Positions 1-64,000 of a stretch of 64,000 nucleotides of DNA are shown here, piece after piece. Source of the stretch: Haliotis rubra (lineage: Eukaryota); contig NW_025765054.1 in NCBI RefSeq assembly GCF_003918875.1, positions 62,001-126,000 of the forward strand, written 5' to 3'. Position 1 is the first letter of the stretch, and each line of letters begins with the position of its first letter. The notes beneath the pieces were generated by a model. It was not told the DNA's origin and ran no database searches. It was given only the letters and a program-made list of their open reading frames with translations. The position numbers were made by a program, and so were the translations under genes.

Positions 1-243
1 TCACAGTAAAGTATGTCAAGATAATTCAAGGGTTATAGTAAATTCAAAGCAATCGTTCATTCTTAAAAATATTTGCCAAATGTGATGATATGTAATTTTG
101 TCGATTTAAATAACGGGTAATGTGACTGGCAGCAACAAAACGTATAGAATAACAATGTGAAGTCATCAATAAATTTTGAGGGCAACAAAGACAGTGTCAG
201 TTTCCATTTGGAATGTTTGATATTAGTCATTCGCTGATCACAC

Positions 244-378
244 ATTTTCAATGAGACGATCGTTAAGATCTATGTTTATGCAACGCTCGCTGTCAGTTCG
301 AATGCTCCGACAGCTGGGAATGAGGGCTTTTTATCAAGAGAATTGTTCTTGTTCCACCCATTGCTGTCGTAGCGAATG
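244..378 (-). pseudogene. Degenerate partial duplicate of coding exon 1 inside intron 1 of copy 0
   Basis: Translates RYDSNGWNKNNSLDK-(1-nt deletion)-LIPSCRSIRTDSERCINIDLNDRLIEN followed by GTGTGA; aligns to 421-556. Confidence 0.75.
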
Positions 379-420
379 CGTTAGTTCTTTCAGATATTTA
401 TAATCGTAACCTGCTCTCAC

Positions 421-660
421 ATCTTGGAAGAGACGGTCGTTAAGATCTCCATTAATCCAGCGCCCACTGTCAGTCCGAATGCTTCGACATCTTGGGATAA
501 GGGGCTCTTCATCCAGACCATTATGCTTGTTCCATCTGTTACTGTCGTAGCGAGCACTACGTCCCTGCGCCAGCCACTCGGGGTAGATCGTCACAGTTGT
601 GTTGCTCGAAACACTGCCAGTTGGTAGACTCAGTGTGAAAAGAAACAGTGTCCACTTCAT
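421..660 (-). CDS. GH86-like paralog copy 0, first coding exon only (signal peptide + N-terminus); rest of the gene lies before the window start
   Basis: ATG at 660, MKWTLFLFTLSL...RWNKHNGL...RTDSGRW...RLFQD, then donor GTGAGA at 420. Same 240-nt phase-0 exon as the other copies; CAG acceptor 3 nt upstream of the ATG. Confidence 0.85.
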
Positions 661-2780
661 CTTCTGTGATATGTAAAATTAACAATTTAATGATTTGATT
701 TTGGAGATTACAGTAACTGGGCTATCCATTAGAATGGGTAATCCCATTTCGTCATTCATTTTTACTAGGCCGCTACCCAAAAAGAATATCGTCTACGTCT
801 AAGTACAAGTGCAGCTACGTAATTAATTAATTGAGTACATTGATTTTCAAATGCTAAATAATCGTGACCTCGATAATTTCTGAACACTCTTAGATGAAAG
901 ATTATTACACTTTTCAATACATCCCCACAACTTTAATTACCAGTTTCAAAAACTCCAATCATGATAATAGAAATCCACTTGCATAGAAAATAGCTGTGAT
1001 TCAGAGTTCTAGTAGACATAAGAGCCTCTAGTACTGCTAGACGAGGTTCTTTCGCTCACTTTGCCAACAGATTGATTAATCATGGAAACCCTTGTACGTC
1101 ATGACATATATACACAGAAGGAAGGAAAATGTGTGTATATACTCACGAAAACGATTTCCCAAAAGTACCTTTGAATCAATGCTCTTTCGTTGCCCATGGC
1201 TGAATCAACACCTCAGTATATGTGTATCGTTAATATGCGTGTTTCCACAATCATTACCTATCGTTATGGTGACATCAGAAGATTCCAACTAAAGTCATGA
1301 TCACATGGCTCGGAACCGGTCTGTATTCTAGGTCAGCTATCTCTCAACCTATTGTTATTCTTTATTAAATGAATAAACGTTAGTACCTATTAATAATATG
1401 CATTAAGAAACAGATCAAGTGGGACGTTGTCACTTGACACACACGCTTGCTTGGAGATCATCTCAGGTTCAAATCGTAACTTTCGACATATTTTTAAAAA
1501 AGTTAACATTTTTAAAGGTCCAAATAAAGTACCTTAGGTATGAGTATACCTTCATTCTACAATGGCATGTTACATCAAACCATCCTTGTTGCAGAACTGC
1601 AGTCTTGATCCATTCTTTCTGGCACTTCAAGGCAGCAATCTCAAGTGCTAGACTTGCGATGCTATTCCACTATATAGGGATGCCACATCCATACGGTATC
1701 TATGAGACGGTATTTATTAGGGATATAATGTTTCATAACTAGGACAATAGCTTGGATGTTGAAAAGGCTGCTGACATAACGTTCCGATATTGGTGCAGGG
1801 AATATATCCCGGTTATATATGGGGAATAACGAATAGTTTCTAACAACAAAATTCCAACCTTTCAATATGTACCGTCACAAAACCAGGAGAAATACGACTT
1901 ATAGATTGCATCATGAGATTGGAAGATGTGAGAGAGAGTAATTTGTCAGATTCTTGGACTGACCGTTCGAAATTCTAGGTCATCAGTATTTATGCAGAAA
2001 ATGTTTGAATATCAAATTTGACACTATTTACGTAAGTAACTGCCATTGTGTACAACTGACAATATACCTACGTGAACTACACACCCTTGACCCTTTACGA
2101 TATCGTACGACATGTTTTTCTCACAGTATTGTGACTGTAGAGTGTTAATTTTAGACTAACAAAGCTTTGTCATTTTCAACATGTGAAATATAAATGTTTA
2201 AATGCCTGTATCCACAATGTGCTTCAACATAAAGTGACAAGCTGTAACTTTCACATAACGGATCAAAATATAAAGAAAATGGCTAGCAGTGCGGAATGGC
2301 GAGGTGAAATGTGGTTCAACGTTAACCGTGGGGAAATCAGTGAGTTAGCTGTATATTTTAATCTCATCTCATTTACCACTTCGTTATGCTCGGATATTTC
2401 ATCTAGTTGTGACAACATGCAAGAATCATCACTTTATAATGTGCTGGGAGAGAACTGATGGAAGATTATCAAGTCGTCCTTAAGAATACATAATGTGTTC
2501 ATTATCTGTCCTGTGGCACGTGTCAGTGTTGTAAATAAGTGTCCAAAAGCATCTTCAGGTCATAAGGAAACACCATTCCCCCAAAACATTATCCAATTTG
2601 TACTCAAACGCTGTAGGAGTTTAACAGTTAACTGGCATAAACATTGGTCTATAGCTGGCAAGCACCTGCCACCCAATACATTACTATTAACATATTTACA
2701 TGAACAACTAATATGCATGATACTTTATCACAGTCATGTTCTCTTTAATCAAATCAATGCAATGTTATTTCAGTATCTTA

Positions 2781-5530
2781 TCATTTTATGTCGGATGGGA
2801 CAAGTCTGGCAGCGACAAGAGCTACCGAAGTCACATAACCGTTCTCCTGGTTGGAGAAGTTAACCTGGACCTGGATAGAAGTAGAGTTCAACAAGTTAGG
2901 AGGATTCTCAAACTCCCAAACGTCCATGTTTGTATACATGTCACTGTTGTGTCTATCTGAGTCATACAGCTTGAAGAAGGAGTCAAGAGTTTGGTTGTTG
3001 AGGGTGACAGATTTCACATCGTTGGTTTCAGTAGTGAGCCAACTGGTTGAAACTCGCAGATTCGCGCTTTGGATTTCGCCAACCGGAAGTGATATGGTTG
3101 TAACAGCGATGTTGTCCTTGATAGGTATAATAACATCTGTTCCGTAATATGTCGTTTCATTGAGAGTGACTTTAGGTTGTTGGTCTGACGGGATCTTGAA
3201 TGTAAAGCGACATGTTGCTTCAGGAGGAAGTTCAACCATTCCTTGAGTTTTCCCGATGTCAATGGGTTCGTTGAAGGTCATGACCGGGTACCAGTTGTCC
3301 TTGATGGTGATACAAGTAGCTTCGCCCGTGGTCGGTGTGATCCAGTCGTCTTGGAAAATTAGCTTAACGGTTTGTGACTCTTGTGAATAGCTGTGAAGGA
3401 GAATGACGGTTTCATTCTTCAAAGGACTGGCCATTGCTAGCGGTGACACAGTTCGTTCTTGTCCGTCCGATTGGCTGGAGGTTCTGATGAAGGAGTACTC
3501 TGACGTAAAATTGTACCAAAACTTGAAAACGTCGACCAAACGTGTGGCATTCCCTTGCTGGGTGAAAAGTGAAAAGTTGAGACTGTCATGTCCTGACGTT
3601 GCTCGTTAGATAAACAAAACACCACTGTTCTATCAATGTATTCTCTGAGACCAAGTTGGGTGAATCGGTGGCCATTGATGCAATATATTGTTGAAAAATC
3701 GACTATACCCGATGGAGCATCTTTGCTAATACCTTCTACTTTCCCGCGACCATATTCACTGATAATGATGGGAATAGATTTTCCTTTCTTTCGATGGACA
3801 TAGCTTTCAAGGAGGTCGACAAATGCTACCAAACGGGCTTCATTATTTCCAGTGAATTTGTGAGTTTTCCCCGAAACAACTAGTGAGTTGTATGAATGAA
3901 AGGAAAATACATCTAACTCATCTAATGCGATGTCTAGAAACTGTACCAGTTTTGGCCAGAAGGAGAAGTTATTTCTGTCTACGTCTGTATTATACCCTGT
4001 CATTGTTGGACCCGCCACTTTGATGTTAAATCTGGAATGGAGTTTCTCAGCAACTGCTTTATGATAGACGCTAACAGTGGTGCTGAAATTCATGATGTCC
4101 CCTTTAACATCTGGTTCATTGACGACTTCAAAGTAGGGCGGTATCTGACCTTGTGTGTAGTCATAAACTCCTTGCACCATTAACATTATGAACTCTGCAG
4201 CAGCATCGACGTTGTTTGGGAAATGACCTTGATGTTCTGGCTGGTTCATCCAGTTGGGCCAATTAAGAGCTGAAAAATATGAATGAACAACACATGGATA
4301 CATACTGTTGCAGTGACGTTCTTCTTTTCATCGAAATGTACTCGAATTATAATAACGGATATGGATGCCTCCCGGACACTTATATTTATATCACATGTGC
4401 AGGAGTTTTTGGTGGAGTCCGGAAAATTTTCAAATATAAGAAAGCTGTTGGGTATTAGTAAATGATAAACATGTGTACTATTTATATTTCTGTGGCAGTT
4501 TTGTACAATGATCAAATTTGCAATTCATCGGTCCGTTTCTGACTCAAACGGACTGTATGTACCACCAGTACATTTCTTATCTTTGAGTGGCATTTTAGAA
4601 GTTGGGAAGTACTTTCCATAAAGTTTGTTCTATATAGTACATTTCTTTTTTTCAGGATGCACTTACATGTGGACACCATGATCATTTCGTTCTTGTACCC
4701 ACTGTTAATGTTGGCAAGATACGTGGAGAACAGTTCCTGTTGCTTGGTGACGTTCTTCAGGTAGTTCGGGTCTGGGTAGCCACTACGGTTAGGGTCCTGT
4801 GGCCACTACAAAATAAACGATTTCCATGGATGATTGTCACTGTCGATTTGCTAAAATTACATGTGTGGAAATACTAATGTAGATATTTCTAATCGTGTTT
4901 ATACGAAAAGAATGATTATACCATAGATACTTATTCACAAACAACATACACGTACAGATTCTAATAAATCTGAGCAATGTATTTCAAACACCACTGAATA
5001 TTCCTGCCAAATAACCAACCCAAACATGACCAACATCCATCCTTCAGTTAAATGTCTATCCAAGTAACAATGGATCAATGACTCCAATTAATAATATATA
5101 GATCGAAACAATATATCAATGCGATATGGTTTTACAGGGATAAATGGAAATTCAATGAAAAGAACATAATGTTATGCATGTAAAGTCAAAACAATATGTA
5201 ATGGTTATATTGTTATAATACAGCAAATCTGATTCAACATCTCGTTCTGCAAATGTTGCATACAGGCATACATAGGAACAAAAGTCTCACATCTAGAAAG
5301 AGATTATCATGTATATCTCTATTCATCCAGCGTCCGCTGTCAGTCCGAATACTGCGACAACATGGTATCAGGTATTCATGTTCCAGACCATTGTGCTTGC
5401 TCCATCTGTCAGGTTCATAGCGAACATTACCTCCCTTTGCCAGCCACTGAGGATAGATTGTCACAGTCGTGTTACTGTATACATTGGTTATCGATAGACT
5501 CAAAATGAAAACAACTGGCGTCCATCCCAT
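2781..5530 (-). pseudogene. GH86-like beta-porphyranase/agarase paralog copy 1, frameshifted
   Basis: Exons 5530-5291, 4805-4667, 4269-2781 with GT-AG ends. A 1-nt deletion near 3593 (cgt cag gac vs cgt caa gga c in copy 2) splits exon 3 into ORFs 3437-4303 and 2781-3539. Could be an assembly indel. Confidence 0.8.
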
Positions 5531-5589
5531 TTTCCCTGATATGTAGTATTTCCCAACACAGGTCAAAACTCGTTCAGTTGGAAGAGACA

Positions 5590-5640
5590 GTGTCTTATAG
5601 ATCAGACGTTTGCCGCTGATAAGATATCGCTGACCTTGCT
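5590..5640 (-). promoter_or_regulatory. Putative core promoter of copy 1 (TATA-like CTATAAG, GATA site, CAAGGTCA nuclear-receptor site)
   Basis: Plus strand cttatag 5594-5600, tgataag 5617-5623, tgaccttg ~5631-5638; same block upstream of copies 2 (~15005-15050) and 3 (~23650-23695). Confidence 0.45.
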
Positions 5641-5787
5641 ACACCACACTATTGGAGCGTGTTCAGTTGCACAGGGTCAACTGTTATTCAGGTTTGTCAG
5701 TAGGGCTGACTATTCTATATCTGATTATACATATACATGGTTTACGGTAATGCACTATTTTCGCCCACCCACCAACATGGCCCTAAC

Positions 5788-6680
5788 AAATGAGCTGAAG
5801 CTCAATGATGATAAGACTGAGGCTATGTTGATTGGCACATCGCAATGTCTGAAAAGGATAAACTCTACGGACATCACAGTAGCCAACTCAGATATCCCAC
5901 TTTCATCCAGTGTAAAAAACCTAGGTGTTCATCTTGATCCTTGTCTCACCATGGAGCAACATGTGAACCATCTCTGTAGAGTAGGCTACTTCCATCTCCA
6001 CTCTATTGGAAACATCCGCCATCTTGTAACCACAGATGCTGCTAAAGTTCTCACTCAGTCACTTGTTCTCTCCAGGATTGACTATTGCAATAGCCTACTG
6101 TTTGGAATCTCCAATGATCTTCTCTTCAGACTTCAAAAACTTCAGAATGCTGCCGCCAGAGTTGTCACTAAAACATCCAAATGGACTCACATAACCCCAA
6201 TCCTCCAGAGTCTGCATTGGCTGCCGGTTGAAGCAAGAATTCATTTCAAGATCTGCACTCTTGTTTTCCGCTGCAAACACGGCCTAGCTCCTCCATACCT
6301 CTCTGAGATGTTGTCAACATATATGCCTGCCCGTTCTCTCCGCTCTCAGAATCAACATCTTCTCTCAGTTCCCCAAGTTCGTCTCAAACACTTTGGCCAT
6401 AGGTCATTCAAATTTGCAGCACCAACCCTATGGAACAGTCTTCCTACTCCCATAAAAAATGCTTCATCCCTAGAAGCATTCAAATCGGGACTCAAAACCT
6501 TCCTCTTCAAAAAAGTCTACAACCTATAACTGTAAAATACTCTCACGGTTATTTTTGGCTAATTGTCATATCTTCTTCTTGAACTCTAGTGACTCTTTTT
6601 ATATGTAGCGCTTTGAGCATGCTCTGGATGGACTATGGCGCATAAGAAATATCCATTTATTATTATTATTATTATTATTA
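5788..6680 (+). mobile_element. 5'-truncated L2/Crack-type LINE (C-terminal ORF2 + 3' UTR + (TTA)n tail)
   Basis: LKLNDDKTE...VKNLGV.LD...SRIDYCNSLL...LQNAAAR...HITPIL..LHWLPV; 3' stem-loop gcgctttgag...ggcgc; (tta)n tail. Empty site present upstream of copy 2 (~15212). Confidence 0.9.
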
Positions 6681-7054
6681 ACCAAACAAACTACAAGTAC
6701 ACCGATAGATTACGAAGACTATATTGACGGAGATTACACATATGTCTTTAAAGATGGATTTGGCGATGATGGGATCGACTCATTACTTGAAATAGGTGTT
6801 AATACATGCAAACAGCATAGAAACAGAGAAACAAATATTCAGTCGAACAAGATCAAAACATCGTCTGCTTTCAGAATAAAAATGCAGCAAGAAACATTTG
6901 TTTACGTTGATTCAGTGGTATGTCAAAACAGATTAAGGAGCTGACTGTTACATAATTGCATTTTTTAATTTATTATCAGCTTTCGTTGACGATATCGCCA
7001 CAAATTTTGATCCGGCAACTGAGGATACATTAACATGGAACACCGAAGAAACGC

Positions 7055-8280
7055 GAGTGAGGGAGTTAAAATTTTACATCGCATCGGCAATATTACAGCC
7101 ATATAGCGATGAAAACAAGGTAATCATTTTAAAATATCTGTCGACAAAGGAGAGTAAAACCAACTAGACTATCCCAGATATATATTTAAAACTAGTAATT
7201 AAATCTAAAATACTTTAACTATTGAGGACGATACAATATAAAAACAGGCTATAGATCGCCAACAACTGAAGGTAGATCACCACACTAGGGTCCATGGGGA
7301 CTTACAGTGCCTTTGCTACCTGCATGGACCCTTGTTGGATTTACACACCCCTTCAGCCGCTGACGATTGTAGGAAAAGATAAGCCGAATTTTAAAAGAAC
7401 AAATATACTACGTTTAAAAATCTGGTAAGGTTAAATTGAACTTGGAAAGTTTTAAGGATATGTACCCTCTCAGGAAATTGGGTTATGAGTGAGTTAATAT
7501 TTAACGGCACATCGGCAATATCTCATCCATATCGTGACGAAAACAATTTATACAATACAAAGTGAAAACATTTTGAACATTAAAACCTGTCGACGATGGA
7601 CAGTAAAAATACTAGAGAATCACAGACATGAATATAAAACTAGCGAGCAAAGCTGAAATATTCCAGTTAAAGAAGACAATACAGTATAAAACACGGGCTA
7701 TAGATCGCCAACAACTGAAGGTAGATCACCATACTAGGTGAGTGAGTGAGTTAAAATTTAACGTCACATCGGCAATATTTCAGCCATATCGTGACGAGAA
7801 CATTTGCACCATACTAGGAACCATGGGGACTTACATTACTTTTGCTACCTGCATGGACCCTAGCTGGATATATACCATCCCTTCAGCCGCTGGCGATTGT
7901 AGGAATATTTAGCCGTCAGTTAAAAGAACAAAAATACTATGATTAAAATGTGGCAAATTTACATTTTACTTTGAAAGTTTTGGGACTTACGTACCCTCTC
8001 AAGAGGACAATAATTTTACAGTACTTTAACCCCCTTTGAGGGCACAGCCACTAACAATCTAATCTAAACTACCAATTATCAAATATATATCTATTAACAA
8101 ACTATTCATCAAAATTTATCTGGCAATTCTATTTCTTTTAAAAATTCAATGATTAAATGATAATTAACATTAAAAAGATCCGTCACTGTTTTAACATTAA
8201 AATATTTATCCAGTGTGATGGCAAACTCAATACAGTAAAGCAAAACATGCTTGACTGTGACTTTTTCATCACAAGGGAAG
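7055..8280 (-). mobile_element. Stacked 3' ends of an I-clade/Nimb-like LINE with (ACTC)n tails
   Basis: Minus strand ~8277-8107 translates PCDEKVTVKHVLLYCIEF...KYF...DLF...IIEFLKEIEL (CCHC-type C-terminus of I-clade ORF2), then the 3' UTR seen many times in the window. Confidence 0.75.
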
Positions 8281-8800
8281 TTGGGTTATGAATTCAAACA
8301 AAATGACATATTTATGAGAAATATGTACTGGTCCAAATTTAGCGGTAGTATACCACATTAAATTACAGAAACTGCAAAATTCATTTAAAACCGTTCTGTT
8401 ATTTTTCTAATAGATATAATATCGTTGAAAAAATCATTTAGCCTCGTCACGATCCCTCTTGTCCATTACACTGCTTGATCTACTTACACTCACACACTTT
8501 CACACATGTGTGTATATATAATGGTTACAATATCCACTCTTAATTAGGTCGGACGACAGACACGTATTCATGCACAAAAGACATACATGTAAGTAAATAT
8601 GTCTTGTTTTAATCATATTATTGTCAACTGAGAAAAAAACGATTTAAGACAATTGTTGTCATTGCTCTATGTCTCAGGTAAAAATATTTTTGACGATGTC
8701 TACTGAAGAAATGTATCCCTCCATCATGATGTTGCAGAAATATACTCTGACCACATTATACACGATTTCGGTGAATATCAAGAATACCCAAACTCTAAAC

Positions 8801-10088
8801 TCGGTTCATAATTATTGAGAATTTTTCATGTCAGTTTGAACTCCTAGGTTTATTCATGAGCTCCACTGATGATGGAATTCTGCTATCAGTTCAAGAGAGG
8901 AAACTCCTGTCTTTCTAGACATGTCAGATTAGAGTTACCTCCCCTGAAATTTAAGCAGAAGACATTTTCCAAAACAATGTCCAAAATGGCTGCTGAAGAG
9001 AAAAGAAGGTTGATTTTAGATAGATTACAATGGACGTATCACTGATGTCCATAAACTGTCAGAAAGAGCAGACACTCCTCTATCAACTGTGTACAGGGTT
9101 AAGAAGAATGTTGAGAGTGGAGCTGGAATTGAGCACAAGAAAGGAGCAGGGAGGCCAAGAAAAGTGGAATTTGGAGATCGGGTCAGACTTGTTATTTTGG
9201 CTTTATCTATATCCAAGTAAAGTATATCCAACATCAGGTATGAGATGCTAAATAGAGGGTCACCTAGTTTCTAAATCCACTATCAGACGAAGTTTAATTG
9301 ATCTTGGATGGGAGAAAAAGAGGGGAACGCCGACTCCAGACATGAAAGACAGACATAAGGAAAACCGTGTTTTGTGGTGTCAGGACCATGAAAACTTTGA
9401 CTGGAGCAACATGATTTTCACTGATGAAAGTTCAGTCTGGGTGTATCCTAATAATGTTAAGATGTGGACAAAATCTGATTCAGCACCGGCGTACCACAGG
9501 CCGAAATACAGTCCCAAGTTTCATGTGTTGGGTGGAGTGTCGTTACTGGGAACAACTCCTTTGTAAGTGTTTGAGGGAAATGTGACTAGTGAACGGTACA
9601 CAGACATTCTTGAGAACTTTCTTCTTCCAAATGCAGGAGTCTTTTGTGGGAATGATTGGATTTTGCAACAGGCCAATGACCTAAAACACACGGCAAAGCA
9701 TTTTAAATAGTGGTCCCAAGAGAAAAACGTGACATTGCTCCCATTTCCCAGCTACAGCCAGGATCTGAATCCCATTGAGAACATTTGGGGGATGATGAAA
9801 GAGAATGTCAACCAAAAGGGACTCAGCAAACTTGAAGACATGAAGAGAGAGGTAGTGCGATATTGGGACAGTATCCCCCATGAAACTCTAACCTCTCTGA
9901 TAGCGAGTATGCCTACCCGCATTAGACTGTGAAAGGAAAGTAACGGGGATCTGATAAAATATTAATTTGATACCTGCAGAAATCCACAGGGTATGTACAC
10001 GTATTGACTACTGAGTAATTTCAGATTTCACTCATTATATGCTTTTTAGTAACGTTCGTGGGATTCTCAATAATTATGAACCGAACTG
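8801..10088 (+). mobile_element. Tc1/mariner DNA transposon with degenerate transposase (~8977-9960)
   Basis: TIRs tcggttcataattattgagaat (8801-8822) and attctcaataattatgaaccgaactg (10063-10088) followed by TA; IFTDES, QQ(A)ND.KH and S.DLNPIEN motifs broken by stops. Empty site at ~20156-20163. Confidence 0.9.
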
Positions 10089-10425
10089 TAGGTGTCGCCC
10101 ACACTTCTGCCAGACTGATGCAATATATATCGGTGACATGAAGAGGTTAAAGTTGCAGATGACAGGAATATACATGCAAAGGTAGTTGTCCCATGTTGTA
10201 TTTCGTACGAAAAACCGCATCGAGCTTGCTTAAATTGCCCAGAAGCATGTGGTTGTCTCAGAAACGGTACTGGAATCTTCATAATCCGCGACACACATCA
10301 CATTATCGTGTGCAGAGGGAGAATTGCTAAACGATTATCAAGTCGTCCTTTAGAACAAACACAGATTTGCCCCCATGTGTACATAATGTGTTCATCATTC
10401 TTTACTGCGGAATGTGTCAATGTTG

Positions 10426-11535
10426 CAGACATGGGTTCAATTACTTTGAAATGTAATTAATTAAATTACAATTACTTTGATTTTCCTCAATTACAATTAC
10501 AAATACAATTACACCTTAAATTCAAATGTAATTAATTAAATTACAATTACATTACCAATGTAATCAATTACATTACAAATTACTTTGTTAAAAAAAACCA
10601 AAACAAATATATTTCTGTATTCCTTTAATCAACAACATATCGATGTTGGTAAGCAGAGGTCACTAAATCCAATTAATATTTTTGTCATCAAAAAGTGAAA
10701 TGCAAAAGTAGATTATATCTACAATGTACACTATTTGATCAAATTTGTATTTTGCATATTTCTTTGGGCTTATTATCAAATACCCACCTCTATCATCTCT
10801 TGTTGCAAAAAACACTTTGTCCACCACTGTTACCTTAGGTGTACTGTATCATGACATCATTACAGGCCTACATTACAATATATAATCAGCCGGTCTCTCT
10901 ATCTGACATAATCCACATTAACATACTAAAGGATTTGTCAACTTGGATTTATGGCTTATTACCTTTCATGATTATAAAAATAGGACTACAGTTCAGCAGA
11001 GACCATATAATATTATATGGTCTCTGAGTTCAGTAAGATTTTGAATATCATATCCTATGAGAAATAAACAAAGAGGCCATTTTGATAGGAACTTGACTAA
11101 TAGTACTGTTAATCCCCCATTTCCTCAAATACCAACCTACATTCAGTCATGCGTTACTGATTCCCTTTGTTTCACAAATGTGCAGATGGTGATAGTTACA
11201 AAGGCTTAGACATTCAAATCTCTTTCAAAACTTAACACCTGCTAGAGTATATACCGTCAACAAGCATCTTCTTGAAAAACACTGCTTTGTCCTCCTTATT
11301 GTACAGAATATAATTGCAAGGGTTGCCTGATGACCACCAAAATAAAAAAGTGAGATGTAATTTGATGTAATTGAATAAGTAATTGAAAAATTCAATTACA
11401 TTGAGATATTAATTAATTAAATTACAATTACAAATTACATTTTAAACATTCAATTACAAATTACATGCAATTACATAGATTTTTGTAATTAATTACATTC
11501 AATTACAATTACAAATTACAATTACCCCATGTCTG
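10426..11535. mobile_element. Non-autonomous hAT-type element
   Basis: TIR CAGACATGGG / CCCATGTCTG; exact 8-bp TSD caatgttg (10418-10425, 11536-11543); subterminal arrays of aattac/attaca. Single caatgttg at the paralogous site ~20504. Confidence 0.85.
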
Positions 11536-11785
11536 CAATGTTGTAGTTGTAATAATTGTCCAAAAGCACCTTCCGTTCATAAGGAAACAACTGTATTGGT
11601 TTTTCCATCACAAGGAATAAATATTTTAGTGTCAAAACAATTAAGCATCTTTTTTATAATGTAAATTATCATTTAATAATTGGTTTTAACAAAAATGGAA
11701 ATATTGGATAAATTGTGAACAATATGTTTTGTAAATAGATAAATGCTTTTTTATAAATGGTAGTTTCAATCAGCAACTGCGATTA

Positions 11786-12250
11786 TTAGTGGCTGTATCC
11801 TCAAAGGGGGTTAAAGTATCGTAAAACTGTTGCCCTCATAAGAGGATACGTAAGTCCCCAAAACGTTCACAGTCAATTTCGCTCAGCCATACTTTTGTTA
11901 TTTTAATTTACGACTAAATTTTCCTACCATCGCCAGCGGCTGAAGGAATGGTGTATATCCAGCTGGGTCAATGCAGGTAGCAAAGGTACTGTAAGTCTCC
12001 ATGGTTCCTAGTATGGTGATCTACCTTCAGATTTATAGCCCGTGTTTTATATTGTATTGTCTTCATTAAATAAAATGTTTTAGCTTTCCATGCTAGTTTT
12101 ATATTCATATCTGTGATACTCTAGTAGTTTTACTGTTCATCGTCGACAGGTTTACTTTCCCAAATGTTTTCACTTTAAATTGTATAAATTGTTTTCGTCA
12201 CGATATGGCTGAGATATTGCCGATGGGACGCTAAATATTAACTCATTCAT
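11786..12250 (+). mobile_element. I-clade/Nimb-like LINE 3' UTR fragment
   Basis: Reverse complement of the 7487-8050 repeat, ending ...gctgagatattgccgatgggacgctaaatattaactcattc. Confidence 0.7.
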
Positions 12251-12405
12251 GTAAGTGTTTAACAGTTAACTGGTATACATATTGTTCCATAGCTAGCAAA
12301 CACCTGCTACTGAATACCTTAGTACTGACACAACAACAAATATGCATGATACATTATCTCATGACATTGTTCTTCTTATTGAAATCAGTGCAATGATTGT
12401 GAGCA

Positions 12406-14943
12406 TCATATCATTATGTCGGATGGGACAAGTCTGGCAGTAACAAGAGCTACCGAAGTCACATAACCGTTCTCCTGGTTGGAGAAGTTAACCTGGACCT
12501 GGATAGCAGTAGAGTTCAACAAGTTAGGAGGGACCTCAAACTCCCAAACGTCCATGTTGGTATACATGTCACTGTTGTGTCTATCTGAGTCATACAGCTT
12601 GAAGAAGGAGTCAAGAGTTTGGCCGTTGAGGGTAACAGATTTCACATCGTTGGTTTCAGTAGTGAGCCAACTGGTTGAAACTCGCAGATTCGCGCTTTGG
12701 AATTCGCCAACCGGAAGTGATATGGTTGTTACAGCGATGCTGTCCTTGATAGGTATAATAACATCTGTTCCGTAATATGTCGTTTCATTGAGAGTAACTT
12801 TAGGTTGTTGGTCTGATGGGATCTTGAATGTAAAGCGACATGTTGCTTCAGGAGGAAGTTCAACCATTCCTTGAGTTTTCCCGATGTCAAAGGGTTCGTT
12901 GAAGGTCATGACCGGGTACCAGTTGTCCTTGATGGTGATACAAGTAGCTTCGCCCATGGTCGGTGTGATCCAGTCGTCTTGGAAAATTAGCTTAACGGTT
13001 TGTGACTGTTGTGAATAGTTGTGAAGGAGAATGACGGTTTCATTCTTCAAAGGACTGGCCATTGCCAGCGGTGACACAGTTCGTTCCTGTCCGTCCGATT
13101 GGCTGGAGGTTCTGATGAAGGAGTACTCTGACGTGAAATCGTTCCAAAACTTGAAAACGTCGACCAAACGTGTGGCATTTCCTTGCTGGGTGAAAAGTGA
13201 CCAGTTGAGACTGTCATGTCCTTGACGTTGCTCGTTGGCTAACAAAAACACCACTGTTCTATCAATGTATTCTCTGAGACCAAGTTGGGTGAATCGGTGG
13301 CCATTGATGCAATATATTGTTGAAAAATCGACTATACCCGATGGAGCATCTTTGCTAATACCTTTTACTCCCCCGCGACCATATTCACTGATAATGATGG
13401 GAATAGATCTTCCCTTCTTTCGATGGACATAGCTTTCAAGGAGGTCGACAAATGCTACCAAACGGGCTTCATTATTTCCAGTGAATTTATGGGTTTTCCC
13501 CGAAACAACTAGAGAGTTGTATGAATGAAAGGAAAATACGTCTAATTGATCTAATGCGATGTCCAGAAACTGTACCAGTTTTGGCCAGAAGGAGAAGTTA
13601 TTTCTGTCTACGTCTGTATTATATCCTGTCATTGTTGGACCCGCCACTTTGATGTTAAATCTGGAATGGAGTTTCTCAGCAACTGCTTTATGGTAGATGC
13701 TGACAGTGGTGCTGAAGTTCATGATGTCCCCTTTAACATCTGGTTCATTGACGACTTCAAAGTAGGGCGGTATCTGACCTTGGGTGTAGTCATAAACTCC
13801 TTGCACCATTAACATAATGAACTCTGCAGCAGCATCTATGGTGTTTGGGAAATGACCTTGATGTTCTGACTGGTTCATCCAGTTGGGCCAGTTAAGAGCT
13901 GAAACATATGAATGAACAACACATTGATGCATACTGTTGGTGGGATGTTCTCCTTTTCATCGAAATGTACTCAGACATTTAATTACGGATATGGATACCT
14001 CCCAGACACTTACATTTATATCACATATAAGTACTGGTAAAGTTCTTGTTTTCAGGATGCATTTACATCTTGTCACCATGATCATTTCGTTCTTGTAACC
14101 ACTGTTAATGTTGGCAAGATAGGTGGAGAACAGTTCCTGTTGCTTGGTGACGTTCTTCAGGTAGTTCGGGTCTGGGTAGCCACTACGACTAGGGTCCTGT
14201 GGCCACTACAAAATAAACAATTTCGATGGATGATCGTCACTGACGATTAGATGAAAATAAGTTTGGCAATACTTATATAAATACATCTAATCGTGTTTAA
14301 ACAAAAAGAATGATTATACCAATGATACTTATTCACAAACAATATACACGTACAGATTGTAAAAAATCTTAGTAATTTAATTCAATCTAACTCAGTTCAA
14401 ACACTACTAGATATTCCTGCCACATAACCAACCTTATCCTTACCAGCGGTCATCCTTCAGTTAATGTCTATCCAAGCAAAAATGGATCAATGACTTCCAT
14501 TAATGATATATAGATCGAAACAATATATCAATTCGATAGGGCTTTACAGGGATAAATGGAAATCCAATTAAAAGTACATAGTGTTATGTATGTAAAGTGA
14601 ATACAATATGCAATGGTTATATTGTCATAATACAGCAAATCTGATTCAACATCTCGTTCTACAAATGTTGCATACACACATACATAGGAAAAAAAAGTCT
14701 CACATCTTGAAAGAGATTATCATTTAAATCTCTGTTCATCCAGCGTCCGCTGTCAGTCCGAATACTACGACAACTTGGTATCAGGTATTCATGTTCCAGA
14801 CCATTGTGCTTGCTCCATCTGTCAGGTTCATAGCGAACATTACCTCCCTTTGCCAGCCACTGAGGATAGATTGTCACAGTCGTGTTACTGTATACATTGC
14901 TTATTGATAGACTCAAAATGAAAACAACTGGCGTCCATTCCAT
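12406..14943 (-). CDS. GH86-like beta-porphyranase/beta-agarase paralog copy 2, intact, 623 aa, secreted
   Basis: Exons 14943-14704, 14205-14067, 13898-12406 (1872 nt, phases 0 and 1, GT-AG). Signal peptide MEWTPVVFILSLSISNVYS; acid/base NEP (E 13746-13744); nucleophile ISEYG (E 13386-13384). Confidence 0.9.
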
Positions 14944-15594
14944 TTTCCCTGATTTGTAGCATTTCCCAACAAAGGTCATAACTAGTTCAGTTGCAAGCGA
15001 CAGTGTCTTATAGCTCAGACGTTTGCCGCTGATAAGGTATCGCTGACCTTAATACACATACACCACACTGTTAGAACGTGATCAGTTACGCAGGGTCAAC
15101 TGTTATTTAGGTCTATCGGAAGGGTTGGCTATTCCATATCTGATTATACATGAATATGCATTGCATGGTTTACGGTTAAGCACTATTTTCGTCTGCCCAC
15201 CAACATGTCCCTCACCAAACAACCTACAAGTACATGGATAGATTACGGCGGTTATACTGACGGAAGTTACACGTATGTCTTTAAAGATTGATTTAGCGAT
15301 GATGGGTTCTACTCATTACTTGCGTAAAAAACAGAAATAGGTCTCAATACATGCAAACATACTTCACAAGCATAGAAACCAATATTCAGGCGAACAAGAT
15401 CAAAATATCCTCTGCTTTCCGAATAAAATTCAGCAAGAAAAATATGTCTACGTTGATTCAATGTTTTGTCAAAGCAGATTAAGGAGCTGACCGTTACATA
15501 ATTTAAATATATTATCAGCTTTCGTTGACGATATTATATCGCCACGAATCTTGATCCGAACATCGAACACCGAAGAAAAGCCTTCTGTCCACAG

Positions 15595-16335
15595 GAGTGA
15601 GTGAGTGAGTGAGTTAATATTTAACGTCACATCGGCAATATTTCAGCCATATCGTGACGAAAACAATTTATACAATAAATTGTAACTCACTCACTCACTC
15701 ATACCGTTTCGGGCGATACCACTTGACGTATTAACACGTAACCAAAGAAAGAGTTCCAACTGAAATTGTTCATACAGTTGTCATGGTAGAATGTATGGCG
15801 ACGATGGACAGTACAAATACTAGAGAATAACAGATATGAATATAAAACTTGCACGCAAAGCTAAAACATTCCAATTAAAGAAGACAATACAGTATAAAAC
15901 ACGGGCTATAGATCGCCAACAACTCGTACTATCGACGATGGACAGTACAAATACTAGAGAATAACAGATATGAATATAAAACTTGCGAGCAAAGCTAAAA
16001 CATTCCAATTAAAGAAGACAATACAGTATAAAACACGGGCTATAGATCGCCAACAACTGAAGGTAGATCACCATACTAGGATCCATGGGGACTTACATTA
16101 CTTTTGCTACCTGCATGGACCCTAGCTGGATATATACCATCCCTTCAGCTGCTGGCAATTGTAAGAATGTCAGCCAAAATAAAAATAACCAGAATACTAC
16201 GTTTAAACAACCTGGCGATTGTAGGAAAATTTAGCCGGCAGTTAAAACAACAAAAATACTCCGTTTAAAATGTGGCAAATTTACATTATACTTTGAAAGT
16301 TTTGGGACTTACGTACCCTCTCAGGAGGACAATCA
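15595..16335 (-). mobile_element. I-clade/Nimb-like LINE 3' UTR pieces with an internal ~130-bp tandem duplication
   Basis: gagtgagt tail; block starting cgacgatggacagtacaaatactagag occurs at ~15800 and ~15934. Confidence 0.7.
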
Positions 16336-17399
16336 GAAGCTGCAAAATTCACTTAGAACCGTTCTGGCTCTTTTTCTAAAAGATATAATGTCGTTGAAAA
16401 AATTATTTAGCCTAGTCACGATCCCTCTTCTCCATTACATCGCTTGATCTAAAGTAGTGTATTTAAGTAACATTAATTACCTTCACGTATTTATGCCCCT
16501 CACGTCCTGTTCCTTTCTTTCGGAAATATCACCCCAAATCCGGCTTTTTGTCAACAGCCTTGCGAACATGACAGGGAATCCTACACTACGCTTTGAAGCC
16601 ACAAGGTCACAACACATTTTCCAAAATGATGAAAACAATATCCGGTGAATCGCATTTGAGCACAAAGTACAGAAATAAGTGTGTAAGTGTCACCACAGTG
16701 ACTCGTCGCACGCAGGCATAGAGGTATTTGAAATTGTAAAGTTGACACAGAATTCAACAGTATCTAAATTCGTACAACACGGACTTCTCATCAAAACAAG
16801 CGCCTCAACTCTTACATTTTACAAGGTATCAACAATTAGATGTAAAGGACTCTATCTCAGTAATGCAATCAGGTTAGCCATGCACTAACTGTCAGAAGCA
16901 CTCCTGTCGCATCTTACCAAATTTCCAATATGTAACGTCAAGGTAAACAATGACTGCCGAGAAATGGTCAGGGCAATGAGGTCGCAGCCATTATTTGGGT
17001 GGGGAAAGTGTGTACGGTGGAATTTAAAATGTAACATTTTTAAAAATATTTGATATATGTTTTCCATTTCATCAGTTAATGATTGGTGATTAATGCAGTG
17101 AAAAAGCAAATGCTATTTGGTATTACTTAAGCTGGTGTTTGTTAGTAAGACGGTTTTACCACCAATCATACCGTTTCGATCCAGCTAGGGCCCATGCTGG
17201 AAGCAAATGTACTGTAAGTCTCCATGGTCCCTAGTATGGTGATCTACCTTCCGTTGTTGGCGATCTATAGCCCGTTTTTATATTGTATCGTCCTCTATAG
17301 TTAAACTGTTTTAGATTTAATTACTAGTTTTAAATATATATCCGTGATAATCTAGTAGTTTTACTGTCCTTTGTTGACAGGTGTTTATGATTTAATTTT

Positions 17400-19108
17400 T
17401 ATTCTACCATGGCTACATGAAATGCTCGAATTTGATTGGTCAATCAACAAAAATAGACACTATCAATTTCGATTGAAAATGCGTCTGATTTTATGACCGC
17501 TTCACTGCGAACGTATACAACACTGACGCACTACTTCCGCTTGACCACCAACATGGAGGATGAAAACACAGCCGACACGATGGATTTCGGTTTATTTTCA
17601 ATAGGCAGTTTTACGGATGTATATGGTCCGGACCTGGACGAATTCGGCGATGACGAGTTTGACTCAATCCTGGCAAATGTAACCAGTTCAGGTGAATTGA
17701 CCCCAGAAACTTTAGCCTAATAATATCTTGGATATAAATCAATTGGAAAATGTCGTCTGCTAATGTCTAAGCCTGCCTGTCTGATGAAAACATCTTTTTC
17801 TTAAATATTTGTAAATATTTCGTTACAAGATAACAAAAGTACATAATCATTTTCAACCTCGTTTATTCTCAGAAATCACAGAAAGTGCCTTAGCAGAGCA
17901 GATTACATGTGCACCAACCATGCCTAAGGAGAAAGAAATAATTGGCGTTGGGAACTTGAATACGGGTAGGGCGAAAATAACTAGTAATGAAAAAGACAGT
18001 AATCCGGAAACATTGAAAAAGCGAAAACAACCGGTTACTATGACTGTACGAGCTTTGTTTACAATTTTATAAAGGGGCCTGTCAGTGTCATTAGCCACCT
18101 GATCTAGATTGCCAACAGAATAGATCTACATTTGTATTTTGTGTCGTGAATGGGTTGTTTCTTTTCTAAAAAAACCACATACCTAATAAATTATTCCCAC
18201 AGACACAAGGGATGCAAAAGAAAAAACTTCAGGAAAAAGCCAAGGCCGCTTCGCAGCAATAGATGAAGCTGACCTTGATTCAATTTTCTTGGATGGCCGA
18301 CCCAAATCAACCCTACGGACAACACACTGGGGAGTTAAGATTTTTCAACGTGAGCGAAATATTAATAATAAAACATTGATTAAACCTTGTTTCAAATAAA
18401 ATTATATGAATATTCCCACCGTATTTGTGAGTGAACCTCGCTATCACATAAGCTTCCATTACAAGAATTTTTAAACACAATTACAATTTATAGGCCCAAC
18501 CATAAATAAACAATATTTAACATTGCACAAAGCCTTGTAAAAATACATCCCTATTTATGTAAAAGATAACAGCAAAATGTTAGTAAAATATGTGCCTACC
18601 TGGTAAACGATATGGTTTTTTTCCGTTCAGAATGGCTCACACATCATGAAATATCCAGTAACTTTGAAGCACTTCCAAAAGAACAACTGGCGTCACACCT
18701 CCGACACTTTTATGCGGAACTTCGCACTACTGAGGGAAAATACTATTCAAAGTCTTCTTTCGTCGGCATCCGATCGGCGATTCACAGACATCTGAGATCT
18801 CCTCCGTTTGAAAGAAACATCAACATTTTGCAGGACATTGCGTTTCATAGTGCCAACAATGTATTCCTAGGAATGCTAAGGAAAATTAAAACACTTGGTC
18901 TGGACAATGCACAACACCACGAACCCATCTCACAGGCAGATCTTGCAAAAATTAGAAATTCTCTATCTGTCGACACACCACTTCAGTTACAAAGAAAGGT
19001 GTGGTTCGATTTAACTTTGGGCTTTGGTCGCAGGGGGAATGAGAATCAGCGTGATTTAACGATTCATTCATTTGCTGTAGAATCCGATGATGTAGGTATG
19101 GAGTATAT
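17400..19108 (+). mobile_element. Crypton-like tyrosine-recombinase transposon (DUF3504/ZMYM-KCTD1-type), intron-containing, 3'-truncated
   Basis: Predicted phase-1 exons 17553-17691, 17873-17965, 18203-18349, 18631-~19105. Translation includes RFAAIDEADL...PKSTLRTTHWGVKIFQQW...LRHFYAELRT.EGK.YSKSS..GIRSAIHRHL...LQRKVWFDL.L.FGRRG.ENQR. Confidence 0.75.
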
Positions 19109-20751
19109 ACCTTGTTTTAGTCACGATATGGCTGAAATATTGCTGATGTGACTTAAAACCTTAACTCACTCACTCACTCACTCAGTTGTTGGCTTAATTA
19201 CTGATTTAATTACTAGTTTTAAATTCATATGTGGTAATCTAGTTATGTTACTGTCCTTCGTTGACAGGTTTTAATAATTTACCATAAATAACAATTAATT
19301 GTTCTCGTCACGATATGGCTGAAATATTGCCGATGTGACGATAAATTGTAACTCACTCACTCACTCATACCGTTTCGGGCGATACCACTTGACGTATTGA
19401 CACGTAACCAAAGAAAGAGTTCCAACTGAAATTGTTCATACAGTTTTCATGGTAGAATGTAAATAACCCTACAGTGTTTTGAAATTAGAGGTAGTATAAA
19501 GGAATTATAAATTAAATTTAAAATTATTATAATGCAGTTATTTTACCTTATATTTCAAAACACAGATGGTTTATCTCCTGAATAAATACTGATTGAAAGT
19601 TGTACTGTACGGGCACGTGTTTTCACAAACTAAGTGTATATTGTAGCGTCCATGTAGCGTCAATCTAGATTCACTCACTCACTGTAAATATTGCATACAC
19701 AATTGTAACTAAGTTCATTTGTCAGTTGATTGTTGTTGATTAATAGTATTATATTCAAGTTATTTGCCTAGACGACTGTACGTGTTACCTCATCAACTGC
19801 ATTGCACCTCTCTGTCATAATATGTATAGCTTGTGTAATAATATGCAGACGTGTGTGTATATATAGTTACCATCTGGGTTACAATATCCACTCTTAATTA
19901 GGTCGGACGTCGGACACGTATACATGCACAACAGATATACATGTGAGTAAATATGTCTTCTTTTAACCATATTATTGTCAACTGAGAAAATAACGTTTTT
20001 GGAAATTGGTTATCATTCCTCTATGTCTAAGACAAAAATTTATTTGACAATGTCTACTGGGGAAAATTTTATCCCTCCATCATGATGTTGCAGAAATATA
20101 CCCTGACCACATTATGCACGATTTCGTGTATATCAAGAATACCCAAACTCTAAACTTCTAATAGGTGTCGCCCACACATCTGCCAGACTGATGCAATATA
20201 TAGGTGACATGAAGAGGTTAAAGTTGCAGATGACAGGAATATACGTGCAAAGGTAGTTGTCCAATGTTGTATTCCGTTCGAAAAACCGCATCGAGCTTGC
20301 TTAAATTGTCCAGAAGTATGTGGTTGTCTCAGAAACGGTACTGGAATCTTCATAATCCGCGACACAAATCACTTTACCATGTGCTCAAAAAAGAATTGCT
20401 AAAAGATTATCAAGTCGTCCTTTAGATTTTTTAAAATCTGAACAAACACACAGTTGCCCCCATATGTACATAATGTCTTCATCATCTGTCCTGCGGTACG
20501 TGTCAATGTTGTAGTAAATGTCTAAAAGCACCTTCCGTTAATAAGGAAACCCCACTCCCGGATAACATTATCCATTTCGAACTCAAACACTGAGGTCATG
20601 TAAGAGTTTAACAGTTAACTGGCAGATATATATTGTTCTATAGCTAGCAAAAACCTGCCACTGAATACCTTAGTACTGATATAACAACAAATATGCATGA
20701 TACATTATCACATGACATTGTTTTTTTTATAGAAATCAATGTTTTTGAGCA

Positions 20752-23586
20752 TCATATCATTATGTCGGATGGGACAAGTCTGGCAGCGACAAGAGCTACC
20801 GAAGTCACATAACCGTTCTCCTGGTCGGAGAAGTTAACCTGGACCTGGATAGAAGTAGAGTTCAACAAGGTGGGAGGGACCTCAAATTCCCAAACATCCA
20901 TGTTGGTATACATGTCACTGTTGTGTCTGTCTGAGTCATACAGCTTGAAGAAGGAGTCAAGAGTTTGGTTGTCGAGGGTTACAGATTTCACATCGTTGGT
21001 TTCAGTAGTGAGCCAACTGGTTGAAACTCGCAGATTTGCGCTTTGGATTTCGCCAACCGGAAGTGATATGGTTGTTACAGCGATGCTGTCCTTGATAGGT
21101 ATAATAACATCTGTTCCGTAATATGTCGTTTCATTGAGAGTAACTTTAGGTTGTTGGTCTGATGGGATCTTGAATGTAAAGCGACATGTTGCTTCAGGAG
21201 GAAGTTCAACCATTCCTTGAGTTTTCCCGATGTCAAAGGGTTCGTTGAAGGTCATGACCGGGTACCAGTTGTCCTTGATGGTGATACAAGTAGCTTCGCC
21301 CATGGTCGGTGTGATCCAGTCGTCTTGGAAAATTAGCTTAACGGTTTGTGACTGTTGTGAATAGCTGTGAAGGAGAATGACGGTTTCATTCTTCAAAGGA
21401 CTGGCCATTGCTAGCGGTGACACAGTTCGTTCCTGTCTGTCCGATTGGCTGGAAGTTCTGATGAAAGAGTACTCTGACGTGAAATTGTTCCAAAACTTGA
21501 AAACGTCGACCAAACGTGTGGCGTTCTTGCTGAGTGAAAAGTGACCAGTTGAGACTGTCATGTCCTGGAAGTTGCTCGTTGGCTAACAAAAACACCACTG
21601 TTCTATCAATGTATTCTCTGAGATCAAGTTGGGTGAATCGGTGGCCATTGATGCAATATATTGTTGAAAAATCGACTATACCCGATGGAGCATCTTTGCT
21701 AATACCTTTTACTCCCCCCGCGACCATATTCACTGATAATGATGGGAATAGATTTTCCCTTCTTTCGATGGACATAGCTTTCAAGGAGGTCGACAAATGC
21801 TACCAAACGGGCTTCATTATTTCCAGTGAATTTGTGAGTTTTCCCCGAAACCACTACCGAGTTGTATGAATGAAAGGAAAATACGTCTAACTGATCTAAT
21901 GCGATGTCCAGAAACTGTACCAGTTTTGGCCAGAAGGAGAAGTTATTTCTGTCTACGTCTGTATTATATCCTGTCATTGTTGGACCCGCCACTTTGATGT
22001 TAAATCTGGAATGGAGTTTCTCAGCAACTGCTTTATGGTAGATGCCGACAGTGGTGCTGAAATTCAAAACCTGATTCTCAGCCTCTGGTTCATTGATGAC
22101 CTCAAAGTAGGGCGGTATCTGACCTTGTGTGTAGTCATAAACTCCTTGCACCATTAACATAATGAACTCTGCAGCAGCATCGACGTTGTTTGGGAAAAGA
22201 CCTTGATGTTCTGACTGATTTATCCAGTTTGGCCAGCTACGAGCTGGAAGATATGAATGAACAACACATGAATGCATACTGTTGCAGTGATGTTCTCCTT
22301 TTCATAGAAATATGCCAATCCATTTAAATTAGATCGTTTTATTTCAAGACACTTGTCTCTTTTGTTGAATGTAAGAATTTAGACAAATGTTCACTAGAAC
22401 CATTCTCAAACTTGTTTACAGAATTCTGTGAAGCTAAACTTACTTTACAGTCGCAATAAATGCACCATAGATATTAACATACATAAATTTTACATTTGAT
22501 TGTGAAATAACATCGAGTTCGAAATGTTGTTTCCATGTACATCTTTGAATGGAAGCATATTGTAATTGCATAACTTTAACAGAAAGAGAAAACCCCGGCG
22601 TCTAAGTTTCTAGAATTTGTATTGCAGAAATGCGTTGCTCAGGGTTATGTGGGTCTAATTCCCACATTCGCTCGTAGAATGTTCTTTCTTTTGTCAGTTC
22701 AATACACATATTCGTATTTGTAAACACCAAGCATCAGTCAATAGGCTACGCCATATATATTACATATAAGTTCTGCTAATGACTTGTTTTCAGGGTGCAC
22801 TTACATTTTGTCTCCATGATCATTTCGTTCTTGTAACCACTTTTAATGTTTGCAACATACGAGGAGAATAGTTCCTGCTGCCTGGTGACATTCTTCAGCT
22901 AGTTCGGGTCTGGGTAGCCACTACGGTTAGGGTCCTGTGGCCACTACAACATAAACAATTTCCAGTTAGTGTTTATATAGATGATTACGTGTCACTAACA
23001 ATTAGGTAAAATTTTATTATTGGTAATACTAGTATAAATAATAAATTAACCGTTTTTAAACAAAATTGTCTGAATGACAAAAGATTCTCATTATGTTACT
23101 TATTCACAAACAATCTAGTTTAATTCAAACAACACTACACTACCTAATAACCAGCCCTGATATGATCAGTGACTATCCCACAGTTGATGACTATTCAAGT
23201 AACAAAGAAACGATGCATTTCATTGCCAATATCTAGATCTAAACGGGCAATGGTCATGTTTTGTTCTGGTTAGATACAGCAAATCTGATTCAACATCTCG
23301 TTCTGCGAATGTTGCATACACGCATACATAGGAACAAAAGTCTCACATCTTGAAAGAGATTATCATTTAAATCTCTGTTCAACCAGCGTCCGCTGTCAGT
23401 CCGAATACTACGACAACTTGGTATCAGGGATTCATGTTCCAGACCATTGTGCTTGCTCCATCTGTCAGGTTCATAGCGAAGATTACCTCCCTTTGCCAGC
23501 CACTGAGGATAGATTGTCACAGTCGTGTTACTGTATACATTGATGATTGAAAGGCTCAAAATGAAAACAACTGGCGTCCATTCCAT
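20752..23586 (-). pseudogene. GH86-like paralog copy 3, pseudogene
   Basis: Exons 23586-23347, 22943-22805, 22243-20752. In-frame TAG in exon 2 (22901-22899; TAC in copies 1, 2, 4, 5), +1 in a G run near 21715, 2-nt deletion near 21525. Confidence 0.85.
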
Positions 23587-26490
23587 TTTGCCTGATTTGT
23601 AGCATTTCCCAACAAAGGTCATAACTCGTTCAGTTGGAAGAGGCTGTGTCTTATAGCTCAGACGTTTGCCGCTGATAAGGTATCGTTGACCTTAATACAG
23701 CTACACCACACTGTTGGAACGTGATCAGTTTGTTATTTCTCCTTTGACATATAGAGATAGATTGAAAGATATATAGATAACAATATACATGTAGTTCAAC
23801 AAGAGAACGTGAACAAACATTATCTCAATGCCTCAACGCGTGAATAGTATTGTCAAAAATCAAAACTAATTTTGAAACGTGAAACGATTAAAAACTGCAG
23901 TATCCCAGCTATATGGTTGGGTCTGATGTGAATACAGTGATTGAGGTCATGAGTTTGAAGATCAGGGTGTTACGGCGGTAAACCACTTCGCCTTCTTTTT
24001 CGAATGATTGGTGGCCGGTGCTGAAGTGGACCTTTGTGATTGAATTGGGCTGAATTTCATCTAAGAACCAGACGTAGATTCAGTGACTGGGCCAATAGTT
24101 TTAAGGGCGGAAGCTAAAGAAATAGTTTTTTTGTGACTTGATCCTAATGACTTCAGTCTGACATGCAGAAGTGACACTGCTACAGAGTGGAATATGTGAT
24201 AGACTGATTGAAGTTGAAGACTGATTTGTCACTCACATTTGGGATCAAGGTGTAAAATCAGGATCTGGATGAAGTAGCATGTGGGCCTTTACAGTTTGCG
24301 CATCAGCCCGATTCAATCACAAACGTCCACTTCAGCACCGGCCACCAATCATTCGAAAAAGAGTTGAGTTGAGTTGGGCTTTACGTCACATCGAGATTAA
24401 GTCTGCATTAATAAACATATATTCGAAAAAAAAGAAAGGGAGAGATGCATATAGTGACAAACATCTTTTGAAACTTTCTTTAACCTCTAGATACGGGGGT
24501 TACTCAGTCCTCACAGGGCATTCACGAGACAGATTTCCCATTGACTCAACTGTCCCTTATAACACTATGGAATTGCAGAGGGCTTAAACTATCTTCTATG
24601 AAATACAATTATTGATACAGGTTTTTTCAGTCATCAGCATTATGTCTCCAAGAGACACATCTGAAGACATCAGACACCCTTAGTTTAAGTTAGTATAAAG
24701 ACCATCACTCATTCTCTCCTCCAGTAGATACAACATCTGTAGGTGCTTCTGTTTTGGTACGGGAGGGTAACATACATGACCCTGTCGCTCTTAACACTAA
24801 TCTTCAAACTGTAGCTGTTCGTCTGACTCTGCTCATTGCGTTGACACTGCGCAGCTTGTGTATCGCTCCCTCTTTTGGTATCCTTGAGGAATTCATTTCT
24901 AGTGAATATCATACTAGGTATTTCAACGATGATTCAACCACCTATTTACATATAGCCACTGTAGCATATTCTGCCCTATAGCTGGCACTCACCGATCCCA
25001 CCTTATATAATGAATTTGAATGAGTAGTCCAAGATGACCTATATGGGAGCGATCACTTCCCTACCATTCTCAAAACGCTTAACCCTGGTGATGATCCATC
25101 TTTATCAAGAAGGAACGTCAACAAGGCTGATTGGTCATTATATGAGACTCTATGCACTTATCACTTACAACAGCAAAGAAACAAAAGAAGCAGAAATCTT
25201 GAAGGAACTATGCTTCCAAAGTAAATTCGCGTACACCCATGTCAAAGGTGTAGAACGAGATACAGAGGATAAACGGCAAAGGTTCAAAATCTACCGTTCA
25301 CCATCTGCAGGATGGTGCCAATTTATTAACTGATGAAGCTGACATTGTCAATAAACTTTGTGAAACACTCGCCAAGCATTCTTTGTCATCAACGTATGTG
25401 CCTGACATCAGTAAATGTTCCACCTTTGTGTCATACTGTCATAATACCTAAGCCTGGCTGGGATCGTACTGATCCTTGTTATTACAGACCAATATATTTA
25501 TGTCTGTAAAACCATGGATAATAAATATTAGTGAGTGAGTAAAGGTTTATAGTCACATCGGCAATATTTCAGCCATATAGTGATTTAAAAAGTTATAATT
25601 TGATAATAAAGGGGCAAAAAAACTTTTCTACGAAGGACACTAAAATAACCATATTATCACAGGTACAAACGTAAAACCAGTAATTAAATCTAAAACATTT
25701 TTATTATTGAGGGCAACACAATATAAAACCAGGCTATATATCACCAACAACTCAAGGTTGATCACCATACTAGGGACCATGGTGACTTATGGTACCTTTG
25801 CTACCTGCATGGCCCCTAGTTGGATTTACACCATCCCTTCAGCCGCTGGCGATTGTAGGAAAATTTAGCCCTAATTTAAAAGAACAAAAATACTAAGTTT
25901 AAATATCTTATAAGCTTAAAGTTAGCTTTGAAAGTTTGGGGACTTACTTACCCTCTCAGGAGGATAGTAATTTTTCGTCACTTCAACCCCCTTTCAGGGT
26001 ACAGCCACTAAAATCTCAGTTACTAATCCAAGTGAGTTAATTTAGTTTTTTTTTACGCCATACTCAGCAATATTACAGCTATATGGAGGCGGTCTGTAAA
26101 TAATCGCCATGGTCCCTAGCATGGTGATCAGCCTGCAGTTGCTGGCGATATATAGCCCATTTTTACATTGTATTGTTCAAAAATAGTTTTTACTTTTAAA
26201 GATATATGCTAGCTAGTTTTAACTCATTTTGTGATAATCTAGTAATTTTACTGTCCTTCATTCCAGGGTTTTATATATTATATGTGAGAACTAGTTTTAG
26301 TCAAGATATGGCTGAAATATTGCCAATGTGACTTTAAATTTTAACTCACTCACTTACTATGTATAACAATTAAATGTTCTCGTCACGATATGGCTGAAAT
26401 ATTGCCGATGTGACGATAAATTATAACTCGCTCACTAACTCACTCACTGTAAATAATCGAGTCTGGACCAGACAATCCAGTGATTAACAC

Positions 26491-27174
26491 TGTTACGGTT
26501 AATAATTGCCGTGCCAAAAGGTATAAGATTCCCCTTTGAACCAGCAAAATATAACACAGACAAGTCTAAAATATTCAATAATATATTGAGCAAACAATGA
26601 TCAAGCTACAATGAATGGCAATTCAGATATTTAGTACAATGCAATTGAGTCACAAATCTAAAGTAATGGGTCACAAATATAAAATATCAACTCACCACGA
26701 GCCTTGGTAATTACAGTGAGAGCAGATATTCTAAATGAAGCTTGTTTATAATGAGAGCAGTAGTCAGGCAGTCACTCTTGAATGTAGGTCAGCTAGACGA
26801 AGGCAGACATATGTAACGGTAGGCACAACTCCAGTGATATGAAAAGTCCCGTGTAATTCCGTGTGTTAGTCCCCGTGTGTGTCAACACAACAACCAGCCT
26901 TTATATATACATAAAGGTCTAGAACATTCTTTATCCACTGAAAACTTTATGGAAATCTGTGGAACCAACGACCGATCAAAAAATCAAATATAGCCAAGGG
27001 AGGCAACTCTGGAGCGCTATCATAAAGGCGTACCGCTAAAAATAATATTCCCATTGACCATATATGGTGCGAAATGTGACCCACACCCGCACTCAAAACT
27101 TTAAACATTGTGACCCATAAGAGCTATGACCTAACCAATGATTTTACAAATCACAAAAACACACTCTTGTAACA
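26491..27174. mobile_element. Solo-LTR-like insertion (684 bp) inside a SINE-like repeat
   Basis: Ends TGTTAC...GTAACA; splits the SINE consensus gtgatcaac|agcatg; imperfect 4-bp TSD acac/acag; TATATATAAAG on the minus strand ~26900-26910. Confidence 0.55.
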
Positions 27175-27692
27175 ACAGCATGGGCATCGATCTACGCAAC
27201 TGGGAACCGATGACATGTGTCAACCAAGTCAGCGAAACTGACCATCCGATCCCGTTAGTCGCCTCTTACGACAAGCATTGGTTATTGAAGATCAATTCTA
27301 ACCCGCATCTTACTAATCTAAGCTGCCAATAATAAAATATTTATCTATTTACAAACTATTCATCAAAATTTCAATTCTAGTTCAATGAAATGAAAATTAA
27401 CAGTACTAAAAAGATTCTTAACAGTTTTTACATTGAAATACTTATCCCTTGTGATGGAAAAATAATAAATATGAATTCGGTATCTGTAAACCAATACCTT
27501 AATTACAAATATACTTGTTTCCGGAATAGTCGCAATAGTCGAAGAACTACTGATCCTTTAGTACGATCGGAATCATGTGTTAAAATACCATAGTATCTAA
27601 ACAACACGTCGTTTCAATTTATGCAATTTATAACTACCTAGAAACACAGCATGTTAGAGGAGTTACATGAGTTTGGTTTGAAAGATAAGTTT

Positions 27693-27823
27693 TGGATGCC
27701 AATTTCTTCTTTATTGTATACACAACGTTTCTGGGTTGTTCCTTGCCCCTTCGTCAGGTGAATAAAGGGGCAAGGAAAAACCCGGAAACGTTGTGTATAC
27801 AATAAAGAAGAAGTTGACATCCA
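27693..27823. repeat. ~130-bp palindrome resembling an inverted Penelope-like pseudo-LTR, with a hammerhead-like core on the minus strand
   Basis: Arms ggatgccaatttcttctttattgtatacacaacgtttc...cccctt and aagggg...gaaacgttgtgtatacaataaagaagaagttgacatcc; minus strand 27760-27721 reads cac CTGACGA agggg..ccca GAAA cgtt gtg. Confidence 0.7.
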
Positions 27824-28217
27824 CAATATTTTGTTGAATACCAACTTCTATGCCATCTCAAGAACCTTATGAGAGGTAATTTGTTATCACAGGTTTTGAC
27901 AAGAGATTTCCATTCCGAGTAGGGTTAACCCTGTCTGATCATTACAACAGGATCAGGGTGTTCCACAAGGCAGCTCGTTGTCTGTCACATTATTTAGCAT
28001 TTAAATAAATAGTCTTTGACAGGTTTCAACTGATGGATCAATTTTCGTTGATGATTTAAATGTTTCTTATCCAGCATCGTGTGTGACGATCAATGTTCAT
28101 TACTGTCTTTATCGCTGCTCTTATATTGTATTAAATTTGAATCTTGTACTGCGTCTCTATTTCGTACTGCCATAGTGGTACCTTTGCTCTTTATTTGTGA
28201 ACTTTGTTTTAGAATAC

Positions 28218-28460
28218 ACCCGTGAAGGTCCGGGTTAGAATTCGTCTTCAGTAACCAATGCTTGTAAGAGGCGACTAACGGGATCGGGTGGTCAGGCTTG
28301 CTGACTTGGTTGACACATGTCATCGAACCCCACCGTGCAGATCGATGCTCATACTGTTGATCACTGGATTGTCTGGTCCAGACTCGATTATTTACAGACC
28401 TCCGCTATATAGCTGGAATATTGCTGAGTGCGGCGTAGAACTAAATTCACTTACTCACTC
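28218..28460 (+). mobile_element. ~240-bp SINE-like family A copy (structured non-tRNA head, I-clade-type tail)
   Basis: cccgtgaaggtccgggttagaatt...gaggcgactaacgggatcgggtggtcagg...gctggaatattgctgagtgcggcgta..actcactc. Further copies at ~26031-27310 (split), 31071-31300, 34727-34921, 36930-37176, 37545-37615, 41213-41459, 48157-48388, 52545-52700, 55196-55430, 59351-59595. Confidence 0.85.
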
Positions 28461-31400
28461 ATTTTAGAATAAGTTGTCAGTGAACTTTTACGTGTTGTTA
28501 GTTGGTTTCACCCCTAGTGCTTTTACGTTTTTTTTTCGACTTGGGACGCAACCCTAACGGAAAGAAAATGCCAGATAAAAGTGTGAGTAGATCATATACC
28601 GATTATACCAATACAGCCTTGCTAATCTCACACGGATGGTCCTTTGGTGACTAGCTTGTTCGAATAATTCCAATCAAGCCAAAAGACCTTGACATGGTCT
28701 AACACGAGTATTAACACATGCGTATTCGCGATACGGTTCAAGTTCATATCTCTCCTCCAAACACAATTTCATGGAAATTTTGGCTGACCTTCACTTTACC
28801 GTTCCACTTATGTTTGTCTACGATAAGAAACAGCAGCTGGTATGTATGTGTGTTGATAGGGTAGCTTAGATGTGCAAGTCACTGTGTCACTCTACAACGA
28901 TGAGCTGTATATACCTTCACGGTTTATCTCTGACAAACACATTCTTCAAAGCTTACATATTTCTGCCAAGTGCAAAATATAAATTCAAAATACCAGCACT
29001 GACAATTGTGTTTTTCCCGATCCTCCAAACGCCAAAGCAATAAATTATACCTCACCTGAATCACCTGCAGCTGAGTTTTGCGTGTGAGCTGAGTGTTTGA
29101 ACGCTTTGGACAGTGGTTTGATTATATAAATCGATTGTATTATACTGTAAATGTGAATAGGTCGGTTCCACTTTGAAGTCAGCTTTCCGTATGGAGATTT
29201 TGCGTCCGAAATAGATAGTCATATTCAGATAAAAACTAATATGTGTATGCCATAATCAACAATTTGTCAACGACTTAGTTTGTGCCCGCTTCCTGTGTTT
29301 TTATAAAAATATTTATTTTTATATGTATAATGGATATCATAGATTTCTGGAATGTGAAGCATATTCAGTGTTTTTGTCATTATCATGTAAATCTATTAAC
29401 GTAGCTTTAACCAATGTGTTTGTTATTCAGCTTCTAAATGTCACTTGGCAAAGTCCATTGTTAGACTTTTAACAGTCGACACTGCTTTCTTATGAAACGT
29501 GTTGTTTCTTTTTGATAACTATTGTGTTGACACAAACCTTCATACTTCTTCATCGATCTATATTGGGTGACGTAGTAGTCCACACAGCCAATATTAAGCG
29601 CTACCAAGTGCTGTTTCTACTGCCTTCTAGACACATGACGTTTGTGTGAGGCTTGTCACAGACTATGTATTGATACAAATATGTATTTGATTGACCATAC
29701 GCAAATGTTCTTTTAGATAGTTGCGATTAACGTGATTTAGTAACAAATGCAGAACTCGTACTTTTGTTTAGCTCACATTAATGTCATTTGGGAATATGTT
29801 TCATATTTCTATGATATTAACTTTATGTCAAACTTGAATGTGCCTCGATGTTGAAGAACTTAATTTGGCAAAGGTAATAAGTGACTGACACAACGATAGG
29901 CTCTATTGGAAGACTGACTTCCCGGAATTCTCATTCTTCCACTACACGAATATCAAAACTCATGTAGCTTTCAAAACTAGCGTTGGTTTTTCACAACTAT
30001 TGATTCCTCATCAAAGAGAGACGTATTGTCTTAGCACTATGTATTCATTTATCATGACGTATTTCTCTCGAGGTATTTTTTAATGGCAAGAAATCATAAT
30101 CACCTTATTAATTGATATCAATAAGGGAAGAACGATTTTGCGATTAAGCCTATTATAATATCAACGCTTGGATGTGTGAACAGGGGAACTAGATCGGAAT
30201 TAAGACGAAGTACGAGTCCAAACTTCTTTAGCTGGCTATACAATTCACGATAAACAAAGGCCTCAATGACCTGATTTTCCGGCTAAAACATTAATGAGAT
30301 GAGTGGATTTCCATCTCAACCTGCTCGTGATCGTCCTTTCAACAGCAGCTGGAATGCCGAACTGACTGACCGTATAGATGTTAACATGTGTATGCAGTTA
30401 AAGACAACAATGGGCAGAAGAAGAGACAATGGCATTGATGGCAACTTATTGGCAAACACGGCCTTGGGGGTGACCAAGTAAGGTTATAAACACAGATTAA
30501 TGAGACTGACTGACAAGTCAATATACAATGCAGTGGTGTTGAAGATTAAGAATGGAGATCTGTGACATAAAAAAACAATATGTATTTGCTATATAGTAGA
30601 TGGCTTTGGAATTAAATATGTATTGGGCAATGGCTCTCCTAAATCAGTCGATATGACAATAATACTTTAACAGTTCATACATGATTATTCAGCATAAACT
30701 AACTTTGTGTGACCTTGCAAACTAAGAATTTAGAATTAAAAAATGTTTCAAACGATTTCTGGAACCTCACAAATTCACTTAAATAGAACAAATGCATTTT
30801 CGGATTATATGGCGAAATGTTTCTGGGATACATTTTCATCCTTTTCTATATTTTCGTCTTAGGATATATGACTTTTTAAATACAAATTTAAGTAATATAA
30901 CTTCAAGCAACATTTATAAAAAGAAATCAGTCGAGGAGCACACACAAATTATATGTATAATACGCTTTATGAAACCTGTCTTAAATAAATGATGCAGTTT
31001 GGAATGAATCCGTTTACTTACAGTTCCTCGGTGGTCACTAACCAGTCAGCCGAGAGAACTGATGCAACAGTGAGTAAGTGCGTAGTTTTACGCCGCACTC
31101 AGCAATATTCCAGCTATATGGCGGCGGTCTGCAAATAATCGAGTCTGGACCAGACAATCCAGTGATCAAAAGCATGAGCATAGATCTGCGCAATTTGGAA
31201 CCGATGACATGTGCCAACCAAGCCAGCGAGCCTGACCACCGATCCCGTTAGTCGCCTCTTACCACAAGCATGGACTTCTGTAGATCAATATTCTAACCCA
31301 GACTGATGCAAGAGTATTCGTCCCTCGCTTTCTTCAGTACTAAAAGCTTATCGATTGAGTGAGTGAATGTTGCTTAACGCCGCATCAGCAATGTTGCAGC

Positions 31401-31596
31401 AATTCGCAGTGAAACAAGCGTGTCAAGCTCGATCTCAATTGTGCAGAAAAAATGTTCCTTATGCCATGGCTACACCTGCATGATTTCCTTTCATATCCGG
31501 TTAAAAAACACAAGTATCGGCACAAAATGTAAGTGGAACTTTGAAGCTTCGTCTCCCTAACAAAACAACAAAGAGATGATAAACTTCACACCAACC

Positions 31597-31650
31597 TTTA
31601 TTTAGTCAAATCAAGTTCTGTTATTTATATTTAGTCAAATCAAGTTCTGT
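31597..31650. repeat. ~28-bp direct tandem duplication in the 3' UTR of copy 4
   Basis: tttatatttagtcaaatcaagttctgt occurs twice in tandem. Confidence 0.8.
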
Positions 31651-31661
31651 AAGAATTGTTA

Positions 31662-34600
31662 TCATTTATTGTCAGATTGGACAAGTTTGGCAGTGACAAG
31701 GGCTACGGAAGTCACATGTCCGTTCCCGTCCTTGTTGGAGAAGTTAACTTGGACCGTGATAGAAGTGGAGTTCAGCAAGGTGGAAGCGACAACACACTCC
31801 CATACATCCATGTAGTTGAAGATTTTACTGTTATTTTTATCTGAGTCAAACAGCTTGTAAAAGAAGTTAATAGGTTCGTTGTTGAAGATAACAGATGACA
31901 GACTGTTTGTTTGATTCATTGGAAGACTTGTCGAGATTCGCAGTCTTGCGCTATAGAATTGCTCTTTTGGCAGTGGTACGGTTGTCATAGCGGTGCCGTT
32001 CGTGATGGGAATTATAATATCACTGCCGTAGTACGTAGTTTCATTGAATGTGACTTTAGGTAATTGATCTGAGGTCGTCTTAAATGTATAGCGACAGGTC
32101 GCTTCAGGTAGCAGTTTAACAGTTCCCCCAGTGTTACTGATGTCAAACGGTTCATTCAAAGTGATGACTGGATACCAGTCGTCCTTGATGGTGATGCAGG
32201 TAGCTTCGCCAGTGGTTGGTGTTATCCAATCGTCTTGAAAAATTAGCTTGACTGTCTGTGATTGTGTGGAATAGCTGTGTAAAAGAACGACGGTTTCGTT
32301 ACGCGAGGAACTTGACAGTACTAATGGTGACACAGTTCGTTCCTGTCCGTCACACTGGCTGGCAGTTCTGATGAAGGAATACTCTGACGTGAAGTTGTAC
32401 CAAAATGTGAAGACATCGGCAATCCGTGCGGCCTTTCCTTGGCGGGTGAAAAGTGACCAGTTAAACCCATCAGATCCGCGGTGTTGTTTAGAGGGTAAAA
32501 GAAACACCACCGTTCTGTCAATGTATTCTCTGAGACCAAGTTGGGTGAATCTGTGCGCATTTGCTTGGTATATTGTTGAAAAGTCTACAATGCCAGATGG
32601 AGCACTTTTGCTAATTCCTGATACTCCCCCGCGACCATATTCACTGATAATAAGAGGCATAATCCTTCCCGTCTTTTGATGGATATAGTTTTCAATCAGG
32701 TCGACAAATGCTACCAGACGTGCTTCATTTATGCCAGTAAACTGGTGGGACTTGCCCGTAACATTAAGGGAGTTGTAAGAATGAAACGAAAACACGTCTA
32801 AACGGTCTAGAGTGATGTCCATGAATGCTACCAGTTTTGTCCAGAACGAAAAGTCTTTCCTATCGACCACTGTATTATATCCTGTAATTGTCGGACCAAC
32901 AACTTTGATGTTAAACCTGGAATGGAGTTTATCGGCAACTGATTTGTGGAAGTTGGCGACAGTGTTGGTGAAATTCATGATGTCCCCTTTAACATCTGGT
33001 TCATTGACGACCTCGAAGTATGGCGGTATCTGACCGTTTGTGTAGTCATACACTCCTTGCACCATCAATGTTATAAACTCTGAAGCAGCATCGATGCTGT
33101 TGGGGAATTGACCCTTATGGTCGGACTGGTTCATCCAGGTCGGCCAGTTATGAGCTAAAATCAAAAAACAAAATGGAGCATGAGTGAGTGAGTGAGTTAA
33201 GATTTTAAGTCACATCGGCAATATAGAGGTATAGATTTATAATGATTAAAAATTAAATTATAAACACCTGTCAACAAGGACAATTAAACTACTAGATTAT
33301 CACGGATATATATTTAAAACTAGTAATTAAATCTAAAATTGTTTAATTATAGAGGACGATACAATATAAAAACGGACTATAGATCGCCAACAACTGAAGG
33401 TAGATCACCATACTAGGGACCATGGGGACTTACAGTACCTTTGCTACCTGCGTGGACCCTAGTTGGATTTACATCATCTCTTCAGCCGCTGGCGATTGTA
33501 AGAATGTCAGCCAAAATTCAAATAACAAGAATACTACGTTTAAAAAACCTGGTAAGTTTAAATTGACTTAGAATTGTTTTGGGACTTATACGTACCAAAA
33601 TGGAGCATGAACTATATATACCTTCCTATTAGAATGTACACATGTTTTTCAATTTTGGAGACAAGACTTCTCTTTGTCTTGAAGAAGATACAGGATGGTT
33701 ATCTTTTGTGGGAATATATTTAATTGCTTCTATTCACTTCAGTTGCCATCAAAGCAGCCTCAAGGGAATCAGTCTGCATAAACATGACACCAACAGGTAC
33801 GATACGAGTACACCTCAGCCAGTTTTCGACTACAGATTGCCAAAGGATCAGGATCGAAATTTAAAATCATTACATGTTATATTTCATTAACACGTCACCT
33901 CACATACGTCACCTCTTCACACAGCTGCAATACTGATGAGTGCAGCAACACAATATTACGGTTGCTTGTCTATCCAACGCCTTACCTCTTTGATTCAAAG
34001 AGGGTAGCCTAGTGGTTTAAGCGTTCGCTCGTCACCCCGAAGGCCCGTGTTCGATTCCCCACATGGGTACAATGTGTGAAGCCCAAATTCAGGTGTCCCC
34101 CGTCGTGATATTGCTGGAATATTGCTAAAAGCGGCTTAAAACTCTTCCAATTTGTTAAAACTTGTTTTCATATTATTATTGTGGAAGACATAGAAATATT
34201 AATTCCCTGAGTCATGTTAACAATCTAGTGGTAGCTCTAGTTTCTGAAATCTCTTACCTCTCGCCATCATGATCATATCATTCTCATAACCATGGTTAAT
34301 GTTAGCCAGGTACATAGAAAACATTTCCTGTTGCCTGCTGACGTTCTTCAGGTAGTTGGGATCTGGGTAGCCGCTGTGGTGTGCGTCCTCTGGCCACTAA
34401 AATAGACTTTCACACATGTACACATCTTGCAACCACTGTTAACTTTAGCAAGCTGTTGAATCCTGTTATTGTAGCCGCTATGGTGTACGTCGTCTTGACA
34501 CCAGAATCATTTAGCTATTTGCATAGTATCAGTTTATTGCTTCTTTGACAGATTTTGTCAGTGCGAAAATATGCAGCCACAATACCGTCCAGCTGTGGCT

Positions 34601-35488
34601 GTGTCCATTGTGACGGACAATTTTATTTTTGATATACATGTTGTAATTGATCACTTATTTACGACATTGTATGGTGTATAACAGGAAAAGTTCCATTAAA
34701 TAGTGGTTCACTTGTCCATGTTTAAACGTAAGAGGCGACTAACGGGATCGGGTGGTCAGGCTCGCTGACTTGGTTGACACATGTCATCGGTTTCCAACTG
34801 CGCAGATCGATGCTCATGCTGTTGATCACTGACTTGTCTGGTCCAGACTCGATTATTTACAGACCGCCGCCAGATAGCTGGAATTTGGCTGAGTGAGGCG
34901 TTAAACTAAAGTCACTCACTCCATGTTTAAACTATTCACAAAAAAGTATACATGGTGGCCTTCTCCATATCAGACTGGAGTAATTTCTGTGCACGTGTCT
35001 GTAGTTACACGACCAAGGGCCATCCAGTAATATGTGTCCGTTAAGTAAAGTATTAGATTGTGCCAATAACCGTAGCTTGGACATCATACTTTGACGTCAT
35101 AATCTTCTTAAAGCTATAACTAGACACTAATGTCTGTTACAATCAAGTTTCTTACACTTTTTAGAACAAATACATATAAATTACAAAGACCAAAAACACC
35201 CCACAACAACAAAGAAAAAAGAGAATACAACTGAATAGAAAATCTCACGTTTGGGAAGAGTCGATTGCCATAATCTGGGTGTATCCAACGCCCGCTGTCA
35301 GTCCCAAGGCTCCGACAGTTTGGAATAAGGGATTCCCGTTCCAGGCCATTATGCTTGTTCCACCTGTTACTCTCGTAACGAACACTACTTCCCTGTGCCA
35401 GCCACTGAGGGTAGATCGTTACAGTTGTGTCACTGTAAACACTGTATATTGTCAGGCACAGGGTGAGAAAGACCAGTGTTAAGTTCAT
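31662..35488 (-). CDS. GH86-like paralog copy 4, intact, 623 aa, secreted
   Basis: Exons 35488-35249, 34396-34258, 33154-31662 (1872 nt, GT-AG). Signal peptide MNLTLVFLTLCLTIYSVYS; VVNEP, FSFHSY and ISEYG intact. Confidence 0.9.
33182..33590 (-). mobile_element. I-clade/Nimb-like LINE 3' UTR fragment in intron 2 of copy 4
   Basis: gagtgagtgagt tail and tatagatcgccaacaactgaaggtagatcaccatactaggg core. Confidence 0.75.
34001..34143 (+). mobile_element. tRNA-derived SINE
   Basis: A box tagcctagtggt, B box gtgttcgattcccc, tail gctggaatattgctaaaagcggc; other copies 50110-50277 (+) and 47511-47632 (-). Confidence 0.8.
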
Positions 35489-35524
35489 TGTTGCAGGAAT
35501 GTTATGGACCCTCACAAAGAAATA

Positions 35525-35685
35525 TAGTGCATTTATGGTAAGGATTCGAGGAAATTATCTTTGACCTTGACGTTCTTGAGATGTTTGCACATGATAAGAA
35601 CATGAAATGTAGATCATGATATGAGAACATGCATGTAGGTGTGTTGATAGGATAGTCTTCAGGTAAGTGCATGTCACTCTTACTC
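35525..35685 (-). promoter_or_regulatory. Conserved upstream module of copy 4 (TCAAGGTCA, TGTTTGC, TGATAAG, tgtaggt, aagtgca)
   Basis: Colinear motif order shared with 42645-42775 (copy 5), 54565-54715 (copy 6) and 61835-61980 (copy 7). Confidence 0.55.
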
Positions 35686-37764
35686 AGCAAACAATACATA
35701 CTGGCCTTGTTTTCAAAATATATGCACTTTAAATATAATGATTTACAGTACGTGATGATGAGTCTTTTTCATTATGTTTCAAAGATCCGTGGGTTAGTTG
35801 AAAGACTTTTATTGTACAACGACGGAGTACGACCTTATAGACAATATATATCACAGGATTGTCTGGCCAGATTTGAACATTTAGAGATAGCAGTGATTTT
35901 GATGGACTCTTGCTGAGAGTGGCGTTAAATACCACAGATACAAAGCCTCCAACCTAATTCCAGTGAAGTGAAGATTATTATAAATGTCTCCATGTTACGG
36001 AGCAGAGACCCTATACTAGGTCGGTCATATCCATGATCCTGCAATACAGTATTTGGAAATAAACGAAAACACAAACACCATTTGATAATAAAAGTGTTTT
36101 AAAGGTAAGTCGTTTTCCGGGAGATATCTTGCAGACATCAGACATACTTCGTGACGTCTATCATAGATCTGAAAAGTTTTAGAATTACGAATCATTCATG
36201 AGTCCTACTAATATTACATTTTCTCCGTTCATCTATTCGAATGTTGTGTGAGGGCTTCTTCTATGGCTTGTTTGTTTGGCGCTTTGGTAAGCAGTTTTGC
36301 ATTTATCACACGTAAGTCTGTTCCCTGGTTTTGATCAGGCAACAAAAGTGACCTTTACAGTTAATCAAATTATGTAAAGCTTATGTTACTGTGTCCTGTT
36401 CTAACTTGGATCCAGATTGGATTGAACCGTAGTATTGGTGTTCTTTTAAATTTCGGCTAAAGTTTTCCTACAATCGCCAGCGGCTGAAGGGATGGTGTAA
36501 ATCCAACTAGGGTCCATGTAGGTAGCAAAGGCACTGTAAGTCCCCTTTGTCACTAGTATGGTGATATACCTTCAGTTGCTGGCGATCTATAGCCCGTTTT
36601 TATACTGTATTGTCCTAATTTGAATTCCAATTTTAGAGAGAAATGTTTTATTCCTTGATACTGTGATTTTCTAGTTGGTCTTACTGACCTTCGATCACAG
36701 GTTTATAATTTACTTGTACTTATGGTGAATTCTAAACTTGTTTTAGTCATGATATGGCTGAAATACTGCCGATGTCACTGTAAATCTTAACTCACTCACT
36801 CACTCACTCACCCAAGTGGGATTTAAGTCTAGAAGTATCAATACTGAATTATGGAAACATAAGTTCTTTTAACCTAGCAGAGTATCACAAAATATACCTT
36901 TGTCACTAGCCATTTTGCTTTGCATCGGGGACCCGTAAAGGCCCGGGTTAGAATTGGTCTTCAGTAACCCATGCTTGTCAAAAGAGGCGACTAACGGGAT
37001 TGGATGGTCAGGCTCGCCCACTTGGTTGACACATGTCATCGTATCCCAGCTGAATAGATTGATGTTCATGCTGTTGATCACTGAATTGTCTGGTCCAGAC
37101 TCGAGTATTACAGGCCGTCGCCATATAGCTCGACTGTTGCTGAGTGCTGCGTTAAACAATTAAGCAACCAACCAACTTTGTATCGGGTTTGATGGTAACT
37201 CCAATACCTTAGCTTACGATCGTTGTAGGGCTAAGGTCGTTTGCTGAACGTGGACATGGCCAGTTTCCTTGCTCGTTAAGGTATAAGAAAATCCTACTCT
37301 GACGAAGGATTCTCCTAATTCGACTTTTATGTAAACGGTAATTCTTCGTTGACAAGGACTTTCACAGCACGTATGGAATATAATTCTGGGATGTGTCTGG
37401 GATTGTGTTCAGTATTCTTAGTTTATGCCTGCTTTATGACAGTACAAACTCAATTCAAAGGGAAATGTACATCTGTGCACCTGAGCCCGAACACTATCTA
37501 CTAAATGATAGATGACTTTGATAGATGTTTGATCTTTGTGGTCATCCCGTTAGTCGCCTCTTACGACAAGGATGGGTTGCTGAAGACCAGTTCCAACCCG
37601 GATCTTAACGGGTCACCAATATTATGACTTCAAATCAGATGAGAAACGTTCGCTCTGACAAGGGCTATGATATGCAGGCTAATGCAGGCTGGTATAAGTG
37701 TAGCATTCAAACTCATTGAGACACATTGCCAAAATGTATTCAAAGATGTCAAATTTGAGGATTA

Positions 37765-40700
37765 TCAGGACTCGAGCTTGCCTGTGACAAGAGCAACTGA
37801 AGAAACATATCCTGTTGTCATGTTGTTTAGGAAGTTGACCTGTACCTGGTTAGCCCCAGTGACAAACATGGAGGTAGGGACTGCAAACTCCCAAACCTCC
37901 CAAAAGGTGGTGCAATTAAACTTGTCAGAATCATACAGTTTGTAAAACGAGTTCAGGCGGTGGTTGTTAAAGGTAAGATACGATACGCTGTTTGTAACAT
38001 TGGTTGGCCAGCTGGTTGAAACTCTCATTCTTGCACTGTAATACTGGCCTTTCGGTAGTTTTATTTCTGTCAAAGCCAAGTTGCCCTTTACTGGTATAAG
38101 TGTATCGGCGCCGTAGAATGTGGTTTCGTTGAGTGTGACTCTAGGTAGCTGGTTTGAGGTGGTCTTGAATGTAAAGTGACATGTTGCCTCAGGGGGAAGT
38201 TCGAGAATTCCCTTTGTCTTCTGGATGTCGAAGGGTGTATTGAAGGTCATGATCGGATACCAGTTGTCTTTGATGGTGATACAAGTAGCTTGTCCAGTAG
38301 TTGCTTTCATCCAGTCGTCTTGAAATACTAACTGGACATTTTGTGTTTTCTGAGAATAGCTATGCAAGAGAACGACAGTTTCATTATGCAAGCAACTGGA
38401 CATTACTAATGGTGACACTGCTCGTTCCTCTCCGTCATATTGGCTGGTAGTTCTGATAAAGGAGTAGTCTGGAGTGAATTTGTACCAAAACTTGTAGACG
38501 TCAGCAATACGTGTAGCGTTTCCTTGTTGGGTGAAAAGTGACCAGTTGAGACTATCATGTTCACTGGCTAAAAGAAACACCACTGTTCTGTCAATGTATT
38601 CCCTGAGACTTAGTTGGGTAAATCTGTGGGCATTGCAGTGGTATATTGTTGAAAAGTCTACTATACCCGATGGAGCAAATTTGTCAATTCCCAGCACAAT
38701 ATCGCGACCATACTCGGTGATAACAAGGGGGACCTGCTTCCCTGTTCTACGAGAGGCATAACCTTCCACAAGGTCGACAAATGCTACCAGACGTGCTTCA
38801 TTCATTCCAGTAAGATTGTGAGATTTCCCCGACACGATCAGTGAGTTGTACGAATGGAAGGAAAATTCATCCAGATAGCCTTGTGTGTGGTCCATGAAAT
38901 AGGCCACGTTTTTCCAATACGAAAAGTCGTTTCTATCTGCCAACCCAGTTTCTCCGTCAAGTGTAGGACCATTTACCTTGATGTTAAATCGAGCATGGAG
39001 TTTCTCAGCAACTAACTTGTGGAAGATGGCAACAGTAGTAAAATTCCAGATGTAAAACTTAGCGTCCGGTTCATTTATTGGCTCAAAGTAGGGTGGGATC
39101 TCTCCATTGGTGTAGTCATATACTCCTTGCACCATCAACATTATGAACTCTGAAGCAGCATCAATGTTGTTAGGGAACTGACCATCATGTTCTGACTGAT
39201 TTATCCAACTAGGCCAGTTATGAGCTAAAATCAACAAAATACGGAACATGAAATTAACATAAAAACATATTTCTGCTTTCAATATAATATGCACATTCCT
39301 GTTTGATATAATTTCATCCTACGAAAATTCATTTTCTCCATTACTGAGTGCCTTGTTTGGAAACCTGCATGATTGCTTAAGTTGGTTTTAACAACATTTT
39401 AACAGTATTCCTGTTCTTCATGGCGTGTCAGATTCATATCAGAGGAGATTCTGCATATGGCATGCACTATGTTGGTCAAATCCATAAGCACGATGTGTTG
39501 CTGATGAAAAAGGAATCGTAGTCAGGGCGAACATCGATTCGAACCAACGATGATGGGTTTCTGGCATGCCCACGGGACACTGCTCTGAAGAACCACGATT
39601 TGGCCAACCATAGATGATAACTGAATTGCTTTTAAACACTTACACGTAGCTTTAGGAAAGGATATCATTTTCATCTCACCAGGATACATGAAATTGATTC
39701 TCATGATTTGACATTCATACATTGGTATTGTTTAAGAGCCAGTGTTATACGGTTAGCAGCAATGTTTCACTCGTCATACATTGTACCTTTAGAGTCATTG
39801 AGGGGCGTGGTGATTACACCGAGGGAACTCTCCTATACAAATTCAAATATGGATTACTGTTACCGAGAGGTGGATATTACCACAATTGTCTTCATTGTCA
39901 CAACAACTGCTCTTGTATTATACCGTACTTATATTAAGTATGTACTTACACACCATTTTGTACTGCCATTGTGATACCTTTGCACTGATTTGTGAACATA
40001 GTTGATTTTAGAATACAGTTGAAAACTGTTGTGTCGCATCCCATCGTTGCAGGTTGTTGAGAAAGTCAAGGGTTAACAAAATATCCCAAGGTTGACCTCA
40101 CAACTGTACTTTTCGCGGTATTTTAATGGAGCGACATTGTCCGTGTACATCTCAAGGGCCCGCTAGGTGGCGCCCCTGCCACTGTCATTGAGTAAGTTCC
40201 CCTTTGCATTGATTTGTGAAAGAAGTTGATTTGAGAATACAATTGTTAATTGCATCATTTGTTTGTTGTTTGTTGGTTTAATACGTAGTTCTCCCACCGT
40301 CTGATTAACGGTAAATGTTCAGTGTCAACATGGGAATCAACATTAACAACATATATTATTATCCGTCTCGACAGTTGAGTACAATGCACCATACATGTCT
40401 GCAAACGTTTCATTTGAGACAGAGATGACTATGAATGCAGCTCTTCTAAGTTAAGTATGTTCATTGAATGTTTCTATGAAAACATGCTCACCTCTCGCCA
40501 TCATGACCATTTCGTTCGTAAAACCGCTTTCGATGTTAGAAAGATAGGCGGAGAAATATTGCTGCTGTTTGGTGAAGTTCTTCAAGTAGTTGGGTTCAGG
40601 GTAACCACTACGGTTTGGGTCCTCTGGCCACTGTACGAATTGTAAATTAAGGTACCATGATAATAAAATGTCTACGTGAAGTCATGTAACTTTGTGAATA

Positions 40701-41012
40701 ATTATTTCTTTGCTGTTCTGGACAATACGTGAGAGCTTCTTTCCCTTCAGTAAGTGAAAACATGAAAATTCACCAAACAAGAAACTAATTAATATTAATA
40801 AAGGTTGATGTGTTAATGCTCTCACAACTGCAATTACAAGACACTGATTTGCATTGATCTTTTCTAAATATCATAGTTATATTGAGGATATTAATTCAGC
40901 ATTTGGCCATGACCACTCTACCATGAGAGTGTATCCGTATGGGCGTAATTGTGTGCGTGTATGCCTGTGTGTGTGCGTGTATGTCCATGTTTTTGTTCTA
41001 CTTCTTACCCGT

Positions 41013-41052
<40 letters not shown>

Positions 41053-42587
41053 GAGACACACATTTATCTGTGTGCTTGTATGTGTATGTCTTTGTTTTGT
41101 GACACATGTTTTGTGACACACGTACATACATACAAGTTAACTTCCCATTCGTCTGTATTGTTGCTAGGCAAAGACTACCGACGTCACCTTTCCAAACCAT
41201 CTTGACGGGGGAGAGTGAGTGAGTGATTTGAGTTTTACGCCGCACTCAGCAATATTCCAGCTATATGGCGGCGGTCTGTAAATAATCGAGTCTGGACCAG
41301 ACAAGCCAGTGATCAACAGCATGAGCATCGATCTGCGCAATTGGGATACGATGACATGTGTCAACCAAGTTAGCGAGCCTGACCACCCGATCCCGTTAGT
41401 CGCCTCTTACGACAAGCATGGGTTACTCAAGGTCGATATTCTAACCCGGACCTTTAGGGGTAATCTTGACGGGGGAGAATATACGGGAATAAGTTGGAGT
41501 AGAAAACAGGTATGTGTTGCTATTATTTTAGCATTAGCATTGAGACGAGACTCAAATCTGATTTGTAATTTACATGTAGACAATATTTCAAATGGTTTCA
41601 CAACGCCCACCAAGGTTGAAATCTCCTTCTGGGGAATACATTCATATCAATCTGGATTAGAGCTGGCTATGAGGTGAAACCTGCTATGAGGTGAAACAAA
41701 GGCTGAAACACGGGGCAATGTATGGAAACTGGAAGTTCACAGATAAAAGTTGCAGAGTTTAACATTGGCCTGACTTCGTACAAATGCGAGGTACGTGTTA
41801 CGAAAGCCTGGTGCTGCCACGTATGTAGCATTAAGTGCTTTTAATTGAAATGTATTGTTGTTTCAAGTTTTCTTCACTCTGCTTGAATTATTCTTTTTTT
41901 CCGCTATTTTCTCTGTTCACTTCAATTAGTGTCATGTTACTTCACGGTTCTTTTTTCAAGAATTTGAAATTTCGATTATTTTTACGTTATTTAAGTTTTT
42001 TCTTGCTGCTACGATTATTTTCTCGCTGGGTCGATTATATTCTCATTTCTCATTCGATTAATATTTCGAAGATTTTTATATTATATCAAGTTTCTTTCAC
42101 AAACTCGAACTTTTATATTTTTGAAAGTTGAAACAGTGAGAAAATAACTAAAGCAAACGGAAAATACTCGAAATTTCAAGTTTGTGAAAGGAACGAGTAA
42201 ATAATCATGTTTTACAAAAGATTTAATGTATCTCGAATTTATTTATCAATTTGTAAATCTGTTATTAGAAACTAATATATGTTACAAGTTTGAAACAGTA
42301 TACATGAGCTGGAAAGGAAAAAAATCAAATTAAATAGAAAATCTCACATCTTGGAAGAGTCGGTTACTATAATCTTCATGTATCCAGCGTCCACTGTCAG
42401 TCCCAAGGCTCCGACAGTCGGCCATTAGGGACTCCGGTTCAAGACCATTGTGCTTGTTCCACCTGTCAGTCTCATAGACAACACTACGTCCCTGTGCCAG
42501 CCACTGGGGATAAATCGTTAAAGTTGCGTCACTGTTTACACAATCTATTGCCAGGAACACGGCGAAAAAGACCAGTGTCAATTTCAT
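37765..42587 (-). CDS. GH86-like paralog copy 5, intact, 612 aa, secreted
   Basis: Exons 42587-42348, 40630-40492, 39224-37765 (1839 nt). Signal peptide MKLTLVFFAVFLAIDCVNS; PINEP, FSFHSY and ITEYG; 4-aa in-frame loop deletion (LLASEHDS). Confidence 0.9.
39430..40030. repeat. ~600-bp unclassified repeat, second copy at ~43050-43650
   Basis: Shared gctgatgaaaaaggaatcgtagtcagg...cacgggacactgctctga...gtacctttagagtcattgagggc...ccattttgtactgccattgtgatac. Confidence 0.8.
41014..41046. repeat. (CA)n microsatellite
   Basis: Perfect CA run; another at ~45144-45181. Confidence 0.95.
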
Positions 42588-42644
42588 TGTTGCTTGAATG
42601 GCATGTACCATCATGAAGAGTTGAAGAAATGTATGGAGTTGTGA

Positions 42645-42775
42645 CAGCCTATATAGTCAGAATTCACAGGCATTATCTCTGGCCTTGACACTGCCGTTCT
42701 GTAAATGTGATAAGATAAAAACACTACTGTGTAGGTAGGGTGACGCAGTGGCAATAAGTGCAAGTCACTGTCCAC
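42645..42775 (-). promoter_or_regulatory. Putative promoter of copy 5 (TATATA 42655-42650, TCAAGGCCA, TGATAAG)
   Basis: Colinear with the modules upstream of copies 4, 6 and 7. Confidence 0.55.
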
Positions 42776-43859
42776 CAACCAGCTGTATTCAGTTAACATT
42801 GAGCAATTTACAATATTTGTTGGTGACTTCCTTTCACAACCTTTGCTAAGGACACTTGAAACCACAACGAGGTGTATGAAATCACTGTACAAAGATAACT
42901 GCAACTACACTGTAATATTCATAACTTTAACTGAATAGACTAGAGGTCACAAGCAAAGTTACTCTTGTCTTTCTTTAAATAGTTTGACCTTACATTATTG
43001 AGCCTTTTTATACGATTTGACAATCAGTATTTACCACATAAAAGGTGAGATACTGAAGTAATGCAGGTGGCATGTACCATGTTTGTCAAACTCATGAGCA
43101 CGATGTTTTGCTGATGAAAAAGGAATCGTAGTCAGGAAGTACATCGATTCGAACAAACGATGATAGGTGTGTTGCATGCCCACGGGACACTGCTCTGACG
43201 AACCACGATTTTGCCATCCATAGATGAAAACTAAATTGCTTATAAACATTTGCCTCTAAATGAATAACTTGGCTTTTGGTAAGGACCTCATTTGCACCTT
43301 ACCAGGATACATGTAATTGATTCTCTTAATTTGTCAAGTGTATTTGTTAATGCATAGGCATAGTTTAAGAGGCAGTGTAATACGGTGAGCAGCAATGTTC
43401 ACTCGCCATACATTGTACCTTTAGAGTCATTGAGGGCGTGGTGATTACATCTAAAAAAACACTGCTAGACTTTTTTCAAAGATGGATTACTGTTACCGAG
43501 AGGTAGATATTACCACAATTGTCTTTATTGTCACAACAACTGCCCTTGTATTATACCGTACTTATATTAATTGTGTACTTACACACCATTTTGTACTGCC
43601 ATTGTGATACATTTTCAATGATTTGTGAATATGGTAGATTTTAGAATACAATAGTCAATTGCATCACATTTGTTTGTGTGTTGGTTTCACACGTAGTTCT
43701 CCCACATAAAGGGTGTTGTAGACCGTATTGTATATGGAGGACTCTGCGTGACATATTTGTAAAGTATGACAACAGTTTTCGTCTTTGATAAAGAACTTTA
43801 CAGAGAGGAAGCAATGTGTAAAACGTTTGGAAACAGAGTGGTCATTTCGGAAGTAGAAC

Positions 43860-44200
43860 ACATAGGATCAAATCAGCATAGGCGATGTGTACCGTGTTGA
43901 AAACTATTGTGAGCAAAAAAGGATAAATTGACTGTTGGAGACAGATGGCGACTTGATACACTCTCATCTATAACATGACCCACGAACCAAGGAAAATAGG
44001 CATGGAATGATTGATAGATGAACAGTTGATGTTTCTGAAGAGACGTTGTGAACGCATTTGCAGGCAATGGATTGGTAGACATCACCTCATATAAACATCG
44101 AGAAAAACGTTGGAACTGATGCTTTCGACTGTGACATGGTGATGTTTTCAGATAAATTAGGGCAACCTGAACTTCCAATTTGGATGGGACGGACATCTTA
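43860..44200 (-). mobile_element. Tc1/mariner transposase remnant
   Basis: Similar in character to the other Tc1 remnants (HTH and VLLPK.PLCFQTF region), heavily degraded; ends unclear. Confidence 0.45.
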
Positions 44201-44582
44201 TGAACGCACCATCATTTAAACACAACGCACGGGATGCACGTGCCCAACGCAGTAGCCCTATACGCGTTCATGGGGTGTCATTCTTGATTTTGACGGTTTT
44301 CAAGATGGTCGATAAATAACTGCAGACCATTAATTTTGACAATCAGCTTGCATCACATAGTTGTCAGTGTTTACTTCTATTCGTTTCGTTTTGTTTGAAA
44401 ACTGAAAATCATGTACATGCTAATTTCACGTCATACACGAATCATCTTTCAAGAGCGATTACTGTACAAACAACTACGGTCATAAGGAGGTGCAAGTGGT
44501 GATGCACTCTCTAAACGTCCATATAAGTAGCAGTCATGTTTCAAAAATATTCATCAAAGCACAAGTGTTCTGTATTGATCTT

Positions 44583-44751
44583 NNNNNNNNNNNNNNNNNN
44601 NNNNNNNNNNNNNNNNNNNNNNNNNNNNNNNNNNNNNNNNNNNNNNNNNNNNNNNNNNNNNNNNNNNNNNNNNNNNNNNNNNNNNNNNNNNNNNNNNNNN
44701 NNNNNNNNNNNNNNNNNNNNNNNNNNNNNNNNNNNNNNNNNNNNNNNNNNN
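44583..44751. other. Assembly gap (169 N)
   Basis: Run of n between copies 5 and 6. Confidence 1.
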
Positions 44752-45140
44752 AATATGATTGATAATATGATATGATGCACCATGGTATCTCAGTGAGACA
44801 ACACTTAAAATCCGGCATAAGTCTGTACCAGCACAAACACAAACACACACAAGAGAGTGTTAACAACTAACACCTTAAACAAGGTATTACAGTCGTGCAT
44901 GACAACCCATGGATCCTACCAAACCGGGCCACAGACTGGGCTTGAGATGGCTAATCTTATACCTGTTCATCATAATTCTTATGCGTTTGTGTCCGGCATG
45001 TGCGCGTTCATGCATGCCTGCACAAATTAGTGTATGTTGTTGGAATTTGGTGTATATGTACAGCAGGTTATTTTCACATCCAGTGAAAGCTATATTTGTC
45101 ACACTTGTGCAAAAACGTTGCACTGTGCTGTGATAAATTA

Positions 45141-45183
<43 letters not shown>

Positions 45184-45410
45184 AGGCTGCATCTACACGA
45201 TTGTTGCAGCTGTTGTTAAACAAACTGTTTCTCTAATGATCTGGAAAAACAACAATAGCATGACACTTATTGATTAGATGTATTGAATGCTGTCTTCTGT
45301 CCAAATACATGTACCTAAGAATAAAACAAAAGCATGACACTCATAGATGAAATGTACTGAATAATTTCACATTTGAGACATCTCTCAGAATAAGTATCAT
45401 TATTAAGTCT

Positions 45411-48400
45411 TCAATCTGATTGGATAAGCTTGCCTGTGACAAGAGCAACTGAAGAAACATATCCCGTAGTCATGCTGCTTGAGAAGTGGATCTGTACCTG
45501 GTTAGTCCCCGTTACAAACATGTAGGGAGGAACTACGAACTCCCAAACCTCCCAGTAAGTGGTACGGGCAAACTTGTCGGAGTCATACAGCTTGTGGAAA
45601 GCATCAAGGCGATGGCGGTTAAAGGAAAGGTATGATACACTGTTAGTTTCACTGATTAGCCAACTGGTTGAAACTCTCAGCCTGGCACTCTGATATTGTC
45701 CATTTGGTAGAGATATTACTGTCGAGACTACATTGCCGTTGATTGGTATGAGTGTGTCAGATCCGTAGTATGTGGTTTCGTTCAGTGTGGCACTAGGTAG
45801 CTGGTCTGATGGTGTCTTGAATGTAAAGTGACATGTTGCTTCTGGAGGCATATTTACAATTCCTTGGGTCTTCTGGATGTCGAACGACTCATTGAAGGTG
45901 ATGACTGGATACCAGTTATCCTTGATGGTGATACAAGTAGCTTCCCCCGAGGTTGGTTTGATCCAGTTATTTTCAAAGTCTAGTTTGACAGCCTGCGACT
46001 TCTGAGAATAGCTGTGCAAGAGAATGACTGTTTCGTTATCCAGTGGGCTAGACATTGCTAAGGGAGACACGGTTCGCTCCGCTCCATCATACTGGCTGGT
46101 AGTTCTGATAAAGGAGTATCCCGACATGAATTTGTACCAAAACTTGAAGACGTCGACTATGCGAGTGGCGTTTCCTTGAAGTGTGAAAAGTGACCAATTG
46201 AGACTATCATGTCCTGGGTATTTTTCGTTGGCTAAAAGAAACACCACTGCCCTGTCGATGTATTCCCTAAGACCCAGCTGAGTAAATCTGTGGGCATTTG
46301 CTTGGTATATCGTTGAAAAGTCAACTATTCCTGATGGGGCATATTTGTCAATTCCTGTCACAGGTCCGCGGCCATATTCACTGATAACAAGGGGGATAAT
46401 CTTTCCGGTTTTCTTAGAGGCATAGCTTTCAACAAGGTCGACGAATGCAACCAAGCGTGCCTCATTCATACCAGTAAGATTGTGAGATTTTCCAGAAACA
46501 ACGAGTGAATTGTACGAATGAAACGAAAAGACATCTATATATCCTAAAGTGACGTCCATGAAATCTGCCACTCTTTGCCAGTATGAAAAGTTGTATCTGT
46601 CCGACAATCCAGTTTCTCCATCGAGTGTTGGACCAGACACTTTGATGTTAAATCTGGAATGGAGTTTCTCAGCAACTGATTTATGAAACTTGGCAACGGT
46701 GGTGAAATTCAATATACGCCCTTTACCATCCGGTTCATTTATTGACTCAAAGTAGTGTGGTATTTGTCCCTTTGTGTAGTCATAAACTCCCTGCACCATC
46801 AACATCATGAACTCTGCAGCAGCATCGACATCGTTCGGAAACTGACCTATATGTTCAGACGTGTTTATCCAACTCGGCCAATAAAGACCTGTAAAATATT
46901 ATAATTTTTGTATGAATTTGGCAATGGCTGAAATAAAACGGTTTGACAAGGTCTGGAATAGAAGAATGTTACTGTCAAAGAATTAATGACGCGGAATATA
47001 TCAGTCAGAGAAAGAAAAAATAATGCTGATGAAGAAAACGACCCTTTCAAACATTGACGTGGCTTTTTTGTCGATCGTTCCGGTAAGATTACATTATATT
47101 TTTTGTGTGGTGTTTAAAGAAAGAACATTCCAGTATTCATTATAATTTGTTGTTTTAATGTAGGTTATCACATTTAGTATTTCTATGAAAGCATTTTACA
47201 ATAATTATTTTGTTTCAAGAATGAACGATAATAACAGCACCAAATGTTTTTAGGTCAGTGAATAAAAATTCAACAAAAACATTAACTATATTTAGGTAAG
47301 TTTCTTTTTAAAATCAACTTTGAGTCACATTGTCGACTGCCTTTTGGTGGAACACTAACGTGATAGGGAGACACGATACATCTGCTTTCTTGACTCATCC
47401 TCATCAAGGATGGGTTTCAATCCTTATAGGGTGGTAAGTGTTATATATGTGACAGGCAAAGATAGTTATTTTGATTAATTGCTTATTGTCTGGCAAATAA
47501 GGTCCCTTATGAGTGAGTGAGTGAGTTGGGCTTTACGCCGCTTTTACCAATATTCCAGCAATAACACGCATTGTGCCCATGTGGGGAATCGAACCCGTGT
47601 TTTCTGCATAAAAAGCGAACGCTTTACCCGCTATGAGTAGGAACAGTTTTTGATGAACTCTACACATCATAACAACTTGCTCAGTAATCGGTGGCCTATA
47701 GTTTCCCCAAAATGTAGGTAAGTGTAAGGGACACGTGAAAGCACTTCTCAACTCTGAATATTTTAAAAATGATGTAAAGAGATTGTATCCTTGCGTATTT
47801 CCGTATCGTTCACATTTGATTTCGGGAAATTTATGGAATATGTTTGTTGTTTATAGCAACCTTCAGCAATATCTAAGCTCCATAACGATGGTCAGCAAAT
47901 AATAGGGTTTTGTTCAGAATAACTAGTGGTTGTAATTATGAGAAATGGCCAGCGTGAAAAACTGATTCGCATCATACGATATAGACCGCCTTGTGGAACA
48001 ACAGGCAAACATAGCAAAATCTCTAAAACGCAAGTTCAGGTTCACATTAAGATATTTTGACTTTACCACAACGTTGGTTATTACTGATGGTTTTATACAT
48101 GATTGGGACGATGACCAACAGTGGGCTGTGTTCTCCCAGAGTGCTCTAATGGGGAAGACCCGTGAAAATCCGGGCTAGAAATCATCTTCAGTAACCCATG
48201 GTTGTCGTAAGAGGCGACAACGGCATCGGGTGGTCAGGCTCGCTGGCTTGGTTGACACATGTCATCGTATCCCAATTACGTAGGTTGATGCACATGCTGT
48301 TGATCACTGGATTGTCTGGTCCAGACTCTATTATTTACAGACCGCCGTCACATAGATGAGTGCGGTGTAAAACTAAACTCACTCACTTACTCTAATGGGG

Positions 48401-50867
48401 AAACATGTTCTTGTCCCAAATAGAAAACTCTTACCTCCTGCCATCATTATCATGTCATTTTCATAGCCACTGTTGATGTTCTCAACGTAACTGGAGAACA
48501 TTTTCTGCTGAAAGGTGACGTTCTTCAGATGGTTGGGATCAGGGTAGCCACTACGGTTTGGGTCCTCTGGCCACTGCAATCAATAATTATCTATATCCTC
48601 AGGGCTAACAGTTTGGTACGTTTTCACTAACCCCTCAAATCACCAACCCTTGACTTCCAGTTTGATTATCTACACTACTATACTGAACCACTATAGAAAT
48701 GTCGTACCGATAGCAGTTTCTTAAAGCACACACTTTAATTCACTGTTCTTAACAATCAACACGGAGGACTGAGTTCAAACTTGGTTAACACATTTTCGGG
48801 AATCACATATAGAGTTAACACAAACAACATCACCAAAAATGGTGCCATTAAGATACCCCAAAGTCAGTATTATGTGTGGCCTCCATGGGCATCGATGAAA
48901 GCGTTGCATCGTCTGTACATGAAATCAATTAGCCGGTTGCTGAAGGCCATAGGCTCTTGTGTCCATACTCTTTGAAATGCCTGATCGAGTCCAGCTGCAA
49001 TTGTCGGCCTTGGTTGGAGGTCATTCAGTCTTCTTTGAAGCTCGTCCCAAAGGTGTTCTATTGGACTTAAAATCCGGACTGAGTGCAGGCTATTGCAGGG
49101 TGTTTTTAGGCCATGTTGTTTTGGAAGTCAAATTTTGCTCTGGCAGTGTGGGCACGAGCGTTGTCTTGCTGCAAGTTGTGAATTCTGTAACGTACAAAAT
49201 TTGGTACAACGTGGGGTGTGATGACTTGGTCAATATAGCGAGCAGCTGTCACGTCATTTCTTCATCCTGGACCAAGATTCTGGAACTCAACGGTGTCAAC
49301 TAACTGGTTCAGACCGAATGCACCCCACACCGTGATGCTTGGACCACACCAAGTGTCTCTTTCAATGGTACACTCATTGGAAAACAGTTCCCCATGCCTT
49401 CACCATATCACTCTGCCATCGACTGTCGAAACACAACATCGGCTTTCATGAGATAAAAGCACAGTTCTCCATTGTCGATAACGCCAATGTTAATGCTGAG
49501 TTGTCCATTGCAGTCGGTTTGGGCGGTAATGAGCTGTGAGGACAGGACCACGATACGGTCTTTGACAGCAGAGATTTTTTCTGCGCAAACGTCGACGCAC
49601 TGTATCGGCACTGATGGGTCTGTTGTGAGTCCCAATGGTCTGGCATACTGTTTCAATCGCTCTGGGCGATCTTGCAGATGGTTGCGCACAATCTGTCGGT
49701 CTTGACTTTGTGATGTTACTGGAGGTCGCCCACTGCGTGGACGGTCTTGGATGCTGTTAGTCACCTGATACCTCTCCTGCAGTCGGTACATTGTCCTTAC
49801 ATGAACATTAAAATGATTGGCTCCCCTCCGTGCAGCCTGAACAACTTGCAATCGTCCAAAGACTTGGTTCCTCGGATCTCTCGTAAGTCGTGGCATGGTG
49901 ATTGTATCAAAACAAAATTGATTTCAGGCGAGTTTGGGACTTGCTTTCATATATAAGCATCTTTCCAGTAATAAACCAGCCTCGACGCTGAGATGGAAAT
50001 ATGAGCAGCCTGACGGCAAGTACTGTTACTTATTATGGAGTTTTCGAGAACTCAATACTAAAGAACCAAGTGACATGAAAAGAACATCTTCATAATTTCT
50101 CTTTGATGGAGGGCGGTGGGGTAGCCTAGTGTTTAAAGCGTTCGCTCGTCACGCCGAAGGCCCGGGTTCGATTCCCCACATGGGTACAATTTGTGAAGCC
50201 CATTTCTGGTGTGCCCCGCCGTGATATTGCTGGAATATTGCTAAAAGCGGCGTACAACCATACTCAGTCAGTCAGTCTTTGATGGTATTGGTACCCAGTG
50301 GTATTGGATACGAATTACCTCCCTTGCCCATCCCCTTTCCAAGTTGTCCAAGTAAGATAGCCTGGTTTAAAGATCAAGGATGTATGCAAGGTAATTTGCG
50401 AAGAACTACGGGAATGGAACCAGGGGCTAGTGTAGGTTTAATGTTAACAGCAAAGTATCACCTCATTCGTGTAGGACACCGTATTCCTGTAAGGGTTACA
50501 CTAAATCAATGTTTCCATTACATTGTCGCCATCACTGGCGTTTGATAATGTCAAATTTGTTTTTAACAGTGCTAGTGACAGCTTTCAGTGGCATTGATAT
50601 TTAGTATTATACGTTGGTTGTTCTCACGTCTTGGAAGAGACGATCGTTAAGATCTCTGTTATTCCAGCGCCCAGCGTCAGTCCCAATGCTCCGACATTTG
50701 GGGATGAGAGTTGTCTTATCTAGACCATTGTGCTTGTTCCATCTATTGCTGTCATAGCGAGCGCTTCCTCCCTGTGCCAGCCATTGAGGGTGGATTGTGA
50801 CAGTTGTGTCATTGTATACTCCGCCCACTGTCAAGCACAGAGTGAAAATGACCTGTGTCCACTTCAT
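45411..50867 (-). CDS. GH86-like paralog copy 6, intact, 618 aa, secreted
   Basis: Exons 50867-50628, 48573-48435, 46888-45411 (1857 nt). Signal peptide MKWTQVIFTLCLTVGGVYN; SINEP, FSFHSY and ISEYG. Confidence 0.9.
48712..49960 (-). mobile_element. Tc1/mariner element with frameshifted transposase (49896-48864) in intron 1 of copy 6
   Basis: MPRLTR...DRPRSGRP; QQDNARAH and SPDLSPIEHLW motifs; ends GGHT.Y*. Same family as 55756-57228. Confidence 0.85.
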
Positions 50868-51692
50868 TTTCTGTAACAAATATCATATTTTAATGATCTG
50901 ATTTATTTACATTTCTGCTGACCTGGGCCTCCTTTCACAAAGCACTAGGTGATCGTAAGTCACGAAGGTAACCTTAGTGCAACGTTAAAGAATGGGAGCT
51001 AAGGGTTAAGTTCAGTAAAGGTTGCTTCGTGAAAGGAGCTCCTGGCTTTTATTCACTATTAACCACCTTTTCTATGTATGTTTTCAATGTATGGCCAGGC
51101 CCCATTACAAGACATGTGACTTTTATCAGACGGAGGGGTCAAGAGGTGAACTACCCAGATCCAGTCGACCACGTGTCACAATTGAAACCCAGGACCGGTT
51201 AACACTGGTTCATGACTTATTTGATGACTCACCACAGCCGCCTCATACAGCTGGAGTACGTACTAAGATTTCAGCCCGGTCACCGAGGAACCATCTATGT
51301 GTCGCAAGTACTGAGTGTAATGATGGGACGCCATCTCATACCGGTACAACAGACTTGGTACACTCCCTGAGCACAACGTTACACCGATGACAGTTTTCGG
51401 CGACACGTCCTTCCCATTTTAGAACACGCAAACGTAATGTTTCAACACGACGACGCCCGATCTGACACAGCAAGACTTTTTGAAGAACCACAACATCCAA
51501 GTACTTACATGGACCTCTTGGTCTCCAGATCGGACAATTATGAGATGCTCGTAATCAACATCTGCGACCATGTCAGAAACAGCCACAGAACCCTAGCACT
51601 GCACAAACACTGCAGGAAGGGTGGGTGAACATTTCCCAGTACACAATTGGTGATCTGATTGGTTCGATAGGGCGACTATACCAGGCAGTTCT

Positions 51693-52041
51693 GGTGAGGT
51701 GAGGTGAAATTGGGTTTAACGTCTGCTTGAGAATATTTCGCTCATATGACGACGTGCATGCGTGTGTATGTGTATGTGCGGGTGCTTGTACTAGCCCAGA
51801 CTTAATCTGGTTTTATAGTGTTAGCCCACTGAGATACCATGCCGCAGTGAAGCATGAATACTCCACTCAGACACTCCGAGCCGACCAGTCCTTGTTGTAC
51901 TCATCAATGCCGAGCGCCAGGCAGGGACCAACAAGTACCATATTTTAACGTCTCTTTGGTATGACGCGGCCGGGGATCGAACCCGCGACCTTCCGCTGTC
52001 CGGGCGGACGCTCTACCCAATACACCACGGAGGCGGTCCCA
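51693..52041 (-). mobile_element. tRNA-headed SINE with Meta/Nin-like central domain and (CACCT)n tail, inserted in a degraded Tc1 remnant (~51050-52130)
   Basis: Minus strand ...gggtagagcgtccgcc...gggttcgatccccggccgcgtcataccaaagagacgttaaaatatggtac...cctgcctggcgctcggcatt; tail fragment also at ~61448-61515. Confidence 0.7.
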
Positions 52042-52861
52042 GGCAGTTCTGGACTTTCGTGAGGGCCATATATGCATTGGTGAGTAAGTGTCATGATGAA
52101 CCTCGTCAATGACATGTGCCAAATTTGAACACGTTATTCTTATCGGTTTACTCTGTATTCATTTGCTGTAGGACACTGGTCCCCAATAGTATATACAAGA
52201 TATATCTGAGTGAGTGAGTTAAGATTTTAAGTCACATCGGCAATATTTCAGCCATATCGTGACTATAAACAAGTTTTGAATACACCATAAATACATGTAA
52301 ATTATATAAACCTGTCGACGAAGGACAGTAAAACCAACTAGAATATCACCGATACAAGAAATAAAACTCTCTAAAATTGGATTTCAAATTAGGACAAGAT
52401 AATATAAAAAACGGGCTATAGAACACCAGCAACCGAAAGTAGATCACACAAGATACATGTCCATGATATATCCACTGTACACTAGATGATGGTGCCATTT
52501 GGACCTTTCATTTTTGTATGTCTAGCAACACAGAATGTTTGGTGGTTGTCTAGAATCGTGCGGGTCCCGATAATCCAGTGATTAACATCATGAGCATAGA
52601 TCTACGCAAATGTTATACGATGACATTCATAAATGAAGTCAGAGAGCCTGACCACCCGATTAGTTTAGTCACCTGCCTCGACAAGTTTGCCGAAGACCAA
52701 TTTTAAAGCGTATTTTCACATGCCATATTACCACAGATTGAAATTTGATTATACAATACTATGTTTCTACAATTAAAGGAATGATAGGAAATCCACGATC
52801 TATTGAAGAATGTAAGTGCTTTTGCTTCCGATATCTGTTATTCATGTTGCTTCGTCATATA

Positions 52862-53921
52862 TACTATCCAAAAATAGAAACGCATAGGCATTTGTATTTT
52901 AAAAAATCTATTATTTACCTATTGTGTTTAAACAATCGTCAATATATGTAACATAAGTGTTGATAACATGATTTTACACAATTGCACAAGTAAAAAATCG
53001 ACTTTACCTGAAAATGTTGATTTTGATAAGATTTCTTAGAAGGATTATAAATGCATCGCCACAACGCAACAAAAATCATCTTCCAGTTGAAATTGTGCAG
53101 CAAAGAGCATGCACTGTCTGGCTATAAAAATCCAGATTACTTTCGGAAATCGGCATTCGTTTTGGAGGCTAAGCGGTCTAGGCGTCGGACTTTGAGTGCT
53201 GGCGATTAGGTGCCTGCCTGGCTGTGGGTTCGAATCCCGTTTGGGACTCAACCCAAAAAAGTACTAGAATCTGTACTTTATTGAGAAAGTGTAATCCCAA
53301 ATATAACCTATGTTATATTTGACCACTTTCTAAAATGGCATTGTGTATTTTATCTTTTGGAGGAGTTTCAAAGGTCAAATCACTACGCCTCGTCTTGACG
53401 CTGCGACACGCCATTGAAAGAATGCAGGCTGGAGATAACCAATCTTTTGTTGTCAGGCGTCTGGATGTTACTCTGATGACGATATCACGGCTTGCAGCTC
53501 GTTACAACCAAACAGGTATAACAAATAACCCTCCTCGTACAGGCAGACCTCGAGTCACCACTGCAGCCCAAGATCGGTACATCCTGGGTACTACATTTGC
53601 GTGGTCGTACTGCCACGGGTGAGAGCACAGCAGCCAGGGTGCCTGGACTTCGGAGGGTATCCGGGCAAACTGTACGGAACAGGTTGAGAGAGATTGGGCT
53701 GAGAGCCAGGGGACCCGACTTCTGGACCGTGCTACGTCGTCATCATCGCGCTCACCGTCTCCGTTATCTAAAATTATCCACTTGGTTGTATAGACATTGC
53801 CTTCTTCTAAACTGATGTAAAAATTCATGCACTAAGGTCTCTTTGTGGACGAGTTATACATGTTTGAAAATACATTTTTGCAACAGATTTCTGGCCTATG
53901 CGTTTCTTTCTTGGGATAGTA
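52862..53921 (+). mobile_element. Internally deleted Tc1/mariner element
   Basis: TIRs tactatccaaaaatagaaacgcataggc / gcctatgcgtttctttcttgggatagta; HTH remnant PRTGRPRVTTAAQDRYI...RRVSGQTVRNRLREIGLRAR. Confidence 0.8.
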
Positions 53922-54508
53922 TGTTACTGGTAGCAAGGAAGTGATAAAATGACAAAGTTTGCAAATATTTGAAATATGATTCCAAAGAGCAAGGGGTTCG
54001 GAAGACAGTGTCTGCCTGCACTAATTTTACATTGCTAATCTCACCGTTTATCCTTTTGTTGACCAGTCTGTATTTCCTTACACATAGAAGAAGAAAAGTT
54101 TATTCGTATTCAAGGCTTCGTGGTCAAAAGTACAAAAGTGTATATACATGGTTTCAATGCGCATGGACATCGAAGTGATTATCTACATATACTTCTAAAT
54201 TAAAGTGGTAGATTTCGTTTCAAAATGAATTCAAGATTTTTTAAACATTCTAAATTTTGCGAAGACATTAACAAATTAAACTGTTCATGTGTTTTATAAG
54301 TATAAAAAGAACTTGGTAACAACAATTTTCTGCTTTCTACATAGTTAACATAGATAAAAAGTTAAATTGATCATGGGTGACGTTATAATTACATTTTGTA
54401 CACTTCAGTAAATCAGTATTTACATTTTTATCATTTACATGTAAAGTAATACAATAGTAATTGATATAACTTATTCAGTCTGACGTGAAAATGACAAACA
54501 TTAGGCAT

Positions 54509-54715
54509 ACTCACGTGGCGATCCACACTCAACTAGTCGTCTCAACACCTGACAAAACAAGAGAGCCTTTATAGAACAAGCACGAGAGTTTATAAGGTTT
54601 TCACGACCTTCGGCACTAACGTTCCATAAATATTTCGAAATGATAAGAACATGCGTATGTATGTAGGTCTGTTGATAGAGCAGCCTGGCAAAAGTGCATG
54701 TCACCCTGTCTCACA
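54509..54715 (-). promoter_or_regulatory. Promoter and short non-coding first exon of copy 6 (TATAAA 54573-54568, donor GTGAGT 54514-54509; intron to acceptor 50872-50871)
   Basis: Homologous to 61790-61980 upstream of copy 7; TACAG acceptor 3 nt before the ATG. Confidence 0.65.
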
Positions 54716-55755
54716 AAAAGTCAAGAAGAAAGACACTCATGTAACACAAACACATTTGTTCTTGATCTATCTGTCTAAATGTGTAAACAGATAATCCCAA
54801 TAACTACCCGGGCTAGACTAAACATTACTTTCAGTGTCAAATAGGTTATTTTCCCGATGATTAAAGATTGTCTATTGACGAGCTTCAACCAGACATATAT
54901 TTGAAATGTACTTTTGACACGTGTAACATTGAATCTCACAATGGAAGAAGTGAGTGCACTGTTATGAAAATAGATGTGTATCATGTTGCTAGTCTCCATT
55001 TAACGAACGCTGAAAAGTGGATTGACGAATCCATTTTTAGCCCTAGTGCATAACGTTCCATGACGGTTGCAATTGTGAAGCAGGAGGAGAACGTCATGCC
55101 CAGTGTTGTGTTTGTGTGGTTCGATTTGAAGGTGGTTGTGCAATGGTTTGCGGAGCATTTGTGCCATCGGTCGATCTCGATTGATTGTCGTGCAAGAGTG
55201 AGTGAGTGAGTGAGTTTAGTGTTACGCCACACTCAGCAATATTCAAGCTATATGAAGGTCGGTCTGTAAATAATCGAGTCTGGACTAGACAATCCAGTGA
55301 TCAACATCATGATCATCGATCTACGCAATTGGTATACGATGTCAGCCAAGTCAGCGAGCATGAACACCTGATCCCATTTAGTCGCATCTAACGACAAGCA
55401 TGGGTTACTGAAGATCAGTTCTAACCCGGGTATGTCGTGCAAGAGAATCTTACTGCCCATACAGTATTGGGATCAAAGTTGAACCCAGACATTCATGCAC
55501 CTATACGTACTTGGCCCTGGACTGACATTTCAACATGACAACGCTACACCCCCATACAGACTGTGTATTTGTTCTGACGACTGGAACCCAGAGATCGTGA
55601 AACTACTGCAACCGATTGTTCAACATTAACCTCACCAACATGAAGCTCCCGCATACTGTCTTCTTTATTTAACTTGCAGTTTTGTTTTTGCGTTTTCATC
55701 TTAAGCATTGCCTGTGTGCTATACATTCTAATGCAGTTGCGATTCTTCCCAAGTA

Positions 55756-57228
55756 TACTGAACCGCAAACGAAACGTCACCTCCAAAACCAAATTTTGTT
55801 CTCACAAGGTGGTGTTTTTATTATGATTGTACCGTTTTGTTAAAGTGTGTTTCACTCCAAATGGATAGTCATTACCAACATTAGTGTGTTTTCTGATGAA
55901 AAGGCATATCGACTAAACGCACCTAAAAAGGCAGACGTGATAAAAGGTACCTTATGACATTCGTGAAAATGAACATGCACGTACATATCGTGACAACCCT
56001 ACCAATGAAAGCGAGTCTCAAACTCGCCTGAAATTATTCTTGTTTGACACAACCACCATGCCAGGAGTTACGAGAGATCAGGGGAACCAAGCCTCGGGAC
56101 GATTGCAAGTTTGCCAGAATGCAGGGAAGGTAGCCAATCATTTTAATGTTCATGTTGGGACAATCTACCGACTGAATGCGGTTTCAGGCCACTAACAGCA
56201 TCCAAGACCTTCAGTAACATCACAAAGTCAAGACCGACAGATTGTACGCAACCATCAGCAGGATCGCTTCACCAGAAGGACGGAAGCAGCACGCCAGACC
56301 ATTGGGACTCACAACAGACCCATTAGTGCAGTAACAGTGCGTCGACGTTTGCGCGGAAGAAACCTGTGCTGTCGCAGACCATATCGTGATCCTGTCCTCG
56401 CCGCTCGTCACTGCCCAAACCGACTGCAATGGGCGACTCAGCATCGAAATTGGCGTTATTGACAATGGAGAACTGTGATAAAATTCGATATTGTGTTTCG
56501 ACAGCCGATGGCATAGTGAGAGTATGGCGAAGGCGTGGGGAACGGTTTTCCAAAGAGTGTATTGTTGAAAGAGACTCGTGGGGTGGTCCAAGCATCACTG
56601 TGTGGGGTCGATCGGCCTGAACCAGAGAGTTGGCCCCATGTTCGGTCCAGGACGAGGAAATAGCGTGACAGCTGCTCACTATATTGATCAAGTCATAAGA
56701 CCCCACGTTGTACCACATGTTGGACGTCACAGAAAACACATCTTCGAGCACGATAACGCTCGTGGCCACACTGCCAGAGCAACATTGGACTTCGTAAGAC
56801 AAAATGGCATCCAAACCCTACTACTGCCTGCACTCAGTCCGGATTTAAGTAAAAAAGAACACCTTTGGGACGAAATTCAAAGAAGACTGAATGACCTCCA
56901 ACCATGGCCGACAACTGCGGCTAGACTCAATCAGACATTTTGCTCAGTATGGACCCCAGTGCCTATGGCCTTCAGCAAGCGGCTAATTCATTCCATGTAC
57001 AGACGATGCAACGCCGTCATCGATGCCCATGGAGGCCACACACGATACTGACTTTGAGGTATCATAATGGTACCATTTTGGTGATTTTGTTTGTGTGAAT
57101 ACTAACCATAGGTAACCATAATTGTCAAGTTTGAACTCAATCCTCCGTTTTGATTGTAAATTAGAGCGAATGAAAGTGTGTGCTTTAAGAAACCAATATC
57201 AGTATGGCGTTTCTTTTGCTGTTCAGCA
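55756..57228 (+). mobile_element. Near full-length Tc1/mariner element with pseudogenised transposase (56058-57051)
   Basis: Imperfect TIRs tactgaaccgcaaacgaaacgtca / tggcgtttcttttgctgttcagca flanked by TA; FEHDNARGH, SPDLSKKEHLW and GGHTRY*. Confidence 0.88.
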
Positions 57229-57397
57229 TATTAGTTTAGTAACACGATTCAATCCAAAGAGAACCATTGCAGGTGTTGCAATTTTGTTTTATTACCTGGG
57301 TAACAACGACATAACACTCATTAATGGAACAAATTTAATCATATCAAATTTGAGGTATTTCTCAGCATCCATATCATTATTAAGACTTCAAATCAGA

Positions 57398-60300
57398 TTA
57401 CACAAGTTTGCCTGTGACAAGGGCAACTGACGAAACATATCCCACTGCCATGTTGTTTGAGAAATGAACCTGTACCCGGTTAGCCCCTGTGACGAACAGG
57501 GAGGTAGGGACTGCAAACTCCCAAACCTCCCAGTAAGTGGTACGGGCAAACTTGTCCGAGTCATACAGCTTGTGGAATGAATGTAGGCGATGGTGGTTGA
57601 AAGCAAGGTATGACACACTGTTAGTTTCACTGATCGGCCAACTGGTTGAAACTCTCAGCCTGGCACTTTGATATTGACCATTTGGTAGAGATATTACTGT
57701 CGAGACTACATTGCTTTTGATTGGTATGAGTGTATCAGATCCGTAGTATGTGGTTTCGTCGAGTGTGGTACTGGGTAGTTGGTCTGATGGTGTCTTGAAT
57801 GTAAAGTGGCACGTTGCTTCTGGAGGAAGGCTTACAATTCCTTGGGTCTTCTGAATGTCGAAGGGTTCGTTGAAGGTGATAACTGGATACCAGTCATCCT
57901 TGATGGTGATACAAGTAGCTTCTCCCGAGGTTGGTTTCATCCAGTTATTTTCAAAGTCTAGTTTGACAGCCTGCGACTTCTGAGAATAGCTGTGCAAGAG
58001 AATGACTGTTTCGTTATCCAGTGGGCTTGCCATTGCTAAGGGAGACACGGTTCGCTCCGCTCCATCATACAGGCTGGTAGTTCTGATAAAGGAGTATCCC
58101 GACATGAATTTGTACCAAAACTTGAAGACGTCGACCATACGAGTGGCATTGCCTTGAAGTGTGAAAAGTGACCAATTGAGACTATCATGTCCTGGATATT
58201 TTTCGTTGGCTATAAGAAACACCACTGTTCTGTCGATGTATTCCCTGAGACCAAGTTGGGTAAATCTGTGGGCATTGGAGTGGTATATCGTTGAAAAGTC
58301 AACTATACCTGATGGAGCATATTTGTCAACTCCTGTGACCTTATCGCGACCATATTCACTGATAACAAGAGGAATAATCTTTCCGGTCTTCTGGGAGGCA
58401 TAGTTTTCAACAAGGTCGACAAATGCTACGAGACGTGCTTCATTCATTCCAGTTAGATTGTGAGATTTCCCCGATACGATAAGGGAGTTGTATGAATGGA
58501 ATGAAAATACATCTATATATCCTAAATTGGTGTCCATGAAATTTGCCACATTTTGCTAATACGAAAAGTTGTTTCGATCCGACAATCCAGTTTCTCCGTC
58601 GAGTGTTGGACCAGACACTTTGATGTTAAATCTGGAATGGAGTTTCTCAGCAACTGATTTGTGAAACTTGGCAACGGTGGTGAAGTTCATTATACGCCCT
58701 TTACCATCCGGTTCATTTATAGGCTCAAGATAGTGTGGTATTTGTCCCTTTGTGTAGTCATAAACTCCCTGCACCATCAACATCATGAACTCTGCAGCAG
58801 CATCGACATCGTTCGGAAACTGACCTATATGCTCAGACGTGTTTATCCAACTCGGCCAATAAAGACCTGTAAATAACATGAGAGCAAACCCGTTATACTG
58901 ATGATATTTTTAATGATTCTAATTTCCAATTTTATTGAAACGAAGGGTTTCGAAAGCATTTGAAACATCATAGCGTATGAGGCATGGAGTGAGGGGAAAA
59001 TATAGTCCCATCAGAATTCGTACAGCCACATCGTCACTATCAAATGTTTTACTTCTAAACTATGTAGAAATCTGTGAAGACGAGACATAATCATAACTAG
59101 ATATCACAGACATATTCAGAACTGGTGTTTAACCAAAATGACATCACTTAAACTAGGGACATATTGTATTTATGTATTGTACTGTAACATTGTATTTATG
59201 TATTGTATTGTAAGATTGTATTGTATTTATGTATTGTATTGTAACATGTATTTAGGTATTGTATTGTAACGTTGTATTTATGTTTTATAACATGCCGTAT
59301 TTATATATTGTAACATTGTATGTATGTATTGCAATTTAACATTGTACGTATGAGTGAGTGAGTTTAGTTTTACACCGCACTCAGCAATATTCCAGCTATA
59401 TAGCGGCGGTCTGTAAATAATCGAGTCTGGGCCAGACAATCCAGTGATCAACAGCATGAGCATAAATCTGCGCAATTGGGTACCGATGACATGTGTCAAC
59501 CAAGTCAGCGAGCCTGACCACCCGATCCCGTTAGTAGTCTCTTACGACAAGCATGGGTTGCTGAAGACCAATTCTACCCCCGATCTTCACGGGTCTTGTA
59601 CTTATGTATTATGTTGTACCATATTGTATTTATGTATTGTATTGTAACATATTGTATTTATGTAACATATTGTATTTATGTATTGTATTGTAACATATTG
59701 TATTTATGTATTGTAACATGTTGTTTTATGTATTGTATTGTAACATATTGTATTTATGTATCGTATTGTAACATATTGTATTTATGTATTGTATTGTAAC
59801 ATATTGTATTTATGATACCATAATGAAACCTCGGCATTATTTACACCATCCCTCCACCAGCTGGCTGTTATCGGCGAGTTTCGCATAAATCTTAGACTGT
59901 TGTGAACGAAATAATAATGCCATGGTCAGGGTCATGGTCACCTCAGTCGATTTTTCTAAAGAGCGGGGATTTATTGCTTTCATTTTGTTTATAAAGAAGC
60001 ACAGTCAAAATATAATATCTTGTGAGAGTAAAATATGTATTTCATGACATCATGCTATTGGTGCGTATTCTAAAAATTCGTGTTTTTGACCGTACTTCTC
60101 CTAATATCCTTATTCCTTGAATATGGAATTAAGTATTCGTGGAGTTTGTTTGTTTAACCGGCAGTGGGGTCATGTCGAGCCATTTCACTAATGACCTTGG
60201 CCACAAGATAGAGCAAATGGTCCAAGTGACGCGTGCAAGAAGAATCCCAATGAAAAACCACACTAAACACACGTAACTTGTTTTTTGGTTTGTTTTCACC

Positions 60301-61248
60301 GATCCTGCTTCGTTCCGCCCCGTCTACAATGTCATCATATCGATCATTCTTACCTCCCGCCATCATGATCATGTCGTTCTCGTAACCACTTTTAATGTTC
60401 TCAACGTACTTGGAGAACATTTGGTGTTGCATGGTGACGTTCTTCAGGTGGTTGGGGTCAGGGTAGCCACTACGGTTTGGGTCCTCTGGCCACTGCAATC
60501 AATATACGTATTGCATTAGTAGAATTATGTTATACCTTGTGCCATTCGTCAAAGCCTTTTAGCACAGATATGTACTCTCTCACACACTGTTTTGCCAGGA
60601 ACTGATGTATTTACTCATATTGTGAACTTAAGAGAATACACCACTAGGACACTGGGAACTATTAACCAAAATTTCAAAATAATGGTGTTTTCAAATTAAA
60701 TTTGTGCTTTCCTTCTTAGGAGGATATAAAATACTTATAAAAATGTTTATAACCTAGATACTTTTCCGGTTTGACTAAAGTACTTAGCACAGTACTTGAT
60801 TTTACTCTTGTTGATGACCGTTTCAGTTCAATCTGAAGAGATGGTGCTAATCATATTTGTGTAATGGCTGCGTTAAATGAATATATATATATATATAATA
60901 ACTTCATCATGATATCATTGTCAAATACAGTTCTGAAAAATACTGGGGCCAGGTTTTATTACGAAGTCCATGTTAGTATCGTTCATTGGTTGTTCTCACG
61001 TCTTGGAAGAGACGATCGTTAAGATCTCTGTTATTCCAGCGCCCAGCGTCAGTCCCAATGCTCCGACATTTGGGGATGAGAGATGCCCGATCAAGACTAT
61101 TGTGCTTGTTCCATCTATTGCTGTCATAGCGAGCGCTTCCTCCCTGTGCCAGCCATTGAGGGTGGATCGTCACAGTTGTGTCACTGTATAGGCCACGGAC
61201 ACCGCCAACTGTCAGACTCAGAATGAAAAAGACCTGTGTCCATTTCAT
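57398..61248 (-). pseudogene. GH86-like paralog copy 7 with a single nonsense mutation
   Basis: Exons 61248-61000, 60492-60354, 58866-57398. TGG>TAG at 58558-58556 (NFSY*QNV vs NFSYWQRV in copy 6); frame otherwise open. Confidence 0.85.
59160..59813. repeat. AT-rich minisatellite (~28-bp unit tattgtattgtaacatattgtatttatg) split by a SINE-like copy at 59351-59595
   Basis: Direct tandem units on both sides of the insertion, in intron 2 of copy 7. Confidence 0.85.
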
Positions 61249-61789
61249 ATTCTGTAACAAATATCCCATTTTATGAAATGATTACCATAAGGTGGTATGG
61301 TTTCATTGAAGAATCAAGAATCAAAGTGTATTAGCCATAGAACGTGTCGTCAACATTGCCTTACACGATACATGTCCCACTCGTACCTACATACCTGCCT
61401 GCACGCACGCACACACGCATGCACATATTGTCATTTATATCACAAATAGGTGAGGTGAGGTGAGGTGAAATTGGGTTTAACGTCGTGCTTGAGAATATTT
61501 CGCTCATATGACGACGTATATCACAAATACAAACACAAGAATGGTAATAATTGGAGTCTGGAGTGGCGTTCCCATGTTCATTTGGCCTCTGTACGTATCA
61601 CACTTAACTGGTAAAACGGGGAAATGACAAAAGAAGTATTGATCCCCGGGTGCCCACATTCAATACAACTGCACAACTAACTAACCGATAATCACTTTGT
61701 TGGCAAGTTTGTGTGGAAATGTCAAGTAAAACAACCAGTCTTTGGTATAAGTCATTCGACCTGACGTGAATATATCAAACATAAGGCAT

Positions 61790-61980
61790 ACTCACGAGAT
61801 GTTTCAGGATCTACTCTACACTACGAACGGGAGTCTTTATAGTTTAATTTCACACAAAAAAGTGAGGGACCTTTGGCAGCACCGTTCCATAAATGTTTGC
61901 AAGTGATAAGAGTATGCGTTGGTATGTAGGTGTGGCGACAGAGAAAGGCTTGTTGAAAGTGCATTTCATTCTGTCACACA
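61790..61980 (-). promoter_or_regulatory. Promoter and non-coding first exon of copy 7 (TATAAA 61841-61836, donor 61795-61790; acceptor 61253-61252)
   Basis: Colinear with the copy 6 module; CAAAGGTCC, TGTTTGC and TGATAAG motifs. Confidence 0.65.
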
Positions 61981-62723
61981 AAGTGTTATGATTTAAGAAG
62001 AGTGTTAAGCATATGCGCAATGATTTTTACTTAATTCTCTGCCACTGGGATGTCTTAACTGATGTTTGATGTTCATTTCAGAGTTGCTATGATCCAAACA
62101 CAAATCATCTTTGACGCTGACACTACCGTTTTAAAAAATGTGCACTACATGATAAAGAATTGCGTTGTCATATGTGGTATGGTGATAGTGCAGCAATGAC
62201 GTAAATGCAAGGGACTAAAGCTTATCTTGAACGAAACATTTGTTCTGACTTGTTCTGTCAAGTCATCACAAAATGACAGACATCCCAACCTCTTCAGCCT
62301 TGGCTCCAGTTTCAAAGTATTGCTCCACATGATATCTTCATGTAGACTGACAATTCAAATTTAGAGAAATATTTGTTTGTGACTCTTTGACACTTTCTTT
62401 CACGAAGCCCAATGCACGAAAATAAAGATTAATACATATCAATTTCATGGTTTCAACTAAATACACCAGAGATGACATGTAGACATGGAGAGTCACTGGC
62501 CACCTCAGTACAGTATTCTTAATAAGAGTGTAAAGTTTCGGTGGTTCCATTCCCTGTCCATCCAAACACGGTTACGAACGGTTTCCCCTGGGCGGCTCGG
62601 AGTCAGTATACTGTGTCTGTGTTGAGTGGCGATCTTACAACATGGCATGGTAACTTTAGACAACCAACAGAAGTAAAAATCATAAGTTTCCATAATATAC
62701 AGCATTTCCACTAAAATGCTTAA

Positions 62724-63792
62724 AGGTCACATGCAACGTAAAGTACAACTTTGCAGATTCTGATACCTTTCGGTATGGACATACCGAAACAAATCGTCAA
62801 AAATGCAAATTCAACTTATAAAGTTGAAAAATAACGCGATGAAAAAAATCGCGCGAAATCGGAGTTCAAACGTTTCACTAATTTTCCCCAGACTTTTCTG
62901 GGGAAAACGGGTTTCAACAGCTGGGCTGCGCTCATAGCACGTGCGCAAGTAAATAGGTTTGCGCAGCTTGGAAGCGGGTTGTCGGGTGAATACTCGGTGA
63001 AGGCTTTGGTGTGAGCTATTTTTCTAATGTTTTGTTGATATCTCACAGGCGCGAGCTTTTTTATATGTTATGACAGTAAATTAACTGTTTATATAATTTC
63101 ATTTGTCTATTTCACCACACGTTCTTCTTACCGAGACACTTTCTCAGTTCGATACTTAAAAGCAATGTCATTATTTAGCATTGACAGAATTTCTAACTGT
63201 GATATAGATATGTCGTTGTCACAGACAAAACTCAATATCTTGTTTTATTGAGACCTGTGTGTCTGCCTGCCTGTCTGCTAATGACAATATTCAATACACA
63301 GCTGCTATCACAGATGCAATTTGAACTTAACACCAATCAGGATATACACCATAAACAAAATGCATCGATTTATGGCCCGAGTTCGGTCTCTGTCACATTA
63401 TGTAATTACACAGACAGGCAGGTGTGATACTTGAAAACATGACATGTTATGATATCTGTTGATTGCAAAATATTATACACAAAAAATGAGCATGTATTTA
63501 CAAAACCCAACGTCTCTCTATATATATACACACAATTAGCCGTGAAGGCATCTGCAAATGAACCAGCCGTTACACTTGAGTGCACACCCACCCGCTCTGA
63601 CTGGGTTCGGTATCCCGGTTGCTTCGTTTCTGGGAAGTAAACCGAAGGACACAATTTTGCACTTTCGATTTGCGATTGTACGCTTATAATTTTGTTTATA
63701 TATTTTTTCGTAACCAGCAATGTATATTATATGTCAGGAATAAGTGATAATTGTGTTTTAATTATGTTTGATTTTTTGGTTGCATGTGACCT
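62724..63792. mobile_element. Non-autonomous Kolobok-type DNA transposon
   Basis: Perfect 14-bp TIR AGGTCACATGCAAC / GTTGCATGTGACCT flanked by TTAA on both sides (62720-62723, 63793-63796). Confidence 0.8.
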
Positions 63793-64000
63793 TTAAATTT
63801 GCAATATTTATGCCAAATCATCCCGAAATCGCTTTTGCCGGATATACCAACAATAAACGAAAACAGAATGTAAAGGTCTACCTAAACACCCACTGTTTGT
63901 ATCACTTATTTCAGCACGGCTCCCTTGGGAGCTGCATAAATCGCCTTACACGCGCATGCCGCGTGTCGTTGGACAGCTGGATCCTGGAGCTACACGGAGA

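What the first reader, a model, noticed from the sequence alone, without database searches (positions are those of the whole stretch)
421..61248. Tandem array of eight intron-containing, secreted GH86-like porphyranase/agarase genes in an animal genome: a candidate horizontally acquired red-seaweed digestion system
Seen: eight same-strand paralogs with matching GT-AG exon structure, signal peptides and clan GH-A catalytic motifs (NEP acid/base, FSFHSY, (I/V)I(S/T)EYG nucleophile), set among animal transposons. Knowledge: this motif order with N-terminal EDPxRxGYxDP and C-terminal LPPEAT...ETxYY...AxLR...VxNG...E..VP...GxVSSVxL is, as I recall it, that of bacterial GH86 beta-porphyranases/agarases (Bacteroides plebeius porphyranase A type with BPA_C domain). 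I know of no biochemically characterised animal-encoded GH86. Inference: an algivorous mollusc acquired the gene from marine bacteria and amplified it, so it could digest agar/porphyran without relying on gut microbes.
Basis: partly seen in the sequence, partly recalled or inferred. Interest (0 to 1): 0.95.

Follow-up and report, generated by a model that had tools for sequence, protein, structure and literature searches.

The report
Abalone's own GH86 seaweed-galactan enzyme genes
An abalone chromosome carries a tandem row of its own intron-containing genes for secreted GH86 enzymes, a family otherwise known from marine and gut bacteria that cut red-seaweed agar and porphyran; mussels, a pearl oyster and a chiton carry the same family, so molluscs probably acquired it very long ago.

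Summary
On the minus strand lie seven full-length three-exon paralogs plus exon 1 of an eighth at the window's left edge. Four are intact (623, 623, 612 and 618 aa). Three are broken as assembled (frameshifts or premature stops). The N gap (44583-44751) is intergenic and touches no exon.

GH86 membership is well supported. A profile of the mollusc proteins hits only GH86 structures in the PDB (E 1e-37, full length). An AlphaFold model (pLDDT 91.6) matches all solved GH86 structures at TM about 0.8 and nothing else above about 0.47. Both catalytic Glu are conserved.

The interpretation needs correcting. This is not a recent acquisition by an algivorous snail. The family also occurs in Mytilus, Pinctada and the chiton Liolophura, and all mollusc copies form one clade (100/100). 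Both N-terminal introns sit at identical positions and phases in gastropod, bivalve and chiton. The intron-bearing gene therefore predates the split of these classes.

NCBI pipelines already name the orthologs 'beta-porphyranase A-like'. I found no paper on an animal GH86. Substrate and digestive expression remain untested, and the bacterial donor is unresolved.

The parts
421..660 (-). c0: exon 1 only (signal peptide plus the N-terminal 80 aa) of an eighth paralog; exons 2 and 3 lie beyond the left edge of the window
   Evidence: ATG at 660, donor GAT|GTGAGA after 421.
2781..5530 (-). c1: full-length paralog, disrupted. Exons 5530-5291, 4805-4667, 4269-2781
   Evidence: 96% nt identity to c2 in exon 3; a 1-bp deletion near 3594 shifts the frame, giving a premature stop at 3439-3437.
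12406..14943 (-). c2: intact 623-aa gene. Exons 14943-14704, 14205-14067, 13898-12406 (an alternative upstream in-frame ATG is at 14979)
   Evidence: The best homolog is a H. asinina 'beta-porphyranase A-like' protein at 90% identity. Exons are covered and intron 2 is empty in three public runs.
20752..23586 (-). c3: pseudogene. Exons 23586-23347, 22943-22805, 22243-20752
   Evidence: TAG in exon 2 at 22901-22899; a +1 G near 21719 and a -2 bp deletion near 21525 in exon 3.
31662..35488 (-). c4: intact 623-aa gene. Exons 35488-35249, 34396-34258, 33154-31662
   Evidence: It pairs with H. rufescens P0003 in the tree.
37765..42587 (-). c5: intact 612-aa gene. Exons 42587-42348, 40630-40492, 39224-37765
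   Evidence: The nucleophile motif is VITEYG and the acid/base motif is INEPD.
44583..44751 (.). Assembly gap (169 N) between c5 and c6; intergenic
   Evidence: 659 bp below the c6 stop and 1995 bp above the c5 ATG. No GH86-like exon abuts it. Its content was not examined or filled.
45411..50867 (-). c6: intact 618-aa gene. Exons 50867-50628, 48573-48435, 46888-45411; intron 1 holds a transposon copy
   Evidence: The same runs hold 27-36% of the exon-3 words.
57398..61248 (-). c7: full-length paralog with one premature stop. Exons 61248-61000, 60492-60354, 58866-57398
   Evidence: TAG at 58558-58556 where the paralogs have Trp; otherwise 90% nt identity to c6 exon 3.
48666..49950 (.). Tc1/mariner-like DNA transposon copy inside c6 intron 1
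   Evidence: inverted repeat, 81% alike, of 56005-57242; weak HTH_32/HTH_29 hits for ORF 49408-49896.
56005..57242 (.). Second copy of the same transposon, downstream of c7
   Evidence: ORF 56578-57051 hits Pfam DDE_3 at 1.6e-10.

Best explanation
The window is part of a large tandem array of endogenous GH86 glycoside hydrolase genes in a Haliotis (abalone) genome.

**Protein (partly shown, partly inferred).** Each functional copy encodes a roughly 620-aa secreted protein with 12-14 N-glycosylation sequons. It has a signal peptide, a clan GH-A (beta/alpha)8 barrel and two C-terminal Ig-like beta-sandwich domains. By homology it is a retaining endo-beta-galactanase using double displacement. 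The Glu of the NEP motif would be the acid/base. The Glu of the (I/V)I(S/T)EYG motif would be the nucleophile; it aligns with E322 of BuGH86.

**Substrate (inferred).** The most likely substrates are agaran-type red-algal galactans (agarose, porphyran, funoran) in the gut lumen.

**History.** The family entered the mollusc lineage once, most probably by transfer from a marine microbe. This happened before chitons, bivalves and gastropods diverged, and the gene gained its two N-terminal introns before that divergence. Abalones then expanded it by birth-and-death tandem duplication. In the window this gives old paralogs under purifying selection, plus young duplicates (c1, c3, c7) that are decaying.

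**Shown here:** gene structures, GH86 homology and fold, conserved catalytic residues, mollusc monophyly, shared introns, purifying selection.

**Inferred:** secretion, substrate, tissue of expression, and the direction and donor of the transfer.
For: **GH86 identity**
- phmmer of exon 3 hits only GH86 chains (8h97 1.5e-9, 4aw7 4.5e-8).
- A 12-sequence mollusc profile hits only GH86 chains, over positions 73-607 of 613 (5ta1 1.6e-37, 8h97 9e-37, 4aw7 1e-27).
- The AlphaFold2 model of the 90%-identical ortholog has pLDDT 91.6 and pTM 0.90.
- Its seven best Foldseek PDB hits are all from the GH86 entries, TM 0.73-0.81. The next hits (GH30, GH39 and similar) have query-normalised TM of at most 0.47.
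- The NEP Glu is invariant and the SEYG Glu is nearly invariant across 50 mollusc, bacterial and protist sequences.
- The SEYG Glu aligns with the ISEY Glu of BuGH86, whose E322Q mutant is the nucleophile mutant (PMC5849685).

**Host origin**
- GT-AG introns, GC 0.33-0.46, a DDE_3 transposon inside an intron.
- Orthologs lie on 63-76 Mb contigs of four Haliotis species.

**Selection**
- dN/dS is 0.17-0.23 and dS 0.76-1.25 among the four intact paralogs.

**Age**
- Homologs occur in Mytilus (five species), Pinctada and Liolophura.
- The 24 mollusc rows form one clade with 100/100 support (100 SH-aLRT).
- Introns 1 and 2 fall in the same alignment columns (79 and 126) and phases (0 and 1) in window c2, an old Haliotis paralog, the chiton and the mussel.

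**Distribution**
- An exhaustive profile search of 1.84 billion representatives found 552 clusters. Scores run 964-505 bits for the near-full-length mollusc or mollusc-like clusters, and 281-225 bits for three short or chimeric Mytilus-type fragments. All others score 190 bits or less. No other animal phylum was identified.

**Expression (suggestive)**
- Three runs of about 1-1.5 Gb cover the c2 exons at word depth about 100-250 (X1), with zero depth over intron 2. They also hold c6 exon 3 words.
Against: - There is no biochemical evidence for any animal GH86.
- Identity to characterised enzymes is only about 16-24%, so the substrate cannot be read from sequence.
- The family is present in filter-feeding mussels and a pearl oyster, which does not fit a purely red-macroalga role.
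- Pfam's GH86-specific domains are below threshold or absent on the window copies. Porphyrn_cat_1 scores 16 bits against a cut-off of 27, and BPA_C gives no hit.
- Read evidence is weak. The run type is only guessed, contigs differ by 2-3% from the window, part of intron 1 is covered, and no contig shows the splice junctions.
- Three of seven in-window copies are broken.
- The tree is unrooted, so nesting inside bacteria is not shown.
- The sister group consists of three long-branch sequences from protist data sets.
Confidence: 0.75

Rival explanations
1. The genes are true GH86 descendants, but in molluscs they act on a different substrate. Candidates are microalgal or detrital sulfated galactans, other beta-galactans, or endogenous glycans. 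On this reading the red-seaweed digestion story is wrong or covers only part of the family.
For: - The family occurs in the filter feeders Mytilus and Pinctada.
- A long stem branch (0.74-0.79) separates the mollusc clade from all characterised enzymes.
- Identity to solved GH86 structures is only 16-18%.
- GH86 specificity is set by a few residues at the -2 subsite that differ even between agarase and porphyranase (PMC5849685).
- Deeply diverged paralog subfamilies exist within Haliotis.
Against: - Every characterised GH86 named by the sources acts on agaran-type galactans: agarase, porphyranase, funoran hydrolase (names).
- The largest expansion seen is in abalones, which are algal grazers, and chitons are grazers as well (the diets are my own knowledge, not tested here).
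Confidence: 0.2
2. A recent horizontal transfer from marine bacteria into the abalone lineage, followed by amplification.
For: - GH86 is overwhelmingly microbial.
- The family is missing from most annotated animals.
- The array sits among mobile elements.
Against: - All mollusc sequences form one clade, including chiton and bivalve sequences.
- Intron positions and phases are identical across three classes.
- The window paralogs already differ by dS about 0.8-1.2, and each pairs with an ortholog in another Haliotis species.
Confidence: 0.03
3. GH86 is an old eukaryotic gene, or was passed between eukaryotes, rather than a direct bacterium-to-mollusc transfer. On this reading molluscs inherited or received it from a protist-type lineage.
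For: - The sister group of the mollusc clade (97/97) is three sequences from protist data sets: the foraminifer Bolivina argentea, a cluster containing a Picozoa single-cell genome protein, and one unnamed EukProt entry.
- AlphaFold DB also holds GH86-fold entries with A0A7S-type accessions, which look like protist-transcriptome entries (my reading of the accession series; the organism field was blank).
Against: - These rows have long branches and deviant composition.
- The only genomic contig examined for that cluster (L003) has prokaryote-like gene spacing and GC 0.54-0.61. Contamination of the protist data sets by bacteria is therefore plausible.
- No other animal phylum was found.
Confidence: 0.12
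4. Assembly contamination, or a set of dead relics with no function.
For: Three of seven copies carry frameshifts or stops.
Against: - Four copies have complete ORFs with dN/dS about 0.2 and conserved catalytic residues.
- Orthologs are retained in four other Haliotis genomes.
- Introns and transposons exclude bacterial contamination.
- Exon-restricted coverage at high depth in small runs suggests expression.
Confidence: 0.02

Closest known systems
Bacterial GH86 beta-agarases and beta-porphyranases with solved structures: BuGH86 of Bacteroides uniformis (5TA0/5TA1/5TA5), Aga86A_Wa (8H97), BpGH86A of Bacteroides plebeius (4AW7)
   Same: - Full-length homology, with profile E-values of 1e-37 to 1e-27.
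- The same three-domain fold, a (beta/alpha)8 barrel plus two Ig-like domains, at TM 0.73-0.81 (fold described in PMC5849685).
- Conserved motifs: EDPxRxGYxDP, NEP (acid/base), HxY and SEY (nucleophile), and the C-terminal GG(Y/H)VSSV motif.
   Different: - Only about 16-24% identity.
- Encoded in an animal nucleus with two spliceosomal introns, a eukaryotic signal peptide and 12-14 N-glycosylation sequons.
- No CBM, Ig-like or lipoprotein extensions of the kind many bacterial members carry (lengths).
- Arranged as a paralog array, not as part of a polysaccharide utilisation locus.
- Substrate untested.
RefSeq and UniProt auto-annotated 'beta-porphyranase A-like', 'beta-agarase-like' and 'funoran endo-beta-hydrolase-like' proteins of Haliotis asinina, H. 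rufescens, H. cracherodii, H. rubra, Mytilus spp., Pinctada imbricata and Liolophura sinensis
   Same: - The same family, and for the Haliotis entries orthologs of the window copies (90% identity for c2).
- The same three-exon structure.
- Tandem arrangement in H. asinina: a second, partial copy lies upstream of the gene.
   Different: - These are pipeline names only.
- None of the papers found describes or tests them.
- The window's own species is not among the annotated sources.
Endogenous polysaccharide-degrading enzymes of marine molluscs, for example the GH45 cellulases of red abalone and the sea hare Aplysia kurodai (PMC11025796, PMC4123733; titles and abstracts only)
   Same: Animal-encoded, secreted digestive carbohydrases of herbivorous molluscs. 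The PMC4123733 text mentions horizontal gene transfer (term counts; I did not read the passage).
   Different: A different GH family, fold and substrate (cellulose). Those enzymes have been purified and assayed; the GH86 proteins have not.

Membership tests
CAZy family GH86 | Significant sequence similarity over the catalytic module to characterised GH86 members, and to no other GH family at comparable level | tested here: met
   the only PDB sequences matched are GH86 (5ta1 1.6e-37, 8h97 9.1e-37, 5ta0 1.3e-36, 4aw7 1.2e-27), covering profile positions 73-607 of 613.
CAZy family GH86 | Fold: (beta/alpha)8 barrel followed by two Ig-like beta-sandwich domains | tested here: met
   The model has pLDDT 91.6. 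Foldseek ranks 1-7 are all GH86 chains at TM 0.73-0.81, and the next families have query-normalised TM of at most 0.47. The fold is described in PMC5849685. The model is of the H. asinina ortholog, 90% identical to c2, not of the window protein itself.
CAZy family GH86 | Clan GH-A catalytic pair: acid/base Glu in NEP, and a nucleophile Glu equivalent to BuGH86 E322 | tested here: met
   The motifs are present in all seven catalytic exons. E189 is invariant and E309 nearly invariant in the 50-sequence alignment. The IISEYG Glu aligns with the ISEY Glu of 5ta1 (SEQRES residue 325, native 322 by my count after allowing for the tag).
CAZy family GH86 | Pfam GH86-associated domains BPA_C (PF18040) and Porphyrn_cat_1 (PF18206) above the gathering score | tested here: inconclusive
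   Window exon 3 translations give Porphyrn_cat_1 at 16 bits (cut-off 27) and no BPA_C hit. Precomputed hits to both exist on more distant Haliotis paralogs, Mytilus and Liolophura proteins.
CAZy family GH86 | Match to the dbCAN or CAZy GH86 HMM | not testable with these tools
   No dbCAN library is available here.
CAZy family GH86 | Endo-beta-1,4 hydrolysis of agarose, porphyran or funoran | not testable with these tools
   This needs recombinant enzyme assays.
Horizontally acquired gene resident in an animal genome | Physically integrated in host DNA: introns, host repeats, conserved chromosomal locus | tested here: met
Horizontally acquired gene resident in an animal genome | Patchy distribution: absent from other animal phyla, abundant in microbes | tested here: met
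   In one search only mollusc or mollusc-like clusters score above 190 bits. Source names identify Haliotis, Mytilus, Pinctada and Liolophura. Limits: only the best 150 of 552 clusters were listed, and only annotated proteins were searched. Unannotated genomes were not.
Horizontally acquired gene resident in an animal genome | Phylogenetic nesting of the animal clade inside the donor group | tested here: inconclusive
   The trees are unrooted. The mollusc clade (100/100) joins three long-branch sequences from protist data sets (97/97), and these join a pair that includes a Rubellicoccus (bacterial) protein. No donor is resolved.

The most novel reading that the evidence does not exclude
Molluscs have carried a functional, endogenous GH86 agaran hydrolase since before chitons, bivalves and gastropods split, from a single very ancient transfer. 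Abalones have expanded it to several dozen secreted paralogs in tandem arrays. They can therefore depolymerise agar, porphyran or funoran themselves rather than relying on gut bacteria. This would be the first animal GH86 and an unrecognised animal route for red-algal carbon.
Probability: 0.45. Interest if true: 0.8.

Novelty: new member of a known kind. Interest (0 to 1): 0.62.

Why it matters
**Why it would matter**
- Breakdown of red-algal agars is attributed to bacteria. The abalone microbiome paper I consulted attributes GH16, GH86 and GH117 capacity to gut Polaribacter (PMC5870069).
- A host-encoded, expanded and selectively maintained GH86 family would change how digestion in abalone is understood. 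Abalone is a major aquaculture animal.
- It would add an ancient, phylum-wide case to the short list of foreign carbohydrases in animals.
- It would offer eukaryote-expressed, glycosylated agarases or porphyranases for biotechnology.

**What tempers this**
- The genes are already visible in public annotation under a correct family name.
- The function remains untested.

Tried and rejected
- **Pfam on single window exons.** It gave only weak clan-level hits (Cellulase 6e-5, Porphyrn_cat_1 0.019). I relied on profile and fold searches instead.
- **Scan of bacterial and archaeal genome contigs with the mollusc profile.** It found nothing, because the back-translated patterns were mollusc-specific.
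- **Read evidence.** The three runs found are of guessed type. The Logan contigs are short and 2-3% divergent, show no contig across either splice junction, and give one non-canonical joint (14224 to 14693). This counts only as suggestive expression. The first attempt at the second run search failed as busy.
- **Literature.** Nine searches were made. One was badly formed and uninformative. None found an animal GH86 report. The H. iris genome preprint and the metazoan HGT compendium do not mention it.
- **Specificity residues.** I tried to map the -2 subsite residues of BuGH86 and BpGH86A (T82/M396 versus F77/S326) onto the mollusc proteins from the HMM alignment. T82 falls outside the aligned region and M396 could not be placed consistently, so I make no specificity call.
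- **Origin of the protist-data-set relatives.** NCBIfam on the neighbours in L003 gave nothing. Only gene density and GC hint at a prokaryote.
- **Rejected explanations.** Bacterial contamination, GH39/GH30/GH79-type animal families, and recent abalone-specific HGT (see rivals).

Full report
**1. What is in the window**

All long ORFs related to the finding lie on the minus strand. tblastn with the 508-aa ORF of copy 2 finds seven catalytic exons, at about 2.8-4.3, 12.4-13.9, 20.8-22.3, 31.7-33.2, 37.8-39.2, 45.4-46.9 and 57.4-58.9 kb.

A full-length Haliotis asinina homolog (P0001) served as a guide. With it, two small upstream exons are found for each copy. An eighth exon 1 lies at 660-421, and the rest of that copy is off the left edge.

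The splice sites are canonical and positionally identical:
- Exon 1 ends in phase 0 before GTGAGA.
- Exon 2 begins after (T/C)AG with TGG CC(A).
- Exon 2 ends in phase 1 before GTAAG, GTGAG or GTAAA.
- Exon 3 begins after (C/T)AG.

The spliced reading frames are as follows:

| Copy | Result |
|---|---|
| c2 | intact, 623 aa |
| c4 | intact, 623 aa |
| c5 | intact, 612 aa |
| c6 | intact, 618 aa |
| c1 | 1-bp deletion in exon 3 |
| c3 | TAG in exon 2 plus two frame-shifting indels in exon 3 |
| c7 | one TAG replacing a conserved Trp |

The assembly gap at 44583-44751 lies between genes. It is 659 bp past the c6 stop and 1995 bp before the c5 ATG, and it abuts no GH86-like exon. I did not try to fill it.

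**2. Host setting**

- GC content is 0.33-0.46.
- A Tc1/mariner-like element (Pfam DDE_3, 1.6e-10) is present in two inverted copies. One lies inside intron 1 of c6.
- Self-comparison shows that duplication is mostly confined to gene bodies. c1, c2 and c3 are 92-95% identical, introns included. c6 and c7 are about 90% identical. The remaining pairs are 76-79% identical.
- Among the four intact paralogs, dS is 0.76-1.25 and dN/dS is 0.17-0.23. These are old duplicates under purifying selection, alongside young duplicates that are decaying. That is a birth-and-death pattern.
- Each intact protein has 12-14 N-x-S/T sequons.
- Each has an N-terminal hydrophobic core followed by a small-residue cleavage-like site. 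This is a heuristic only.

**3. What the proteins are**

- Single-sequence phmmer against PDB sequences hits only GH86 enzymes (8h97 1.5e-9, 4aw7 4.5e-8, 5ta1 and 5ta0 about 1e-7).
- A profile of 12 mollusc proteins hits the same four sequences and nothing else, across positions 73-607 of 613 (1.6e-37 to 1.2e-27). The aligned region includes the N-terminal EDPxRxGYxDP motif and the C-terminal GG(Y/H)VSSV motif.
- An AlphaFold2 model of P0001 (90% identical to c2), built on a 50-sequence alignment, has mean pLDDT 91.6 and pTM 0.90.
- The first seven Foldseek PDB matches all come from the GH86 entries (5TA5, 5TA0, 5TA1, 8H97, 4AW7), with TM 0.73-0.81. Other clan GH-A families follow with query-normalised TM of at most 0.47.
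- Pluvinage et al. [quoted passage not shown] The mollusc (I/V)I(S/T)EYG Glu aligns with that residue.
- The NEP Glu is invariant across the 50 aligned mollusc, bacterial and protist sequences.
- Pfam's own GH86-linked models are sub-threshold on the window copies. They do hit other members of the mollusc family.

I therefore file the genes as GH86 by sequence, fold and catalytic residues. Activity is untested.

**4. Where else the family occurs**

The word-indexed search returned 80 Haliotis proteins from H. asinina, H. rufescens, H. cracherodii and H. rubra. Many lie on the same 63-76 Mb contig within each species, and others lie on different large contigs. It also returned chiton (Liolophura sinensis) proteins. 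Most are already named 'beta-porphyranase A-like', 'beta-agarase-like' or 'funoran endo-beta-hydrolase-like' by NCBI.

No row in either homolog search was marked as encoded by the window. The window species is therefore a further Haliotis whose annotation is not in the collection.

The exhaustive profile search of 1.84 billion representatives found 552 clusters. Scores fall into three bands:
- 964-505 bits for eight near-full-length mollusc or mollusc-like clusters.
- 281-225 bits for three short or chimeric Mytilus-type fragments.
- 190 bits or less for everything else.

Cluster look-ups and a second homolog search add five Mytilus species and Pinctada imbricata. No other animal phylum was identified.

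H. asinina alone contributes more than 30 clusters at 90% identity (my count).

First-reader notes on the same genome mention further GH86 arrays on other pieces, and one copy with Ala at the nucleophile position. I did not check these.

**5. Age and origin**

A careful maximum-likelihood tree was built (57 rows, LG+C20+F+G4 PMSF).
- All 24 mollusc rows form one clade at 100/100 on a stem of 0.74.
- Window c2, c4 and c5 each pair with a specific ortholog in another Haliotis species (c6 with weaker support). The paralogs therefore predate Haliotis speciation. A 99-row quick tree agrees.

I solved the exon structures exactly for the chiton gene (L001), the Mytilus edulis gene (L002) and an early-branching Haliotis paralog (L004).
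- In a four-way protein alignment, intron 1 falls at column 79 in phase 0 in all four.
- Intron 2 falls at column 126 in phase 1 in all four.
- The old Haliotis paralog has one extra intron.

Shared introns across Polyplacophora, Bivalvia and Gastropoda mean the gene was already an intron-bearing nuclear gene in their common ancestor. This contradicts a recent transfer into an algivorous snail.

The donor is unresolved.
- The sister of the mollusc clade (97/97) is three long-branch sequences from protist data sets: Bolivina argentea, a cluster that includes a Picozoa single-cell genome protein, and one unnamed EukProt entry.
- The one contig I could read for that cluster has prokaryote-like gene spacing and GC 0.54-0.61.
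- AlphaFold DB also holds GH86-fold entries that look transcriptome-derived.
- The trees are unrooted, so 'nested within bacteria' is not demonstrated.

Transfer from a microbe remains the most economical reading. The family is abundant in microbes and, among animals, was found only in molluscs.

**6. Expression**

Three public runs of 1.1-1.5 Gb hold 23-28% of the sampled words of the c2 locus and 27-36% of those of c6 exon 3.

Laid on 12000-15400, their contigs behave as follows:
- In run X1, exon 3, exon 2 and exon 1 are covered at word depths of roughly 100-250.
- The bin inside intron 2 and the first part of intron 1 have zero depth.
- The second half of intron 1 is covered at lower depth.

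Such depth in runs this small cannot come from genomic DNA of a gigabase-sized genome (the genome size is my own knowledge), so I infer RNA.

The caveats are that the run type is only guessed, the contigs differ by 2-3% from the window, and no contig spans a splice junction. This is suggestive evidence, not proof. The tissue is unknown.

**7. Literature**

Full-text searches found only bacterial GH86 work. They combined GH86, porphyranase or agarase with abalone, Haliotis, mollusc terms or horizontal transfer, and included the phrase 'porphyranase A-like'.
- The H. tuberculata microbiome paper attributes GH86 capacity to gut bacteria (PMC5870069).
- A recent abalone genome preprint and a compendium of metazoan HGTs do not mention the family.
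- Subscription-only papers are outside the library, so prior description cannot be excluded.

**8. Verdict**

- The genes are on the minus strand.
- Four copies are intact, three are broken, and one is cut by the window edge.

The GH86 assignment is right. The evolutionary story should be changed to an ancient, mollusc-wide gene family that is strongly expanded in abalone. The donor is unresolved and the substrate unproven. The presence of the family in filter feeders keeps a non-seaweed substrate plausible.

As a family the genes are known, and they are already auto-annotated in sister species. As an animal enzyme system they appear undescribed and are readily testable.

Noticed in passing
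window 48666-49950 and 56005-57242: Two inverted copies, 81% alike, of a Tc1/mariner-like DNA transposon (Pfam DDE_3 at 1.6e-10; weak HTH_32/HTH_29). One copy sits inside intron 1 of GH86 copy c6.
   Followed up: partly
window 5636-6529 (+): A 297-aa ORF between c1 and c2 with no Pfam hit. It looks like the C-terminal tail of a retroelement ORF.
   Followed up: no
window 12000-12340: Word depth of 1e4 to 5e5 in runs X1-X3, with many conflicting joints. This indicates a very high-copy repeat immediately downstream of c2.
   Followed up: no
L002 1-2610 (Mytilus edulis): A carbohydrate sulfotransferase gene (Sulfotransfer_1) lies about 5 kb upstream of the mussel GH86 gene. A M. coruscus gene model named CHST1 (P0090) fuses sulfotransferase and GH86 exons. 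This could be coincidence, a mis-annotation, or a functional neighbourhood for sulfated glycans.
   Followed up: no
L004 6001-11211 (Haliotis cracherodii, P0084): An early-branching Haliotis GH86 paralog keeps the two shared N-terminal introns. It has a third intron, phase 2, after residue 352 inside what is a single large exon in the window copies.
   Followed up: yes
P0093, P0110, P0158/P0242; L003: The nearest non-mollusc relatives come from protist data sets: the foraminifer Bolivina argentea, a Picozoa single-cell genome, and one unnamed EukProt entry. The one readable contig has prokaryote-like gene density, and its GH86 protein carries a C-terminal stretch resembling the start of GH3-type beta-xylosidases. 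Whether they are eukaryotic or contaminants is open.
   Followed up: partly
same genome, other pieces (notes s1-335031, s1-320397, s1-339707, s1-323647, s1-339781): First-reader notes report further GH86 arrays and single genes elsewhere in this genome, and one copy with Ala at the nucleophile position. This fits the multi-locus family seen in other Haliotis species, but I did not check it.
   Followed up: no

Follow-up and report, generated by a model that had tools for sequence, protein, structure and literature searches.

Glycoside hydrolase family 86 (GH86) belongs to clan GH-A and comprises retaining endo-β-galactanases; its solved members are bacterial β-agarases and one β-porphyranase. 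Bacteria usually receive the credit for digesting red-seaweed agar, and all the solved or characterised GH86 enzymes that we found are bacterial; a literature search returned no report of an animal GH86 assayed for hydrolysis of agarose or porphyran. We compared the genes described below with BuGH86, a β-agarase of Bacteroides uniformis NP1 (5TA0, 5TA1, 5TA5), BpGH86A, a β-porphyranase of Bacteroides plebeius (4AW7), and the bacterial β-agarase Aga86A_Wa (8H97). In the two Bacteroides enzymes a pair of residues at subsite -2, F77 and S326 in BpGH86A and T82 and a Met in BuGH86, sets the choice between agarose and porphyran, with S326 belonging to the sulfate pocket of that subsite (PMC5849685).

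The stretch of DNA analysed here (the window) comprises 64,000 nucleotides from the abalone Haliotis rubra (contig NW_025765054.1, positions 62,001 to 126,000) and is part of a tandem array, over 100 kb long, of GH86 genes that belong to the abalone itself. It contains seven three-exon genes and exon 1 of an eighth, all on the minus strand and with signal peptides; GT-AG introns are present in all seven complete copies. These intron-bearing genes in a large tandem array differ from that of BuGH86, which is an intronless gene of a bacterial PUL. Dozens of RefSeq genes named 'beta-porphyranase A-like', a name derived from BpGH86A, are found in H. asinina, H. rufescens, H. cracherodii, and the chiton Liolophura sinensis. 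They share the family and the three-exon plan, and each species has its tandem arrays clustered at about three chromosomal loci.

Four of the seven copies (2, 4, 5, and 6) read intact, and the other three carry frameshifts or stop codons as assembled. Copy 2 (12406-14979; exons 14704-14943 or 14979, 14067-14205, and 12406-13898) has GT-AG splice sites and an uninterrupted translation that lies within P0086 and equals XP_046543597.1. Copy 4 (31662-35488; exons 35249-35488, 34258-34396, and 31662-33154) is identical to P0005, a RefSeq 'beta-porphyranase A-like' protein. Copy 5 (37765-42614; exons 42348-42587 or 42614, 40492-40630, and 37765-39224) has one loop, L4 below, that is shorter by four residues. 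Copy 6 (45411-50867; exons 50628-50867, 48435-48573, and 45411-46888) equals XP_046543564.1. An open reading frame with a transposase-like HTH (49408-49896) lies inside intron 1 of copy 6. Among the interrupted copies, copy 1 (2781-5530; exons 5291-5530, 4667-4805, and 2781-4269) has a one-nucleotide deletion at about 3593/3594, within the codons of L4, that shifts the frame, and its RefSeq model is a truncated product of 403 aa. This copy falls outside the extent of 13360-58730 given in a preliminary description of the locus, which had nonetheless counted it among the seven. Copy 3 (20752-23622) is a pseudogene as assembled and is absent as a gene from the public annotation of the stretch; it has a TAG stop in exon 2 (22899-22901), an extra nucleotide in a run of six G (21714-21719) within loop L2, and a two-nucleotide deletion at about 21523-21526. 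Copy 7 (57398-61269; exons 61000-61248 or 61269, 60354-60492, and 57398-58866) has an in-frame TAG at 58556-58558 where its paralogs have TGG (Trp). At the left, copy 0 (415-672) was found by tblastn with the exon-1 peptide and encodes a signal peptide and the N-terminal part; the rest lies beyond the window's left edge.

The secreted product of each gene is about 620 aa long and is predicted to fold as a (β/α)8 barrel with two β-sandwich domains after it. A profile built from 70 mollusc sequences matched BuGH86 best (5TA1, E=1.3e-66), then 8H97 (6e-65) and 4AW7 (3.6e-41), over profile positions 68-612 and thus with significant similarity to characterised GH86 members across the whole catalytic module. 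Copy 2 alone had 8H97 as its best single-sequence PDB match (E=1.5e-9). The window copies scored below curated Pfam cut-offs, with 16 bits vs 27 for PF18206 (Porphyrn_cat_1) and 23.1 vs 23.5 for the GH5 Cellulase family; many Haliotis relatives have precomputed matches to PF18040 (BPA_C). The AF2 model of copy 4 (pLDDT 89, pTM 0.89) alternates strands and helices to about residue 380 and is all-β beyond, giving a barrel and two Ig-like domains as in BuGH86. Its seven best Foldseek matches are all chains of solved GH86 entries (5TA5, 5TA1, 5TA0, 8H97, and 4AW7; TM 0.75-0.82), and the next family scored 0.4. The fold is thus shared with BuGH86 (TM 0.80), Aga86A_Wa (TM 0.80), and BpGH86A (TM 0.75-0.82), but identity to the abalone proteins is only 16-17%, 20%, and 16%, respectively.

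The two glutamates singled out in the preliminary description correspond to the catalytic pair of GH86 enzymes. The E of NEP aligns to the acid/base in the NEP of BuGH86, Aga86A_Wa, and BpGH86A (5TA1, 8H97, and 4AW7); E178 and P179 are invariant, N177 is at least 90% conserved, and the motif follows model strand 172-174 at the end of β4, where clan GH-A enzymes have an Asn-Glu-Pro acid/base. The E of ISEYG, on β7, aligns with the E of 'ISEYS' in BuGH86, which is the nucleophile E322 (PMC5849685) and is Q in the E322Q mutant 5TA0. This residue (E298 of P0005) is invariant in the 70 sequences. In copy 2 the acid/base and nucleophile codons are at 13744-13746 and 13384-13386.

We then considered the loops in which the paralogs had been said to differ. 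After NEP the copies read DVKGDIMNF (copies 1, 2, and 4), EAENQVLNF (3), DAKFYIWNF (5), and DGKGRI(L/M)NF (6 and 7), and after EYGR they read GKVE, GGVK, GGVS, DIVL, GPVT, and DKVT, as previously quoted; the GGVK of copy 3 can be read only across a one-nucleotide frameshift at exactly that spot. The strings given for the GPT and LANE loops were likewise correct, and all seven copies share the blocks NEARLVAFVDL and APSGIVDFSTIY without change. In copy 2 these four loops are L1 (DVKGDIM, β4α4, 13720-13740), L2 (RGGVKGISKD, β7α7, 13348-13377, with a run of five G at 13370-13374), L3 (GPTMTGYNTDVD, β5α5, 13606-13641), and L4 (LANEQRQGHD, β8α8, 13213-13242), all on the minus strand. L3 has two clade-specific states. 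We also found a fifth variable cleft loop, in exon 1, that was absent from the preliminary description. The charge-changing variation reported there is evident over the five loops, whose net charge ranges from -3 to +2 between copies. BuGH86 has a six-residue insertion directly after NEP, exactly where L1 of the abalone proteins varies.

In the predicted structure L1, L3, L2, and L4 directly follow model strands 172-174, 210-216, 294-305, and 338-343. Because they follow β4, β5, β7, and β8, all four are placed by the model on the catalytic face of the barrel. From this place in the barrel, the variable residues would be expected to contact substrate. Model pLDDT is lower in the loops and falls below 50 at residues 352-355 in L4.

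The claim that the paralogs differ most in these loops was borne out in part. Among the seven copies, mean pairwise difference was 0.37-0.56 in the four loops, 0.25 in the catalytic part, and 0.31 in the C-terminal part, but the top sliding windows were in the C-terminal β-sandwich as well as at columns 127-135, 235-247, and 287-295, so that variation in the C-terminal domain equals or exceeds that in the loops. In a 36-sequence Haliotis subfamily, 8 of the 11 positions that vary most within the catalytic domain fall in the four loops (hypergeometric p=8e-7), and five of the 11 are in the two loops after the catalytic glutamates (p=5e-5).

Flexible surface loops that tolerate almost any residue could produce such a pattern, and we weighed relaxed constraint combined with gene conversion, under which the selection signal would be an artefact of recombination and small sample size and the array would serve mainly enzyme dosage, with copies born, homogenised, and lost. 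Site models were run with our own implementation on 19 sequences; branch lengths were held fixed apart from a common scaling. The dN/dS of the loops (0.56) was three-fold that of the rest of the barrel (0.18), with ω of 0.78 for L1, 0.70 for L2, 0.54 for L4, and an ordinary 0.30 for L3; taken as wholes, all loops are below 1, as relaxed constraint predicts. M2a was favored over M1a with an LRT of 24.1 (p=6e-6) on the global tree and 20.9 (p=3e-5) on a local tree, and the class with ω≈5 fell on the fourth residue after NEP (NEP+4), the Gly codon 13729-13731 in copy 2, with p≈3e-5 assuming a gene-average synonymous rate. When FEL was run with a site-specific synonymous rate, support at NEP+4 was nominal only (p=0.024) and none of the 499 sites tested survived Bonferroni correction. 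In addition, segment trees are strongly incongruent (AU p down to 4e-96), so the single-tree model is violated, and short gene-conversion tracts are not fully removable from the codon data.

These nominal p values, the conflict among segment trees and the mosaic copies, the low pLDDT of the loops, the equally variable C-terminal domain, and the loss of three of seven copies all fit relaxed constraint. Against it, the LRT for NEP+4 remained at about 18-21: it was 20.9 with the local tree, and lay at 17.9-19.8 when copy 2 was left out or the full set of 22 sequences was used. The local synonymous rate at this site is 1.0 and not raised. The residue varies among Gly, Trp, Phe, Tyr, Leu, Pro, Thr, and Asn; within the closely related copy-5 clade its codon moves by single-base steps (TTT, TAT, CTT, CCT, and ACT) between near-invariant neighbors. 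Moreover, three of the four best FEL sites are within L1 or L2, a concentration in 17 of 499 residues. Based on this, NEP+4 appears to have been driven to change; the signal at the site after EYGRGGV, following the nucleophile (the Lys codon 13363-13365 in copy 2), is suggestive only. We regard relaxed constraint as the whole explanation as rather unlikely, if still a serious alternative.

Gene conversion shuffles loop-bearing segments between the paralogs. The resulting mosaics are plain, and much of the difference between copies consists of converted whole segments and not of point changes. The DNA of L1 is identical in copies 1, 2, and 4, showing that conversion homogenises as well as diversifies, which also agrees with relaxed constraint. 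Shared patches of this kind, and the differences between paralogs, could instead have arisen if near-identical repeats were mis-assembled or mis-polished. There is a gap of N nearby (44583-44751), copies 1 and 3 include lesions of a homopolymer-length type, and one public DNA contig disagrees at the G-run of copy 2, where it is perhaps one base shorter. The gap separates exon 1 of copy 5 from the stop of copy 6 (45411), some 660 bp downstream of the latter, and an identical gap is present in GenBank record QXJH01001145.1, a contig 100% identical to the window; since it is intergenic, no reading frame depends on it. An assembly artefact is very improbable given that the same loop states occur in independently assembled orthologues from three other Haliotis species, that copies 4 and 6 are exact matches to RefSeq proteins, and that sequence on either side of the shared L1 patch is just 77% identical, a divergence too great for reads to have been mis-placed.

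Because the barrel core is conserved, the groove loops have diverged, NEP+4 carries a selection signal, and conversion reshuffles loop segments, the copies are not simple duplicates. The explanation we favor, and think probable, is that this is the abalone's own GH86 array shaped by birth and death and by conversion, with groove loops freed, one position selected, and paralogs that likely differ in galactan fit. The family would evolve by birth and death, leaving four intact and three broken copies here, and recurrent conversion would carry loop-bearing segments from paralog to paralog. Purifying selection would keep the barrel core (ω≈0.18), the βα loops at the groove rim would be much freer (ω 0.5-0.8), and at least one position, NEP+4, would apparently have been pushed to change. 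The most likely result would be paralogs whose plus and minus subsites fit different decorated galactans of red algae, whether agarose-like, porphyran-like, or with other sulfate or methyl groups. Differences in specificity, and tuning of the paralogs to different substrates as proposed in the preliminary description, are plausible; a link between particular loop states and sulfation or methylation is conjecture. A more tentative possibility is that old groove-loop 'cassettes' common to abalone species are moved by short-tract conversion into new combinations of plus and minus subsites, making a combinatorial animal toolkit that selection sorts to suit the red algae of the diet, with their mix of sulfated and methylated galactans.

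Abalone that prefer red algae carry dozens of intron-bearing GH86 genes of their own. If the copies differ in specificity, they would form a natural set of agarases and porphyranases that can be expressed in eukaryotes and used in seaweed processing, and a tractable system for working out which loop residues of GH86 enzymes recognise sulfate and methyl groups. They would also be a clear case of an animal, and not its microbiome, adapting enzymes to algal cell-wall chemistry.

Selection focused on groove-rim loops around an invariant catalytic machinery is also the pattern expected if the loops were escaping proteinaceous or polyphenolic glycosidase inhibitors of the algae, or gut proteases, and not adjusting to substrate. 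Plants have inhibitors of xylanases and polygalacturonases, which is the basis of this expectation. No GH86 inhibitor is known to us, and none appeared in our literature searches. Such antagonistic co-evolution seems improbable to us, also in view of where the variation falls, since the varying positions include those that set the choice between agarose and porphyran in bacterial GH86 enzymes. The abalone residues aligned to the -2 selectivity pair, in the exon-1 loop and at the start of L4, vary between copies. S326 of BpGH86A aligns at or adjoining L4, either to the N/S of 'LANE/LPSK/LASE' in pairwise alignment or to the second Leu of 'FLL' in the profile; copies 4 and 5 have a Ser in L4 like S326, a match made uncertain by this two-residue difference in register. 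The exon-1 position aligned with F77 is Tyr in the same two copies and Leu or Ile in the others.

The large open reading frames of this finding are all on the minus strand and are mutually paralogous. Using exon models guided by the H. asinina protein P0001, we delimited copy 1 (2781-5530), copy 2 (12406-14979), copy 3 (20752-23622), copy 4 (31662-35488), copy 5 (37765-42614), copy 6 (45411-50867) and copy 7 (57398-61269). Every copy is split at conserved positions, with GT-AG borders, into three exons: exon 1 encodes approximately 80 aa including the signal peptide, exon 2 encodes 46 aa and ends in phase 1, and exon 3, approximately 1.5 kb long, encodes most of the barrel and the entire C-terminal part. 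Besides these seven copies there is an eighth represented by exon 1 only (415-672), and the array runs on along the contig beyond the window (locus L010). A run of Ns at 44583-44751 is located 660 bp past the stop codon of copy 6 (45411) and 2 kb before exon 1 of copy 5. No reading frame crosses it, and the GenBank record contains an identical gap with both flanks matching exactly. Contamination or a bacterial origin of the window was ruled out by the introns, the intergenic transposons and the 100% identity to abalone contig QXJH01001145.1 (GCA_003918875.1), on which the window starts at approximately position 62001. Transposon remnants are found both among and within the genes: a fragment of a DDE_3 transposase separating copies 7 and 6 (56578-57051, plus strand), a helix-turn-helix ORF within intron 1 of copy 6 (49408-49896, minus strand) and a 297-aa ORF upstream of copy 1 (5636-6529, plus strand) that had no match in a Pfam search. 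The orthologous arrays are bordered by a GH26 (mannanase-family) gene in H. asinina (L009:21279-23776) and by a C-type lectin gene in H. rufescens (L007:22981-26635).

Pfam searches with the copies returned matches to GH5 and to a porphyranase domain that were only sub-threshold; family membership was therefore drawn from PDB profiles and fold. Copy 2 alone matches the GH86 agarase 8H97 (E=1.5e-9) and the porphyranase 4AW7, and a profile of 70 mollusc relatives matches 5TA1, 8H97 and 4AW7 over nearly the full length (1e-66 to 4e-41). In the profile alignment the glutamate of the NEP motif falls on NEP in all three structures, and the glutamate of ISEYG falls on the residue that is Q in 5TA0, the E322Q nucleophile mutant (PMC5849685). 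An AlphaFold2 model of P0005, the RefSeq protein identical to copy 4, had a pLDDT of 89 and a pTM of 0.89. In a Foldseek search with this model the best seven matches were all solved GH86 chains (TM 0.75-0.82), followed by GH30 and others at TM of approximately 0.4. We therefore place the copies in GH86 and clan GH-A, with which each testable feature (profile, catalytic residues and fold) agrees. Among the matches listed, GH86 genes number in the dozens in each Haliotis species and fall into about three sequence groups located on different chromosomes; some of these genes carry the RefSeq label 'funoran endo-beta-hydrolase-like'. GH86 is also present in the chiton Liolophura sinensis, suggesting that the family is old in molluscs. 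We read the array as a gene family evolving by birth and death, whose members are predicted to be secreted digestive endo-galactanases.

The copies differ in four loops: L1 after NEP, L2 after EYGR, L3 beginning with GPT and L4 beginning with LANE. All of the loop strings quoted in the preliminary description are correct. In the model of P0005, L1 directly follows strand 172-174 (β4α4), L3 directly follows strand 210-216 (β5α5), L2 is at the end of strand 294-305 (β7α7) and L4 follows strand 338-343 (β8α8), with pLDDT below 50 at 352-355. The catalytic face of (β/α)8 glycosidases is formed by the loops following the β-strands. Since all four variable loops directly follow barrel strands, mapping onto the predicted structure places them, by this architecture, on the catalytic face. 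Among the seven copies, the mean pairwise difference was 0.37-0.56 in the loops versus 0.25 in the catalytic part. By contrast with the proposal that the paralogs differ most after the two catalytic glutamates, the most variable windows among the seven copies were in the C-terminal sandwich and in three other stretches of the catalytic domain. The proposal fares better for the catalytic domain across 36 Haliotis sequences of the subfamily, where the four loops contain eight of the 11 most variable positions (p=8e-7): 303, 184, 181, 183 and 305 in L2 and L1, 221 and 222 in L3, and 351 in L4. L1 and L2 alone account for five of these 11 (p=5e-5). The suggested charge differences are also present, the net charge over L1, L2, L4 and a further loop in exon 1 ranging from -3 (copies 3 and 5) to +2 (copy 4), which is compatible with the conjectured tuning of the copies to differently sulfated or methylated galactans. 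Every copy has conserved N-x-S/T sequons, NF[ST] right after L1 and NWS right after L4 (N187 and N358 in the copy 4 protein); if glycosylated, these sites would place N-glycans on either side of the groove loops.

Translation is uninterrupted in copies 2, 4, 5 and 6. Copy 2 is contained in RefSeq XP_046543597.1, copy 4 is P0005, copy 5 is annotated as a 621-aa gene and copy 6 corresponds to XP_046543564.1. The L4 codons of copy 1 lack one nucleotide (~3593/3594), copy 7 has a TAG replacing Trp (58556-58558), and copy 3 carries three lesions: a TAG stop within exon 2 (22899-22901), an additional G in a G-run precisely at EYGRG|G (21714-21719) and the loss of 2 nt (~21523-21526). Assembly error could account for the homopolymer lesions; this is less likely for the stops and the 2-nt deletion. 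Within the L2 codons, the G-run is five long in copy 2 (G5, 13370-13374) and six long (G6), with a resulting frameshift, in copy 3. A 139-nt contig of a public DNA run is identical to copy 2 apart from having one G fewer, and this shorter version at 13370 is not assignable because copies 1 and 3 also give contigs that cross-map to copy 2. The G-run is either a hotspot for indels or a spot at which the assembly is uncertain. The four public runs matching copy 2 consist of short contigs without joints. Two of them extend into intron 1, so the runs look like DNA and are uninformative about expression or splicing.

Trees from four segments of exon 3 were mutually rejected. The tree of the segment containing the nucleophile was rejected by the other three with ΔlnL of 132-240 (AU p 3e-14 to 4e-96). 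Copies 6 and 7 are nearest neighbours except at columns ~91-200, the segment with the nucleophile and L2, where copy 6 is closest to H. asinina copy L006:12792; this H. asinina copy is likewise closer there to copy 6 than to its own tandem twin. Two versions of this region, 'GPV-GIDKY…QANAHRFTQLG' and 'DIV-GIDKF…HCNAHRFTQLS', recur over species and paralog clades. Between copies 2 and 3 there are 56 differences in 1473 nt, and L1, 21 nt long, accounts for 12 of them (permutation p≤5e-5). Copies 1 and 4 are 77% identical overall and their longest identical run, 43 nt, spans exactly L1 (p=0.003). The orthologues of the copy 1/2/3 clade in two other species have L1 of the EAxxQ type and the copy 4 orthologue has DVKGDIM, so the simplest history is that the common ancestor of copies 1 and 2 acquired its L1 by conversion from the copy 4 lineage. 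From these mosaics, conversion both creates new loop combinations and erases differences.

Codon models were fitted to exon 3 of 19 sequences, the four intact copies of the window plus 15 further intact ones at loci L002-L010 of H. asinina, H. rufescens, H. cracherodii and other parts of the H. rubra genome, using a purpose-written Goldman-Yang F3x4 likelihood that exactly reproduced the IQ-TREE M0 log-likelihood (-13462.77; κ 1.83, ω 0.25). The ω values (95% intervals) were 0.78 (0.58-1.00) for L1, 0.70 (0.54-0.90) for L2, 0.54 (0.40-0.70) for L4, 0.30 (0.20-0.42) for L3 and 0.56 (0.48-0.64) for the four loops combined, versus 0.18 (0.16-0.18) for the remaining barrel in exon 3 and 0.26 (0.26-0.28) for the C-terminal domains. 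By FEL, 195 of 499 sites had β<α at p<0.05. These values indicate that the core is held by purifying selection and that the groove loops are relaxed.

On a single global tree, M2a was favoured over M1a (LRT 24.1, p=6e-6) and assigned 0.5% of sites to a class with ω≈5. The posterior for this class was 1.00 at column 54, four residues past NEP (states G, W, F, Y, L, P, T and N), and 0.86 at column 176 (EYGRGGV-X). The main rival explanation is that relaxed constraint combined with a conversion artefact produces this signal. AU tests did show conflicting segment trees, and the global tree was dropped and the models redone for each segment. Column 54 was recovered on the segment-specific trees (LRT 20.9, p=3e-5), and also without copy 2, with copy 3 substituted and with all 22 sequences (LRT 17.9-19.8). 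The fitted synonymous rate for columns 46-60 was 1.0, and in the copy 5 clade the codon at column 54 changes by single-base steps (TTT, TAT, CTT, CCT, ACT) amid near-invariant neighbours. FEL with a per-site synonymous rate gave p=0.024 for column 54, 0.021 for column 176 and 0.011 for column 181; none of the 499 sites passes Bonferroni correction, this test having too little power with 19 sequences, which we take as a limit and not as support. Three of the four best FEL sites of the 499 are within the 17 residues of L1 and L2 (hypergeometric p ~1e-4, hand calculation). The anticipated elevation of dN/dS was found for the loops relative to the remaining barrel, and by M2a for column 54, but not for any single site by corrected FEL. 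We consider relaxation with a conversion artefact unlikely, although far from negligible, and favour the reading that at least one groove-loop site has apparently been driven to change. Column 176 is only suggestive as a selected site (per-site test p=0.01), since M2a was not significant for its segment. Outside of L1-L4, residue 108 of P0005, in the ELFS-x-YLAN helix of exon 2 (copy 2 ~14100), is the subfamily's most variable position with 10 states (ω≈2.6, p=0.007 uncorrected).

RefSeq names the abalone genes 'beta-porphyranase A-like', and a literature search for animal or abalone GH86 returned bacterial work only. The kind of enzyme is itself known; what is new is the loop-level pattern, the apparently selected site and the cassette-like conversion. 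In bacterial GH86 enzymes, subsite -2 sets the choice between agarose and porphyran, with F77 and S326 in BpGH86A versus T82 and a Met in BuGH86 (PMC5849685). We found a fifth variable cleft loop in exon 1, with the pattern GRW-xxRD-x or GRW-xxxD-x-xx, at 14704-14740 in copy 2 with an equivalent in each copy. Its block types are NRDLND and HEDYSN, with NNGFSY in other species, and its ω was 0.58 versus 0.18 for the remainder of exons 1 and 2. The residue after 'RD' aligns with T82 of BuGH86 and F77 of BpGH86A; it is Leu or Ile in copies 1-3, 6 and 7, Tyr in copies 4 and 5, and has eight states across the subfamily (site p=0.029). S326 of BpGH86A aligns at the start of L4 or two residues earlier depending on the alignment used. 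Based on the T82 and S326 alignments, at least one variable loop, and probably a second, appears to overlap positions known to recognise the sulfated sugar in bacterial GH86, with some uncertainty in register. The residue filling the sulfate pocket of BuGH86 has been named M396 (PMC5849685). By the SEQRES offset from T82 and E322, the BuGH86 Met aligned with S326 is number 369, suggesting that the digits in that text were probably transposed.

What the first reader, a model, noticed from the sequence alone, without database searches (positions are those of the whole stretch)
12406..14943. Signs of domestication: two N-terminal introns, one ~1.5-kb uninterrupted catalytic exon and many N-glycosylation sequons
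Seen: in every complete copy the only coding introns fall after codon 80 (83 in copy 7; phase 0) and ~46 codons later (phase 1). The whole catalytic and C-terminal region is one exon. Proteins carry many N-x-S/T sequons (NTT, NVT, NFS, NAT, NET, NST) and conserved cysteines (CRS; two ATC motifs). Inference: a bacterial intronless ORF gained introns before the array expanded and adapted to the eukaryotic secretory pathway. The introns also exclude bacterial contamination.
Basis: partly seen in the sequence, partly recalled or inferred. Interest (0 to 1): 0.7.

Follow-up and report, generated by a model that had tools for sequence, protein, structure and literature searches.

The report
Abalone GH86 seaweed-enzyme gene, ancient introns
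This is an intact abalone gene for a secreted enzyme resembling bacterial enzymes that cut red-seaweed agar and porphyran. Its two introns are shared with mussels and chitons, so the gene family entered molluscs before those groups split, not recently.

Summary
Window 12406-14943 (minus strand) is an intact three-exon gene: 80 codons, a phase-0 intron, 46 codons plus 1 nt, a phase-1 intron, then a 1493-nt exon to the stop. All seven full copies in the window share both intron sites. Three of them (c1, c3, c7) are disrupted as assembled.

The protein belongs to glycoside hydrolase family GH86 (beta-agarase/porphyranase type). Both catalytic Glu motifs are conserved.

- **Age of the introns.** They were not gained just before this array expanded. 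The same two introns, at the same sites and phases, occur in every abalone paralogue clade tested, in a mussel gene and in two chiton genes. They therefore predate the divergence of these three mollusc classes.
- **Sequons.** Enrichment (12-14 per protein against 6-8 expected) is real but confined to this abalone subclade. Mussel, chiton and other abalone clades are sequon-poor, so it is a late change.
- **Cysteines.** The two 'EATC' cysteines are a mollusc-wide novelty, absent from bacterial-type relatives.
- **Donor.** The mollusc clade is monophyletic (100/100). Its nearest relatives are an unidentified eukaryote transcript and marine metagenome ORFs, so the immediate donor is unresolved.

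No RNA reads were available to confirm the splice junctions.

The parts
14704..14943 (-). c2 exon 1: ATG, signal-peptide-like N-terminus (MEWTPVVFILSLSISNVYS), then the start of the mature protein (NTTVTIYPQWL...LFQD); 80 codons
   Evidence: profile positions 1-80; hydrophobic core, Kyte-Doolittle 2.9
14206..14703 (-). c2 intron 1, 498 nt, GT..AG, phase 0
   Evidence: same site and phase in mussel, chiton and other abalone clades
14067..14205 (-). c2 exon 2, 139 nt (WPQDPSRSGYPDPNYL...IMVTR + 1 nt)
   Evidence: profile positions 81-126
13899..14066 (-). c2 intron 2, 168 nt, GT..AG, phase 1
12406..13898 (-). c2 exon 3, 1493 nt including the stop. It encodes the rest of the TIM barrel, with the NEP acid/base and SEYG nucleophile motifs, and both beta-sandwich domains, with the two EATC cysteines.
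14977..14979 (-). Alternative in-frame start codon 12 codons upstream of the ATG at 14943; used by RefSeq models of the closest orthologues
421..660 (-). c0: exon 1 only; the rest of the copy lies beyond the window start
2781..5530 (-). c1: exons 5530-5291, 4805-4667 and 4269-2781. A 1-nt deletion near 3594 shifts the frame of exon 3.
20752..23586 (-). c3: exons 23586-23347, 22943-22805 and 22243-20752. In-frame stop in exon 2, 1-nt insertion near 21719 and 2-nt deletion near 21525.
31662..35488 (-). c4, intact: exons 35488-35249, 34396-34258 and 33154-31662
37765..42587 (-). c5, intact: exons 42587-42348, 40630-40492 and 39224-37765
45411..50867 (-). c6, intact: exons 50867-50628, 48573-48435 and 46888-45411
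57398..61248 (-). c7: exons 61248-61000 (83 codons), 60492-60354 and 58866-57398. TAG replaces a Trp codon near 58558.

Best explanation
The locus is an intact, selectively maintained gene for a secreted GH86-family glycoside hydrolase. It is one of eight tandem copies in an abalone chromosome region.

**Likely mechanism (inferred from family membership).** This is a retaining clan GH-A enzyme. The Glu of the NEP motif would act as acid/base and the Glu of the SEYG motif as nucleophile. It would cut beta-1,4 links in red-algal agar-type galactans (agarose, porphyran or funoran) in the gut lumen.

**History.**
1. A single GH86-type gene, ultimately of bacterial type, entered the mollusc stem lineage before chitons, gastropods and bivalves diverged.
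2. In that stem lineage the once-continuous ORF gained two introns in its first fifth (phase 0 and phase 1). It also gained a pair of cysteines in the first beta-sandwich domain.
3. The family then expanded independently in each lineage, reaching dozens of copies in abalone, by tandem birth and death. This window holds 4 intact copies, 3 disrupted copies and 1 partial copy.
4. Only later, within one abalone subclade (the one in this window), about nine conserved N-glycosylation sequons were added.

**Shown:** gene structure, family membership, conserved catalytic residues, shared introns across three mollusc classes, clade-specific sequons, purifying selection.

**Inferred:** secretion, glycosylation, the disulfide, the substrate, and the direction and source of the transfer.
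For: - **Structure.**
- **GH86 membership.** phmmer of exon 3 hits only GH86 structures. The profile of 19 abalone homologues hits the three solved GH86 enzymes at E 9e-34 to 7e-25 over about 530 positions. An AF2 model of the 90%-identical orthologue P0001 has as its best Foldseek matches BuGH86, Aga86A_Wa and BpGH86A (TM 0.64-0.70), clearly ahead of GH30/GH39 at TM below 0.58.
- **Catalytic residues.** The NEP Glu is invariant in all 63 mollusc, 3 sister-clade and 134 of 135 bacterial-type sequences. The SEYG Glu is invariant except in two abalone paralogues.
- **Shared introns.** Exact spliced mapping of RefSeq proteins on their loci gives the same two sites and phases in Mytilus trossulus, in Haliotis clades B, C, D and E and in two chiton genes. 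A chiton-like Logan contig has the acceptor at the same phase-1 site.
- **Exon 1 is not a captured host exon.** Its mature part aligns with the N-termini of P0077 (from profile position 22), P0089, P0113 and a Flavicella protein.
- **Phylogeny.** The mollusc clade gets 100/100, the sister clade 99/97, and the two together 100/100 against 13 bacterial-type sequences (91-row quick tree).
- **Score gap.** In a search of 1.84 billion representative proteins, mollusc-type full-length proteins score 484 bits or more and everything else 171 bits or less.
- **Selection.** dN/dS is 0.16-0.24 at dS 0.7-1.3 among the intact copies.
- **Sequons and cysteines.**
Against: - No transcript evidence for this species. 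The three runs that hold the stretch are DNA-like.
- No enzyme activity is known for any animal GH86, and none was found in the searchable literature.
- The tree is unrooted. 'Nested in bacteria' rests on treating bacterial-type sequences as the outgroup.
- The sister clade includes a eukaryotic transcript that shares the Cys pair, so a non-bacterial immediate source or an older eukaryotic history is possible.
- Absence from other molluscs and other animals was not tested genome by genome.
- The AF2 model is of moderate confidence (mean pLDDT 71) and is of an orthologue, not of the window's own joined protein.
Confidence: 0.7

Rival explanations
1. A bacterial ORF was acquired within the abalone lineage, gained its two introns shortly before this tandem array expanded, and picked up sequons and cysteines as it adapted to the secretory pathway.
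For: All copies in the window share the introns. Clade A proteins are sequon-rich.
Against: Identical intron sites and phases occur in mussel and chiton genes and in all abalone paralogue clades tested. Sequon enrichment is absent from those lineages. dS between copies in the array is already 0.7-1.3.
Confidence: 0.04
2. No direct bacterium-to-mollusc transfer. The family either came from a marine eukaryote (protist-to-animal transfer) or is an older eukaryotic or animal gene inherited vertically and lost in most lineages.
For: The sister clade contains a EukProt transcript (P0077). It shares the mollusc Cys pair and the 'TV.I.P..L' strand directly after a signal peptide. Close relatives of the sister clade are missing from 185,579 bacterial and archaeal species genomes, apart from one 25%-identical hit.
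Against: Among 1.84 billion representatives, every high-scoring protein whose source could be read was a mollusc (Haliotis, Mytilus), chiton-like, or, for one protein (P0072), lay on a retrotransposon-bearing contig of unnamed organism. Those of the remaining family members that carry a name are bacterial. The genes have only two introns, which is unusual for an old animal gene. The other sister-clade members are intronless ORFs on short metagenomic contigs of 55% GC.
Confidence: 0.18
3. The 5'-only intron pattern results from loss. An intron-rich ancestral gene lost its 3' introns through recombination with a partial cDNA, leaving only the two 5' introns.
For: A 5' bias of retained introns is the known signature of reverse-transcriptase-mediated intron loss (general knowledge). 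Both introns lie in the first 20% of the coding sequence.
Against: No homologue in any lineage keeps a further shared intron. The one extra intron, in H. cracherodii P0068 (phase 2 after codon 352), is lineage-specific. Non-mollusc relatives have no introns at all over the region.
Confidence: 0.06
4. Bacterial contamination or an assembly artefact.
For: The protein family is otherwise typical of marine bacteria.
Against: The genes have GT-AG introns with conserved phases. GC content is 37-41%, like the surrounding sequence. Transposase remnants lie inside and between copies. Homologous arrays sit on chromosome-scale scaffolds of four other Haliotis species. An independent DNA data set of a close relative covers exons and introns contiguously.
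Confidence: 0.01

Closest known systems
Bacterial GH86 beta-agarases and beta-porphyranases (BuGH86 of Bacteroides uniformis, PDB 5ta1/5ta0/5ta5; Aga86A_Wa, 8h97; BpGH86A of Bacteroides plebeius, 4aw7)
   Same: Same three-domain architecture: a (beta/alpha)8 barrel followed by two beta-sandwich domains. The alignment covers about 530 residues at E down to 9e-34. The NEP and SE[YF]G catalytic motifs align.
   Different: Only about 16% identity in the structural alignment. The mollusc genes are encoded in an animal genome, have two spliceosomal introns, carry no CBM6 or T9SS modules, have a mollusc-specific Cys pair and, in this subclade, about 12 N-glycosylation sequons. Substrate and activity are untested.
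RefSeq 'beta-porphyranase A-like', 'beta-agarase-like' and 'funoran endo-beta-hydrolase-like' models of Haliotis asinina, H. rufescens, H. cracherodii, H. rubra, Mytilus spp. and Liolophura sinensis
   Same: Same family and same exon structure. P0001 of H. asinina is 90% identical to c2 exon 3 and uses the same junctions.
   Different: These are automatic annotations. No paper in the searched library describes, dates or tests them.
Other polysaccharide-degrading enzymes encoded in animal genomes and thought to be horizontally acquired, such as GH45 cellulases of beetles and molluscs (PMC6509783, PMC11025796)
   Same: A microbial-type carbohydrate-active enzyme integrated in an animal genome. 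It has acquired introns and a signal peptide, expanded by tandem duplication, and is linked to a plant or algal diet.
   Different: A different enzyme family and a different presumed substrate (red-algal sulfated galactans). Here the shared introns date the acquisition to before the chiton/gastropod/bivalve divergence.

Membership tests
Glycoside hydrolase family 86 (CAZy GH86) | Significant sequence similarity of the catalytic module to characterised GH86 enzymes | tested here: met
   Exon 3 alone hits only GH86 chains in the PDB, at E 1.5e-9 to 3.5e-7. The abalone profile gives E 9e-34 to 7e-25 over profile positions 73-610.
Glycoside hydrolase family 86 (CAZy GH86) | (beta/alpha)8 barrel followed by two beta-sandwich domains | tested here: met
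   The AF2 model of orthologue P0001 (90% identical, pLDDT 71) has as its top seven Foldseek hits the chains of the three solved GH86 enzymes (TM 0.64-0.70). The next folds score TM below 0.58. This was tested on the orthologue, not on the joined window protein.
Glycoside hydrolase family 86 (CAZy GH86) | Clan GH-A catalytic pair: acid/base Glu in NEP and nucleophile Glu after strand 7 | tested here: met
   c2 has EVVNEPD and IISEYG. Both columns are conserved across mollusc, sister-clade and bacterial-type sequences. They align with EVINEP and ISEYG/ISEYS of 8h97 and 5ta1.
Glycoside hydrolase family 86 (CAZy GH86) | Endo-beta-agarase, porphyranase or funoranase activity | not testable with these tools
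   No biochemical data for any animal member were found.
Horizontally acquired animal gene | Animal sequences form one clade whose nearest relatives are non-animal | tested here: inconclusive
   Mollusc monophyly is 100/100 and the clade groups with non-mollusc sequences. However, the tree is rooted by assumption and the sister clade is of unknown, partly eukaryotic, origin.
Horizontally acquired animal gene | Physical integration in the host genome (introns, host-like composition, flanking host or transposon sequence) | tested here: met
Horizontally acquired animal gene | Patchy distribution among animals | tested here: inconclusive
   Only Haliotis, Mytilus, one unnamed contig that carries retrotransposon genes (P0072) and chiton sequences appeared among high scorers. 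Absence from other mollusc or animal genomes was not checked directly.
Spliceosomal introns | GT..AG borders with the reading frame restored, conserved in site and phase among diverged copies | tested here: met
   Seven copies in the window and seven genes of five other species.
Spliceosomal introns | Spliced reads across the junctions | tested here: inconclusive
   No RNA run was found. The runs laid on the stretch are DNA-like contigs that span the introns.
Secreted N-glycoprotein | Cleavable signal peptide and occupied sequons | not testable with these tools
   There is a hydrophobic N-terminal core in all copies and sequon excess in clade A. No signal-peptide predictor or glycoproteomic data were available.

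The most novel reading that the evidence does not exclude
A GH86 red-algal-galactan hydrolase gene was captured once by the mollusc stem lineage, before chitons, gastropods and bivalves diverged. It has since been kept and repeatedly amplified in algae-eating or algae-filtering lineages. Molluscs would then digest agar or porphyran with their own enzymes rather than relying on gut bacteria, making this one of the oldest datable carbohydrate-enzyme acquisitions in animals.
Probability: 0.45. Interest if true: 0.7.

Novelty: new member of a known kind. Interest (0 to 1): 0.55.

Why it matters
Agarase and porphyranase activity in seaweed-eating molluscs is usually credited to gut microbes. The review PMC2817930 says this explicitly, and PMC5870069 discusses GH86 only in abalone gut bacteria. 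Abalone digestive extract ('abalone acetone powder') has been used to digest the cell walls of the red alga Porphyra (PMC9962006).

A large, selectively maintained, intron-bearing GH86 family in the animal's own genome offers a host-encoded source for that activity. The shared introns give a rare internal clock. They show the family was already an animal gene before the chiton/gastropod/bivalve divergence, so it is an old part of molluscan digestive biology rather than a recent abalone novelty. The late, clade-specific gain of glycosylation sites and the existence of nucleophile-less paralogues point to ongoing functional diversification that could be tested directly.

Tried and rejected
- **RNA support for the junctions.** The look-up of sequencing runs returned only three runs of one study. 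Laid on the stretch, they are DNA-like contigs of a slightly diverged genome covering exons and introns, with no splice joints at the predicted sites.
- **Exon 1 as a captured host exon.** I suspected this because most bacterial alignments start at profile positions 78-82, exactly the exon 1/2 boundary. I rejected it because P0077, P0089, P0113 and a Flavicella protein align well into exon 1.
- **Origin of the sister clade.** The GTDB genome scan gave one distant Kiritimatiellales hit. Two JGI metagenome scans gave nothing. Pfam on the neighbouring ORFs was uninformative. The question stays unresolved.
- **Pfam and NCBIfam on the exon peptides.** Only sub-threshold hits (Cellulase GH5, Porphyrn_cat_1) and none in NCBIfam. 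The family was placed through PDB sequence and fold searches instead.
- **Literature.** Eight searches found no paper on animal GH86.
- **First spliced-mapping script.** It returned nothing because of a bug. It was rewritten and then gave exact models.
- **Three-way MAFFT of c1, c2 and c3.** It produced a spurious indel. Pairwise alignment replaced it.
Full report
**What is at 12406-14943.** On the minus strand there is a complete gene, here called c2.
- An ATG at 14943 opens an 80-codon exon ending ...NLFQD, followed by GTGAGA.
- After 498 nt, an acceptor ...TTTTGTAG precedes a 139-nt exon: WPQDPSRSGYPDPNYLKNVTKQQELFSTYLANINSGYKNEMIMVTR plus one base. This exon ends before GTAAAT.
- After 168 nt, an acceptor TGTTTCAG precedes a 1493-nt exon that runs to the stop at 12408-12406.

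An in-frame ATG 12 codons upstream (14979) is used by the RefSeq models of the closest orthologues. 'Codon 80' thus depends on the start chosen.

**The array.** tblastn with the three exon peptides finds seven full copies and one exon-1-only copy at the window edge, all on the minus strand.
- Every copy has GT..AG at both homologous sites with the same phases. Exon 1 has 83 codons in c7.
- Intron lengths range from 168 nt to about 2 kb.
- c2, c4, c5 and c6 are intact.
- c1 has a 1-nt deletion in exon 3.
- c3 has a stop in exon 2 plus two frameshifts.
- c7 has TAG in place of a Trp codon.
- The intact copies are old duplicates under purifying selection: dS 0.7-1.3 and dN/dS 0.16-0.24 on exon 3.
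- Transposase remnants lie in and between the copies.
- The 169-nt N run at 44583-44751 was left untouched.

**What the protein is.** Evidence for GH86 membership comes from sequence, profile and fold searches.
- Exon 3 alone matches only GH86 chains among solved structures: Aga86A_Wa, BpGH86A and BuGH86.
- A profile of 19 abalone homologues matches the same three enzymes at E 9e-34 to 7e-25 over about 530 positions. EVINEP and ISEYG align to the corresponding motifs.
- An AlphaFold model of the 90%-identical H. asinina orthologue P0001 (pLDDT 71) has the GH86 structures as its top Foldseek hits (TM 0.64-0.70), well ahead of GH30/GH39.
- The NEP Glu is invariant, and the SEYG Glu is invariant except in two abalone paralogues with Ala, P0069 and P0070.

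I conclude that c2 is a GH86 family member with an intact catalytic pair. Its substrate (agarose, porphyran or funoran type galactan) is inferred, not shown.

Searches were run exon by exon, and the full-length analyses used stored orthologues.

**Who else has it.** The word-based search found 66 relatives, all Haliotis, in several clades at 37-90% identity on different chromosomes.

The exhaustive profile search of 1.84 billion representative proteins shows a sharp gap. Mollusc-type full-length proteins score 484 bits or more, and everything else scores 171 bits or less. The high scorers also include Mytilus proteins, a protein on an ENA contig that carries retrotransposon genes, and a Logan contig. 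The Logan contig's protein is 72% identical to a protein of the chiton Liolophura sinensis, which has at least three paralogues.

Those lower scorers that carry a name are bacterial, for example Verrucomicrobia and Flavobacteriia.

**The introns are ancient.** I mapped RefSeq proteins exactly onto their own loci. The same structure appears in:
- Mytilus trossulus;
- Haliotis clades B, C, D and E;
- two chiton genes.

In each, a phase-0 intron lies directly before the [W/T/A/V]P[E/Q][D/N]P motif, after codon 75-82. A phase-1 intron follows 44-48 codons later, in the codon before xxWPxW. A single exon of about 1.46-1.5 kb then runs to the stop.

The chiton-like Logan contig has a polypyrimidine tract and AG at the same phase-1 site. 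One abalone paralogue, P0068, has an extra, unshared intron. So both introns predate the chiton/gastropod/bivalve divergence, and there is no trace of further ancestral introns.

**Gain in a continuous ORF, not exon capture.**
- Exon 1 corresponds to profile positions 1-80, exon 2 to 81-126 and exon 3 to 127-611.
- Most bacterial alignments begin at positions 78-82, which at first suggested a foreign exon 1.
- However, P0077, P0089, P0113 and a Flavicella protein align from positions 22-48.
- The non-mollusc ORFs are continuous across both intron sites.
- In the model, neither intron falls at a domain border.

**Origin.** In the careful ML tree the mollusc sequences form one clade (100/100). 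It contains four unresolved lineages: mussel, chiton, abalone C-F and abalone A+B.

The sister group (99/97) consists of a EukProt transcript (P0077), a Tara Oceans contig ORF (P0113) and P0226. These and the molluscs together separate from bacterial-type GH86 at 100/100 (a 91-row tree agrees).

I could not determine whether the sister clade is bacterial or eukaryotic. An ultimately bacterial origin is likely, because those of the remaining family members that carry a name are bacterial. The immediate donor is open.

**Sequons and cysteines.**
- *Sequon counts.* The intact copies carry 12-14 N-x-S/T sequons against 6-8 expected from shuffles (P about 0.01-0.03).
- *Clade A only.* Across 37 Haliotis clade A proteins the density is 1.8 per 100 aa against 1.0 expected, with nine positions conserved in at least half of them. 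Those positions are almost all absent elsewhere.
- *Other groups.* Haliotis clade B (0.49), Mytilus (0.32) and chiton (0.16) are below expectation and below bacterial-type relatives (0.76). Sequon gain is therefore a late, subclade-specific change.
- *The EATC cysteines.* The two 'EATC' cysteines are invariant in all 63 mollusc proteins, are shared by P0077, and are replaced by R/K/H/S and M/A/V/I in 135 bacterial-type sequences. Both lie on strands of the first beta-sandwich in the model. A disulfide is a reasonable inference but is untested.
- *The CRS cysteine.* The 'CRS' Cys is conserved only in abalone A/B and some mussel proteins.

**Transcript evidence and literature.** Transcript evidence is lacking. 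The three runs that hold the stretch are DNA-like.

Eight literature searches found no description of an animal GH86. The field's stated view is that mollusc agarases come from gut microbes (PMC2817930).

Earlier notes of this scan on other windows of the same genome reach compatible conclusions, and they mention nucleophile-less paralogues. I confirmed that last point for P0069 and P0070.

**Verdict.** The timing is wrong by a long way, the sequon argument applies to one subclade only, and the donor is not established.

Noticed in passing
window 2781-5530, 20752-23586, 57398-61248: Three of the seven full copies are disrupted as assembled. c1 has a 1-nt deletion near 3594. c3 has a stop in exon 2, a 1-nt insertion near 21719 and a 2-nt deletion near 21525. 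c7 has TAG in place of TGG near 58558. This suggests birth-and-death turnover in the array, or assembly errors.
   Followed up: partly
window 56578-57048 (+) and 49408-49893 (-): A DDE_3 transposase remnant (Pfam E 1.6e-10) lies between c6 and c7. A weak helix-turn-helix ORF lies inside intron 1 of c6. These stretches coincide with locally higher GC (0.45-0.46).
   Followed up: partly
window 660-690, 50867-50897, 61248-61278 (upstream of the ATG in c0, c6, c7): A 'ttacag' or 'cacag' acceptor-like motif sits 2-3 nt upstream of the ATG. This suggests a 5'UTR intron in these copies. c1-c3 instead have an in-frame upstream ATG.
   Followed up: no
window 15799-16058 and 59163-59822: A 134-bp tandem duplication (98% identical) lies upstream of c2. 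AT-rich 23-78-bp tandem repeats lie inside intron 2 of c7.
   Followed up: no
L008 (H. cracherodii, P0068) 6006-7445: This paralogue has a third intron (phase 2 after codon 352, about 1.4 kb) not shared with any other gene examined. It is either a lineage-specific gain or a gene-model workaround for an insertion.
   Followed up: no
P0069 (H. rubra) and P0070 (H. asinina): These paralogues have Ala in place of the nucleophile Glu (SAHG/SAYG). P0069 keeps the NEP motif, while P0070 has NEV there, still with the Glu. They may be non-catalytic, sugar-binding family members.
   Followed up: partly
L001 1-1306 (Mytilus trossulus); P0075, P0074: The mussel GH86-like gene lies next to a carbohydrate sulfotransferase gene. 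Some Mytilus gene models fuse GH86 fragments to CHST1-like or DDE transposase sequences.
   Followed up: no
P0113 residues 810-875 (L003): The Tara metagenome sister-clade ORF ends with a fragment resembling a GH3 N-terminal domain (Pfam E 1.2e-5).
   Followed up: no
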